Positions 1 to 64,000 of a stretch of 64,000 nt of DNA are shown here, one piece after another. Numbering within the stretch: the first letter of the stretch is position 1; each line of letters opens with the position of its first letter. The position numbers were made by a program, and so were the translations under genes. Source of the stretch: Ginglymostoma cirratum (lineage: Eukaryota); NCBI GenBank assembly GCA_024137785.1, contig JAHRHZ010000076.1, positions 15,203,873-15,267,872 on the forward strand, written 5' to 3'. The notes under the pieces are model-generated. The model worked only from the letters and a program-made list of their open reading frames with translations. It was not told the origin of the DNA and ran no database searches.

Positions 1-1084
1 TTTTTAGGTCTGATGCCTGAAATCATCATTTTTCTTAAATCAAGGAATGAAGAGCACAATGACCTGTGAGACAGTGCACAGTTGTTCAACATCAGGTTCC
101 TTACAGAACATCTAAATATAACAAGCTGAGCTGTGAATGGCAGGGAAGGGATAGAAACTTAGCACATATGAGCAGTGCTGAACATGCATTCAAATTTAAA
201 CTGGGTCTATGGTCCTCCCAACTGAAAAATAAAATGCTGCAACCTTTCCTCAGTCTGGAGAAGATGCTAGAAAAAAATCAAAGACTAAAAAATTACATCA
301 ATAATAACAGCACAAAGCAGGTTTTGGGGTTTGAATTAAATTAATAATTTAATAATGTATCAACTAAATTCTAATAGAGAGAACTGAGATTTCTTACATC
401 ATGAGTGTTCAGTTTAATCCAGTTGCTTATAATTCTTGTGATTGTGGGAACACCCAATTTTAGGATTGTAGACAAAGGTGTTTCCTAAGTTTCAGAGCTG
501 CTGTTACTGCCTTTTTGATACCTCTCTAACGTGGAGATAGGAATACACAATAACTTATCAAAATTTGCCAATGATAGCATCTTTGGATATATGACAGAAA
601 GGAGGTGGAATAATCAAAATATTGTGAGGTGGAATTTAATATGGTGAATGCAGAGAAGTGTGAATTTTGGCAGAGGGGTTAGCAAGAGGCCAATTAGACA
701 TAAAGGCACCAGTTTAAAGGGTTTACAGAAACACAGGGGCTTGGCCTTTATGTACATAAATCTTTGAAGGTTTCAGGACATATTGACAGAATAATTAGCA
801 AAGCAACAGTGGACTGGTTGAGTACAGTTGGTACTACGCCTGTTGTGAACAGCCAATGGAATATTTTGATTGATATGACCCACCAGTCTTTGAGATGTCT
901 CGCGTAAATACCTTGAATCACACACAAATAGCTGTTTCCATTAGTTGATTGTGAAAGAACTTGGAGCCACAGATTTAGACAAGAAATGCAGGGTAGCTAT
1001 AAAGAAGAACCTTTTTATATGACAAATGACAAAACCTTAGGACACATCATAGAACTGTAGGTGATGAATATATCAAAATGGAAT

Positions 1085-1690
1085 TGTTATGAACCAGACC
1101 AGGCAGCCTTAAATTTTTTTAAGGATTTAGCCTCGACCCTAACTTTTTCTTATTCCGAAGGCAAATGTAAAGTGTCTTTTCCATGTGCAAGGCAACTGCT
1201 CAAACTACTTGACGTTATGCAAAACACAATTTATTTAATCACTGTGGTTAAAATATAACCAAAGAAAGAGGAATCTGGAATAACTTAACTTTATTAGAAA
1301 CTTAACAGAATAATAGACACAGTAACTATCACTAATCAACAGTTCAATATAGTAACATTCTATAAACACACTCCTTTGCAATAAAGGAAAATTCAGACTT
1401 AGATTCTCACATGCCGTTCTCCAGAAAGAAAAAAAACATCAAGAGAAAATTCAGAGAGAGTAGCAGCCAGGAGACATTCGCTGGAGCTTCCAGCTCTTTC
1501 GAGATCCCGATAGCTTCTGATGCTACTCAGAAATCCTGATCAGTGAGAGCTGGCCACACACATCCAGGTTCCCAAGGCCTCCTAATTTGTTTGCACAAGC
1601 GGTCTTGAGTAACCAGCTCATCACTTCTGCCTCACAACGTCTCTTCAAAACAAAAAACAAAATAACTTCTTAAAGTGACAGCATTGTCGG
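1085..1690. mobile_element. Solo-LTR-like element
   Basis: About 600 bp starting TGTTAT; homologous end to end with 55001-55643, which runs TG...CA; minus-strand AATAAA. No coding region. Confidence 0.5.
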
Positions 1691-2379
1691 AGAACTTAAT
1701 TTCAGCAAAGTAAATTTGTGAGATAGCTCTACATAGAATCCTAATGGAGTTGATATGCTGGATGGTCTCATCTTATCCCTTAATGGTTCTTTGACTATTG
1801 TAAATGAAACGTTTCCTTCGAATTACATTTACTTTCCCTGTTGATACTAAGCTTGATAATTTAATGATTGTTTTCCAAACTCAGGCCATTAAGCTGCTTC
1901 TCCTGACAATACCTGACACGTTAGAAAGCTTTGCTTGCCTTTTAATACAAATCCTACTATTTATATTTTGCAGCAACCTTCACCACGATTTCTCAATGAC
2001 CACATGAAACTACATACTTTTACTAAGTTTATTACTCTTACAACTTGATCCCTGACTACCCCTTCTCATTGGCCCCATGCATTTAAACACCAAAGTCCCT
2101 CTAAGCCTTCTCAGCTTCTTTGTGTCCAAATGTCCTGCACATATAATAGGTATCTTTAAACTTTATTGAGGATATCTGGTCCAGTGGTGAAGTGGTGGAT
2201 AATGGGAAACCAAGCAAGATGATAGAGTTGGAAAACTGGAAAGATTTCAGATTTAATCTTCATCAGTTGCCTTAAATGATTGGAATTTGGACAATCCTTT
2301 CACAATCCCTGCCTCTTTTCTAAACACTCTGAGAGTGCCCCCAGTTATAGTAGGTTTCGCCTGAAGTGGTAAAGGTGGT

Positions 2380-3310
2380 TGCCAGGGAAGTTATTATTGT
2401 CAATCTGCAACTGGTGTTGCAGGTTTTCTTAAAAGTTAATTAAGTCATGTGTCTTCTGTTGGTTGGACCAGTGTTTGTTTTTTGTCCATATCTATGTATC
2501 CTTCAGAAAGTGGTGAAGAGCTGCCTTCTTGAATCATTGCAGTCCATTTGGTGTAGATACCTCACAATCCAGTTGGGAAGGGTATTCTAGCATCTTGACT
2601 CAGTGAAAATGAAGACACAACAACATATTTCAAAGTCATGGTGGTGAGTGGCTTGGAAAGGATCTTGCAGGCATGGTATTCTCATGGGTGTACTGCTCTT
2701 ATCCTTCTAGATGACAGTGATCATGAGATTGGATGGTGTTATCTAAGGAAATTTGGTGAATTTGCACAATGCATCTTGTAGATGATTCATAATGCTGCAT
2801 ATGTGGGTCAGAGGTGGAGAGTGAATATTTGTGAATATGGTGTCAATTAAGTTAATTTTCTCTCATTGGAGATGGTCATTGATTAGCATTTTGTGGGGTG
2901 CAAAGTTTAGAGTATTTGCCACCTTTCAGTCCAGGACCTCGATATTGTCCAGATCCTGCGGCTTCATGGGTTTCTTCAGAAGATTTGCAAATGGTGTTCA
3001 GCATTGTGCAATCATCACCACTTCAGACCTTATGATGGAGGGAAGGTCATTGATGAAATACCTGAAGATGATTAGGACTCTACATTGAGTAACTCCTGCA
3101 GAGATGTCCTGGAGATGAAATGACTGATCTCTAACGACCACAACCATTATTCTTTGTATAACTCCAGCCAGTGGAGATTGTAGCCTCTGATTCCAGTGGA
3201 TTTGCTAAACAGCTTGCAGGATTTATAGCCTCTGACATGATCGGTTCCTGATTGATGATAAGCCCTGCACAATGGTAGATTCATTGATGGCAATGCCATT
3301 GAATGCAAGG
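2380..3310 (-). mobile_element. Degenerate non-LTR retrotransposon (CR1/L2 group) RT and 3' fragment
   Basis: Reverse complement resembles 45560-46620 of the longer LINE in this window. Confidence 0.65.
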
Positions 3311-3648
3311 TTTGCTGGTTAAATTCTCTCTCTGGTTGGAGACGGTCATTGCCATTTGCTGTGGCTTTGCTGGAGGGGAGAGTGGGTGGGCGGAGGGAGA
3401 TCAACAACTTGTCACAATGCACTAGGGATTTGTAGCCTGAACTCACGTCCCAGGGACCATGATGAGCAAACTAGGGTTCGTCCGACGACTGGAAGGAGGG
3501 AGTCGCTCTGTGATTTGGAAATTGAAAGGAGGAAATCTCCTCCAGAACTGCCATTATCTCACATCTGCGCTTTGGGGATGGGGGATGGGTGATTGCTGAT
3601 AGAATGATAAACGGTGGGAACACCTATCTGCAGCTTGACAAAGCAGAA

Positions 3649-3687
3649 AGTTTTTGTGCGGGGGTTCAAAACAACGACAGCACCGTG
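3649..3687 (-). promoter_or_regulatory. 23-bp-spacer recombination signal sequence (RSS)
   Basis: CACGGTG - 23 nt (CTGTCGTTGTTTTGAACCCCCGC) - ACAAAAACT on the minus strand. Confidence 0.93.
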
Positions 3688-4108
3688 TTGCAGCGCAGTA
3701 GTAGGTAGCTGTGTCGCTCAGTGCAATGTCATTGATAATAAGGAGGGTGGAACTTTCAACAATTTCGATATTGAATCGGGAGGTGAAGTCGGTGTGCAGC
3801 CAGGTGAGTTGCTGGGACCGGAGAACGCCTATCCCGCGAATGACTGTGCCTTTCTGCTGGTACCAGTAGATAGATTGGGACGCTATGTCATCCGTCCCTT
3901 CAGTCCGACAGACGAATCGTGCGGTCATTCCCGTGGTCCGGGTGAGCGACAAAACCTGCTTCAAAGACAAGAGGGCTTCACCAGCGGCTGGAGACAGAAG
4001 CACAAAGAATCATTTTTACCAGAGAGACCCATCCCGACGGTGTTGGTGTTTACATCACATCATACTGGAGTTCATTAAGAAAACTAACACGAGCAGAATG
4101 GACGACAT
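3688..4108 (-). CDS. Antigen-receptor V segment, single-copy atypical family, apparently intact (probably TCR gamma)
   Basis: Leader exon 4108-4066 (MSSILLVLVFLMNS, GT donor), 78-bp intron, AG acceptor, V exon 3987-3688: TAGEALLSLKQVLSLTRTTGMTARFVCRTEGTDDIASQSIYWYQQKGTVIRGIGVLRSQQLTWLHTDFTSRFNIEIVESSTLLIINDIALSDTATYYCAA. Both Cys, WYQQ and DTATYYC present; directly followed by a 23-RSS. Confidence 0.88.
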
Positions 4109-4669
4109 GATTCTACGATGCCGTGTCAGAGTGAATAGTCGAAACGGTTTAATTTTCTTGTCGCAAACTTACAAGACATCAAGATGAGCGCCCGGACGAA
4201 GTAAGACGACATATTGTCCCAATGTGGGACAATTGAAAGTCTTGCTCCTAGTCACACTGGAGGGCAGTGACAGTCATGAAGGAAGTGACTTCGACCCCCT
4301 CGGCCAGCGTGAACTTAGTGATCTGCCTCTTGCTGGAACCCGGAGTATCCACTCTGGGTCATCAACACCCCTTCTCTGCTCCAACTCACAGACCCACACC
4401 AGTGGGAGGAGCCATAGAGTTACCTCACTATAACAGACCATCTTATTCAACAGTTTCAGGTTATGAATTCAGTCCTCCATTATGTTTATTTTACCCTTAG
4501 GTACGGCATGAGCCATGAATTGAACAAAGATGGACTTTGCCTTAATTTTTTAAGATATGATTTGGGTTATTAATATAGGCGCCGGAGTATCGTGACTTAA
4601 ACACTTTACACTTCCTTTTGTAAATAATACAAATGACAATAAATTACTATTTTAATAATCTATTCTGTT

Positions 4670-5410
4670 ATAGAGTCATCGAGTCATACAGCACGGAAAC
4701 AAACCCTTCGGCCCACTCAGTCCATGACGAACATAACCCCGAACTAAACCATTCCGACCCGGCTATTCCTGGCCTAAATCCCTCCAAACCTTTCCTATTC
4801 ATGTACTTATCCAAACGTTTTTAAACGTTGTAATTGTACCTACGTCCACCATTTCCGCAGGAAGTCCATTCCACACGCGAACCACCCTCTGTGTAAAAAC
4901 TTTCCCCCTTATGTCTTCTTTAAATCTGTCTCTTCTCACCTTAAAATGTGCCTCCTATTCTTGAAATCCCCCATCCTAGAGAAAAGACAACGACCATTAA
5001 CTCTATCTGTACCTCTCATTATTTTATAAACTTCTATCAAGTCGCCTCTCAACCTTCCATGCTCCAGTGAAAGAAGTCCCAGCCTATTTAGCCTTTCTTT
5101 GTAACTCAAACCTTCCATACCCAGAATTATTTGCTAAATCTCTTCTGAAACCCTCCAGCTTAATAATATCCTTCCAATACCTGGGCGACCAGAATTGGAC
5201 GCAGTATTTTAAAGAGGCTTCACCAATGTCCTGTACAACCGCAACATTGACTTCCCAAATTCTATACTCATAGGATTGAGCAATGAAGGCAAGCATGCTA
5301 AACGCCTTTTTAACCGTCCTGTCTATATGTGACGCAAACTTCAAGGAATTATGTACCTGCACCCCTCGTTCCCTGTGTTCTACAGCATTACCCAAGGTCC
5401 TACCATTAGT
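4670..5410 (-). mobile_element. CR1-type LINE 3' fragment
   Basis: ORF pieces GLSYKERLNRLGLLSLEHGRLRGDLIEVYKIM and YCVQFWSP are the CR1 ORF2 C-terminus; GACTCTAT-type tail near 4670. Confidence 0.85.
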
Positions 5411-6199
5411 TGTATATTCTTTTCATATTCTTGCTTTGAGATAGAGCTATTCATTATTCTGCCATTACCACGCCCTCTGACCATTACCACTCCTTTTGTG
5501 AGATAAAACCATAAGCTATAGGAGCAGAATTAGCCCATTGGGCCCATCGAGTGCACTCCACCACTCAATAATGACTGATATGTTTCTCAACCCCATCCTC
5601 CTGCCTTCTGCCTGTCGCCCTCTAGCCCCTTACTTATGAAGAACCTATCTACCTCTGTCTTAAATACACCCAATGACATTTGTTTCAGTACATTTTTGTT
5701 AATTTATCTCTCCCACTCTTTCCGATCTTAGACACTCTTTTCGCTCTTCCTGAACCTCACCAGGACAACATAAAAGCTATCATATTTGTCATATTCGATT
5801 CTAGATGTTAACTCTGTCTCTCTCTCCACAGACACTACCAAACCTGCTGAGTGTTCTTACCCGAGTTTTGTTAATATTTTAGTATTGTTGGAGACCACTG
5901 GTGGTAATATAAAAGTTTCAATAGTCAATTTAGTTTGTCTTTTTTTATTTCTGCTTGGTGGAAGTCAACAGGAAGACAGGAGCAGTCGGGTTGGGATTAC
6001 GGGGCCACATGCAGGTGAGAATATAAGTGGTAAGTGTTTTGCTTCAATTTTCACATTAAGGATAAAAATCACAAACTTATGAACGGATCTACCAGGAAAC
6101 CCAAAAAGTATATCAGGGAAACAAGCTTAGTTTTAAAAAAAAGATAATTATGAAAATAATGAGAATTCAGAGAAATGAATCTCCAGGATGTGATATTTT

Positions 6200-6930
6200 C
6201 CAAACTGGACAGTAAAAGAAAGGAGTAAGAATATTACAAATGCGTTTGTCATAATTCCACAAAAATCTCTATAGTCAGTAACTGTGGGAAGGTTGCTGGA
6301 GACTGTCTTCGTGGATAGGTAGTAACCACGCACTTGAAGGAACATGAATTGCTCAGAGAATCTGCATATCCCTGTGAAAGGATAGGTCACATCTGACTGG
6401 TCTAGTTGGCTTTTTTTCTGGTGACGACAGGGGGTTTGTTTATGAATGTGTACTGCATGGATTTTCAGTCGCGATTTGATGAGGTTTTACACAAGCTTAT
6501 TAGTAAAATTGAAAACTCAAGGTGACATGGGATGACAATTGTTTTGGAACCAGGAGGCAAAATATAGGGAGGAATTTGCCTTGAAGATGTATTCTGAATG
6601 ATGGGAATTGACAGGTGGTTTTTACTTCGGTATTTCGCACTGGACCTCCGAAGTTACTTTTTGACCAGAGAGATGTTGGTGGATAAAGGAAGAGAGAGTT
6701 GCGTACCCAAGTGTGCAAATTAAACATCGATGACTGTAGAGATGAGAGCAGCAAGTTATGAATGAAAATTAATAGTATAAGTGAATGGATAAAATTATGG
6801 CAAATGCAGTTTGATGTGAGGAATTGTCTTTGGGGCCAAAAAAAAAGAGGAACTGGAATATGTACAGTACTTAATGGTGAGCATCTGGGCAATGTGAAAG
6901 AACCGTAGAAATTTAGTGTTCGTGTGACTA
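6200..6930 (+). mobile_element. Old CR1 RT fragment
   Basis: Degenerate MDF..FD.V and W..LWQMQFDV type motifs. Confidence 0.55.
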
Positions 6931-6999
6931 CAAGGTAGGCCTTAGTTTAAAAAAAAAGTGTAATTAAGAAGTATACTCTGATCTTGCTCCTTCGGTCAA

Positions 7000-7370
7000 A
7001 GAATACACCAAAGTCCGGTGTAATGACTGTGGTAAAATAATAAATACGCGACGGCCAATCTGCGCAAAACACTGCCCCACCAACCGCAATGAGATCAGCT
7101 AATTGAGATACCGTTTTAGCTGAAGGATAAATATTGGCCAGGGCACGAAGGATACCTTTCCTGCTCCGCCACGAGTCTTGTGTGTTCTGAAAGCGCAAGC
7201 AGTGCGTCTGTTCCATATACCAGCTGTGAGGAAGCGCCTCAAAAATGTAGCACTCCCTCTGTCCTACACAGGAAAGTCAGTCTAAATTATATACGCAGTC
7301 CTCTGGAGCGGCGCCTAATCTCATGACTTTCCAACTCAGCACTGAAAGTGTTGCCACTGAACCACAACTC
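7000..7370 (-). mobile_element. DeuSINE/SacSINE1-like SINE
   Basis: GGATAAATATTGGCCAGG core in reverse orientation, and a tRNA-like head near 7340-7370. Family name is from recalled consensus, not from a search. Confidence 0.6.
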
Positions 7371-8769
7371 TCAAAGAATTGGAATATGAAGTGAAGAGGT
7401 TATGGCTCAGACGTGCATAGCCATGACCAGATCCAATTTGAAAGTATTGCAATTTCTGACGTTCTACCTCGAGAAGGTTACTTTGTACTGGAAGGTTTGC
7501 AGGGTAGGTTCACCAGAACAAGAATGAATTGTAGAAATCTGGTTTTACTCTTTTGATTATAGGTAATTGAGGAATGGTCGAATTATTGTGTTTAAAGTGT
7601 TAGAATAGTATTATTAGATGCAGTGGAACACTTTCCTTTAGTGGGGAACACTGAACAAGGGTGATATTTGGGCTGTTTGGGGGCTATGTCGGGAATCACT
7701 TCTTCACACAAAGGGGAGAGGGAAGCTGGAATTCCCACCCATCCCCACACCCTCGCTCAAAAACAGCTGCGGCTGCTAGGAGTCAATTGACGTTTTCAGG
7801 GTACTTTCGAATCTTTCGGATTGAGAAATATCGAGCCGAGGAGAGTTAATTAAGTTGAATTTCTAATTCAATATAATCTCATTGAACGGTGTAAATTCAC
7901 GTGAATAAGTGAGTTCCTCATGCAACTACTCATTTTTTTAAAAATTGAACAGAATCAAAGTGTTAGTAAAGGAGACGTGGCAGAGAAAGAGAAGGGGAGT
8001 GAGCAGAGATTGTGAAAAGCGAGGAAATTGCGATTCATTTGTAGACTCAATGTTGGGTTTGGGGTTAGATCTCTGGAGGTCGAGAGAAAAGTTGAAAGGG
8101 AGAGGGTGTCACCAAAAGTGTTACCCGTGCGGACCTTAGGCACTGAATAATGTTGGGGCAGCGAGGCGTAAGATAAGGATGTTGGTGAACCGTAAAATGT
8201 GGGATAAGACATGAAGCAGGGAAGATTACAGAAGGAAACGCGTATAATTGAGGATAAATATTTACAGGTGGTTAATTTAGTGACACAAAAACAATTGGTA
8301 AACAATTGCGATTGACAAATAATTGGCTGAAGAATTAGTCAGTGTTAGTGCTGTCACGAGCACTCCTTTACTCCCATCTGTGGAAGAATTGACGAGATAT
8401 TTCACCCAACTACTTTGTCCTGTGTCTGTTCTCCTGTGATGCTCCAGGGTCTCTAAAGGAATGGAGAAGGAATGGCGGGGATGTAACCATAAGTACCAGA
8501 GAAACTCAGCCAACCTGGCTGCATTGTGTCAAGAGAAACAGAGCTAATGTTTCGAGTCCATTACGAGTCGCAAATGCGATCAGACGAGCACTTTTCGTTT
8601 TTATTTCGAGTCTACAACATCTGCAGTGTTAAAGGGAAGTGAGGGTAGCGATTTACTTCGTATTTGTGTCTTGTAATGTTCGAGACTGTACGTTTTTGTT
8701 GAAGGAACGTCATGGTTGTTTTCACTCGTGACTGTGGTTTTGACATGATGTTTGAATTGCAAGATTGAG

Positions 8770-9214
8770 GGGTTTTGTAAGCGGATTGAATTGCTGTTTC
8801 ACGCTATGATGCCAATAGGCCCAATAATAAGTGGCGGTATCATCTGTCTTTATTTTTTCAATACGCAGATAATGTTGCCTGAGTCCAGATTTGACAGCTT
8901 TAAATCTTTCATTTAATACATTATCCTACCCTTTGTTAAGGAGCAAGCAGACAGGTTGTTGTCCGGTTGCCTGTTAGTACCAGTGGATGGGGGAAGAACC
9001 GACTGATTCACTCAGCTCGCACGTAATTATAACATGACTCCCCATTCGCCTGATCAACGAAAGTTGATTCTGCTTCAAATCTTGAGTAAAACACTTGCCT
9101 ATGGGAAAATAAACACCAAATTAGAAATATTTTTACAGTCTGAAGTAAACAAAAATAAAACAAAATCAACTTACGCGGAAAAAATGCCACTAAAGCGACC
9201 CAACGCAGCAACAT
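8770..9214 (-). pseudogene. TRGV: TCR gamma-type V pseudogene, single-copy family, with degenerate RSS
   Basis: Leader 9214-9175 (MLLRWVALVAFFP, GT donor). V exon 9098-8809 reads KCFTQDLKQNQLSLIRRMGSHVIITCELSESVGSSPIHWY*QATGQQPVCLLLNKG*DNVLNERFKAVKSGLRQHYLRIEKIKTDDTATYYWAYWH: two stops and second Cys replaced by Trp. RSS CATAGCG-23-ACAAAACCC (8808-8770) has lost the CAC. Confidence 0.9.
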
Positions 9215-9884
9215 AATTCCAGACTATGATGCTCCTGCCCTAAGATCTGTACTAAATATACAGGGCAATGAACGTGACAAAATACTGTGCGGTTGACAAT
9301 TTCCTGTCAGTATGTGGCGTAGCACTGTTCGTATCGTTGTGATCTAGCTTTTACCAAACATCTGACACATGCCACTCCTTTCAGTCAGATTTCTACCGTA
9401 TCATATTTTTAATCTGTAAAATAAAGTATCGATTGAATTACACAAGAACTTTTCAGGCGGACAGGTAAAGGCGTAAGTTGATTCAGTCTTGTTCTGGCAG
9501 TTTTAGCGTTGTGACACAAGATGATTAAATCATCAGCACGTCCCAAACCAACGGCCCCCAACCACAAAGACGGGAACTGTAAACTTGCAGCAGTAACTTC
9601 ACCGGTAAGCTGCACACAGTCCTGACTGGGACATCTCTCGCCACTTGTTCATTATTAGTGAGTCAAAACTTTAGAACGCCCTCCCCAAAAGACCTTCCTA
9701 GTTATAAAGTCTCTGAAGAAGTTGAGGGATCCTGTTGCTGTAATAGAGTAAGATCAGTATTATTTGAGGCGAGAGGAGAGGGATGGTGGGAGACCAATGA
9801 GGGGGCTAGTTGTAGGAGAAGGCTGAGAAAGAGAAAGCAAGAAAAAGCATCAGCGGGGAAAGACCGCATACGAGGTTGAGAGAT

Positions 9885-10250
9885 GACTTTATAGAGACTT
9901 ATAAAATCATGAGAGGTACAGATAGGCTAAATGGTAGGTTTCTTTTCTCTAAAATGGGGGATTTCAAGACTAGAGGGCGTACTTTTAAGGTGAGAGGAGA
10001 GAGATTTAAAAAAGACATGGGGCATTTTTTTTTACACAGGGTGGTTCGCGTGTAGAATGAACTCCCTGAGGAAATGGTGGGAGCGGGCACAGTTACAATG
10101 TTTAAAATACACTTTGATAAGTACATGAATAGGAAAGGTTTGGAGAGATAGGGCCAGGAGCCGGCAGGGTGGAACTAGGGTAGTTTGGGACCATGTTCGG
10201 CGTGGACTGGTTGGACCGAAGGGTCTGTTTCCATGCTGGATGACTCTATG
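9885..10250 (+). mobile_element. CR1 3' end
   Basis: DFIETYKIMRGTDR followed by the CR1 3' UTR ending ATGACTCTATG. Confidence 0.85.
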
Positions 10251-11604
10251 CCACAGACAACTTCGTAAGCATGATTTCCAAACACGCGATGCGGGTAGAG
10301 AACTGCTCAATAAACCTTCAGACACGTTTGCCTTTTCCCCCACTTTTAATTACCAAAGTCCAAAACAGTTAAAATACTTTCCAAGTTACGCCAGTTCTCC
10401 CTCATCCTGTAAAACTGTTCTGAAAACCCACTTCCTTAGTCAAAGGTTTGTTCGTTTCGTTTAATATTTTCTCCCATTTTGCTGGAATGTACAGCTGCAA
10501 AAGAGCACAGAGGCATTTTCATACGTTTAACATGCTGTCGCTTAACCTCAATTAACATCCCTTTCCTAATGTCCATTTCCTGTGGGGAATAACTTAAGCT
10601 GCCGAGAAACCCTGCACTTATTTTCAAAGCGATGTTCGAGGGCCGAAAATGAAGAAGGAGCTGGTCCGGAATAGCGCATTCACTGTTTGCTACGTCGTTA
10701 GTTTGGGCAAGCACGAAATGCTGAGGGTGCTGGAAATCTAACACACTAAGGCATCCAGTACTAGAAATTGTTAGCAGACAGTCGACACCAACGGGTAAAG
10801 TTTCAAATTGATGAATTTTAATCAGAATTATTTCTGACAGCAATTTACAGACTGAACACGGACAACAAAAACCTGATCTACGCAGATAAGGCAACGCAAA
10901 CTGATCCATGTTCTTTTCCGACTGATACCCCGGAGTACTTTTTAGGGAGAACTTGATATTTTGGGATCCTTTACCTTGAAGATTATTGCTTGCAGCTAGG
11001 TACTTGAATTTCGAAATTAGTTAGGATCCATACTTTACTAGTTGTGCAACCATATCAACAACTTGTGTATATATTTAAGTATGATACAATATCCCTAGAC
11101 AACAGACAAATATTACCAGACTAAGTTTGACACATAACCAGATGGTAGTACAGGTGGCTAAATCTTGGTAAAAGAGTTAAGTTTAAGGAAGTAGGAGGCA
11201 GAGACGCTTAGGGAAGGAATTCCAAAATTTAGTGCCAACATATTTGAAACACATAAATCAGAGGTGTAGCGAATTAAATTGAAAATGCACAAGAATTCAT
11301 CAAGGGAGGAATGCAGAAATTTCAGGGTTCAAAATACTGAAGGACTTTGCATAAATAGGGAGGTTTCTAGAGCATGAAGAGGTTAGAGAGGTGGTGGGTA
11401 AGTAATCAGCAGGAAAGTGGGCAACTACTGTGTTTGCTTCAAATTTTAATTGTTAGTCCATTGGGGATAAAACATTGAGGCTAAATTGCATGTAGAGGGC
11501 AAGAGTGATCCTGAAATACCATATTTCTTGTTTCTGGGTTTGCATCCTGTCTTTAAGTGAGGAATGGGGTGGTGCTGAGGTTGGAGGTCATCAAAGTGCC
11601 CACA

Positions 11605-12350
11605 ACTGTGGCTCAGCTAGTAACAGGCTTTCTTGAGAGTCAGCCGGTTTTGGGTTTCCAGTTTAACACTCGGGCTTAAACCCAAGCAATTAAGGTTGAC
11701 AAGCCAGTATAGCACTGACAAATGACATCAGCAGCCACGTTTTGCATGAAAGGTTTATCCAAGGCCTTGACGGCCCTGTTAGTTGCGTGTAAAAGATCAA
11801 ATAGCGCAATTTTGAAGCAAAGCAGGAATCTATCCCCGGTGTTCTCACCAATGTTTATCCTACTATTGATTTCACAAAATAAACTATGTATTATCAAATT
11901 GTTATTTGTGGAGTTTGCTGTACACAGTTAGTTGCCATGTGCAAGAAAAACAAAGTTGCTGGAAAAGCTCAACAGGTCTGGCAGCATCTGTGAAGGAGAA
12001 AACAAACGTTTTAACGTTTCGGGTCCGGTGACACTTCCTCAGAATTGCCATGTTGCCATGTGTCTTATTTTCAATAATGTAGTAAGTATAGAAACGAAAG
12101 TATAGACAGATAGGTTCTTGATTATCAAGGGGATCAAGGGTTACGGTGCGAAAGCAGGAGAATGGGGTTGAAGAACTTATCAGCCATGTTTGAACGGCGG
12201 AACAGACTCGATAGGCCGAATGGCCTAATTTCTGCTCCTATGTCTTATGGTCTTATGGTGAGTAGAATAGAAAAGAGGAAAGTGTGTAGTTCATGGCTGC
12301 AAAGTGCGTTATGATATCCTGCAGTCTTTAAAGGCGCTGCATAGATAAAT
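11605..12350 (+). mobile_element. DeuSINE/SacSINE1-like SINE interrupted by a short Penelope-like insertion (11940-12050) and a CR1 tail
   Basis: tRNA-like head GTGGCTCAG, core GTAAAAGATC...CCCCGGTGT...CAATGTTTATCC; the insertion is flanked by TTGCCATGT direct repeats. Confidence 0.6.
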
Positions 12351-12979
12351 GATTTTTTTTGCGGAATATGCTTTGTTCTCATGTTCTTGCGGTCTGTGTT
12401 ATACCCTGAAAAGGATCAGAGAATCATGCAACACCGGAAAGAAGTAATTCACCCCATCATGTGTGTGCAGGTTCTTTGGAAGAACAATCCTACTCATTCA
12501 CATTCCTATGGGGCAATCTTCCTGAGGTATGCAAATGTAATTATCTAAAATTCTAATGAAGTGGTTCCATTATTGACTGACAGGTATCACCTATGAAAGG
12601 TAACGCAACACTCACTTGAATGCAAAACATTACAACTTTTTTGCTTGAGAATTGAGAATTAGCTATGACTTCTAAAGCACATCTCATTCTTGTTCTGATT
12701 AAAGAGCATGATCCAAGAATTTAACTCTGGCCAGATTCGCCTGAGGAATGGCAATCACCACTGGACTACTGCTCTGTTTCTAACTTTCTGTGCCATGACC
12801 AATCTGCACATTCTGACTTCTTAAGAAATGAGAAGCATATCTTAAATTAAACTAAATTTACTCTATTGCTGCTTTATCTGGAAAGCCAATTTACAGTCTA
12901 TTTTCAGGCACTAGCTGCCATACTTTTGCGAATGCTCACTAACTGTCTGAAAAGTTTTGGGTCATTTAAACAACCTCAG

Positions 12980-13260
12980 TGTGTTAGTGAATGAATATGT
13001 GAGTGAATGCATAAACAGCGATTGTGTAGGTGTGTGATTGGGTAGAGTAGGTGAGGTAAGTGAGTAGATGGCGAGTTGGACAAGTGGAACTTTAGTTGGG
13101 TGATAGGTGAGTAGAGTGGAAGATGGGTATGACAGCAGCTGACCAGGCTGGAAACTGAGCAGGTGGATAGGGTAGTCAGAGGGTGAGGTGTGTAGTCAAG
13201 CTGGGTCAAGAAAGGTTGTAAAGTTGGCAAAATGAGAGTTAGTGAGCCAGAGGGAATCAG
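12980..13260. repeat. Degenerate GT/GA-rich low-complexity tract
   Basis: Repeating GTGAGT/GGGTAG-like units; the overlapping ORF is low complexity. Confidence 0.55.
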
Positions 13261-13379
13261 TTAGATAATTCTTCATGTTGAGGATACATGCCATCATATT
13301 GTACACCATTACCACTATGCTGAATGTGATAGATCTTGAACAGATGTAGCAACTCAAGCCTGAGGACACTTGTGACACT

Positions 13380-15300
13380 GTGGGCACCAATAGCAGCAGT
13401 ATTGTACTCAAACATAGTCTGTAACTTCATAGTTCAACATGCACCGATTAGTGGGGGAAACCTGGTTTAGTGAAGAGTACAGGATGGTCTGCCAGAAGAA
13501 ACGCGAGGCATATCTGAAGAATGAGATATCAACCTTGAGAAGCTACTACACAGGCTTCTTTTATGAAAACATCATGTGCAGTGAGTTTTAGACAGACTTA
13601 AGTAGTACCACAACCAATGGATAAGAGCCTATTTGTACTGTTTTAACATATCTGCTCGTGAATGGTGGTGGACAATTAAACAATTCTCTGGATGAGGAAG
13701 TTCCACAAGTATCTCCACCTACAACCATCAGTGCAAAAGATATGGTTCAGGCACTTGTAAGAATCCACTTTTCTTCAACCTATTCAATTCACTCCCGAGA
13801 GTATCAGGCAATGGCTAGAGGAACTGGCTATGCAAAGGCTATGGGCCCTGAAATTACTATGGAAATTGTAATGAAGAGCTGTGCTCCAAAATCTGCTGCA
13901 CCCCTTGTCAAGCTGTTCTAGTACACCTACAATACTGGCATCAACCTAGAAATATGGAAAATTTCTCATGTATGTCACATGTACAAACAACAGGACAAAT
14001 CCAATTCAGCCAATTACCACCCAATCAGTCTACTCTTGATTATTAATAAAATGATGAAAAATGTGATCAATGATCCTATAAATAGCATGCTTAGATATAG
14101 TCAGATCACTGACATTCAGATTGGGTTCCACCAGAGCCAGTTCTACCAGTTCCTGACCCCATTATAGCCGTGGTCCAAACTCAAACACGAAATCTGAATA
14201 CTGGACGGAAGATAACATTAACTGCCCTTGATATCAGGGATACATTTGACCAAGTGTGGCATAAAGGAGCCCTAATAAAATTTCGGTCAGTGAAAATTGG
14301 GGAAAATATTCTTCCAATTATTGGAAGCTAGATGAAGGTTAAATGAGGGTAATTAGAAATGGATGAGGGTATAGTCGGCTGGTGTGGCGTGGAAAAAGGA
14401 ATTTAGCAACAAAGGCAGTTAAGAAACAATGGCAGATATTTATGAAAATAGTTCACGGTTTACAGCTTTGAAATATCTCGGTGACCAAAAAGGATTTGAG
14501 GAAAGTGATAAACCAACTATTGATAGCATCAGATTGAAAGAGAAAACTCACAATGTGGCGAACGTTCGTTGTAAGCTAGAGGATTGGGACCATTTTAGAA
14601 ACCTATAAAAAGTAGCCAACAGCAAAAAAAGGGAGGATAAATTTTGAGGATAACCTTGCAAGTAATATCAAGATAGGCATCAAGAGCTTCTTTCAATGTA
14701 TGAAAAGGAAGAGAAAAGCAAAAGGAACATAGGGCCTTCAGGAAAAAGGCCAGGAAATGATAACTGGGGACCTGGAAAGGGCAGAGGAGTTAAATAAATA
14801 CGTGCATCAGCCTTCATAGTAGAAAACACAAATAGCATTCGAAACTAACTAAATTTTCAAGGGACAGCGTGAGGAGAAGAAATAAATGCAATATCTGTCA
14901 CTAGAGAAAAGGTGCTAGGGGAATTAATGGGACTAAAGACTGATAGGTCCCCTGGACCTGATGGGATGCAGTCTAGGTTATTAAAGGAAGAAGCTGATTG
15001 GATAGTGGATGCACCCATTACAATCTTTCAAGAATCCTTAGATTCTGTATGGTTATAGAGAATTGGAAAATTATTAATGTAACACTTTTTTTTAAAAACG
15101 AGACAAAAAAGGAGGTAACTTAGGTCAGTTAGCTTAATGTCTGAAATGCTAGAGTCTCTTATAAAGGGTGTAGTAGCAGTGCATTTAGAAGTACGTAACA
15201 TAATCATGCAGAATCAGCATTGCAGCATGAAGGGGAAGTCATGCCTAGCAAATTTACTAGAATTATTTAAGGAGTTAACAAGCCGAATAGATAATATTCT
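13380..15300 (+). mobile_element. Composite of two LINE fragments (CR1/L2-group 13380-14320, CR1 14330-15300)
   Basis: QDKSNSANYHPISLL and QHCSMKGKSCLANLLELF RT-region motifs; the same junction recurs at 56800-58770. Confidence 0.75.
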
Positions 15301-15635
15301 GAATGTTCAGGAAGCAGTGAATGCACAGAGCCTTAGTCCAGGGCTCTAGATTACTCGTGTTGTAATATTATCCCCACAGCAATCCTTCCAATTTACGGAT
15401 GCGGATCCACGGGAGCTAAATGGAATTAGATCATACACCCGTCACTATCACATTGTATGGTTTTGGCAAAATAATTTTATTCTTCCAAGTTTAGCAAGAC
15501 AAAGCAAAGAATATCGTGGAAACAAGGAACTGTCTGTACAGCCCCGCGCGGAGTTGAAAGCTGGTGAAACTCTCCAAATGCTGCACCTGTCGTTTGTGTG
15601 ATAACAGCTTGTAAACAATCAGCAGGAAGGCGATC

Positions 15636-15674
15636 GCTTTTTGCGCGGGTTCCCCCCGACTTTCTGTCACTGTG
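15636..15674 (-). promoter_or_regulatory. 23-RSS
   Basis: CACAGTG - 23 nt - GCAAAAAGC. Confidence 0.93.
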
Positions 15675-16122
15675 AGCCCAGAAAGCACAGTAATAGACCC
15701 CAGAGTCATCCTCCTTGATATTCCTCATGAGCAAGCTGCAGGTTTTCGACTCAGAATTTTTTTCAGCAACTAGTACTTTGTCGGTGATATCTTGCTGAGT
15801 TTCAAACTGACTCTTGAAATATAAAATGCGCTGTATCCGTTGACCCGGGATGTGCCGGTACCAGTGGATAACCGTATTGTCGAAATTGCTCCCTTCAAAC
15901 TTACATTCAAACCGCGCAGTCTTCCCCGGAGCTCTGGTTGTTGATATTGGAGACTGAGTCAACGTTTGAGCAACAGATTTCCCTGCCGGTGAAAAAAATG
16001 TAAATGAGGTTATTTATGAACACGGAGACCACAGAATGTTAAACAATGGAAATAATCAGTGGGAACCTGCTGTACTGACCGAGGAGAGAGATTAGTAAAA
16101 TCGCAAGGACGTGACCCTTCAT
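15675..16122 (-). CDS. TRGV: TCR gamma V segment, family A copy 1, intact
   Basis: Leader 16122-16080 (MKGHVLAILLISLL, GT), 97-bp intron, V exon 15982-15675: GKSVAQTLTQSPISTTRAPGKTARFECKFEGSNFDNTVIHWYRHIPGQRIQRILYFKSQFETQQDITDKVLVAEKNSESKTCSLLMRNIKEDDSGVYYCAFWA. IHWY and YYCAxW motifs are typical of V-gamma. Confidence 0.92.
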
Positions 16123-16185
16123 GTTGATGTTGTCAACTTGGACTGATTCGGATTTGCTAAAAGCCTTCAAGGGGCCAAAGCAATA

Positions 16186-16218
16186 CCGGAAAAGACGTCA
16201 ATTGGTTTTACCCAATGC
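16186..16218. promoter_or_regulatory. Candidate family-A promoter module (ETS-like CCGGAA, CRE-like GACGTCA, CCAAT)
   Basis: CCGGAAAAGACGTCA about 65-80 bp upstream of the ATG; also at 36066-36080 and, as CCGGAAAGATGTCA, at 62858-62871. Function is inferred only. Confidence 0.4.
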
Positions 16219-17329
16219 CAAGCCTTCGCGTTGCCTCAAGGATGACCTTCCATTGAATGGGCAAGCGTTTTCACCTGGTTATTGACAGTTTCACTGAAGT
16301 CCGCCCGTCACCCCAACCATGTTGCCCTCTCCTTCATTGCAAGTGCTGATCACTCGCTGGGCAAGTTACTTTCTACTTTTGCCCGAGACTTTCGCCCTTA
16401 TAGGTTTTCTAGCGTTTCCTTGCTCCATTCCAGCAATTTAATTGAAAACAGCACTACAGATCTACGTGTTTTACAGGTTCTCATCAACTTGTTCAGAGCT
16501 GTTATCATTCACCTGTGGAGTACATGGGACCTGAACCCCAACCTCCGAGTACAGATGTAGGGGCACTACACCACAAGAACCGTCATATCTGCCTTTCTTA
16601 TTCTAGTAACAATTTTGGACAGGTGGAGAATATTTCTCTGTCCCATGACAAACCCTGTCGGAATTTAGAACCGAAAATAACTTCAATCTTTGGGCTGAGC
16701 TCAAACCGCTAACACTTGAAAGCAGTCTTATGACACGTCTATCACTGGCTCCAGTATATCTTGTCTGGGTGACCAGAGATGGTAACATTACTCGATGTCG
16801 TCTGACTAGAGCCCCATACAGCTTGTCCTTTGCCTTCTCTGACCCGTAATCATTCTGTTGACTGTTCTGGACAAACAGACTGTTGCCAACGTTAATTGCT
16901 GCATTTGGCGATTGAGAATTGGATCTACTAGGGTGCCACCTTTAACATCATCCTTGGATTTTCAAACAATTCATGCGATGAAAGTTCCGCCCATTGTTTC
17001 TACCAGACGTATTGCTCTTTCTCCCTCTGTTTCCCACATTCTCAGGCTCTTTCATCTGTCCTTTCCCACTTTCCTTTTCCCTTTCCACACTCAATCTTTA
17101 TCTCTCACTCATGTTGTTGCTTTTTCCTGCCCTTTCTCCTGTTCTCCATTTCCTCCGGATCTCCCTTTCACTGCTCAGGTCCTCTCTTCCTGCTTTAGAC
17201 TGTTTTAACCTATTGGCTTTTATATTCACTGTTTTGCCCCTTCTCCTCTCTCTGTTTTCTATCATTCTCCGTCCATTACATATTCTTTTCACTTTCTCTC
17301 TTTAAGACTCACCCCTGAAAATGAAATAC

Positions 17330-19290
17330 AGGGAAGTTTGGCTGTGAGTGTACAACGAACGCAGAAAATTAACACTTAGGTGTGGCAAGTAATTATGCAG
17401 GGAAATCATGTGTTTCTCTTTCATGCAACGGTATCAGGTACAAGACTAAAGGCGCCTTGCTGCAAATGTACTTGCCTTTGAGGAGACTACATCTAGAATT
17501 ATTCGTGAAGTAGTAATTTAAGGAAGGATACATCATCGTAGGAGGCAGTACAGAAAATATTCACTACTTCGGTTCCTGGAAGGGGAAGGGGTGTCCGAAA
17601 ATGAAAGGTTGACCAAATATTCTTTTGAGTTCAGAAGATGAGAGGTGATTGAGTTGAAATACAAAAGATTCTGAAAGGGTTTGACAAGGTCGGCACAAAT
17701 GTTGTTTCCCTTGGTTGGAGGATCCAGAACGAGGGTGGAAGGGGCCACAACTTCAGGATAAGGAGTTGATTGTTCTGGACTATGATGAAGAGAAATTTCT
17801 TCAATGAAGGCTGTGAACCATTGGAATTCTCAACCCCAAAGCTTTGAAGTTGGCTCTGTAACTGACTATATTAAAAGCTTAGACGACAAAACTTTCTTTT
17901 TTCAAAGAATCAAGTGATGTGGAGAGCTGAGGCAGATCATGGGTCGTAATTGTATTAAACAGTGGAGCAGGCTCCAGAAATCATGTTTTACTAATGCTTA
18001 TGTTTCTTATTTTGTCACTTGTCTCTTCTCTACTTCTATGGCCGTTTGAAGTGAATGCAGATGAATCCACGGGGCACGAAGAAAACTACGGGTTTCTTTT
18101 GGTGCCGTGACCAATATTTATCTTCAACCACCATCACCAAACTAGATCTTTTACATTTATCTTACCGCCTTTGATGGGATCTGTTGTGGGCTCGGTGAGA
18201 AGTTGAGAAGTAGAGCCCTTCATGGGAACCTCAGCAAGTGCAGGAATTGAATCCAAGCTGGGGGCATCATCTGCGTTGCAAACCAGCTCCAGTCAACGGA
18301 GCTTCTAGAACGCATTTGATGAGGTGCCACAGAAAAGGTCAATATACAAGGTAAGATCAGGCGGGTTTGGGGGTAATATATGAGCTTGAGAGCAGAGAGC
18401 CTGGAGAAATGGGCCTTTTACTGGCTGGCAAGTTGTAACTAATGGAGTGCCACAGGACTCATCCTTGGGTCGCAACTATTTACAATCTATCTTAAAGACC
18501 TCGGTGCATCGATAGAATGTACTGTAATCATATTTGCAGATGATACTAAAACAAGTGGTAAAGTAAGTTGCAATTATGAAATAAGAAATTTGCAAATGGA
18601 TCTAGGTAGCTTAAGGGAGTCAACGAAAATTCAGCATATTGACTGAACGTGAATAAATATGAGGTTATTCATGTCGGTCAGAAGGATAAAAAGGCATCTT
18701 GTTTCCTAAATGGACAGTAATGTCAATATGTTTCGGTGGAACGGGATCTGGGTGTCCTAGTGCATGTGTAATAGGGAAGGCAAGCAGAATTTTGGCATTT
18801 ATTGCTAATAGGATAGAGTATAAAAGCAGGGAGGAATTGTTGCAACTATACAAGCCATTGGTGAGACTGCATCCACAGTTTTGGTCCCCTTACTTCAGGA
18901 AGGATGTAATTGGATTGGAGACGTTCAAAGTTCACCACATTAATTCCAGTGTTGAAAGGTTTATTGTATGAGGACAGCAGATCAGTTGAGGCCTATCCTC
19001 TAAAGACTTTAGAAGGATGAGAGGATGCCATTGAATCATAGTTTTAGACTAATGGTTGGCAGATTTAAAACCGAAAATGAGGATGATATCAAAGGCTTAT
19101 GAATCTCTTGAGAATCACTACCTCAGAGCCCGTGGACACCAGGATACTAAATAAATTTAAGTCAGAGACAGGCAGATTTATAATTAGCAATGGGTCATGG
19201 GGAGCGGGCAGGAAAGTGCAGCTGAGGTCGATCTGATATCAGTCGTGTTCGAGGGGCAGAATTGTGCCCGCCTGCTCACGGTTATTCTGT
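17330..19290 (+). mobile_element. Cluster of old CR1 3' fragments
   Basis: FADD at ~18533 and LQLYKPLVRLHPQFWSPY; right part paralogous to ~37550-38340. Confidence 0.7.
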
Positions 19291-20406
19291 TCTCATGTTT
19301 AAGTGGGTAGCCTGTTTGTCGCTGATTCCCAGATGGCAATAAGGCAGTGACTGTTGCATTAAGTTTAACATCACACCAGGCAGTCACTAACCCACAGGCC
19401 ACGCCCAAATCCACCCGCCAGGGGAATGAGTGAACAGTCAGCGCAAAATAAAATGCGCATCAAAATGAGTTGTTCGGTTTACTTCTGAAACGGGGTAATG
19501 CCTGTCTGGGATCCAGGATTGAAGGGTATCTTGGCTTCTTGTCGCTCCCCTCTGACACAGACCCCCACATGTGACTGGAACCACGGTTTCTACTGGCATG
19601 GCCGCATGTCGGACTACACTCCAGAAATCGCAAGAAAACAATGTGCCTTAAGCCCTGGGAGAGCATTGTCGGGCAGTGTGAACACACCCGAATTTACTCT
19701 GGATTTGAAGGTGGCTCTGGAGGAATCAATGGAATAACGTTCCTTTCAAAATGGAGGAAATCAAGAATTGTTTGTCATGTGTTTGCATTGCTTCACAAAT
19801 AGACAGAGCAAAGTCCAGTGGGAAATTCAGACGATAGAATTGAATCGCTGTCTTGTGTGGAGATGGGTTGGAAATATCTAGAGCAAAGTTGCCACAGAAA
19901 ATACACTGTTAAAGCAGCAGGGAAGATGAGCTTAATGGTTATTGAGTAATGATTAATTGGCTATGACTATCCATTATATACGGTATTCTTAGAATTTTAA
20001 GTTTTCCCACATACGAATTTACACAAACTGATTCAGAACAATTGATGACCTCACACTAACATGTTGAGAAAAAAAAGCTAAAAAGAACCATTTGTCTGTC
20101 AACTAAATACACAACCAAAACCAAAACATATGTCACAAACATTCTCTGATTCATCTACCGCGTAAATCAACCAAGCTAAGTGAGCTTCAGAGGATGAAAT
20201 AACTGAAATTGTTTCCTCAAGATGTGTCACCCTAATAAGGCATCAGAGAGACTGATTCCCTGAATGAAATCGTTCTGTTCCCTTTTCCCACACCAATCTT
20301 TGAATTGAAAATCCCAATTATATTTGTCTCTGCTTTAAATGTTGACATTGAAGTTAATTCTGAATTTTATTTTGCGATTTGGTATTTCAGTAAGAAGAAT
20401 CCACCT

Positions 20407-20624
20407 ATTTTGACCGTTGTAGCCGAGGGCCTAGTGACCGATATCGGAAACTGATTCAAGATCTCGGCAAAATGTTCACCTGCAAACAAAAAATATCGAT
20501 AAGTCATACAGCTGAGGCGATAGGCAGAAATCAGAAAAGCGGATAAGGAGGAACAGTACCAGTGAATGGAAAGGCCAGCATACAGAAGATACAGATTTGA
20601 GATTATCTGCAATAGAAGCAACAT
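20407..20624 (-). pseudogene. TRGV: Truncated V pseudogene, family B copy 1 (leader and FR1 only)
   Basis: Leader-like MLLLLQIISNLYL from 20624; V exon from 20479 reads EHFAEILNQFPISVTRPSATTVKI, then joins sequence that lies beyond the RSS in the paralog at 39.7-40.3 kb. About 340 bp including both Cys and the RSS are deleted. Confidence 0.85.
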
Positions 20625-21289
20625 AAAGGAGAAACGTTCACACAAGTGTTTAGGATGTGAATTGCACTGGCTATCAAAAGGGAATCGAAGCACCACGACA
20701 AAAGAAATGCACGACTAATGGGAAAGGCGGGGAACTGGGTCAAGCTGACCTTTTGTGGAGAGAGTCTGCACGAATAGGAAGGGCGGGACGGTCTCTTTCT
20801 TTCAGTTGATGGTTCGAACTGCTGCGTGTCGCACTCACTGGGGGAAAGCATCAACGGAACAACCAATGAAACGACATGGTGTAGCAATGACGATTAAGCT
20901 GTATGCACTGTGTTAAAATGGGTGGTTAAACAGGAAATGATTCGCATCCCGAATACAAACAGTATAAAGCAATGCCGCTGGGGTTCAGTACCCCTGATCC
21001 AGGAGGCCACCATCCAGGAGATTTGTAACAATGCCTCTGAACCGCTCAATTAGAAAATATCTAAAATGATTTTCCCTCCTGCTAGTTACATGATCTGTTT
21101 TGTCATCTAGATCGTTGCCTCACGTCTCTCTACAGAACATTTGTCTACACATTTATTTCTAATCGATGTATTGTCGTAATTTCGGTATTTTGCCTGCCAT
21201 TTTCCCCATTTTGAATTTCCTAGGCATATCATTTTTTTCCTCAACCCCCGACGATCAGGTTCATTTTCTGGGAGTTTCAGCAACAACTC

Positions 21290-22010
21290 AGAAGTCTCGT
21301 GAGTTCAATCCCTAGTCCAGTATATAATCCAAAGTGACATTCCAGGGTAGCACAGGGAGAGCTGCGCTGTCGGACGTGCCCGTTTATAGGTGAAGCGTTA
21401 ATGGATGGTTGTGTCTGCCCTCCCAGTGAGTGTAAAGGATTCTGTGCCAGTGCTAGAGACATGTGGAGTTCTCTTCGATACGGAGCTTTATAAAACCATG
21501 AGGGTTATAGACTTGGTTAATGGTAGGTGTATTTTCAATGGGATGGGGGAATTCAAGGCTAGGGGATATATTTTAAAGTGGGAGAGAGATTTTGAAACAA
21601 AAGATATGAAGGCCAGTTTTTTTTTTTGCATAGCAGGTGGTTCCCTTGCGGAATAAAGTGCCTGAAGAAGTGCTGGATGCCGGTACAATTACAATGTTTA
21701 AAAGTCACTTAGATATGTTTGTGAATAGGACCGTTTTGGAGAGATGTGGGCCACGAGCAGGCAGGCGTGATTAGTTTAGTTTGGGATTACGTTCGGCATG
21801 GACTGGTTGGACCGAAAGTTCTGTTTCCGTGCTGTATGACTCTATGACAATATGTGGTGCGCCCTCTGGGCGGGGAACGTGTGTAATACTTATCCCCCAA
21901 CCAACATCACTAAAGAGATTGTCTGGACATTTCTAACATTGATCTTTTTAGGTGTTGGTTGAACACAAATTGGCTGTCAGTTTTCCTAATTCTAGCAGTG
22001 ACCAAACTGT
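21290..22010 (+). mobile_element. DeuSINE-like SINE containing a CR1 3' end (21485-21848)
   Basis: Same nested structure at 40960-41660, so it predates the duplication. Confidence 0.65.
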
Positions 22011-22789
22011 TTCTTATTTTTATTCATTCATGGGACTGGGACGTCGCTGACCAGGCCGGTATTTGTTGGCGGTTCCTTATTGCCCCGAGGGCAGTTAAGA
22101 ATCAGCTGCATTGTTGTGGGTCTGCAGTCACATGTAGTCCAGGATTGGCAACAATGACAGGTTTGCTTCCCTGTACTGCGTTAAGCGAACATAGAAACAT
22201 AGAAGAGAGGAGCAGGAGTAGGCCATTCCACCCCGCCATGTAATATGTTATTGGCTGATCATAGAGATTAATACTTTAATCCCGTCCTCCCTATCCCCAA
22301 CCCCACCAACCCCAAATGCTTTGTTCCTTTTCGCAACAAGAGCTACATCTACTTCCTTCTTGTAAACATTCAATGTTTTTGGCCTCAAACACATTCTGCA
22401 GGAATAAATTCCATAGGTTCAGCATTCTGGCTGGAGAAGTTTCTCCACATCTTTTTCCTAAAAGATCGTATCTTATCTTAATCTTAAAATGTGACTACTT
22501 GTTCTGGACTCCCCACCACGGGAACATCCTTCTTGCATCTAACCTGTCTAGCCCTGTTATAATTTTAAAGCTTTCTAAGAGATTCCCACTCATTCATCTA
22601 AATTACTGTGAATACTATCCTAACTGACTCAATCTCTGCTCATAAATCAGTCCTGCCACCCCAGGAATCAATTTGGTAAAGTTTCACTGGATTCCCTCTG
22701 TAGCAAGAACATCTTCAGATAAGGAGACCAAAACTGTACATAATATTTCAGCTGTGTCTTCACTATTGCCCAGTATAATTTGAAATCTT

Positions 22790-23040
22790 TACAGTGTGGA
22801 GCTGGAGGAACATAACAGGTCAGGCAGCATCAGAGGAGCAAGAAAGTCGACGTTTCGTGTCGGGACACTTCATCAGGACTGGGGATGGGTGAAGGGAGCA
22901 CAGAAATAAATAGAAGGAGGGGATTGGGGCTGGTGGAAGGTAGGTGAGGTGATGACAGGTGGTTGCAGGTTGTGGAGATTGGTCAATGGGAAAGATGAAG
23001 CGGTTAGGTGAGAAGGAAGATGGACAGGTTGTGGCATGTC
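22790..23040 (-). mobile_element. Short Penelope-like terminal fragment with long imperfect target duplication
   Basis: Flanked by ~30-bp direct repeats (TCACTATTGCCCAGTATAATTTGAAATCTTTA / TCACCAATTCCCTGTATAACTTTAAATCTTTA); empty site in the paralog at ~42990-43030. Confidence 0.7.
22845..22880 (-). ncRNA. Minimal type-I hammerhead ribozyme motif
   Basis: Minus strand AGTC-CTGATGA-A-GTGT-CCCG-ACAC-GAAAC-GTC^GACT: full core, 4-bp stem II, 4-bp stem I, palindromic ACGT at stem III. Confidence 0.7.
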
Positions 23041-23785
23041 ACCAATTCCCTGTATAACTTTAAATCTTTATCCAGTTTGCTTTTCAAAGTGGCTACTGGA
23101 TCTGTTTCCCCTCTCTCTTCACGCAGGACATCCCAGATCTCAATTTACTTCAAGTAGAACAGAGACATTCTTTTGTATCTCTGTTTACTCAGCCTAAGAC
23201 GCCGTATGTGAATTAATGAGAAGTTACACGTCGATAACCACTTTATTGCTGCAGTGGGACCGGAGCTGACTAACACACCCAGACGTCCCCGATCCATCCC
23301 TGCACATCATTGACATTTGGCTGGTTTACACTGCTCCAGCGGCTGGTCTGTATGCCCACACCCTGAAATTCAATGACTGAAGAAAGAATTCCGGATTATA
23401 ACTCCATCCCCCTGCCCAGGGAGAACATCACCGCGCCATCGGCAGCGTGAGTCCTAATCTAGCAAAGGCCACGAACTCCACAGTGAGTCGGCTCTGGGCT
23501 CTCTCACCCCAAGATCACCTAACACCTGAAGAAGAAATGAGGCTCCGAAAGCTTGTGTTTTCAAATAAACCTGTTGGACTACTTGTACCGTGTGATTTCT
23601 GACCAAGATTAGGGGAAGTATATTGATCAAAACAGCCCAGACCTGGCTTGCTTCGCATCAGTTTCCATTTCACGAATTCAGGCAGAGAAAGCTCAGACAG
23701 GTCCAGCTGTGGTGTCGTCGCTACTTTACCCAAATAGGGGAGGAGTCTGTGAATTCCTCTGACAGTTTCGCTTCAAATCGTTCAG

Positions 23786-23824
23786 TGTTTTTGTACGAAC
23801 TTTGTATTGATGTCTCGCAGCGTG
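23786..23824 (-). promoter_or_regulatory. 23-RSS
   Basis: CACGCTG - 23 nt - ACAAAAACA. Confidence 0.9.
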
Positions 23825-24266
23825 TATCTATCCAGCGCGCACAGTAATAGGTGGCGGTGTCCTCCGTCTTTATTTTGTCGATTGTGAGGTAGAATTCTTT
23901 GTCTTTAGATTTCCCAGCTTTGAACCGTTCACCAAATCCCGGATCCTGCGATGTGCCTGCTCCATAATAGAGGATTCGGGTGGGTGCCTGGCCGGGCTTT
24001 TGCTGGTACCAGTGAAGCGGATCAGTGGCGGTAATAGTTGCACCTTCGACTTCGCATTTGAATCGAGCGGTTTTACCCTCATTTTTGGTAATGGATGGGA
24101 CAATCTGTTTCAGTGTTTGTGCAAAATATCCGCCTGAGGAAAGAATATACAGGGTTACAAAGATAAGATATGATGGATGTGATTGAACAGCAAGGTGTGA
24201 ATAATAGCGTCAGAAACACATACAGGGCAAAGCGGTTACCACAATGAGCCAGTAATATAGCGACAT
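23825..24266 (-). CDS. TRGV: TCR gamma V segment, family C copy 1, intact (not in the ORF track)
   Basis: Leader 24266-24224 (MSLYYWLIVVTALP, GT), 90-bp intron, V exon 24133-23825: CGYFAQTLKQIVPSITKNEGKTARFKCEVEGATITATDPLHWYQQKPGQAPTRILYYGAGTSQDPGFGERFKAGKSKDKEFYLTIDKIKTEDTATYYCARWID. Confidence 0.93.
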
Positions 24267-24404
24267 GTTCACTCAACCTTCAACTGTTCTGTCAAGCAGC
24301 TGGATAGAGACTAAAAGGAAACGACTCATTTCCTTCAAACCAATCAGTGAGATATTGGTCAGGGTTTCAAGCCCGCCCCCGCCCTCCAAGTTGGTTATTT
24401 GCAA

Positions 24405-25470
24405 TATAAACAGAAAATGTTGGATTTACTGAAGCAGCAACTGTGGAGAGAAAAACAGAGTAAACGTTTCAAAACCCTAAGCTTGAATAAGTTGAGATGT
24501 TGACAGTGTCAACCCCGCAAATAGGAGGGAAACAGGGAATGGGGAGGTTTCAATAAAAGGGGTATCTGTGACCGGTGGAGGACAGGAGAGTTAACTATCG
24601 CAGGGGATGGAGGTGCAAAGGGAACGGTGATGGTGATGGGAAGTGAACAGAAACAAAATCACATACCATCCCACCAACTTTCCAATACAACGCATCCTCC
24701 ACTGACATTTGCGCCATCGACAATCGGAACCCACCACCAAAAAGTTCTCTCCCCACCCCTGTCTGCTTTCCGCAAGAACCTTTCACACCCCGACTCCTTT
24801 GTTAGCTCCACACTCTCCACCGAACCCTGGACCACACCCAATACCTTTCCTGGCAACCACAGGAGGTGCTACACCTGCCCCAAACCTCCCCTCTCACCTC
24901 TGTTGGAGGTCCCAAATAATCCTTGCAGATTCAGCAGAGATTCATCTGCACTTCATCTAACCTCATCGACTGTATCCTTTGCTCCCGGTGTGGTCTCCAC
25001 TATATCGGAGAGACCAAATGCAGACTCCCGACCGGTTTCGCTCTGCAGGTACTATCCGGCCTGACCTTCCAGTTGCCATCCACTTTAACACTCGCGCCCA
25101 TTCCCCCGGTGACATGTCCATCCTTGGCCTCCTCCACTGTCAGAGTGAGGCCAAATGCAAACTGGTGGAAGAACACCTGGTATTTTGCCTTAGGAGCCTA
25201 CAGCCCAAAGGCCTGAATATAGACTTCACCAGCTTTAAAATCTCTCCTCGCCCAACCTGTCCAATTTCCTACCCTCCTATCCGCTCCACCGTTCCCACTG
25301 ACCAACCACAATAACTCTCACCTGCATCACCAGTTTCAAATCTCTCCACCCCCAACCCATCCATCTTCCTACTCAACTGCTGCTCGGATGCTGTCTGATC
25401 TGCTGTGCTTTTCCACATCCACAGTTATTTACTCTAGCTCCCAGCATGTGCAGTCCCTTTTGTCTCCCAG
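24405..25470 (+). mobile_element. Penelope-like retroelement fragment with GIY-YIG endonuclease remnant
   Basis: QRFICTSSNLIDCILCSRCGLHYIGETKCRL and LPVAIHFN...EEHLVFCLRSLQPKGLNIDF, frameshifted; identical copy at 47454-48519. Confidence 0.8.
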
Positions 25471-26621
25471 AAACAAAATTTGCATCCAGAGAAGTTGGAA
25501 ACGGCAACAGCAGAATCATGAACAAAAACAAAGTTGCTGGTAAAGTTCAGCAGGTCTGGCAGCATTTGTGAAGGAAAAAACAGAGTTAACATTTCGGGTC
25601 CGGTAACCCTTCCTGCTCTTTCCGGACTCTTCCCACTGGAGAAATTTATTGATTCTTATCTACCCTCTCCTCTCCCTTTCTCATTTCAAGTAGCTCAATT
25701 AGATTAGTTCATCTAAATTGAAGACAACGCAAGCCAAGATTATTAAATCTGTCTTCATAACAACAAATTAATTTGTGAATGAATGGGACTTTGCCAGAAT
25801 GTGTGTCTTTTTTTTATGCTGTTGTGGTAGATTATTGCCCGAAGTAATGTCAGGAGCTGTCCAATACAAGTCAACGGTCTTTTATTGAGCCAATATTGGG
25901 TAAGACTACTCCAGGAAGAAATTCCGAGTTAATACTCCAACTCATTGAGGATGTTTATACATTGCTTGTCACGTGGACAGTACTATACTCCAAATCAGAA
26001 ATAGCCTGTTTTCGACAGCAACATTGTTTGTTGCACATTCGAAAAGTGGCATGGCCAACTATGGTCCTAACTGCCGATCTTCCCAGGTGCCATCCCATTT
26101 CCTCTGTGAAGACCGTGCTTCATTCATGTCATTGATTGATCCCGACTGCTTCGTCTTTCCTGGTGTGGTACCGAGTCATTGTCACATTCCATTTCCAACT
26201 CAGGCTTCAGGATTAATGCTGGTTCGGCCACTTTGCATTTTCACAGAAACCGTGCTGCATTTGAGCGCGTTTGTACAGTTTAATTCACTGTTCTTTTAGC
26301 CTGACTAAGAATATATGAAAATGGACCTTAAATCATTTGTGAATTTCTCTAGAATCTTCTTTCTCTCTCTCACCCAAGCCGGAACTCAATTTGGATTTAT
26401 AGGCTAATTCACGTCATACCCAAAAAGGCCCGTCAGAATTCAAAACAAAGGGCACGCCTCAAATACACATCCGCCAACATATACTTCGCCTCATGTTAAA
26501 CTTTGTTTTCAATGCATCCGCCGAGACTAGGTGGGACGATTTCCTACGTTTAACAGCGCTTTATAAATGTAAGTTGGTGTTGTCGGTATGGTAGCTGAGG
26601 GTAGAGAGAGCTGAAGCGCCG

Positions 26622-26660
26622 CGTTTTTGTAAAGGCTTTCTGTCTCTGTTGAACACTGTG
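26622..26660 (-). promoter_or_regulatory. 23-RSS
   Basis: CACAGTG - 23 nt - ACAAAAACG. Confidence 0.95.
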
Positions 26661-27096
26661 CTGTCCCAGTAGGCGCAGTAATATGTGGCAGCGTCTTCCT
26701 TCACGATGTTATTGATTATCAAAGTGGCAACAGTGTTCCTCTTATCTGCTTTAAACCTGCTGCTGAATCCCGGATCCCGTACGACGCTGCTGTCATAATA
26801 AAGTATTCTGGAGGGCGCCCGACCCTCCCGGTGCTGGTACCAATGGACAATGGTGCTCTCGCTGTTTACGGTGCATTTAAACCTGGCACTTTTACCGGGC
26901 TTGGTTACATACGATATTGGTGACTGTGTTATAGACTCAGCCAAACGCCCATCTGGGAAAATAAAATTAACAAAGTTATGTTAAAAACGATAATGAATGA
27001 TGGACTGACAACTAAGTAAACTTAAGTAAAGACAGTTAGATACGTACAGGATAAAAGTAGCGCCACAATCACCCGGAACATGGTGCACCTGAACAT
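26661..27096 (-). CDS. TRGV: TCR gamma V segment, family D copy 1, intact
   Basis: Leader 27081-27048 (MFRVIVALLLS, GT; second in-frame ATG at 27096). V exon 26952-26661: YGRLAESITQSPISYVTKPGKSARFKCTVNSESTIVHWYQHREGRAPSRILYYDSSVVRDPGFSSRFKADKRNTVATLIINNIVKEDAATYYCAYWD. Confidence 0.93.
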
Positions 27097-27599
27097 GGTG
27101 CTCGCTCGGTACTGGGTTACTGCTGCTCAGCGTCATATAAAGGAGGTGAGCTCTCTTCTGCCTCCTTCCTCCAACGGCGGGAATTTCCGCTCACAGCACA
27201 ATTGAACCCGCCCACTTTAATGCCTCTTCATAAAATGTGAGACCGCTTACTCTCCATGTTTGTCATTTGTTTATTTTGCTTTCACAGACACGGGAAGTGT
27301 TAATTCAAAATTCTGTTTCGGATTGTAAATTTTAAAGAAATTGCTCCGAGTTAATGTGCTCGCTAGCACCAGACTGGGAGGTGTTTGCAGGTAGACTCAG
27401 TGAGTGGTGTGGTCGGGGCGACGAGTGAAGCAGACACAACTGTGGCAAAAAGATCAAACTTAACAGTGAATTCGCTCATACTCTCGAAGGGTAGATTCCC
27501 GAAATGTTGACAAAGAAATATATGTTCTGAACTCCTAATCATCTTAACTAAAGTTATTGTTTATGATCCTGCTGTTCCCAGTAGGAAATCTATGGCAAG

Positions 27600-29240
27600 C
27601 CTCCCAACAAAATCTACATTCGGGGTCCAAGTGATTATTCACTGATAGACGTAGTTCATCGGCCACCAAATAATGACATGTCAGTGGGGCGGGCAATACA
27701 CAAAGGAACAACTGATGCATGTAAAAATAATGCGGCAATTATCATAGGGGATTTTAATCTGGATGTTGATTGGTCAAACCAAATCGTTCAAGGCAGCCTT
27801 GAGAGGGAGTTCCTCGATTCTATCTGCCATAGTTTCCTCGAACAATATGTAACAGGACCTACGAGGGAAAAAGCTATCTAGATGTGGTCCTGTATGTTGA
27901 GACAGGAAAAGCTAAGGAACTCATTGGTCGGGATGACAGTGTGGAGTTGGAGGAGCACAGCAGGCCAGGCAGTATCAGAAGTCCAGGAGAGTCGACGATT
28001 TGCGTCGGGATCCTTCTTCAGAAGGGATCGTCCAGCAAGGTGCAATCACTGTTTGGTTGAATTTAAAATACAGATGGAGGGTGAGAAGTAAACTCCATGA
28101 CTAGTGTCTTGTGCTTAAACAAAGGAGACGACAATTGGATCAGGAAGGATGTTACTAAAGTTGACTAGGAACAAAAAGTACATCGTGGGACAACTTAGGA
28201 ACAGTGGAAGACTTCAGAGTGATTTTTCACTGTGCTCAGCAGAAGTATATACCAGTGAAGAGGAAGGGCTGCATGAAAATCGATAATCAGCCGCGTATAA
28301 CTGAGGAAATAAAGGAGTGTATGAAATTAAAAGCTAAAGCATACAAAGTGGAAAAGATTAGTGAGAAATATTTAAAAGTCAACAGAAAGCCACGAATAAA
28401 GCTATAAATAAAGGTAACATAATGAGATTAAATTAGCTCAGAACATAAAAAAGAAAAAGTTTCTACAAATATGAAAAGCAAAAACATTGGCTAGGGTAAG
28501 TATTGATCCTTTAGGGGATGAGAAGGGGGATTTAATAATGGGAAAGGAGGAAATGGCCAAGGCGTAGACCAGGTATTTTGTGTTGGTTTTCACAATGGAA
28601 GGCACAAATAACCTGCCAATAATTGATGACAAGGAGGCAAAGGCGGGTGAAGACCTCGAAAGTGTTGGACGTGCGAATAGGGCTAAAAGTTGACAAGTTT
28701 TCTGCCCAATGAGTTCATGATAATTTATCAAAATTCACTGAACTCTGGAGCAGTTCTGGCAGATTGTAAAACAGCAAATTTGAAACCACTCTTTAAAAAC
28801 GAGGTAACCAAAATATGGGTAACCATTGGTCCATTAATTTAACCTCCAAATTGTGAAAATGCTTGAATACATAATGAAGGAAGAAATAGCAAGACATCTG
28901 GATTGGAACTTTCCCATTGGGCAGACGCAGCATGGGTTCATGGAAGGCAAGTCACATTGAACTAATTTACTGGGAATTCTGTGCGGACATTATGAGCGCG
29001 GTGGACGACGGGGGATGCAGTGAATGTGGTGTATCTGGATTTCCGGAAAGCGTTGAACAAAGTGCCTTACAAAAGGCATCTGCGTAATAAAGAAGTGCAT
29101 AGCATTATGGGTAATGTATTAGCATAGATAGAAGATTGGTTAATTATCAAAACGTGAACAGTGGGGATAAATGGGTGTTTTTTACTGCTTGGCGATCAGT
29201 GGCTAGTGGTGTGATTAATGATGGGACCACAATTGTTTAA
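27600..29240 (+). mobile_element. CR1 ORF2 fragment (endonuclease to RT), degenerate
   Basis: IIGDFNLDVDW endonuclease motif and QHGFM / YLDF RT motifs; paralog at 50680-52350. Confidence 0.8.
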
Positions 29241-29269
29241 CTGGGACGAGGTAACCATAGTAGGCCAAG

Positions 29270-29575
29270 CCAAATGTAGACACGCAGGGAGTTCTGAGAG
29301 ACATGGTCATCCACCCGTAATGCAATCAACAAACAGATAGTAATGGACCCCACATACAAGCACACACAGATCAAAACCCGAAATGACACTACTCACCCTA
29401 AAGAACCAGACAGTAAAAATTCCAAGTAGAGTAGAACAACATCGCTTCATCGGAGTCTCCGCTGGTGATGTCATCTAGCATGGTGACAAAATGTCTGAAC
29501 AAGAACAAGCCAGCTGGGCGAGCAAGTCAACAACCTCATGCACAAGCCCAGCTACAGATCTTTGTCAAAACATTA
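29270..29575 (+). mobile_element. Penelope-like 3' fragment with decayed hammerhead motif
   Basis: NAINK-type GIY-YIG C-terminal remnant; CTGGTGA-T-GTCATC-TAGCAT-GGTGAC-AAAATGTC at ~29462-29495. Confidence 0.5.
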
Positions 29576-30281
29576 AAGGTGCTTTGATTCCTTTATGTTG
29601 CAGATGATCATTTCTTCACTTGTGTGAATTTCTCGCTCAAGCCTGAATGTTATCCAGGTTCTCCGTCATATAGATACAGACAGATTCAATATCTGATGAA
29701 TCATGAATGATTGTGAACATTGCAATCATCAGCAAATACTCTTATTTCTCATCTAATGATGAACCAAAATGATGTAGCACCACCCTGATGGCCTCCCATC
29801 CATCAGGTTCATCAGTTGACAATGGCAGATGACCATCAACCAAAAGTTTTCCACGCACCTTTGAGCTGATTAAGTGAAAATCTGCATTAGAGAAGCAATT
29901 TCTAATGGCTGATGTGATGCAGTGGTAGTACCCTTATCACATCAACTAGGAGTTCCGGTTTCAAGTCCCAACTGCACCAGAGTGGTGTCAAAATGTGTCT
30001 GATCTGGTTTATTTAAAAACATCTATATGAAAATTCATGGGTTTCATAGCTAACATTTAGAACTCCTGCACAGTCCCCCCATCTGTATATCACTGTGCTG
30101 CCTCCCATTTTTGGTACAGGCATACATGTGCAGACAAAGTGATGGTCAAGATTAGGACAGTGTTTTTACGGTATGAACTGCCGTTATATTTATTGAACGG
30201 TCTATGGGTAGAAAACCCCAGGTGTGAGTAAGAGATATTGTATTTGATCTAATGCCAACGGTGATCAATTCTCCTGTTTTA

Positions 30282-33200
30282 GAGCAAAGAAAATTACAGT
30301 ACAGGAACAGTCCCTTCGGCCCTCCAAGCCTGCACCGATATACTGCCCGTCACAACTAAAACCCCCTACCCTGCAGGGGACCATATCCCTCTCTTCCCAT
30401 CCTATTCATGTATTTGTCAAGATGCCCTTTAAAAATCGCTATAGCATCTGCTTCCACTGCCTCCCCCGGCAGTGTATTCCAGGCACCCACCACCCTCTGT
30501 GTAAAAAACTTGCCTCCTAAATCAAACCTTTAAACCTTACTCCTCGCACCTTAAACTCATGGCCCCTGGTAAATGATTCTTCCATCCTGGGAAAATGTTT
30601 CTGACTGTCCACTCTGTCCATGCCATTCATAATCTGGTAGACCTATATCAGGTTGCCCCTCAACCTCCGTCGTTCCAGTGAGAACAACCCAAGTTTCTCC
30701 AACCTCTCCTAATAGCTAATGCCCTCCACACCACACATCATCCTGGTATATCTTTTCTGTACCATCTCCAAAGACACCACATTCTTCTGGTAGTGTGGCA
30801 ACCAGAATTGAACACAATGTTCTAAATGTAGCCTAACTAAGGTTCTATGAAGCTGCAACATTACTTGCCAATTTTTAAACTCAATGCCGATTGAAGGCAA
30901 GCATGCCATATGCCTTGTTGACTACCTTCTCCATCTGCATTAAGGGATAACAAGCATGAGGCTGGATGAACACAGCAGGTCAAGCAGCATCATAGGAGCA
31001 GGAAANNNNNNNNNNNNNNNNNNNNNNNNNNNNNNNNNNNNNNNNNNNNNNNNNNNNNNNNNNNNNNNNNNNNNNNNNNNNNNNNNNNNNNNNNNNNNNN
31101 NNNNNNNNNNNNNNNNNNNNNNNNNNNNNNNNNNNNNNNNNNNNNNNNNNNNNNNNNNNNNNNNNNNNNNNNNNNNNNNNNNNNNNNNNNNNNNNNNNNN
31201 NNNNNNNNNNNNNNNNNNNNNNNNNNNNNNNNNNNNNNNNNNNNNNNNNNNNNNNNNNNNNNNNNNNNNNNNNNNNNNNNNNNNNNNNNNNNNNNNNNNN
31301 NNNNNNNNNNNNNNNNNNNNNNNNNNNNNNNNNNNNNNNNNNNNNNNNNNNNNNNNNNNNNNNNNNNNNNNNNNNNNNNNNNNNNNNNNNNNNNNNNNNN
31401 NNNNNGTCAAGTTTTCCTGCTCCTATGATGCTGCTTGACCTGCTGTGTTCATCCAGCCCAATGCGTGTTATCTCGGATTCTCCAGCACCTGCAGTACTTT
31501 TTACCCCTTCTCCATCTGCATTGCCACTTTTTGCGACCTGTGTACCTGTACACCTAGATCCCTCTGCCTGTCAGTGCTCTTAAGGGTTCTGCCTTTTACT
31601 CTATATTTTCCATCTGAATTAGACCTTCCAAAATGCATTACCTCACATTTTTCTAGATTAAACACCATCTGCCATCTCTCTGCCCAAGTCACATGCCAAT
31701 CTATATCTGGTAGTGTCCTTTAATGGCCCTCATCACTATCCGCAATTCCACCAACCTTTGTCATCGGCAAACTTACTAATCAGACCAGTTACTTTGTCCT
31801 CCAAATCATTTATATATATTACACATAGCAAAGGTACCAATACTGATCCCTGAGGAACGCCACCAGTCACAACCCTCTATTCAGAAACATATCGTTCCAC
31901 TGCTACCCTCTGTCTTCTATGACTGAGCCAGTTGTTTTTAATCCATCTTGCAAACTCACCTCTGACCCCACGTGACTTTACTTTCTGTATCAGCCTGCCA
32001 TGAGGGACTTTGTCAAAGGTTTTACTGAAGTCCATGTAGACAACATCTACTGTCCTACCCTCATCGATCATCTTCATCACTTCCTCAAAAATCTCAACCA
32101 AGTTAGTGAGACACGAACTCGCCTTCACAAAATCCTGTTGCTCCTCACTAAAACACCCACTGATTTCCAGATTGGAGAAAATCCTGTCTCAAAGAATCCT
32201 TTCCAATAATTTCCATACCACTGACGTAAGGCTCACTGGCCTGTAAGTAGCTGGATTATCCTTGCCATTTTTCTTAAACATAGGAACAATATTGGCTATT
32301 CTCCAATCCTCTGGGACCTCCCCTGTAGCCAGTGAAGATGCAAAGATTTTTCTCAATGCCCCAGCAATTTCCTCCCTTGCCTCTCTCAGTATTGTGGGGT
32401 ATACCCCATCAGGCCCTGGGGACTTGCGTACCTTAATGTTTTTCAAGACCCCCCAATACCCTTTCCCTTTTGATCTCAACATGACCCAAACTATTTACAC
32501 ACCCTTCCCCAGACCTTCATCCACCAAGTCCTACTCTATGGTGAATACTGATGCAAAGTACTCATTTAATACCCTGCACATTTCCACTGGCTCCACACAT
32601 AAATTCCCTTCCCTGTCCTTGAGTTGGCCAACCTTCTTCCTGGCTGCCTGCTTGCTCTTTATGTACGTATAAAAAGTCTTGGGATTTTCCTTAATGCTGT
32701 TTGCAATGACTTTTCATGACCCCTTTTAGCCCTCCTGACTCCTTGCTTAAATTTCTTTTGACTTTCCTTGCATTCCACCTTTGCTTCAAGTGTTCCCTGC
32801 CTCCTAGACTTGATAAACGCTTCCTTTTTCTTTTTGATTAGGCTCACAACATCTCTCGTTATCCAAGGTTCCCTAAACTTTCCATACTTATCCTTCATCT
32901 TTAAAGGAACGTGCCGGTCCTGAGTTCCCAGCAACTTACATTTGAAAGCTTCCCACAAACCATATGTCGATTTGCCCTTAAACATCTGCCTCCAATCTAC
33001 ATTCTTGTTCCTGCCTAATATTTTTGTAATTAGACTTCCCCCAAATTAGCACTTTCACCTGACAACTACACATATCTTTTTCCATCAGTACCTTAAAGCT
33101 TACTAAATTGGGATCACTGTTCCCGAGCTGCTCCCTGCTGAGATGTCGGCCACCTGGCCAGACTCATTCTTCAGTATTAGGTCCAGTGTGGTGCTTTCCA

Positions 33201-34756
33201 AGTTGTACTATCTACATTTTGTTTCAAGAAGCCCTCCTGGTTGCTCCTTACAAACTCTGCCCCATCCGAGGCCCAAGCACTAAGTGAGTCCCAGGGAAGT
33301 TAAAAGGGAACAGTTAAAAGGGACTTCAGTTAAGGGAAGTTAAAATCAACCACAACAACCCTATTACTTTTACATCTTGCCAAAATCAACTTACTTATCT
33401 CTTCTTCTATCTCCCGCTGGCTGTTGGGATGCCTATAGTAAACCCCAAACATTGTGATTGCACCCTTCCTGTTCCTGAGCTCTACCCATATTGCCTTGCG
33501 GTATGAGCCATCCAAGGTGTCCTCCCACGGTACAGCTGTGATATAACTCCTTAACAAGTAGTGTAACTCCCTCACCCCTTTTATTTCCCACCTGAAACAT
33601 CTGTATCCTGGAACGTTAAGCTGCCAATCCTGTCCTTCCCTTAACCCAATCTCTGTAGCAGCAACAATATCATAGTTCCAAGTACTAATCCAAGCTCTAA
33701 GTTCATCTGCCTTACCCGTTACACTTCTTGCATTGAAACAGATGCGCTTCAGTCCACCAGATCTGTTTTGAACAGCAACCACACCCTGCCTGCTCTTCCT
33801 CTGAGTCTTACTGGCCCTATTCTCAATTTCCCTTTCAGTACCTTCACTTTGCATTAGTTCCCACCGCCCCTGCCAAGCTAGTTTAAATCCTCCCAAGTGA
33901 CACCCGCAAACCTCCAAGCCAGAATATTTGTGCCCCTCCAGTTTAGATACAACCTGCCCTTCTTGTACAGGTCCCACCTGCCCTGCAAAAGATCACAATG
34001 GCCCAAATATCTGAAACCCTCCCTCCTACACCATCTGTTTCGCCACGTGTTGAGTTGTACAATCCTCCTATTTCTATCTTCACTGGCACATGGCACAAGG
34101 AATAATCACGAGATTACAACCTTGGAGGTCCTGCTGTTTAACTTTCTACCTATCTGTCTGAATTGCTGCTGCAGGACCTCATAACTTATCCTACCTATGC
34201 CGTGAGTACCAATATGTACCACAACCTCTGGCTGTTCACCCTCTTACTTCAGAATGCTTTCTGCCTGTTCAGAGGCACTAGGGAGGTAACACACCATCCT
34301 GGAGTCTCCTTTACATCCACAGAAGCACCTATCTGTACCCCTAACTATAGAGATCCCTATAACTACTGCTCTAGTGCTCTTTATCCTTCCTTTCTTAAGA
34401 ACTGAGCCAGCCGTGGTACCACCAGTCTGGCCGTTGCTGCTGTTATCCCCTGATAGATCATACCCCAAGTCTCGAAAATGGCACACTTGTTAGAGAGGGG
34501 GACCACCACAGGGGATCCCTGCACTCGCTGCCTGCCCCATCTAGCGGCCACCCATCTGTCTGCCTGCACCTTGGATATCACTACACCTCTAAAAGTACTG
34601 TCTATGACACTTTCCGCCATCTCCATTCTCCTAACTGCATCAGTTGACAATAGCCCCTCTGCAAACCACCTTCTGAAAGCAGTGAGTGCACTCATGCAGA
34701 ACTTCCCCACGTCAGCCAATCAGCGTCACCACTTTGCTGCCCTCTTCAAGGTGAAA
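30282..34756 (-). mobile_element. Near full-length CR1 LINE (ORF1 esterase-like region, APE endonuclease, RT), frameshifted
   Basis: WCRREGFRYLGH..LYKKGRLYLNWRGTNIL (SGNH-like ORF1), ICFNARSV..ELRAW and VVDFNFP (APE), KSPGPDG, YRPVSLTS and YMDFSKTFDKVPH (RT), HCVQFW. Empty site in the paralog at ~61518-61540. Confidence 0.9.
31006..31405. other. Assembly gap (400 N)
   Basis: Run of N flanked by inverted repeats. Confidence 0.99.
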
Positions 34757-35512
34757 CTTAACTGACTTTTCTGCAGCAGATCATAGACTCCATTGGTTGG
34801 TTCATGCTGAGCAGGAAACAAACATACTGCCATGTGATAGGTTTCGCCCAAGGATGGCAGATTTCAATAACCACTGGTTACTTGTAAACTCCGCTGGTGT
34901 TCAGTACAATCCAGTAATTTCATTGTATTGCTGAGTCTTAACTTTTAAAAATCTAACCCCTCAACAACCGTAGTCGTATGTGAGTTTGTATCCAGAGCCT
35001 TAGTCCAGGGCTCCAAATTGCTAAACTTGTAACAGTATCCCCACAGTATTCCGTGCGGTTTGCGGATGCGGATCCACAGTTGGTATATGGAATTAGATCA
35101 CAGACCCGCCATTAATTCGCTGTGTGTGGGAACAGACTCGAAGACGCTTTTCCATTTATTTTGGATGTGACTGCACTATATATTGGTTGTGGTATGTTGA
35201 TTTCGGTGATATATTCATTGATGATCATTTGACAACAGGAGGCTTTAAACCCCTTTGTTGGGTTTTCACAAACATGATAAATGAACAGAGACATTTGTTT
35301 AAATAGTAAATGGATTGTTATGTCCATTTATAGAACAGTTAGATCGTCATAATTTATTCTCCCAAGTTTGACAAGACAAAGCAAAGAGCATTGTGAAAAC
35401 AACGAACTGTCTGTGCAGCCCAGTGCGGAGTTCAAAGCTGGTGGAACTCTCCAAACGCTACACCTGCCATTTGTGTCATCACAGTTTGCAAACAGTCAGC
35501 AGGACGGCGATT

Positions 35513-36002
35513 GCTTTGTGCGCGGTTTTTCCATGACTTTCAGTCATGGTAAGCCCAGAAAGCACAGGAAAAATCCCCAGAGTCATCCTCCTTGATATTC
35601 CTCATGAGCAAGTTGCAGGTTTTGGCCCCCGATTTTTTCTTTTAGCAAGTGGTACTTCGTCGGTGACATCTTGCTGAGTCTCAGATGGATTCTTGAAATA
35701 TCGTATGCACTGAAGACCTTGACCCGGGATCTGTCGGCACCAGTGGGTAATCGCATTGTCGAAGTCGCTCTCTTCATACTTACAGTCCAACCAAACTGCG
35801 ATCCCCGGAGCTCTGGTCATTGATACTGGAGGCTGAGTGACGTTTGAGCAACAGATTTTTCTGCCGGTGGAAAAAAAATGTAAATCAGGTTATTTATGAA
35901 TTCAGCGACCACAGAATGTTAAACAATGGAAATAATCAGTTGGAACCTGCTGTACCGAACGAGGAGAGCGGCTAGTAAAATCGCAAGGACATGGCCCTTC
36001 AT
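35513..36002 (-). pseudogene. TRGV: V pseudogene, family A copy 2
   Basis: Leader MKGHVLAILLAALL from 36002 with the donor changed GT to TT. V exon 35860-35552 has frameshifts in FR1 and FR3, WY changed to WC, and YYC changed to FSC. RSS TACCATG-23-GCACAAAGC (35551-35513) has a dead heptamer. Confidence 0.9.
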
Positions 36003-38509
36003 GTTGATGTGGTCAAATGGAACTGATTCGGATTTGCTAAAAGCCTTCAAGGGGCCAATGCATTACCGGAAAAGACGTCAATCGGTTTTACCCAATGCCG
36101 AGCCTTCCTGTGGCCTCAAGGATAACCTTCTATTGAAAGGGTGGGTGTTTTCATCTTGTTATTGACAATTTCACTAAAATCCGTCAGTCACCCCGACCAT
36201 GTTGCCCTCTCCTCCATTGCAAGTGATGATCACTCGCTGTGCAAGTTACTTTCTACTTTTGCCCGAGACTTTCGCTCTTATAAGTTTTCTAGCGTTTCCA
36301 AGCCCCATTCCAGCAATTTAATTGAAAATAGCATTACAGATTTACGTTTTTTGTATGTTCTCATCAACTTGTTCAGAGCTGTTGTCATTCACCTCTGGAG
36401 TCGATGGGACCTGAACCCCAACCTCTGAGTACAGATATAGGGGCACTACTCCTACACCACAAGAACCCTCATATCTACCTTTCCTATTCTAGTAACAATT
36501 TTGGACAGGTGGAGAAGATTTCTCTGTCCCACTACAAACCCTGCCTGAACCTAGAACCGAAAATACCCTCAATTTTTGTACGTAGCTCAAACAGTTAACA
36601 GCTGAAAGCAATCTTATGACACATCTGTCACTGACTCCAGTATACCTTGTCTGGGTGACCTGAGATGGTAACATTACTCGATATAGTCTGACCGGAGTCT
36701 CTTAGAGCTTGTCCATAAACTCCTTTGACCCGATATCATTCTTTTGATTGTTCAGATCGAACAGTTTATTGCCAATGCTACTTGCTGCATTTGGAGGTTG
36801 GGAATTAAATCTACTAGGATTCCTTCTTCAACATCATCCTTGGCTTTTCAAACTAATTCATATGATGAAAGTACAGCCGATTCTTTCGACCAGATGTGCA
36901 GCTCTTTCTGTCGTTATCTCTCTCATTCTCAGGCTCCTAACTTTTTCTTTCCTCTATCCTTATCCCCTACATTTATTATTGATATGATTCAAGGTTACAA
37001 CGGGCATTCAGGAAAGCACACCATTGATTTAGAGAGGTTTTAAAGATGGTATGTAGCGAGGAATCAGCGAGATACGTGGGCTGTCACTTAGCAGCCACAT
37101 GTACAGGAATGTGCAGTTGTATCTATATGGAAATGTCAGCCATACCACCTGTATGCTGTGAAAGAAACATTGATTTTTATCTGCTGTATCACTGCAATTA
37201 TGGTAAAGGGCAACTCTGGACTACCACACTTGACCGGATGCACGGCTGGGTTTTCAAGATGGTGTTGCAGCCAGGGATGGTGTTATATGCTGAGATATCC
37301 CAGCAAGTGGGAGAGTCGGCCTACCATTGAATGACACAGATGCTATAGAGATGTGGTAGATAGTTAATAAGGGAAAATAAAAACCAAAAGAGCTGCGGAT
37401 GCTGTAAATCAAGAACAAAAACAAAGTTGCTGGAAAAGCTCAGCAGGTCTGGCAGCGTCTGCATTCTGAGGAAGGGTCACCGGACCAGAAACGTTAACGC
37501 TGTTTTCTCCTTCACAGCTAATAAGGGAAGTTTGGGATAACACTAAATATAGTAAGCTGAATGGAATCAACCAAAATTCTGCTTGCGGAGCTAAACGTGG
37601 ATAAAGCTGAGGTTATTCATCTTGGTCAGAAGAATAAAAAGGCAACTTATTATCTAAATAGAGAGAAACATCAAAATTCGTCAGTGGACTGGGATCTGAA
37701 TGTCCGAGAGCACTTGTAATAAGGAAGACAAGTAATGTTTAGCATTTATTGTTAAAACAATGGAATATTGTCGTTGCAGTTCTACAAAGCCATTGGTGAG
37801 ATTGTATCCACACAGATTTGATACCCTTACTTCAGGAATGATATAATTGCGTTGGAGACAATTCAGAGAAGGTTCACAAGACTAATTCCAGAATTGAAAC
37901 GTTTCTTTTATGAGGACAGATGGAGCAGTTGAGATCTATCTTCTCTAGACTTTAGAAGGACGGGTTTGGGGGATGGGGGTGGAGGTTGCGGTTTAATTAA
38001 ATCACGGTTTTAGATTAGTGGGTGGCAGGTTTCAAACAGAAATGCAGAGGAGATAGTAAGAACTGCGGATGCTGGCGTCAGACATAACACAGTGTGGAGC
38101 TGGAAGAGGACGAATTGCTTTTCTCAAAGGCTGTTGGGAATCACTACCCCAGAGTGCTTGGACGCCAGGACACTAAATAAATTTCTAAGTCGGAGACGTA
38201 GATATTGAATTAGCAATGCGTTAAAGGGTTATGAGGATCGGACAGGAAAGTGGATTTGAGGACGAGATGAGATCAGTCATGATCGTATTAAATGGCGGAG
38301 TAGGCTCAAGAGGCTGGATTGTCTACTTTAGGTCCTGGTTATTCTGTTGTCTTGTTCAAGTGCATAACATGTTTGTCGCTGATTTCCAAATGACCGACGC
38401 AAAAAACTGAACATCACAGCAGACACTCAGTAGCCACAGACTCCATGTAACCCCACCCGCAGCGAGGTTGAGTGAACAGCCTGTATAAAGTGAAATGCAA
38501 ATGAAAATG

Positions 38510-38905
38510 AGTCATAGAATCATACAACACAGAAACAGACCCTTCGGCCTAACCAGTCCATTCCGAACATAATACTAGACTAAAACTAGTCCCACTTGCC
38601 TGCACTTGGCCCATATCCCTCTAAACCTTTCTTAATCATGTACTTATCTAAATGTCTGTTAAACATTGTAACTGCACCCGCATTCACCACTTCCTCTGGA
38701 AGTTCATTCCACACACGAACCACACTCTCTGTTTGAAAACAATGCCTCTCATGTCTTTCATGAATCTTTTCCCTGTCACCTCTAGTCTTCTCGTCCTTCT
38801 AGTCTTGAAATCCCCCTCCCTAGGGAAAAGAGGCATACCAGTCACTTTATCTGTACGCCCTGATGATTTTAAAAATCTGTGTAAGGTCACCCCTCAACTT
38901 CCTAT
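38510..38905 (-). mobile_element. CR1 3' end private to unit 2
   Basis: CR1 3' UTR; absent at the paralogous position ~19470-19510. Confidence 0.75.
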
Positions 38906-39790
38906 GCACCAGGATGCAGTATTGAAGGGAATTTTGGCTTCATGTTGCTACTCTCCGCCACAAACCTCCATATGGTGACTGTAAGCACAGTTTCCACTGG
39001 CACGGCCACACGTCGAACTACACTCCAGAAACCACAGGAAAACCATGCGCCTCAAGCCCTGGAAGAACTTTATCAGGCGGTGTGAACACACCCGATTTTG
39101 CCTTGGATTCAGGAAAGGCACATGGGAACGTAACTCTCGGGAGATTTACATGTGAACTGTTTGTAATGAATCTGTAAGGCGCTGCTTCTTAATTACGCAC
39201 TAGAGGAATCAACGAAGACAACATGCCATTGATCAACCGTCGGCCACGTTTTCCTTTTAATGCAGGACTCTACAAGCTAAGTTGGAATTTAGATATAATA
39301 TCAAATGTTTTGCGGTGCCTGTTTATTTGATTGTAAGTTACTGGAATTAATATTCAGAAAGTTGGTTCTGTTGACATTAGGCGGAAATAATGGGAATAAC
39401 GCCTTTTTCAAAATGGAGGAAATCAAGAATTTGTTCGTGATGCGTTGAATTCAAAATCCCAATTATACTTCGGGAGCTGGAGGAGCACAGCAGGCCAGGC
39501 AGCATCAGAGGAGCAGGAAAGTTAACCCGAGGAAGGGTCCCGAACTGAAATGTCAACATTCCTGCTGCTGTGACGCTGCCTGGCCTGCCGTGTTCCTCCA
39601 GCTCCACACTGTGTTTTCTCTGACACCAGCCCCGGCAGTTCTTACCATCCCCAATTATATTCCTCTCGGCTTTAAATGTTGACATTGAAGTTAATTCTGA
39701 ATTTGATTTTGCGATTTGGAATTTCAGTATAAAGAGTCCAACTGTGGCCAGGAAACTTGTGCGGCTGCCCTGAGTACCAGGCACCCTTGG

Positions 39791-40301
39791 GGTTTTTGTA
39801 ATAAGCTTCTTATTACAAAAAGCTTCTTATGGTTGAATAAGCTTCTTATGGTTGTTTCTCACTGTGGGGACCCAACAGGCACAGTAATAGATGGCATAAT
39901 CAGACTGTTCAATGTTATCAGTTATAAGGAAGAATGAAGAGACACTTTTCTCAGCTGAGAACTTGGAGGGGATTCCCGGATCCAGCGCAGCTCCGTTTTT
40001 GCTGAAATAGATTATTAGGCGCCCGGTTGGGTCGGCGCTGGTACCAGTGGATGGCTTCCGTGTTCTGTGTCACGCATTGTATTTTGACCGTTGTAGCCTA
40101 GGGCCTAGTGACCTACATTGGAAACTGATTCAAGACCTCAGCAAAATGTTCACCTGCAAACAAAAAATATCGATAAGTCATATAGCTGAGGAGATAGGCA
40201 GAAATCAGAAAGGAAGTGGATAGGGAGGAACAGTACCAGTGAATGGGAAGGCCAGCATGCAGAAGATACAGATTTGAGATTATCTGCAATAGAAGCAACA
40301 T
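39791..40301 (-). pseudogene. TRGV: V pseudogene, family B copy 2, with expanded RSS spacer
   Basis: V exon 40153-39867: EHFAEVLNQFPM*VTRP*ATTVKIQCVTQNTEAIHWYQRRPNRAP [frameshift] IIYFSKNGAALDPGIPSKFSAEKSVSSFFLITDNIEQSDYAIYYCACWV. Consensus CACAGTG (39866-39860) and ACAAAAACC (39799-39791) are 60 nt apart. Confidence 0.9.
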
Positions 40302-41675
40302 AAAGGAGAAACGTTCACACAAGTGTTTAGGATGTGAATTGCACTGGCTATCAAAGGGGAATCGAAGCACCACGACAAAAGAAATGCACGACTAATGGGA
40401 AAGGCGGGGAACTGGATCAAGCTGACCTTTTGTGGAGAGAGCCTGCACGAATAGGAAGGGCGGGATGGTCTCTTTCTTTCAGTTGATGGTTCGAACTGCT
40501 GCGTGTCGCACTCACTGGGGGAAAGCATCAACGGAACAACCAGACAATGAAACGACATGGTGTAGCAATGACGATTAAGCTGTATGCACTGTGTTAAAAT
40601 GGGTGGTTAAACAGGAAATGATTCGCATCCCGAACACAAACAGTATAAAGCAATGCCGCTAGGGTTCCTTACCCCTGATCAAGGAGGCCACCATCCAGGA
40701 AGTTTGTAACAATGCCTCTGAACCGTTAATCAGAAAATGTCTAAAATGATTTCCCCTCCTGCAAGTTACATGATCTGTTTCGTCATTTAAATCATTGCCT
40801 CATCTCTCTCTACAGAACACGTTCCTAATCGATGTATCGTCGTAATTCTCGTACTTACTTGCCATTTCCCCCATTTCGCATTTGCTAGGCACTTAATTTT
40901 TTTCCTCAACCCCCAACGATCAGGTTCAGTTTCTGGAAGTTTCAGCTACAACAAATCAGAAGTCTCGTGAGTTTAATCCCCATTCCATTATATAATCCAA
41001 AGTGACGTTCCAGGGAAGCACAGGGATAGCTGCACTGTCAGAAGTGCCCGGTTTCAGATGAAGCGTTAATGGATGGCACTATCTTCCCTGCCAGTGAGGG
41101 TAAAGGATTCTGTGTAACTACTTGAAAGACACATGTGGAGCTCTCTCCGATTAGGGGCTTTATACAATCATGAGGTGCGTAAATCGGATAAATGGTAACC
41201 ATATTTTCCCTGCGATGGGGTAATTCAAGACTAGGAGGAGAGGAAAGAGATTTTAGAAAAGATATGAGGGGCTTTTTTTTAGCACGGAGGCGGGTTCGCA
41301 TGTAGAATAAAGTGCCTGAGGAAATGCTGGATACGGGTCCAAAGCAATGTTGTAAAAAAAACACTTTGATACGTACATGAATGGGAAAGGTTTGAAGGGA
41401 TGTGGGCCAGGAACAAGCAGGTGGGACTAGTCTAGTTTGGGATAATGTTCGGCATGAATTGGTTGGATCAAAAGTTCTTCGATGCTGCATGACTCCATGA
41501 GGCTATTGGTGGGTCTTCTGGGCTTGGGCGGGGAACAGGTGCAATATTTATCCCCCAAACAACATCATTAAACAGGTTTTCTGGATATTTCTCACATTGC
41601 TGTTTTTAGAAGCTTATTGAACGCAAATTGGCTGCCAGTTTTCCTATTTCCAGCAGTGACTAAATTGTTCTTTGT

Positions 41676-41995
41676 TTTCATTCATTTACGGGACTGGACG
41701 TTACTGACCAGGCCAGTATTTATTGACGATTACTAATTGCCCAGAGGGCAATGAAGTATCAGCTGCAATGCTGTGGGCCTGGAGTCACGTGTAGGCTAGA
41801 CCCTGATTTCTTTGCCTGAACGACGTTAAGCGAACCAGATGTGTTTTTCCCGACAATCGGAAATGTCATTCATCAGACACTTAATCCCAGATATTTGTTG
41901 AATTCAAATTCCACCATTTGAACCTTGGTTCCCAAGACATTACCTGGGGTGTCTGGATTAATAGTCAATAGCTAATATCACTGACCATCGTCTCT
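41676..41995 (-). mobile_element. tRNA-headed SINE sharing both ends with the LINE at 43515-46668
   Basis: Reverse complement = head, core (GGTGGAATTTGAATTC...CATCTGGTTC...GACTCCAGGCCCACAGCA) and tail (GGGCAATTAG...CAATAAATACTGGCC). Confidence 0.7.
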
Positions 41996-43514
41996 TTTCA
42001 GAGTATTTCAAGGGTTGCAAAGTGCTTTGAGGCGTTCCTAAATTGGAAACTGTGCTAAAGATTTGCATTTTCTTTCAATGTCAACAGGATGCTGGGTCTT
42101 TAACATTTTTGTTCTACAATCCCTACAGGAAATTGGGGTCTTGGGGTTTCTGGTTGTCATCTGAAAACGGCAGTGAATATGGCTTCATCGATTGGTAGGG
42201 ACCAGCAGATTATGTCAGCAATGGCAGCTATTTTAACCTCCGAGCTTTCCCATCCAAAGAGCCAGTTATCAGGGTTTTTTGATGCTTCAATGTGCAGAAG
42301 TTGCTGCAAATGCGCTGGACGCGGTAAACTGGATTGGAGGAACTGTTGGCCTCAGCTACACATGATGGTATCGTGGAATTTTCCAGTAACGGCGAGACTG
42401 ATCAGCCTATCGTTTTAGCGGTTCTGTTTCTCTGAAAGAGTTATCTAATCAGTTGCATTATCTTGTTGCTGTATCCCTGAAACATAGAAACATAGAAGAA
42501 AGGAGCAGGAATAGGCCATTCCACTCCGCCATGTAACATGATATTGGCTGATCGTGAATCTTGATACTTTAATCCCGTCATTCCTATCCCCAACCCCACA
42601 AACCCCACACGCCTTGTTCCTTTTCTCAACAAGAGCTACATCTACTTCCTTCTTGTAAACATTCAATGTTTGTGGCCTCAAACACATTCTGCAGGAATCA
42701 ATTCCACAGGTTCAGCATTCTGGCTGGAGAAGTTTCTCTACATCTCTGTCCTAAAAGATCCGTATCTTATCTTAATCTTAAAATGTGACTACTAGTTCTG
42801 GATTCCCCCAGCATCAGGAACATGCTTCGTGCATCTGCCTAGTCCTGTTAGAATTTTATAGCTTTTTCTGCTCATAAATCAGTTCTGCCATCCCAAGAAT
42901 CAATTTAGTAAAGTTTCACTGCACTCCCTCGACAGCAAGAACATCCTCGGAAAAGGAGACCTAAACTGTACATCATATTCCAGCTGTGTCCTCACCAATG
43001 CCTTGTATAATTTCAAATCTTTACCCAGTTTGTTTTCGAAATTAACTACTGGATCTGTTTCCACCATTCTTTCAGGCAGAACATCCCAGGTCACAACTTA
43101 CTCCAAGTAAAACAGAAACATTATTTTGTGTCACTGAGATGTTGACTGATGAGAAGTTATGTGTTGATGCCCCCTTTATTGTTGCAATGGGACCACAGCT
43201 GCCTAACACATTCAAGCTTCCCTGATCCACCACCTCCTCACCCCGCCCACCTCCCCCCCACCCCCCCCCCCCCCCCTTCGCCCCCAACAAATTCGCCATT
43301 GATTTTTGGCAGGTTTACACAGCTCCACCGGCTCATGTGTATGTCCACGCCCTGAAATTCGGTGGACTGAAGGAAGAACCTTACAGTGTAACTCCACTCT
43401 CGCCCAGGGAAAAACATCACCGCAACATCGGCAGTGCGGGTCCTACCGTGCCAAAAACCACAAACGCTACAGTGAGTCAGCCCTTGGTGCACTGACTCCA
43501 GGATCAGAAATAGG

Positions 43515-46500
43515 GTGGGTGATGGCCTAGTAGTATTATTGCTAGACTATTAATCCAGAGACACATCGAAAGATTTCGGGGATATGTGTTCAAAGTCCAC
43601 CACTGCAGATAGTGGAATTTGAATGCAATAATTTTTAAAAAGTCTGGAATAAAGAATCTACTGATCACCATGAAATCATTGCCAATTGTTGGAAAAACCC
43701 ATCTGGTTCACTAATGTCCTTTAGGGAAGGAAATCTGCTACCCTCACCTGGTCTAGCCTACATGTGATTCCAGGCCCAGAGCAATGTGGTTGACTCTTAA
43801 TTGCCTTCTGAAATGGCCAAGCAAGCCAAGCAAGCCATTCAGTTGTACCAATTGCTACAAAGTCTCAAAGAAATGAAACTGTATCGATCATCTGGCATTG
43901 ACATAGACATCCGAAAAGACAACAGCAGAAACAGCCCTGTCGAACCTACAAATTCCTCCTCACTACCATCTGGGGGTGCATGCCAAAATTGGGACAGCTG
44001 TTTTACAGACTAGTTAAGCAACAGCCTGACATAGTCATACTCACAGAATCATACCTTACAGACATTGTCCCAGACACCACCACACCATCCCTGGATATGT
44101 CCCATCTCACCAGCAGGACCGACCCAGCAGTGGGGGTGGCACAATGGTATACAGTCGGGAGGGTGTTGTTTTCAGAGTCCTCAACATTGACTCTGGACTC
44201 CATGCAATCTCATGGCTTCAGGTTAAACTTGGGCAAGGAAACCTCCTGCTGATTACCACATACCGTCTTCCCTCAGCTGATGAATCAGTACTCCTCAATG
44301 TTGAACAACACTTAGAGGAAGCACTGAGGGTGGCAACGGCACAAAATGTACTCTGAGTGGGGGATTTCAATGTCCACCACCAAGTGTGTTCAACAGCAGT
44401 ACTACTGATCAAACTGATCAGGTCCTAAAGGACATAACTGCTGGACTGGGTCTGCGGCAGATGGTTAGGGAACTAACAAGAGGGGAAAAAAAAGCAATCT
44501 TGACCTCATCCTTACAAATCAGCCAGCTGCAGTTGTATCTGTCCATGATAGTATTGGTAAGAGTGGCCATCATGCAGTCTTGGTGGAGACAAAGTCCCGC
44601 CTTCACTTTGAGAATAACTTCCATTGTAGTGTGGCACTATCACTGTGCTAAATGGGACAGCCTTTGCGCAGATCTAGCAATTCAAGATTGGGCATCTATG
44701 AGGAGCTGTGGGCCATCAACGGCAGCAGAATTGTACTCTAGCAAAATCTGTAACCTCATGGCCCAGCATATCCCCCACTCAGCCATTACCATCAAGCCAG
44801 GGGATGAACTCTGATTCAATGGAGAGGACAGGAGGGCATGCCAGGAGAAGCACCAGGCATACCTGAAGATGAGGTATCAACCTGGTGAAGCCACCAAACA
44901 GGACTACTTGCAAGCTGAACAGTGAAAGCAGCAAATGATAGACAGATCTAAGAGATCCCACAACCAACGGATCAGATCTAAGCTCTGCAGTCTTGCCACA
45001 TCCAGCTGTGAATGGTGGGAGACAAGTAAACAACTCACTGGAGGAAGAGGCTCCACAAATATCCCCAACCTCAATGATCGAACAGCCCAGCACATCAGTG
45101 CAAAAGATAAGGCTGAAGCATTCGCAGCAATATTCAGCCAGAAGTGCTAAGTGGATGATCCATCTTGGCCTCCTCCAGTGGTCCCCAGCATTACAGATAT
45201 CAACTTTCAGCCAATTCGATTCACTCCATGTGATATCAAGAAATGGTTACAGGCACTAGATACTGTAAAAGCTATGAGTCCCTCCAACTTTCTGGCAACA
45301 GTACTGAAGACTTGTGCTCCAGAACTTGCCGTTGTCCTAGCCAAGCTGTTCCAGTCCAGTTACAACACTGGATCTACCCGACAATGTGGAAAATTGCCCA
45401 AGTATGTCTTGTACACAAAAGGCAGGACAAATCCAACCTGGCCAATTACCGTCCCATCAGTTTACTCTCAATCATCAATAAAGTGATGGAAGGTGTCATC
45501 AACAGTGCTATCAAGCAGCGCCTGCTCAGTGACGCTCAGTTTGAGCTCAGCCAGGGCCACTCAGCTCCTGGCCTCATCACAGCCTCGGTTCAAACATGGA
45601 CAAAAGAGCTGAATTACAGAAGTGGGTGAGAGTAACAGACCTTGACATCAAGGCTGCAATCGACTGAGTGTGACATCAAGGAACCTTAGAAAAACTGGAA
45701 TCAATGGGTATCGGGGGCAAATTCTCCAGTGGTTGGAGTCATACCGGGAACATAAGAAAACAGTCGTGGTTGTTGGAGGTCAATCATCTCAGCTCCAGGG
45801 CATCTCTGCAGGAGTTATTCAGGGTAGTGTCCTAGGACCAACCATCTTCAGCTGCTTCATCAATGACATTCCCTCCATCATCAAGTCAGAGTGGGGATGC
45901 TTGCCAATGATTGCACAATGTTCAGCATTATTCATGATTATTCAGATACTGAAGCAGTCCGTGTTCAAATGAAACAAGATCTGGAAAATATCCAGGCTTG
46001 GGCTGACAAGTGATAAGTGATATTCACGCTACAAAATGCTAGTGTATGACCATCACAAATAAGAGACAATCTAACCACAGTCCCTTGACATTCAATGGTG
46101 TTACCGTCACTGGATCCCCACTATCGACATCCTGAGTGTTATCATTGACCAGAGACTTAACTAGAATTACCACATTAACAGAGTGGCTACAAGAGCAGGC
46201 CAGAAGCCTTGACACCATCCAGGACAAAGCAGGCCACTTGATTGGAACTACATCCACAAGCATTCACTCCCTGCACCACCGACGCTCAGTAGCAGCAGTG
46301 TGTACTATCTACAAGATGCACTGCAGAAATTCACCAAAGATCTTCATACAGCACCTTCCAAACGCACGACCACTTCCATCTATAAGGATAGGGCCAGCAG
46401 ACATATGAGAACACCACCATCTCCAAGTTCTCCTCCAAGCCAATCACTGTCCCGACTTTGAAGTATGTAGTCATTCCTTCACTGTCGCTGGGTCAAAATC

Positions 46501-46668
46501 CTGGAATTCCCTCCCTAATAACATTGTGAGTCAACTCACAGCAGGAGGATTGCAGCAGGTCAAGGCAGCTCACCACCACATTCTCAAGGGCAACTAGGGA
46601 TGGGCAGGAAATGCTGGCCAGCCAGCGACACCCACATCCCACAAATGATTAGAAAAGAAAACAAAAAT
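43515..46668 (+). mobile_element. CR1/L2-group LINE with tRNA-like 5' head, APE and RT, internally degraded
   Basis: LVKQQPDIVILTESYL, GDFNVHH, QDKSNLANYRPISLLS, QGSVLGPTIFSCFIND; A-rich tail at ~46650-46668; absent from the unit 1 paralog (~23600-23620). Confidence 0.85.
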
Positions 46669-46834
46669 ACGTTGATCAAAACAGCCCAGACCTGGCTCAC
46701 GTCACATCGCTCTCCATTTCACGAATTCAGGAGGAGAAAGATCAGACAAGATCCAGCTGTGGTGTCGTTGCTACTTTACCCAATTAGGAACTAGTCTGTG
46801 AATTCCTCTGACAGTTTCGCTTCAAATCGTTCAG

Positions 46835-46873
46835 TGTTTTTGTACGAACTTTGTATTGATGTCTCGCAGCGTG
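46835..46873 (-). promoter_or_regulatory. 23-RSS
   Basis: CACGCTG - 23 nt - ACAAAAACA, identical to 23786-23824. Confidence 0.9.
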
Positions 46874-47315
46874 TATCTATCCAGCGCGCACAGTAATAGG
46901 TGGCAGTGTCCTCTGTCTTTATTTTGTCGATTGCGAGGTAGAATTCGTTGTCTTTAGATTTCCCAGCTTTGAACCGTTCACCAAATCCCGGATCCCGCGA
47001 TGTGCCTGCTCCATAATAGAGGATTCGGGTGGGTGCCTGGCCGGGCTTTTGCTGGTACCAGTGAAGGGGATTGCTGTTACTAATAGTTACACCTTCGACT
47101 TCGCATTTGAATCGAGCGGTTTTACCCTCATTTTTGGTAATGGATGGGACAATCTGTTTCAGTGTTTGTGCAAAATATCCGCCTGAGGAAAGAATATACA
47201 GAGTTACAAAGAAACGATATGATGGATGTGAATGAACAGCAAGATCTGAATAATAGCGTCAGAAACACATACAGGGCAAAGCGGTTACCACAATGAGCCA
47301 GTAATACAGCGACAT
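46874..47315 (-). CDS. TRGV: TCR gamma V segment, family C copy 2, intact (not in the ORF track)
   Basis: Leader 47315-47273, V exon 47182-46874. As copy 1 except CDR1 region VEGVTISNSNPLHW, GTSRD and KDNEFYLAI; ends YYCARWID. Confidence 0.93.
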
Positions 47316-47453
47316 GCTCACTCAATCTTCAACTGTTCAGTCAAGCAGCTGGACAGAAACTAAAAGGAAACGATTGACTTCCTTCAAACCAATCAGTGAG
47401 ATATTGGTCAGGGTTTCAAGCCCGCCCCCGCCCTCCAAGTTGGTTATTTGCAA

Positions 47454-48519
47454 TATAAACAGAAAATGTTGGATTTACTGAAGCAGCAACTGTGGAGAGA
47501 AAAACAGAGTAAACGTTTCAAAACCCTAAGCTTGAATAAGTTGAGATGTTGACAGTGTCAACCCCGCAAATAGGAGGGAAACAGGGAATGGGGAGGTTTC
47601 AATAAAAGGGGTATCTGTGACCGGTGGAGGACAGGAGAGTTAACTATCGCAGGGGATGGAGGTGCAAAGGGAACGGTGATGGTGATGGGAAGTGAACAGA
47701 AACAAAATCACATACCATCCCACCAACTTTCCAATACAACGCATCCTCCACTGACATTTGCGCCATCGACAATCGGAACCCACCACCAAAAAGTTCTCTC
47801 CCCACCCCTGTCTGCTTTCCGCAAGAACCTTTCACACCCCGACTCCTTTGTTAGCTCCACACTCTCCACCGAACCCTGGACCACACCCAATACCTTTCCT
47901 GGCAACCACAGGAGGTGCTACACCTGCCCCAAACCTCCCCTCTCACCTCTGTTGGAGGTCCCAAATAATCCTTGCAGATTCAGCAGAGATTCATCTGCAC
48001 TTCATCTAACCTCATCGACTGTATCCTTTGCTCCCGGTGTGGTCTCCACTATATCGGAGAGACCAAATGCAGACTCCCGACCGGTTTCGCTCTGCAGGTA
48101 CTATCCGGCCTGACCTTCCAGTTGCCATCCACTTTAACACTCGCGCCCATTCCCCCGGTGACATGTCCATCCTTGGCCTCCTCCACTGTCAGAGTGAGGC
48201 CAAATGCAAACTGGTGGAAGAACACCTGGTATTTTGCCTTAGGAGCCTACAGCCCAAAGGCCTGAATATAGACTTCACCAGCTTTAAAATCTCTCCTCGC
48301 CCAACCTGTCCAATTTCCTACCCTCCTATCCGCTCCACCGTTCCCACTGACCAACCACAATAACTCTCACCTGCATCACCAGTTTCAAATCTCTCCACCC
48401 CCAACCCATCCATCTTCCTACTCAACTGCTGCTCGGATGCTGTCTGATCTGCTGTGCTTTTCCACATCCACAGTTATTTACTCTAGCTCCCAGCATGTGC
48501 AGTCCCTTTTGTCTCCCAG
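47454..48519 (+). mobile_element. Penelope-like GIY-YIG fragment (duplicate)
   Basis: Same ORF translations as 24405-25470 at offset 23049. Confidence 0.8.
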
Positions 48520-49670
48520 AAACAAAATTTGCATCCAGAGAAGTTGGAAACGGCAACAGCAGAATCATGAACAAAAACAAAGTTGCTGGTAAAGTTCAGC
48601 AGGTCTGGCAGCATTTGTGAAGGAAAAAACAGAGTTAACATTTCGGGTCCGGTAACCCTTCCTGCTCTTTCCGGACTCTTCCCACTGGAGAAATTTATTG
48701 ATTCTTATCTACCCTCTCCTCTCCCTTTCTCATTTCAAGTAGCTCAATTAGATTAGTTCATCTAAATTGAAGACAACGCAAGCCAAGATTATTAAATCTG
48801 TCTTCATAACAACAAATTAATTTGTGAATGAATGGGACTTTGCCAGAATGTGTGTCTTTTTTTTATGCTGTTGTGGTAGATTATTGCCCGAAGTAATGTC
48901 AGGAGCTGTCCAATACAAGTCAACGGTCTTTTATTGAGCCAATATTGGGTAAGACTACTCCAGGAAGAAATTCCGAGTTAATACTCCAACTCATTGAGGA
49001 TGTTTATACATTGCTTGTCACGTGGACAGTACTATACTCCAAATCAGAAATAGCCTGTTTTCGACAGCAACATTGTTTGTTGCACATTCGAAAAGTGGCA
49101 TGGCCAACTATGGTCCTAACTGCCGATCTTCCCAGGTGCCATCCCATTTCCTCTGTGAAGACCGTGCTTCATTCATGTCATTGATTGATCCCGACTGCTT
49201 CGTCTTTCCTGGTGTGGTACCGAGTCATTGTCACATTCCATTTCCAACTCAGGCTTCAGGATTAATGCTGGTTCGGCCACTTTGCATTTTCACAGAAACC
49301 GTGCTGCATTTGAGCGCGTTTGTACAGTTTAATTCACTGTTCTTTTAGCCTGACTAAGAATATATGAAAATGGACCTTAAATCATTTGTGAATTTCTCTA
49401 GAATCTTCTTTCTCTCTCTCACCCAAGCCGGAACTCAATTTGGATTTATAGGCTAATTCACGTCATACCCAAAAAGGCCCGTCAGAATTCAAAACAAAGG
49501 GCACGCCTCAAATACACATCCGCCAACATATACTTCGCCTCATGTTAAACTTTGTTTTCAATGCATCCGCCGAGACTAGGTGGGACGATTTCCTACGTTT
49601 AACAGCGCTTTATAAATGTAAGTTGGTGTTGTCGGTATGGTAGCTGAGGGTAGAGAGAGCTGAAGCGCCG

Positions 49671-49709
49671 CGTTTTTGTAAAGGCTTTCTGTCTCTGTTG
49701 AACACTGTG
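49671..49709 (-). promoter_or_regulatory. 23-RSS
   Basis: CACAGTG - 23 nt - ACAAAAACG. Confidence 0.93.
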
Positions 49710-50130
49710 CTGTCCCAGTAGGCGCAGTAATATGTGGCAGCGTCTTCCTTCACGATGTTATTGATTATCAAAGTGGCAACAGTGTTCCTCTTATCTGCTT
49801 TAAACCTGCTGCTGAATCCCGGATCCCGTACGACGCTGCTGTCATAATAAAGTATTCTGGAGGGCGCCCGACCCTCCCGGTGCTGGTACCAATGGACAAT
49901 GGTGCTCTCGCTGTTTACGGTGCATTTAAACCTGGCACTTTTACCGGGCTTGGTTACATACGATATTGGTGACTGTGTTATAGACTCAGCCAAACGCCCA
50001 TCTGGGAAAATAAAATTAACAAAGTTATGTTAAAAACGATAATGAATGATGGACTGACAACTAAGTAAACTTAAGTAAAGACAGTTAGATACGTACAGGA
50101 TAAAAGTAGCGCCACAATCACCCGGAACAT
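49710..50130 (-). CDS. TRGV: TCR gamma V segment, family D copy 2, intact, coding sequence identical to copy 1
   Basis: Leader 50130-50097, V exon 50001-49710; ORF-track protein identical to 26561..26944 at a constant offset of 23049. Confidence 0.9.
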
Positions 50131-50679
50131 GGTGCGGTGACCGGCTTGCTCGGTACTGGGTTACTGCTGCTCAGGGTCATGTCTATAAAGGAGGCGAGCT
50201 CTCTTCCACCTCCCCCACACCCACCCCCACGCAACCCCCAACGACGGGAATTTCTGCTCTCGGCATAAATTGAACCCGCCCACTTTGATGCGTCTTTATA
50301 GAATGTGAGACTGCTTACTCTACGTGTCTGTAAGTGTTTCTTATTTGTTTTCTTTTGCTTTCACAGACACGGGAAGTGTTAATTCAAAATTCTGTTTCGG
50401 ATTGTAAATTTTAGAGAAGTTGCTCCGAGTTAATCTGCTCGCTAGCACCAGACTGGGAGGTGTGTGCAGGCAGACTCAGTGAGTGGTGTGGTCGGGGCGA
50501 CGAGTGAAGCAGACACAACTGTAACAAAAAGATCAAACTTAACAGTGAATTCGCTCCATTATCTCGAAGGGTAGATTCCCGAAATATTGACAGTGAAATA
50601 TATGTACTGAACTCCTAATCATCTTAACTAAAGTTATTGTTTATGATCCTGCTGTTCCCAGTAGGAAATCTATGGCAAG

Positions 50680-52350
50680 CCTCCCAACAAAATCTACATT
50701 CGGGGTCCAAGTGATTATTCACTGATAGGCGTAGTTCATCGGCCACCAAATAATGACATGTCAGTGGGGCGGGCAATACACAAAGGAATAACTGATGCAT
50801 GTAAAAATAGTGCGGCAATTATAATAGGGGATTTTAATCTGGATATTGTTTAGTCAAACCAAATCGTTCAAGGCAGCCTTGAGGAGGAGTTCCTGGAATG
50901 TATCTGCCATAGTTTCCTCGAACAATATGTAACAGGACCTACGAGGGAGAAAGATATCTTGATCTGGTACTGTATATTGACACATGAATAATTAAGGAAT
51001 TCATAGTAAGGGATCGTCTGGGAAGGAGCAATCACAGTTTGTGTGATTTTAAAATACAGATGGAAAGTGAGTAGGTAAAATCCAAGAGCAATGTCTTATG
51101 CTTAAACAAATTCCTGTTCGATCGGGTAGGAGTTGACTAAGGTAGAATGGAGCAAAGACTATATGGTGGGACTATTGTGGAACAGTGGAGAACTTTCAAA
51201 GCAATTTTTGACAGTGCTTAGCAAAAATATATACCAGTGAAGAGAAAGGACTGTAGGAAAGCAAATAATTAGCCGTGGATAACTAAGGAAATAGGGGATG
51301 TCAAACTGAAATCTAATGCATACAAAGTGGCAAAGATTAATGGGAAACTAGAGGATTGGGAAATGTTTAAAGGTCAACAGAAGGCCACAAGAGAAGCTAT
51401 GAAGCAAGGTAAGATAGATTATGAGAGTAAACCAGCTCAGAATATAAACACAGATAGAAAATATATAAGCAAAAGAGTGTCTAAGATAAGCATTGGTCAC
51501 TTAGAGGGTGAGAAGTGGATTTCATAATAGGAAATGAGGAAATGGCCAAGGCGTTGAGCAGTTATTTTGTGTGGATCTTCACAATGGAAGTCACAACAAA
51601 CATGCCAATATTTGATTTCAAGGTGGCTATGGTAGATGAGAACTTGGAAAAGACCATTATCACTAACAAGCTAGTGTTGGGCAAGCTGATGCTGCGAAAG
51701 GTAGACATGTCTCCTTGCCAATGCGCTCGTGGTAATTTACCAAAATTTGCTGGACTCTGGGGCAATTCCAGCAGATTGGAAAACAGCAAATGTGATGCCA
51801 CTGTTATAAAAAGGAAGTAAACAAAAGATGGGTAACTATAGGTCTATTAAATTAACTTCTGTAGTAGGGAAAATGCTTGAATCTATAATCAAGGAAGAAA
51901 TTGCAAGACATCCCGATAGAAATTGTCCCATAGGGCAGAGCATGGGTTTATGAAAGGCAGGTCATTTAAAAATAAATTACTGGAATTCTACAAGGGCATT
52001 ACGAATGTGATGGGCAACTGGGAACCAGTGGATGTATTGTTTCTGGATTTCCAGAAGGCATTCAACAAGGTGCCACACAACAGGCTGCTGTATAAGATAA
52101 AGGTACACAGCATTACAGGTAACGTATTAGCGTACATAGAAGATTGGATAACTAACAGAAAGCAAAGAGAGGAGATAAATGGATGTTGTTCTGGTTGGTA
52201 ATCATTGGCTGGTGGTGTGCCTCAGCGTGTGCCTCAGCTGGTAGAGCTGAGTCCATGAAAATATCAGCCATGACCTTATTGAATGGAAGAGCAGACTCAA
52301 TGGGCCATATGGCCTATTCCTGCTCCTATTTCTTATCTTCTTATGTTATG
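50680..52350 (+). mobile_element. CR1 ORF2 fragment
   Basis: HGFMKGRS..LLEFY and FLDFQKAFNKVPH motifs. Confidence 0.85.
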
Positions 52351-55000
52351 TTGCTCCATTTATTGTACTCATGATATAATAGATTAATGATCTGGAGATA
52401 TGATTTAAATTCCATTAGAGAATCTGGAATTTTAAATTCAGGCAATTAGATTAATTTTCAAAAAAGTGTCAGCAACAATGCCCAATAAACAATGATACTG
52501 TTGAAACAAACGCCCTTACCAGGAGGAAGTCTGCTGTCATTACTGAGTTTGGCCTATATGTGATTTTGGATCCACAGCAATAGCCACCCTATAAAAATTC
52601 CAACAGCTATTCAAAATGAAACACTTCCCACTACACTGAGAGAACCTGCACCACGCATTACACCACACCCTCCACCTCCCCCCCACCACCCCTGCTCCCC
52701 TCACCAGCAAAGGACTATTAACACCACTTTCTGCTGGACAATACAAAGCAGCCTTGTCAGTGTGACTAAATTTACAAAAAATGAATTCCCAACTGGGACA
52801 ATCTCTGAGTTCTGTAAAATGAACAAATGAGAGAATATGACAAAGTTATGCATACTTTGGAACTGTCAATCCATCTTTTAATGTTTTTGCCTATCACATA
52901 AATTCGGGAGAGATCTATGGTAATCTATTTGTTGATGATGTATTACATTTGGAATTGCCTGGGATCTAATGCTACTCACTGCCTTGAAAATAGATTAACT
53001 ACTGGGAGCAGTGATTCCTGGTGACTCGATGAATACTGTTTTTATTGCCCATCTTCAAGAGAATTGGAAACTATTGACTGGAATATACAGGCTGCATTTA
53101 ATCCCAGTCTTGACAGTTTAATGAATCATAGATACTTGCATTGCAAATGGAGCCCATTCAGTTTATACTGTGTGTTTTGTCTAGCCATTTGGAAGTGCCA
53201 TTAGATTAGACACACCTCTATTATTTCGTCATGGCTCTTCAAACCTATTTAGCATTGAACAATTTATCTAACACAATTGAATTAACACCCACCCCATCTC
53301 TGACAGCATTCTACAACACAAAAGCTTTACTGTTCAAGTTGTTCATGTCTCTTCTTCTTTTTTAGCCAATTACATTTTAATTAGAGATAGTAGGAACTGC
53401 AGATGCTGGAGAATCTGAGATAACAAGGTGTAGAGCTGGATGAACACAGCATGCCAAGCAGCATCAGAGGAGCAGGAAGGCTGACATTTTGGGCCTAGAC
53501 TCTTACATGAAAAAGGTCAAACTCAGAATTGCGAGCAAGAGAGCATTCTACGCTCTATTACCTTTGGTTAAAAAATGACTGCCAGTGCAAACATTTCCTT
53601 TGTATTTACTCTAGTAAACTATGCATGACTGTCAAACAGCTGCATTAAATCTTTCTTTAACTTCTCCTGCTCTAAGGAGAAAAATTACAACTCAGTTCTC
53701 ACTCCAGAACGGAAATGTCCCCATCCCTGATTTCATCCTCATCATTCTGCACACATTCCTCCTGTCCCATAATTTGAAAATACACACTTCTGGCTGCTTG
53801 CCATTTTAATGCTGCACCTTTCTCGAAATTCTGAGTTTGACCTGTTGCGTGCTTAATTGAAATTCAATACAAGCTCAAAGATTAGCACTTTATTTTCCTA
53901 TTAAGCACTTTACAGCCTTCGGGCCTCAATATTGACTTGAAAAATTTCAGAACTCTGTTCCCAGTTTTGGTTCTGATTTAATTCCACATGTCAGTCTGAT
54001 AAAAGTTTTCCTTGTATTTGTTTTTGGAGCCAGCTGTTCATTGTTCCATTATTCATACTAACTGTAGCTGAATGTTTTGTTTCATCTCGACAACCATGAC
54101 CAATCCTTTTGCTGTTTGTTCTGTGGCATCTTTGGCATTAGCCTCTTCTGACTTTGACCCAAGCCCAGACCTTCCTTTTGCTTCTCCTCTGTTCCCTCAA
54201 TTCCCTTTCCTCAGTGGCATTAAACATGAAGTCTGAAGAAGTGTTATATTTAACTAAAAACAATAATTCTGTTTCTCTATCCACAGGTAATGCCAGGCCC
54301 ATTGAGTATTGCTGCTTTTATTTTTCATGATTGAATAATTTTCTCAAGATGAATAACTGCAAAGAATAAGGCAAGATGTGAGGTCGATGCACTAAGTAAG
54401 TTTTTCTTCCAAATTGGCAGCAAACACAGGTTCAATGGCTCCTCGTTATACCATAGCCATTCTATAACTCAGTAAACTAGGGAAAAGAACATACATACAT
54501 CACTATTTCCTGCTTTCTAACATGTAGACAATTTATTTACCATGCAGCCATTGTGAATTTAATTCCATGGTTTTCAATTTGGACAACAAGTCCATTTGAT
54601 TCCTTAGCAAATGCCTTTTGGAAATCTGCAGCGAGAATATGAACACTATTTGTCATGTCAAGTCATTCCAATATTTCAAAGACACTGCTTAATTACATAC
54701 AAAGTTGGCTACCCAATGACAAAGTCTACTGCACCATTCATTAATATCGTGGCTGATTTGATTACTCCTCATTCCAGTCTACCACCAACAATGTTTCACC
54801 CCCTTGCTTATGAAAAATCTATCAACCTCTGCATTCAAAATGTTCAGGTACTCTGTTTCCACCACCATGTAAGGAAGTGTGTTTCAAAGACCAGTGATCA
54901 CATGTGAAGGAAAAAAAAAGGTCTCCTTACTTCTATCTATATTAATGGCCCCTTATGTTTAAACATTGATCCCTAGTTCTAGGTTTTCCTACAATTGGGA

Positions 55001-55643
55001 TGTTATAGACCAGGCCACACTCATGGGAATATATTAAGAAGACAGCCTAGATCTAACTTTTTCTTATTTCAAATGTAAATATGAGGTCCTGTATTCCATG
55101 GGCAATATGATTGGTCAAACCACTCAATGTTAAGCAAAATGCAATTTATTCACACACTATGTTAAAATACAAGAAAAATGAACTTGGAAATACTTAACTC
55201 TATTGGAAAACTTAACATAACAATAGGTTATTTTACCACTAACCAGTAAGCATTTTAATCTAGTAACTTCCCATAAACATTCCCTTGGCAAAAGGCAAAT
55301 TCAGAAAACAGATTTTCTCATATGCATTTCTCCAACCCAGGAGGAAAAAAGATGTCAAAAGACAATTCTGAGAGGAGAGAACTCCAGCTTTCAGCTGTAA
55401 TAAATAGAGTGGCAGCATTTCACAACCTCAGCAGCTTCTGCCACTGAAAGAACTAAAAGTCCTGGTTCTGTCAGAGCTCAACCAGACACATTCAGGTTGC
55501 TTCTATTGTTCCAACATTTTAATAAAGTCTCAGGGCTTCACAAGTTGCTTCTCCTCTCATAGACTGCTCACTACCTGTCCCCTAATGTCTCTCTAAAAGA
55601 AACCAACATAAAACACTCTTCTTAAAGCCACAGTATTGTCACA
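55001..55643. mobile_element. Solo-LTR-like element inserted in a CR1 3' fragment
   Basis: TGTTAT...TGTCACA termini; similar to 1085-1690; interrupts CR1-like sequence. Confidence 0.55.
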
Positions 55644-56799
55644 GCCAACATCTTTTCTACATCCATTTTGTCAAGATTTCTAAGGATCTTGTATATGTCA
55701 AACAGTTGCCGCTTACTCTTCTAAACTGCAGCCAACACAAAGTAACTTTCTTAATTATTTCATTCATGATTTAGCTTCGTCCATTGCTCTACTATCTGCA
55801 GTGAAACTTCAAGTCATTTCTTTATAAAGACTTCAAAAACTTAACTTCACATGTTTTCTACTGATTGTATATCAATATGTTGGTCTAGGATTAGTAATAA
55901 CTTCTTATTCTAAGATAATATAACTTCAAACTCCTTTTCGTAGGAGTGCTGCTTGGCATATTTAACTCCATCAAGTGACTTCTGCACACTTCAGACCATG
56001 ATACATGCTCTGTCATGAATGACTTCCCGGCACAGGCTAAAAACAAACGTCAGAGTTTCAAATGTTCTTACCCTACATTCTGCAGCAACTCTTGGTCACC
56101 TCCTCTCACTTAGAATTCTGGCTATTTAATTTTCAAAAGTTAATTGCTAACACAAACAAACCTACATTTTTAAAGTTAGATTTCTAAGAGCTGAAACTTG
56201 CAGCATGTCCTATGATAATACGTACATAAATCTGTTTTAACACCTGCCAAATTGCACAGTTTTATACTTTGCCGCATTACATTCCATTTCCTAGATTTTG
56301 CCACATTCTTCACCTACTCTAAATCCCTTTTTGACCTGCTTATGCCATCTTCACAATTTAGTTTCCTAGCTGTATCTAAACATTTGTGTGACACAATTTC
56401 TCTTCACCAAATCCAATGTGGCATTTATTATTTGCCTATAGATTTTAAGAGTTACATTAATTTGTTATCAGGTTAATGGCTTTAAAAACTTAAACACTGC
56501 TGTTAGACTGACTGACCTATGACTACATATTTATCCTTCTCCCCATTTTTGAACTCAAATGGAATAGTGGTATTTGGTTGGCACTTCTCCCATCTCTAAG
56601 ACATTTTGGAAAATTGTTGCCAGAGCCTTTTAATTTGATGATGTCAGGAATCACTCCTTCATACAAAGGGAAGTGTCAATCTGTAAATCTGACCCCCAAC
56701 ACCACTCAAAGAAAGCTGTGCTGTTAGGGGTCAATTGACACTTCCCGGTCAATATCAATACTTGTCAGATTGTGGTATAATGAGTAAAAGAGGGCAAAT

Positions 56800-58770
56800 G
56801 GAGCTCAACAACTTAGCAGCAGCAGAATTGTACTCAAACATAATCTGCAACCTCATACTTCAACATATTCGCCGCTACACCATTACCATCAGATTAGGGG
56901 AAAATCTATGGGAAGTGTGCAGGAGGTTATGCCAAAAAAAAACACAATGAAGATCTAAAAATGGGGTATCAACCTTGTGAAGCAACAACACAGGATTTCC
57001 TTCCTAACAAACAGCATATGCAGTGCGTGATCAATAAACCTAAGTGGTTCCATAACCAACAGATCAGAGTTAAGCTGTGCAGTCCCAACATGTCAAGTTG
57101 TGAGTGGTGGTGGACAATTAAACAATTCTGTGGAGGAGGAGATTCCACAAATATTTCCATCTTCAGTGATTGAAGAGACAAGTATGTCACTGCAAAAGAC
57201 ATGCCTCAGACATTTATAAGAATCTGTTTTGCTTCACCCCATTTAATTCACATTGTGTGGTATGAAAAAATGACTGAAGGCACTGATATTGCAGAGTCTA
57301 TTGTCCCTGACAGTAAACTGTGAATAGTACTGAAATTATTTACTCCAGAACTTGCTGCACCCTTAGTCAAGCTTCTCTAGTGCAGCTGTAACACTAGTGT
57401 CTCATCAAAAGTGTGGGAAATTGCCCAGGTATGTCATATGCCCAAAAAGCAGGACAAATCCAATTCTATCAATTATCAACTTCAATAGTTCTGCTGTTGA
57501 TCATAAGTAAAATGATGGAAAAGGTGATCAACAATACAATCAAGTCAGACATGCTGAGAGATAGTTTGATCACTGACCCTTAGATATTGTTCCAACAGAA
57601 CCACTTATCTCCCAACCTCATTAAAGCCCAAGTCCAAAATCAAACAATAAATCTGAATACTGGAGGGGAAATGACAGTGATGGCTTCTGATACAAGGGTG
57701 CATTACATGTGGCCTAAATGAATCCTAATAAAATTTCAGTCAATGAAGAAAACACTCTGATGGGTGTTGGAAGTCAGATGAGGGTTAATGAGTCTAGTTA
57801 GCAATAAATGAGGGCACAGCTGGCTGCACTGGACTGTGAAAAGGAGTTCACCAACAAAGGCAGTTGAGAAACAATGGCAGATATTTAAGAAAATACCTCA
57901 TGTCTTTCAGCAAAGGTATATCCCAGTGAGGGAAAAGATTTGAAGAAAAAGATACAGCAACCATTGTTAAGAAGGGAAATTAAGTATTATGTTAGAAAGA
58001 AAAATAATACAATATGGCAAAGATTAGTTATAAGGCAGAGGACTCAGAACATTTTAGAAATGAACAGAACATGACCCAAAGATAGGAAAGAGGGAGAAGA
58101 TAAACTTTCAGGACAAACTTGCAAGTAACATCAAGAAGGATGACAAGAACTCCTTTTAACAGATACTAAAAGGAAGACAGAATCTAAAGTGAACATAGGG
58201 CCTGAAAGAATGAAGCTGGGTCAATAATAATCATGAACCAGGAAATGGCAGGGGAGTTAAATGAATACATTTCATCAGTCTTCACAGTAGAAGGCACAAC
58301 AGCATCCCAAATTTACTGAATATTTGAGGTGCAAATGGAGAGGAAGTAATTAAAACACCGATCACTAAAGAAAAGGTGCGAGGGAAATTAATAGGACTAA
58401 AGAATGAAAGGTCCCCTGGACCCCATGGGATGCATGCCAGGATATTAAAGGAAGCAGCTGTAGAGTGTGCATACACTGACAATAATCTTAGAAGAATCCT
58501 TAGATTTTTGAAACAGTTAAAGAAATGTGATACCTTCATTTAATAAAGGAAGGAGATAAGAAAACAGGTAACTGTGGGACAGTTACCTTAATGTCTGGTA
58601 CTGGGGAAATGCCAGAGTCTGTTCTAATGGATGTAGTAGCAGAACCTTTGGATATACATAATACGATTATGCAAAAGCAGCATGATATCATGAAGAGGAA
58701 GTCATGCCTGAAAAATTTAATAGAATTCTTTAAGGAGTTAACGAGCAGAATAGATACAGGGGAAGCCATG
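56800..58770 (+). mobile_element. Composite LINE fragments paralogous to 13380-15300
   Basis: Same two-element junction (GGAAGTCAGATGAGGGTTAATGAG at ~57770 versus GGAAGCTAGATGAAGGTTAAATGAG at ~14325). Confidence 0.7.
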
Positions 58771-58924
58771 AAAGCAAAATTCCCACAACAATATGTTTGA
58801 CTCTTATCTGCCTTCTGGGCAATTAGGGATTGGCAATAAACTGGGAAGACGATGGCCTAGTGGTATTTTCACTGGACTGTTAATCCAGAGACACAGATAA
58901 TGTTCTATCGACTTGAGCTCGAAT

Positions 58925-60080
58925 CTTTCCCCTCTCACCTTGAACCTATGCCCTTTTGGACTCCCCTACTGTGGGAAAATGATCTCGACTGTTCATCCTA
59001 TTCATGCCTTTCATGATTTTTAAAGCTCTATAAGCCTCTGATGATCCGGGGAAAATAGCTCTGGCCTATTCAGACTTTTCCTATAGCTCAAACCTTCCAA
59101 CCCTGCCAACACCCTTGTAAATCTTTTCTGAACCTGTTCAAGTTTCACATCTCTCCTATAGCAGGTAGACCTTAACTGAACATAATACTCCACAAGAGGC
59201 CTAATCAATGTTCTGTACAGGCACAACATGATGTCCCAACTCCTATACTCAATGCACTGACTGATAAAGGCAAGCACACCATATGCCTTCTTCAGTACCC
59301 TGTCTACCTACAACTGCACTTTGAAAGAAATAAGAAGATGGACTGCAAGGTCTCTTTGATCAACAACAGTCTCCAGAACCCTATCATTAGGTGTAAAAGT
59401 CTCGCCATGATTTCTCTCCCAAAATGTAGCATCTCACATTTATCTAGATTAAAATCCATCAGCTATTCCTTGGCCTATCAGACCATCTTATCAATGTTCC
59501 ATTTTACTCTGTGGTAACCTTCATCACTGTCCAGTACACAATCAATTTTGGTATCATCTGCAAACTTACTGACCATAAATCCTATATTCACATCCAAATC
59601 ATTGATATAAATGACTAAAAGCAGTGGACCCAGCACTGATCCTTGTGGCACACCGCTGGCCCAGTCCAAAAAGCAACTCTCCATGACCACGCTCTGTCTC
59701 CTACCTTTGAACCAGTTATGTATCCAAATAGCTGGTTCTCCCTGTATTCCCTGTGATCTAACCTTGTTAACCAGTCTACCATGTAGAACTTTGTTGACCA
59801 CCTTAGTGAAGTCCATACAGACAACGTCCATGGCTCAGCCTTCATCACTTATCTTACTCACTACTTCAAAGTCTCAATCAAGTTAGTGAGACATGATTGC
59901 CCATCCACGAAGCTACATCAACTATCCGTAATCAGTCCTTGTCTTTCCAAACGCATGTACATCCTGTCCTTCAGAATCCCCTGCCACAACTTGCTCACCA
60001 CTGATATCAGGTTCACCAGTCTATTGTCCCCTGGATGTTCCTCACCACCATTCTTATCTAATGGCACCACAATATTGGGT
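58925..60080 (-). mobile_element. CR1 RT and 3' fragment
   Basis: SGVPQGSVLGPLLLVIYINDLD and SKFADDTK. Confidence 0.9.
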
Positions 60081-60299
60081 AAGATGGTAAAGCATATCAT
60101 GTGGAATATAATGTGAGATAATTTTTTTTGTTTTTACCTTCTAAACGTTTTGCGCAGTCTTGTTTTCCTATTCAGTGAAGTCATACAAAACAATGAAAAT
60201 GCAGCTTAATTGGAGCAATTATTTCATAAGCAATACATGCTAATTATATTGATGCATTTTAATATGGATCGAAACGTATTTTGTTATCAAAGTTTATTT

Positions 60300-61060
60300 T
60301 GTGTAATGTGCACCACAGACCCACAGCAGAGGTTGCAGTGTACGTGCACTCAACGTTGTTAAGGTGGGTGTATGAGCATTTGGACCCAGTGATAGTGAAA
60401 AACATTATTATGGTTCCAGTCAGTTCAGTGTGGGGAGGTCTTGTACCTATTACCTTTGCCTTTCTAGAGATCATGGGTTTAAGAGATGAACCATGGTGAA
60501 TAACTGCAGAGCATCTTGCAGATGGTACACTGTGCAACCGTTGTATGTTAATTTTGAAAAGTGATGAATGGAGTTCCAATTAAGTGGACTGTTCTTCCTT
60601 GGATGGTGTTCAACTTCTTGAGTGTTATTATAGCCACTCTCATCCAGGCAACTGTAGACAATTACGCCATTCTGCTGCTGGGTGAGTTGTATTTTGGGCA
60701 GGCTTTAGGGAGTAAGGAGTTGAGTTTTTTCCACAACATACCCAGGCTCTGGCCTTGTCTTTTAACCACAGAGTTTACATAGTTGCCCAGTTAGTTTTGT
60801 GTTCAATGGTAGCCCCCAAGATGTTGATGGTGTTGGTCTTAGTGATGCAGTCGAATGTCACAGGGAGGTGCTTAAATTCCGTTATGTTGCAGATGTTCAT
60901 TGCTTCATGCTTGTGTGAACTTCTTAGCTCAAGCCTGAATGTTGTCCAGATTCTGCTACATATAGAGATAAACAGATTCAATTTCTGATGAATCATGAAT
61001 GATCGTGAGCATTGCAATTATCAACAAATATTCTTATTTCTCATCTTATGATGGAGGGAA
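60300..61060 (-). mobile_element. CR1/L2-group LINE fragment
   Basis: Reverse-complement similarity to 45850-46600. Confidence 0.6.
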
Positions 61061-62304
61061 CTGATGAAGCAACACCCTGCTGGCCTCCCATTCAACAGAT
61101 GCATCAATTGAGAACAGAGTATCATCATCAACTGGAGGTTTCCCAACCATCTTTCATCTGACTGCCTGAAAATCCATGTTAGAGATGAAGTTTCTAATGG
61201 CAGATGTAGTGCAATGGTGGTGCCCTTATCTCTGGACCAGGAGTTCCATCTTCAAGTTCTGCCTGCTCCAGAGGTGTGTCTAAACATATCTGAACTGGTT
61301 AATTTAAAAATATCTGGATGAAATTTCATGGGTTTCAGTGTTAACATTTAGATATCCTGCCAATCTGTTCTTCCCTGTGCAGGCAAGTTGATGGTTGAGA
61401 TTGGGACTGTTTTTAAGGTATTATCTGTCGGTCCATTTATTGAACAGTCTATGGATACAGGATCCCAGGTGTGAGTGAGAGGTATCTTGCAATACCTAAT
61501 GCTCGGGGAGATGGATTCTCCTGTTTTATTCTTAATTGACTTCTCTGCAGCAGCTCATACACTCCTTTGGCTTGTTGAGGCTGCCCAGGAAGCAATCCTA
61601 CTGCTGTTTGAAACGTCTCACACATAGGATGGCAGGTTTGACTACTTGTTATGTGTAAATTCAATTGGTGTTCAAGGAAATCCAGTAGTTTCATTGTATT
61701 ACTGAATCTAACTTTTAAAAACGTAATCCCTCAACCACCGTAGCGGGTGTGAATTTATATCCAGCGTCTTAGTCCAGGGGTCTAGATTACGAGTATTCTA
61801 ACATTATCCCAACAATATTCCTTCCAGTTTGCGGTTGCGGATCCACGGTTGGTATCTGGAATTAGATCACACGCACGCCATGAATTCATTTTATGTCGGA
61901 ACAGACTCTCAGCGCTGAATGGCCTCCGTTGTTCCAATTTTTTGGAAGTGACTGCAATACATTGGATGTGGTTTGTTAGTTTAGGTGGCATATTCGCTGA
62001 TGATCGTTTAACAACGGGAGGCTTTGAAACCCATTTTTAGGTTTTCTAAAAGATGAAAAATGAGCGGTAGTGGGTGAATTGTTACATCCAATTATAGAAC
62101 AATCAGATCGTCTTAATTAGATTTCACAGGATGAGCAAAATCATTTTATTCTCCCGAGTTTAACAACACAGTGCAAAGGACGTCGTGAAAACAATGAATT
62201 GCCTGTGGAACTGAGCGCGGAGTTTAAAGCTGGTGAAACTCTCCAAATGCTGCACCTGTCGCTTGTGTGATAACAGCTTGCAAACGATCAGCAGGAAGGC
62301 GATC

Positions 62305-62343
62305 GCTTTTTGCGCGGGTTCCCCCTGACTTTCTGTCACTGTG
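62305..62343 (-). promoter_or_regulatory. 23-RSS
   Basis: CACAGTG - 23 nt - GCAAAAAGC. Confidence 0.93.
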
Positions 62344-62792
62344 AGCCCAGAAAGCACAGTAATAGACCCCAGAGTCATCCTCCTTGATATTCCTCATGAG
62401 CAAGCTGCATGTTTTGGTCTCAGAATTTTTTTCAGCAAGTACTGTTATGTCGGCGATATCGGACTGAGTTTCAGACGGATTCTTGAAATATAAAATGCGC
62501 TGTATCCGTTGACCCGGGATGTGCCGGTACCAGTGGATAACCGTATTGTCGAAGTCTCTCCCTTCATACTTACAGTCCAACCAAATTGTGTTCCCCGGAG
62601 CTCTGATCATTGACATTGGAGACTGAGTCAATGTTTGACCAATAGATTTCCCTGCCGGTGAAAAAGATTGCAAATCAAGTTATTTGTGAATACAGAGATC
62701 ACAGAATGTTGAACAATGGAAGTAAGCAATTGGAACCTACTGTACTGACCGAGGAGAGAGATTAGAAAAATCGCAAGGATGTGGCCCTTCAT
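62344..62792 (-). CDS. TRGV: TCR gamma V segment, family A copy 3, intact
   Basis: Leader 62792-62750 (MKGHILAIFLISLL, GT). V exon 62651-62344: GKSIGQTLTQSPMSMIRAPGNTIWLDCKYEGRDFDNTVIHWYRHIPGQRIQRILYFKNPSETQSDIADITVLAEKNSETKTCSLLMRNIKEDDSGVYYCAFWA. Confidence 0.92.
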
Positions 62793-63147
62793 GATGATGT
62801 GGTCAACAAGAAACTGTATTCCATTTGGTAAAAGTCCTCAAGAGGTCAGTGCAAATACCGGAAAGATGTCATTCGGTTTTACCCAATGCTGAATCTTCCT
62901 GTGGCCTCAAGAATGACGTTCCGTTGAATGGGTGGGCGTTTTCACCTTGTTATTGACAGTTTCACTTCAATCCACCCGTCACCTCAACCGTGTCGTTCTG
63001 TCTCTATTGCAAGTGTTGATCGCTAACCGCGTAAATTGCTTTCCACTTTTGCCCCAGACTATCTCTCTTGTAGGTTTCGCTGTGTTTCCTTGTCCATTCC
63101 AAAAGCTCAATTGAAAATAACATTAAAGATCTAGTTTTTTGTATTTT

Positions 63148-63435
63148 AGAGTCATAGAGATGTAGAGCATGGAAACAGACTCTTCGGTCCAACTCGTCCG
63201 TGTCGCCCAGATATAGTAAATAAATCTAGTCCCATTTGCCAGCATTTGGCCTAAATCTCTCTAAACCCTTCCAATTCATATACCCATCCAGATGCTTTTT
63301 AAATGCTGTAATTGTACCATACTCTACCACTTCCTCTGGCAGCTCTTTCTACAAACGCACCACCCTCAGCGTGAAAAATTTGCCCCTTAGGCCCCTTTTA
63401 AATCCTTCCCCGCTCACGTTAAACCTATGTCCTGT
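63148..63435 (-). mobile_element. CR1 3' end private to unit 3
   Basis: TAGAGTCATAGAG tail; absent at paralogous 16470-16490 and 36350-36370. Confidence 0.75.
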
Positions 63436-64000
63436 AGTTTACTTATTCAGAGATTTATCGCACACCTCTGGGCCAGAAGGGATTGAACTCAGATCTCATG
63501 GTGCAGATGCAGGGCACCGCAAGAATCTTTAAATCTACCTTTCCTATTCCCGTGACGATTTTGGACAACTGAAAGAAGGTTTCTCTGCCTCGTCCCAAAC
63601 CCTGCCAGAACCTACAGCCGAAAATCCCTCCATCTTTGTGCGTAGGTCAAACCGCGAACACTGAAAGCTGTCTTATGACATCTCTGTTATCAGCCCCAGT
63701 TTGTCTTGTGTGGGTGACCAGAGATGGAAACATTACTCGATCCGGTCTGACCAGAGGCCCTTGCAGGTTTTCCGTTGCCTCCTCTAACTCGCTATCATTC
63801 CACCGACTTTCAGAGCAATAAGTCAATTGCCAATACACACGCACCCGAAATGTTAACTTTTTTTTTCTTCACAGATGCTGCCAGGCCTGCTGAGCTTTTC
63901 CAGCAACTTTATTTTTGTTCCTGATTTACAGCATCCGCAGCTAATTCGGTTTTTTATAGTCAGTTGCCAATGCTGTTTGCTGTAGTTGACGATTGTGTAT

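Follow-up and report, generated by a model that had tools for sequence, protein, structure and literature searches.

Block repeats and patchy identity, likely reflecting gene conversion, in the V-gene array of the nurse shark TCR-gamma locus

The TCR-gamma (TRG) locus of the sandbar shark is given in a review (PMC7349638) as five V, three J, and one C gene, and the same review names STARD3NL as the border gene of TRG. For the nurse shark, cDNAs have been assigned to nine V-gamma genes in three families, "nearly twice as many" as in the sandbar shark (PMC5931798, section 5); thus, a V-gamma count larger than that of the sandbar shark had already been inferred from nurse-shark cDNA and is not new. 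According to the same section, the germline genes that served as the baseline for scoring hypermutation of nurse-shark TCR gamma were guessed from cDNA. Duplication of V blocks is known from chicken TRG, and as a mechanism it is commonplace in immune loci. Our literature search returned no genomic description of the nurse-shark TRG locus, although such a description may exist. Here, we describe a 64,000-nt stretch of Ginglymostoma cirratum DNA (the window), which is the V-gene array of the shark TCR-gamma locus; newly seen in it are patchy identity between repeat units and a perfect match of 2,757 bp. Our reading of the whole, to which we assign a probability of roughly 0.78, is a V array with four J segments, one C gene, and a STARD3NL-like gene, in which an old A-B-C-D block repeat was later likely patched by conversion.

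Eleven V segments were located by tblastn and translation. All lie on the minus strand, and their order is O1, psiO2, A1, psiB1, C1, D1, psiA2, psiB2, C2, D2, and A3, exactly as in the original prediction; the limits given there, 3649 and 62792, are the end of the O1 nonamer and the ATG of A3. As also predicted, no J or C was found among the V genes, and four of the 11 V segments are broken, which supports the proposed loss by pseudogenization. Each of the seven intact genes has a leader, a GT-AG intron, an open V exon, and a 23-RSS, so the predicted 23-RSS holds for all seven; however, the predicted YYCAxW ending does not hold for O1, which ends in YYCAA. This J-proximal member of a single-copy family (3649..4108) matches V-set in Pfam, carries the 23-RSS CACGGTG/ACAAAAACT, and shares 87% identity with bamboo shark chiPu_0000080 and 68% with a horn shark model. 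The pseudogene psiO2 (~8770..9214), with two stops, the second Cys changed to Trp, and a weak heptamer, groups at 100/99 with P0008, an open V from the horn shark. Family A comprises intact A1 (15636..16122), whose leader MKGHV is that of the nurse-shark gammaV3 primers (PMC5931798), the pseudogene psiA2 (~35510..36002; with a frameshift, FSC in place of YYC, a lost leader donor, and a decayed RSS), and intact A3 (62305..62792), which opens a third unit that enters a long N run. Family B is dead in both visible copies: psiB1 (20406..~20480) is a stub holding the first ~70 bp (5') of the V exon, the remainder being gone, and psiB2 (~39830..40153) has stops, a frameshift, and a 19-bp tandem repeat in place of the nonamer. 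The intact family-C genes are C1 (23786..24266), with the leader MSLYYW of the gammaV1 primers (PMC5931798), the heptamer CACGCTG, and 100% identity over 98 aa to the nurse-shark cDNA ADW95915.1, and C2 (46835..47315), 95% identical to ADW95914.1; their V exons differ at 14 nucleotides, nine of which are packed into 23 bp of CDR1. Family D is represented by D1 (26622..27081), with a consensus heptamer and 80% identity to bamboo shark chiPu_0000082, and by D2 (49671..50130), which is identical to D1, leaving six distinct intact V sequences in the window. A 12th V, named E, lies beyond the 90-kb N run and is 100% identical to a nurse-shark cDNA. None of 12 long open reading frames in the spacers and insertions had a Pfam match.

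Self-alignment revealed collinear non-repeat spacer homology, far beyond chance, between stretches shifted by ~19-23 kb and by ~47 kb. Together with the repeated family order, this homology bears out the predicted duplication of a four-family block: a block of ~20-23 kb with families A-B-C-D stands head to tail, in two full units and the start of a third, where the region upstream of A1 (16882-18156) aligns to 63963-65257. In blocks taken from BLAST hits with gaps excluded, the spacers between units are diverged by 0.21-0.28 (21-28%, seven blocks); near the genes, divergence is 0-15%, the patches outside the identical tract differing by 6-15%. Organism B, a relative diverged by ~5%, also shows two copies. 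Because the spacers are so diverged and organism B is two-copy as well, we regard the repeat as old. At the junction of units 1 and 2 lies a repeat-rich insertion of ~4.5 kb (30281..34757), which contains a 400-N run (31006-31405) separating the two units; the two sides of this insertion are neighbors in the gap-free junction between unit 2 and A3 (61528|61531). Old unequal crossing-over would likely have set the A-B-C-D units head to tail, and gene conversion between copies would likely have patched them later. Each intact V would be joined by RAG to one J, with no D, to give a gamma chain, and the duplicate V genes may widen the germline repertoire, chiefly of CDR1 and CDR2.

Whether this repeat represents a gain in the nurse shark lineage is a separate question, and the chance that a multi-unit array is instead the usual state in sharks, the five-V sandbar locus being reduced or incompletely sequenced, falls only a little short of even. 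The spacers are diverged four to five times as much as the window's species is from the equally two-copy organism B, and bamboo, zebra, and horn shark records contain orthologues of families O1, O2, C, and D, all of which favor an ancestral array without lineage-specific doubling. However, the V set of the sandbar locus is reported to number five, spread over five subgroups (PMC7349638), and the bamboo shark numbering leaves one model between chiPu_0000080 (O1) and chiPu_0000082 (D), a weak hint of a simpler array.

The reads and cDNAs contain A, C, and D versions that are missing from the assembly. Sequencing run X1, which may be a pool of animals, holds three unrearranged D 3' flanks; in run X24, all six reads over 26866-26882 carry a D diverged by ~9%; three reads show another spliced leader; and the family-A cDNA ADW95919.1, 83% identical to A1 in one comparison and above 79% to no assembled A in another, is without an assembled gene. 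A search of G000, run with a control, found no occurrence of two loose-end strings, and neither matched within the window at three mismatches. A run of 90,213 N begins 1.85 kb to the right of the window, after A3, and because of these unassembled versions we infer that they probably sit there, in at least one more unit. Hypermutation may add to the exon differences. In organism B, read depth over the C exon was 2.8-4.9 times that of the flank, a hint only, as depth does not equal copy number.

The two full units share an identical tract of 2,757 bp (24330..27086 and 47379..50135, 0 differences), which spans the promoter side of C, the C-D spacer, and the entire D gene, and D1 and D2 are the same because the tract covers the whole gene. 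Each copy is flanked on both sides by its own distinct sequence, 6-8% different between copies. Divergence was 0.079 for the psiB pair, 0.064 for C, 0.079 for the D promoter, and 0.000 for the tract; in addition, the informative sites among A1, A2, and A3 were clustered (112 runs vs 151 when shuffled, p<=1e-4), a test confounded by the free decay of psiA2. Identity is locally raised with sharp ends, also in noncoding and pseudogene DNA, which is the signature of interlocus conversion, and the low-divergence patches likely arose by gene conversion between copies, although purifying selection may account for part of the similarity close to genes. At the tract edge, the start codon of D1 carries a 15-bp near-duplication that was considered as a junction scar and dropped; it is probably older than the tract because the organism-B contig over 27026-27522 has only seven gap letters. 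For the 2,757-bp identity itself, we favor recent gene conversion by a modest degree over assembly collapse. Under the latter, the repeat would be real, but the identity would be a product of assembly or polishing, and the true second D would be one of the versions in the reads. This has a substantial, if lesser, chance of being correct: zero differences stand beside flanks that differ by 6-8%, the locus contains N runs, organism B retains two distinct copies at the tract, runs X1 and X9 carry a D diverged by ~3% with its own 3' flank, and X1, from the window's species, has a C-D spacer without the 820-bp insert present in both assembled copies. Nevertheless, collapse leaves unexplained the other gene-near patches, including the psiB pair, which are homogenized yet not identical; the extra versions are compatible with additional units inside the 90-kb N run, into which unit 3 leads; and both tract copies keep their own flanks.

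A tandem assembly of two haplotypes, joined over the 400-N run and mistaken for repeat units, was named beforehand as an outcome fatal to the duplication; it is most improbable, even though an N run does lie between units 1 and 2 and D1 equals D2. The spacers are too different (21-28%), the stretch from psiA2 to A3 is gap-free and contains two A genes, the two sides of the N-bearing insertion meet in a gap-free junction, and in all three DNA runs of organism B the sites inside the tract form two contigs at ~2 times the depth of the unit-1 flank.

The predicted TCR-gamma identity is established by linked J segments and a matching C gene, named cDNAs, a STARD3NL-like border, and the V clade. The proposed leftward search for 12-RSS J segments and C-gamma yielded four J, each with a 12-bp-spacer RSS, at 2.8-4.0 kb left of the window, and one C gene with exons at -6446..-6790, -8132..-8215, and -11426..-11557, hinge and transmembrane exons included; its domain is C1-set (Pfam), and exon 1 matches nurse-shark "T-cell receptor gamma chain" records letter for letter. 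Only one of 19 genomic matches to this exon was >36% identical, indicating a single C gene. The 23-bp spacers of the V and the 12-bp spacers of the J follow the TRG pattern, no D-like paired RSS was seen between O1 and J1, the named cDNAs show V-J-C transcripts and hence direct V-J joining spliced to C, and two X9 contigs contain a V of family D directly joined to J4. As expected at the 3' border of TRG, a STARD3NL-like gene with MENTAL-domain exons (PF10457) lies inverted, on the plus strand opposite to the V genes, 52-59 kb left of the window (C76:15144739-15152056); for an AMPH-like 5' border, exon-limited searches found neither a BAR match on C76 nor an SH3 motif in the 144 kb beyond E. 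In phylogeny, 11 array V (E included, psiB1 left out; psiB2 and O1 long-branched) clustered with the named cDNAs in a single clade (97/91), 19 other, unnamed V of the genome falling outside it, and the grouping with TRD, TRA, or IgL that would have contradicted the prediction was not seen. An origin of the V segments in a TRA/D, TRB, or Ig light-chain locus has a negligible probability: a search of solved structures yielded nothing beyond generic V hits of antibodies and TCRs, antibody V domains at the top, and the zebra shark orthologue bears the automatic name "immunoglobulin lambda-like," but the linked C gene, its exon identical to named TCR-gamma cDNAs, refutes it, and the lack of visible D segments, the border gene, and the clade support speak against it as well.

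The main use of the array description is as a germline map: one with near-identical paralogues, pseudogenes, and still-missing copies is the reference needed to tell mutation from germline variety. We tentatively suggest, as a rather doubtful extension, that the array consists of three to four units in tandem and still undergoes germline conversion, in which entire V genes are copied along with their flanks while clustered multi-base differences persist in CDR1, and that part of the scored nurse-shark TCR-gamma hypermutation, including tandem mutation, may be unassembled germline paralogues and conversion patches.

Compared with the sandbar locus as reviewed in PMC7349638, the nurse shark has the same single translocon of V array, J, and C, but with at least 12 V in seven families, four J, repeated families, and four pseudogenes. 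The ruminant, dog, and cat TRG cassettes resemble it in tandem block duplication and many pseudogenes; however, these include J and C, according to the same review, whereas the nurse-shark repeat holds V genes only, and because only V is repeated and the genome has one C, "cassette" in the ruminant and carnivore V-J-C sense does not apply. Chicken TRG (PMC8493715) is alike in having, ahead of a single J-C cluster, a multi-family TRGV motif in 10-20-kb blocks that share noncoding homology and have suffered partial losses, but its blocks are described as highly similar and recent, in contrast to nurse-shark spacers diverged by 21-28% with homogenized patches. The nurse-shark TCR-gamma cDNAs ADW95910-95919 share an identical C exon 1, are identical to E and C1 over 98-99 aa, and use J1-like, J3, and J4; to these transcripts, the window adds genomic order, pseudogenes, block structure, and the identical tract.

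Six-frame translation, tblastn, and RSS scans identified 11 V segments between 3649 and 62792, all on the minus strand, in the order O1, psiO2, A1, psiB1, C1, D1, psiA2, psiB2, C2, D2, and A3, which confirmed both the number and the order in the original prediction. Seven of them are intact: leader and V exons flank a GT-AG intron, the V exon is open, and the RSS has a 23-bp spacer. Of the pseudogenes, psiO2 (8770-9214) carries two stops and no longer encodes the second cysteine. In psiA2 the reading frame is shifted, the donor is gone, and the RSS is decayed; psiB2 is interrupted by stops and a frameshift and lacks the nonamer, and of psiB1 just the initial ~70 bp of the exon is left. The horn shark orthologue of psiO2 is open (N-terminal half of protein P0008). 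O1 (3649-4108) has no Trp after YYCA and an unusual FR2/CDR2 but is conserved in bamboo shark and horn shark records despite these features; it was used by none of the five named cDNAs. A 15-bp near-duplication at 27087-27101 adds a second ATG to D1, in frame and five codons upstream of the shared start.

We extended the analysis from the window (G000:C76:15203873-15267872, assembly and contig) by 60 kb leftward and 240 kb rightward. On the left, four J segments with 12-RSSs (heptamers at -2772, -3068, -3381, and -4007) are followed leftward by three C exons (-6446 to -6790, -8132 to -8215, and -11426 to -11557), all on the same strand as the V segments. J2 (L006, heptamer at -3068) was used by none of the five named cDNAs checked. 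Beyond the C exons lies a MENTAL-domain gene on the strand opposite to V, J, and C; an inverted STARD3NL is the usual 3' border of TRG, according to PMC7349638. On the right, 1.85 kb of sequence and a run of 90,213 N precede a twelfth, intact V, E (159845-160276, G000:C76:15363717-15364148), and no further V was found to its right up to 304 kb. The RSS of E is weak (CACGATG / GCAAATACT), yet its V is identical to that of an expressed cDNA joined to J4. The surrounding loci L016-L019 are crowded with ORFs of decayed retroelements that, by eye, resemble reverse transcriptase and GIY-YIG. Exon-limited searches for AMPH, the 5' border, gave no BAR match on C76 and no SH3 motif within 144 kb past E.

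The identity of the locus as TCR gamma was borne out by the linked C exon and by the V phylogeny. Three Ginglymostoma cirratum records named T-cell receptor gamma chain matched the C exon at 96% with a query that included intron letters, and by inspection the exon itself is identical to them; of its 19 genomic matches, all but one were at or below 36% identity. Over 99 and 98 residues, respectively, the V regions of E and C1 match named cDNAs exactly, and C2 is 95% identical to another. These matches identify the species as nurse shark or a very close relative. A 39-row tree was built from 11 array V (psiB1 omitted), 9 V from databases, and 19 other V of the same genome (from 20 loci fetched, of which one gave no V; these outgroup V carry no class names). 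In this tree, every array V included joined the named cDNAs with support of 97/91. In addition, a D-family V was joined straight to J4 in two contigs of data set X9, with J matches of 25 nt and 11 nt (30 letters visible). The zebra shark TCR-gamma chain XP_059501751.1 (P0005), which bears the automatic name "immunoglobulin lambda-1 light chain-like," has the same CDR1 as C1. In many other V genes of the genome (L021, L022, L025-L028, and L030-L036), a J-like motif and a splice donor follow directly without an RSS; these are germline-joined VJ genes, which we take to be light-chain-like.

The predicted duplication of an A-B-C-D block was upheld by collinear nonrepeat spacers, the start of a third unit, and doubled contigs in a second organism. 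Seven spacer blocks diverge between units by 0.21-0.28 per site (gaps excluded), which is too high for the units to be alleles. Units 1 and 2 are separated by a repeat-rich insertion of 4.5 kb that contains a 400-N run; the sequences bordering this insertion (to 30281 and from 34757) lie next to each other at the gap-free junction before A3 (61528, 61531). The upstream flanks of A1 and A3 align up to 65257; a third unit therefore continues into the 90,213-N run. Contigs of organism B diverge from the window by 4-6%; in its three DNA runs, the unit-1 flank gave one contig and the C-D interval two, with a depth ~2x that over the flank. Because the spacers differ by 21-28% as against ~5% for organism B, the duplication would be several times older than the organism-B split. 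The block repeat is real and old, and TCR-gamma identity together with block duplication of the V array is supported.

Gene-near blocks are far closer than the spacers (A, 0.152; psiB, 0.079; D promoter, 0.079; C gene, 0.064), and 24330-27086 and 47379-50135 are identical throughout their 2,757 bp. Odd-one-out sites among A1, psiA2, and A3 are clustered (112 runs vs. 151 in 10,000 shuffles), to which free decay of psiA2 contributes. C1 and C2 differ at 11 of 100 codons, 8 of them nonsynonymously and 5 of those 8 in CDR1, and a 23-bp stretch of CDR1 holds 9 of the 14 base changes. The patchy identity would be explained most simply by interlocus conversion, acting repeatedly while differences in CDR1 were retained. 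That the perfect 2,757-bp tract is an assembly collapse is a serious possibility, to which we give somewhat less than even odds. The D gene matches G000 DNA at two places only, and data set X1, which may be pooled, contains at least three unrearranged D 3' flanks among the matches listed (counts cover the best 40 rows per table): the reference type, a second with 5 differences departing from the reference at 26556, and a third with 15 departing at 26521. Among the matches listed for X24, a ~9% diverged D occurred in 6 of 6 reads over 26866-26882, and at least three reads, again among the matches listed, carry another spliced leader; X5 contains the reference D over 195 bp with 0 differences. 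One X1 contig holds a C gene distinct from both C1 and C2 (9 differences from C1, without the C2 letter at 23701), and an X1 spacer lacks an 820-bp insert, a form that also occurs in two of three organism-B runs among the matches listed. Two loose-end strings were absent from G000, and no A gene matched cDNA ADW95919.1 above 79%. Organism A was taken as the window's species because its contigs show 0-1 differences from the window across hundreds of bases. The X1 contigs at 23664-24133 and 26521-26726 pass through the RSS into the 3' flank and are therefore unrearranged; if X1 is RNA, they would be germline V transcripts. The 90,213-N run is the likely home of the unassembled versions; alternatively, one of these could be the actual partner of D1/D2.

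In RAG-mediated rearrangement, a V with a 23-RSS is joined by deletion to a J with a 12-RSS, and splicing then links the product to C; the parts, their order, and the joined products were all observed in the nurse-shark locus. We propose that unequal crossing-over generated at least three A-B-C-D units, placed between the J-proximal single-copy families O1 and O2, which are also adjacent in a horn shark gene model, and the distal E. Family B and one A would then have been lost, and later conversion may have homogenized patches among the units.

Term searches of PMC13007054, PMC10322711, and PMC12227049 yielded nothing on the nurse-shark TCR-gamma locus, and no genomic map of it appeared among the papers listed in the literature searches. 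A V-gamma count above that of sandbar shark, whose locus is given as 5 V, 3 J, and 1 C in PMC7349638, is already in print: PMC5931798, whose alignment figure may include the unassembled versions, sorted 69 nurse-shark cDNAs into 9 V-gamma genes, close to double the sandbar count. The doubling of the V set within this lineage put forward in the original prediction stays a proposal. In chicken, TRG grew as a V motif comprising several families was duplicated in tandem (PMC8493715).
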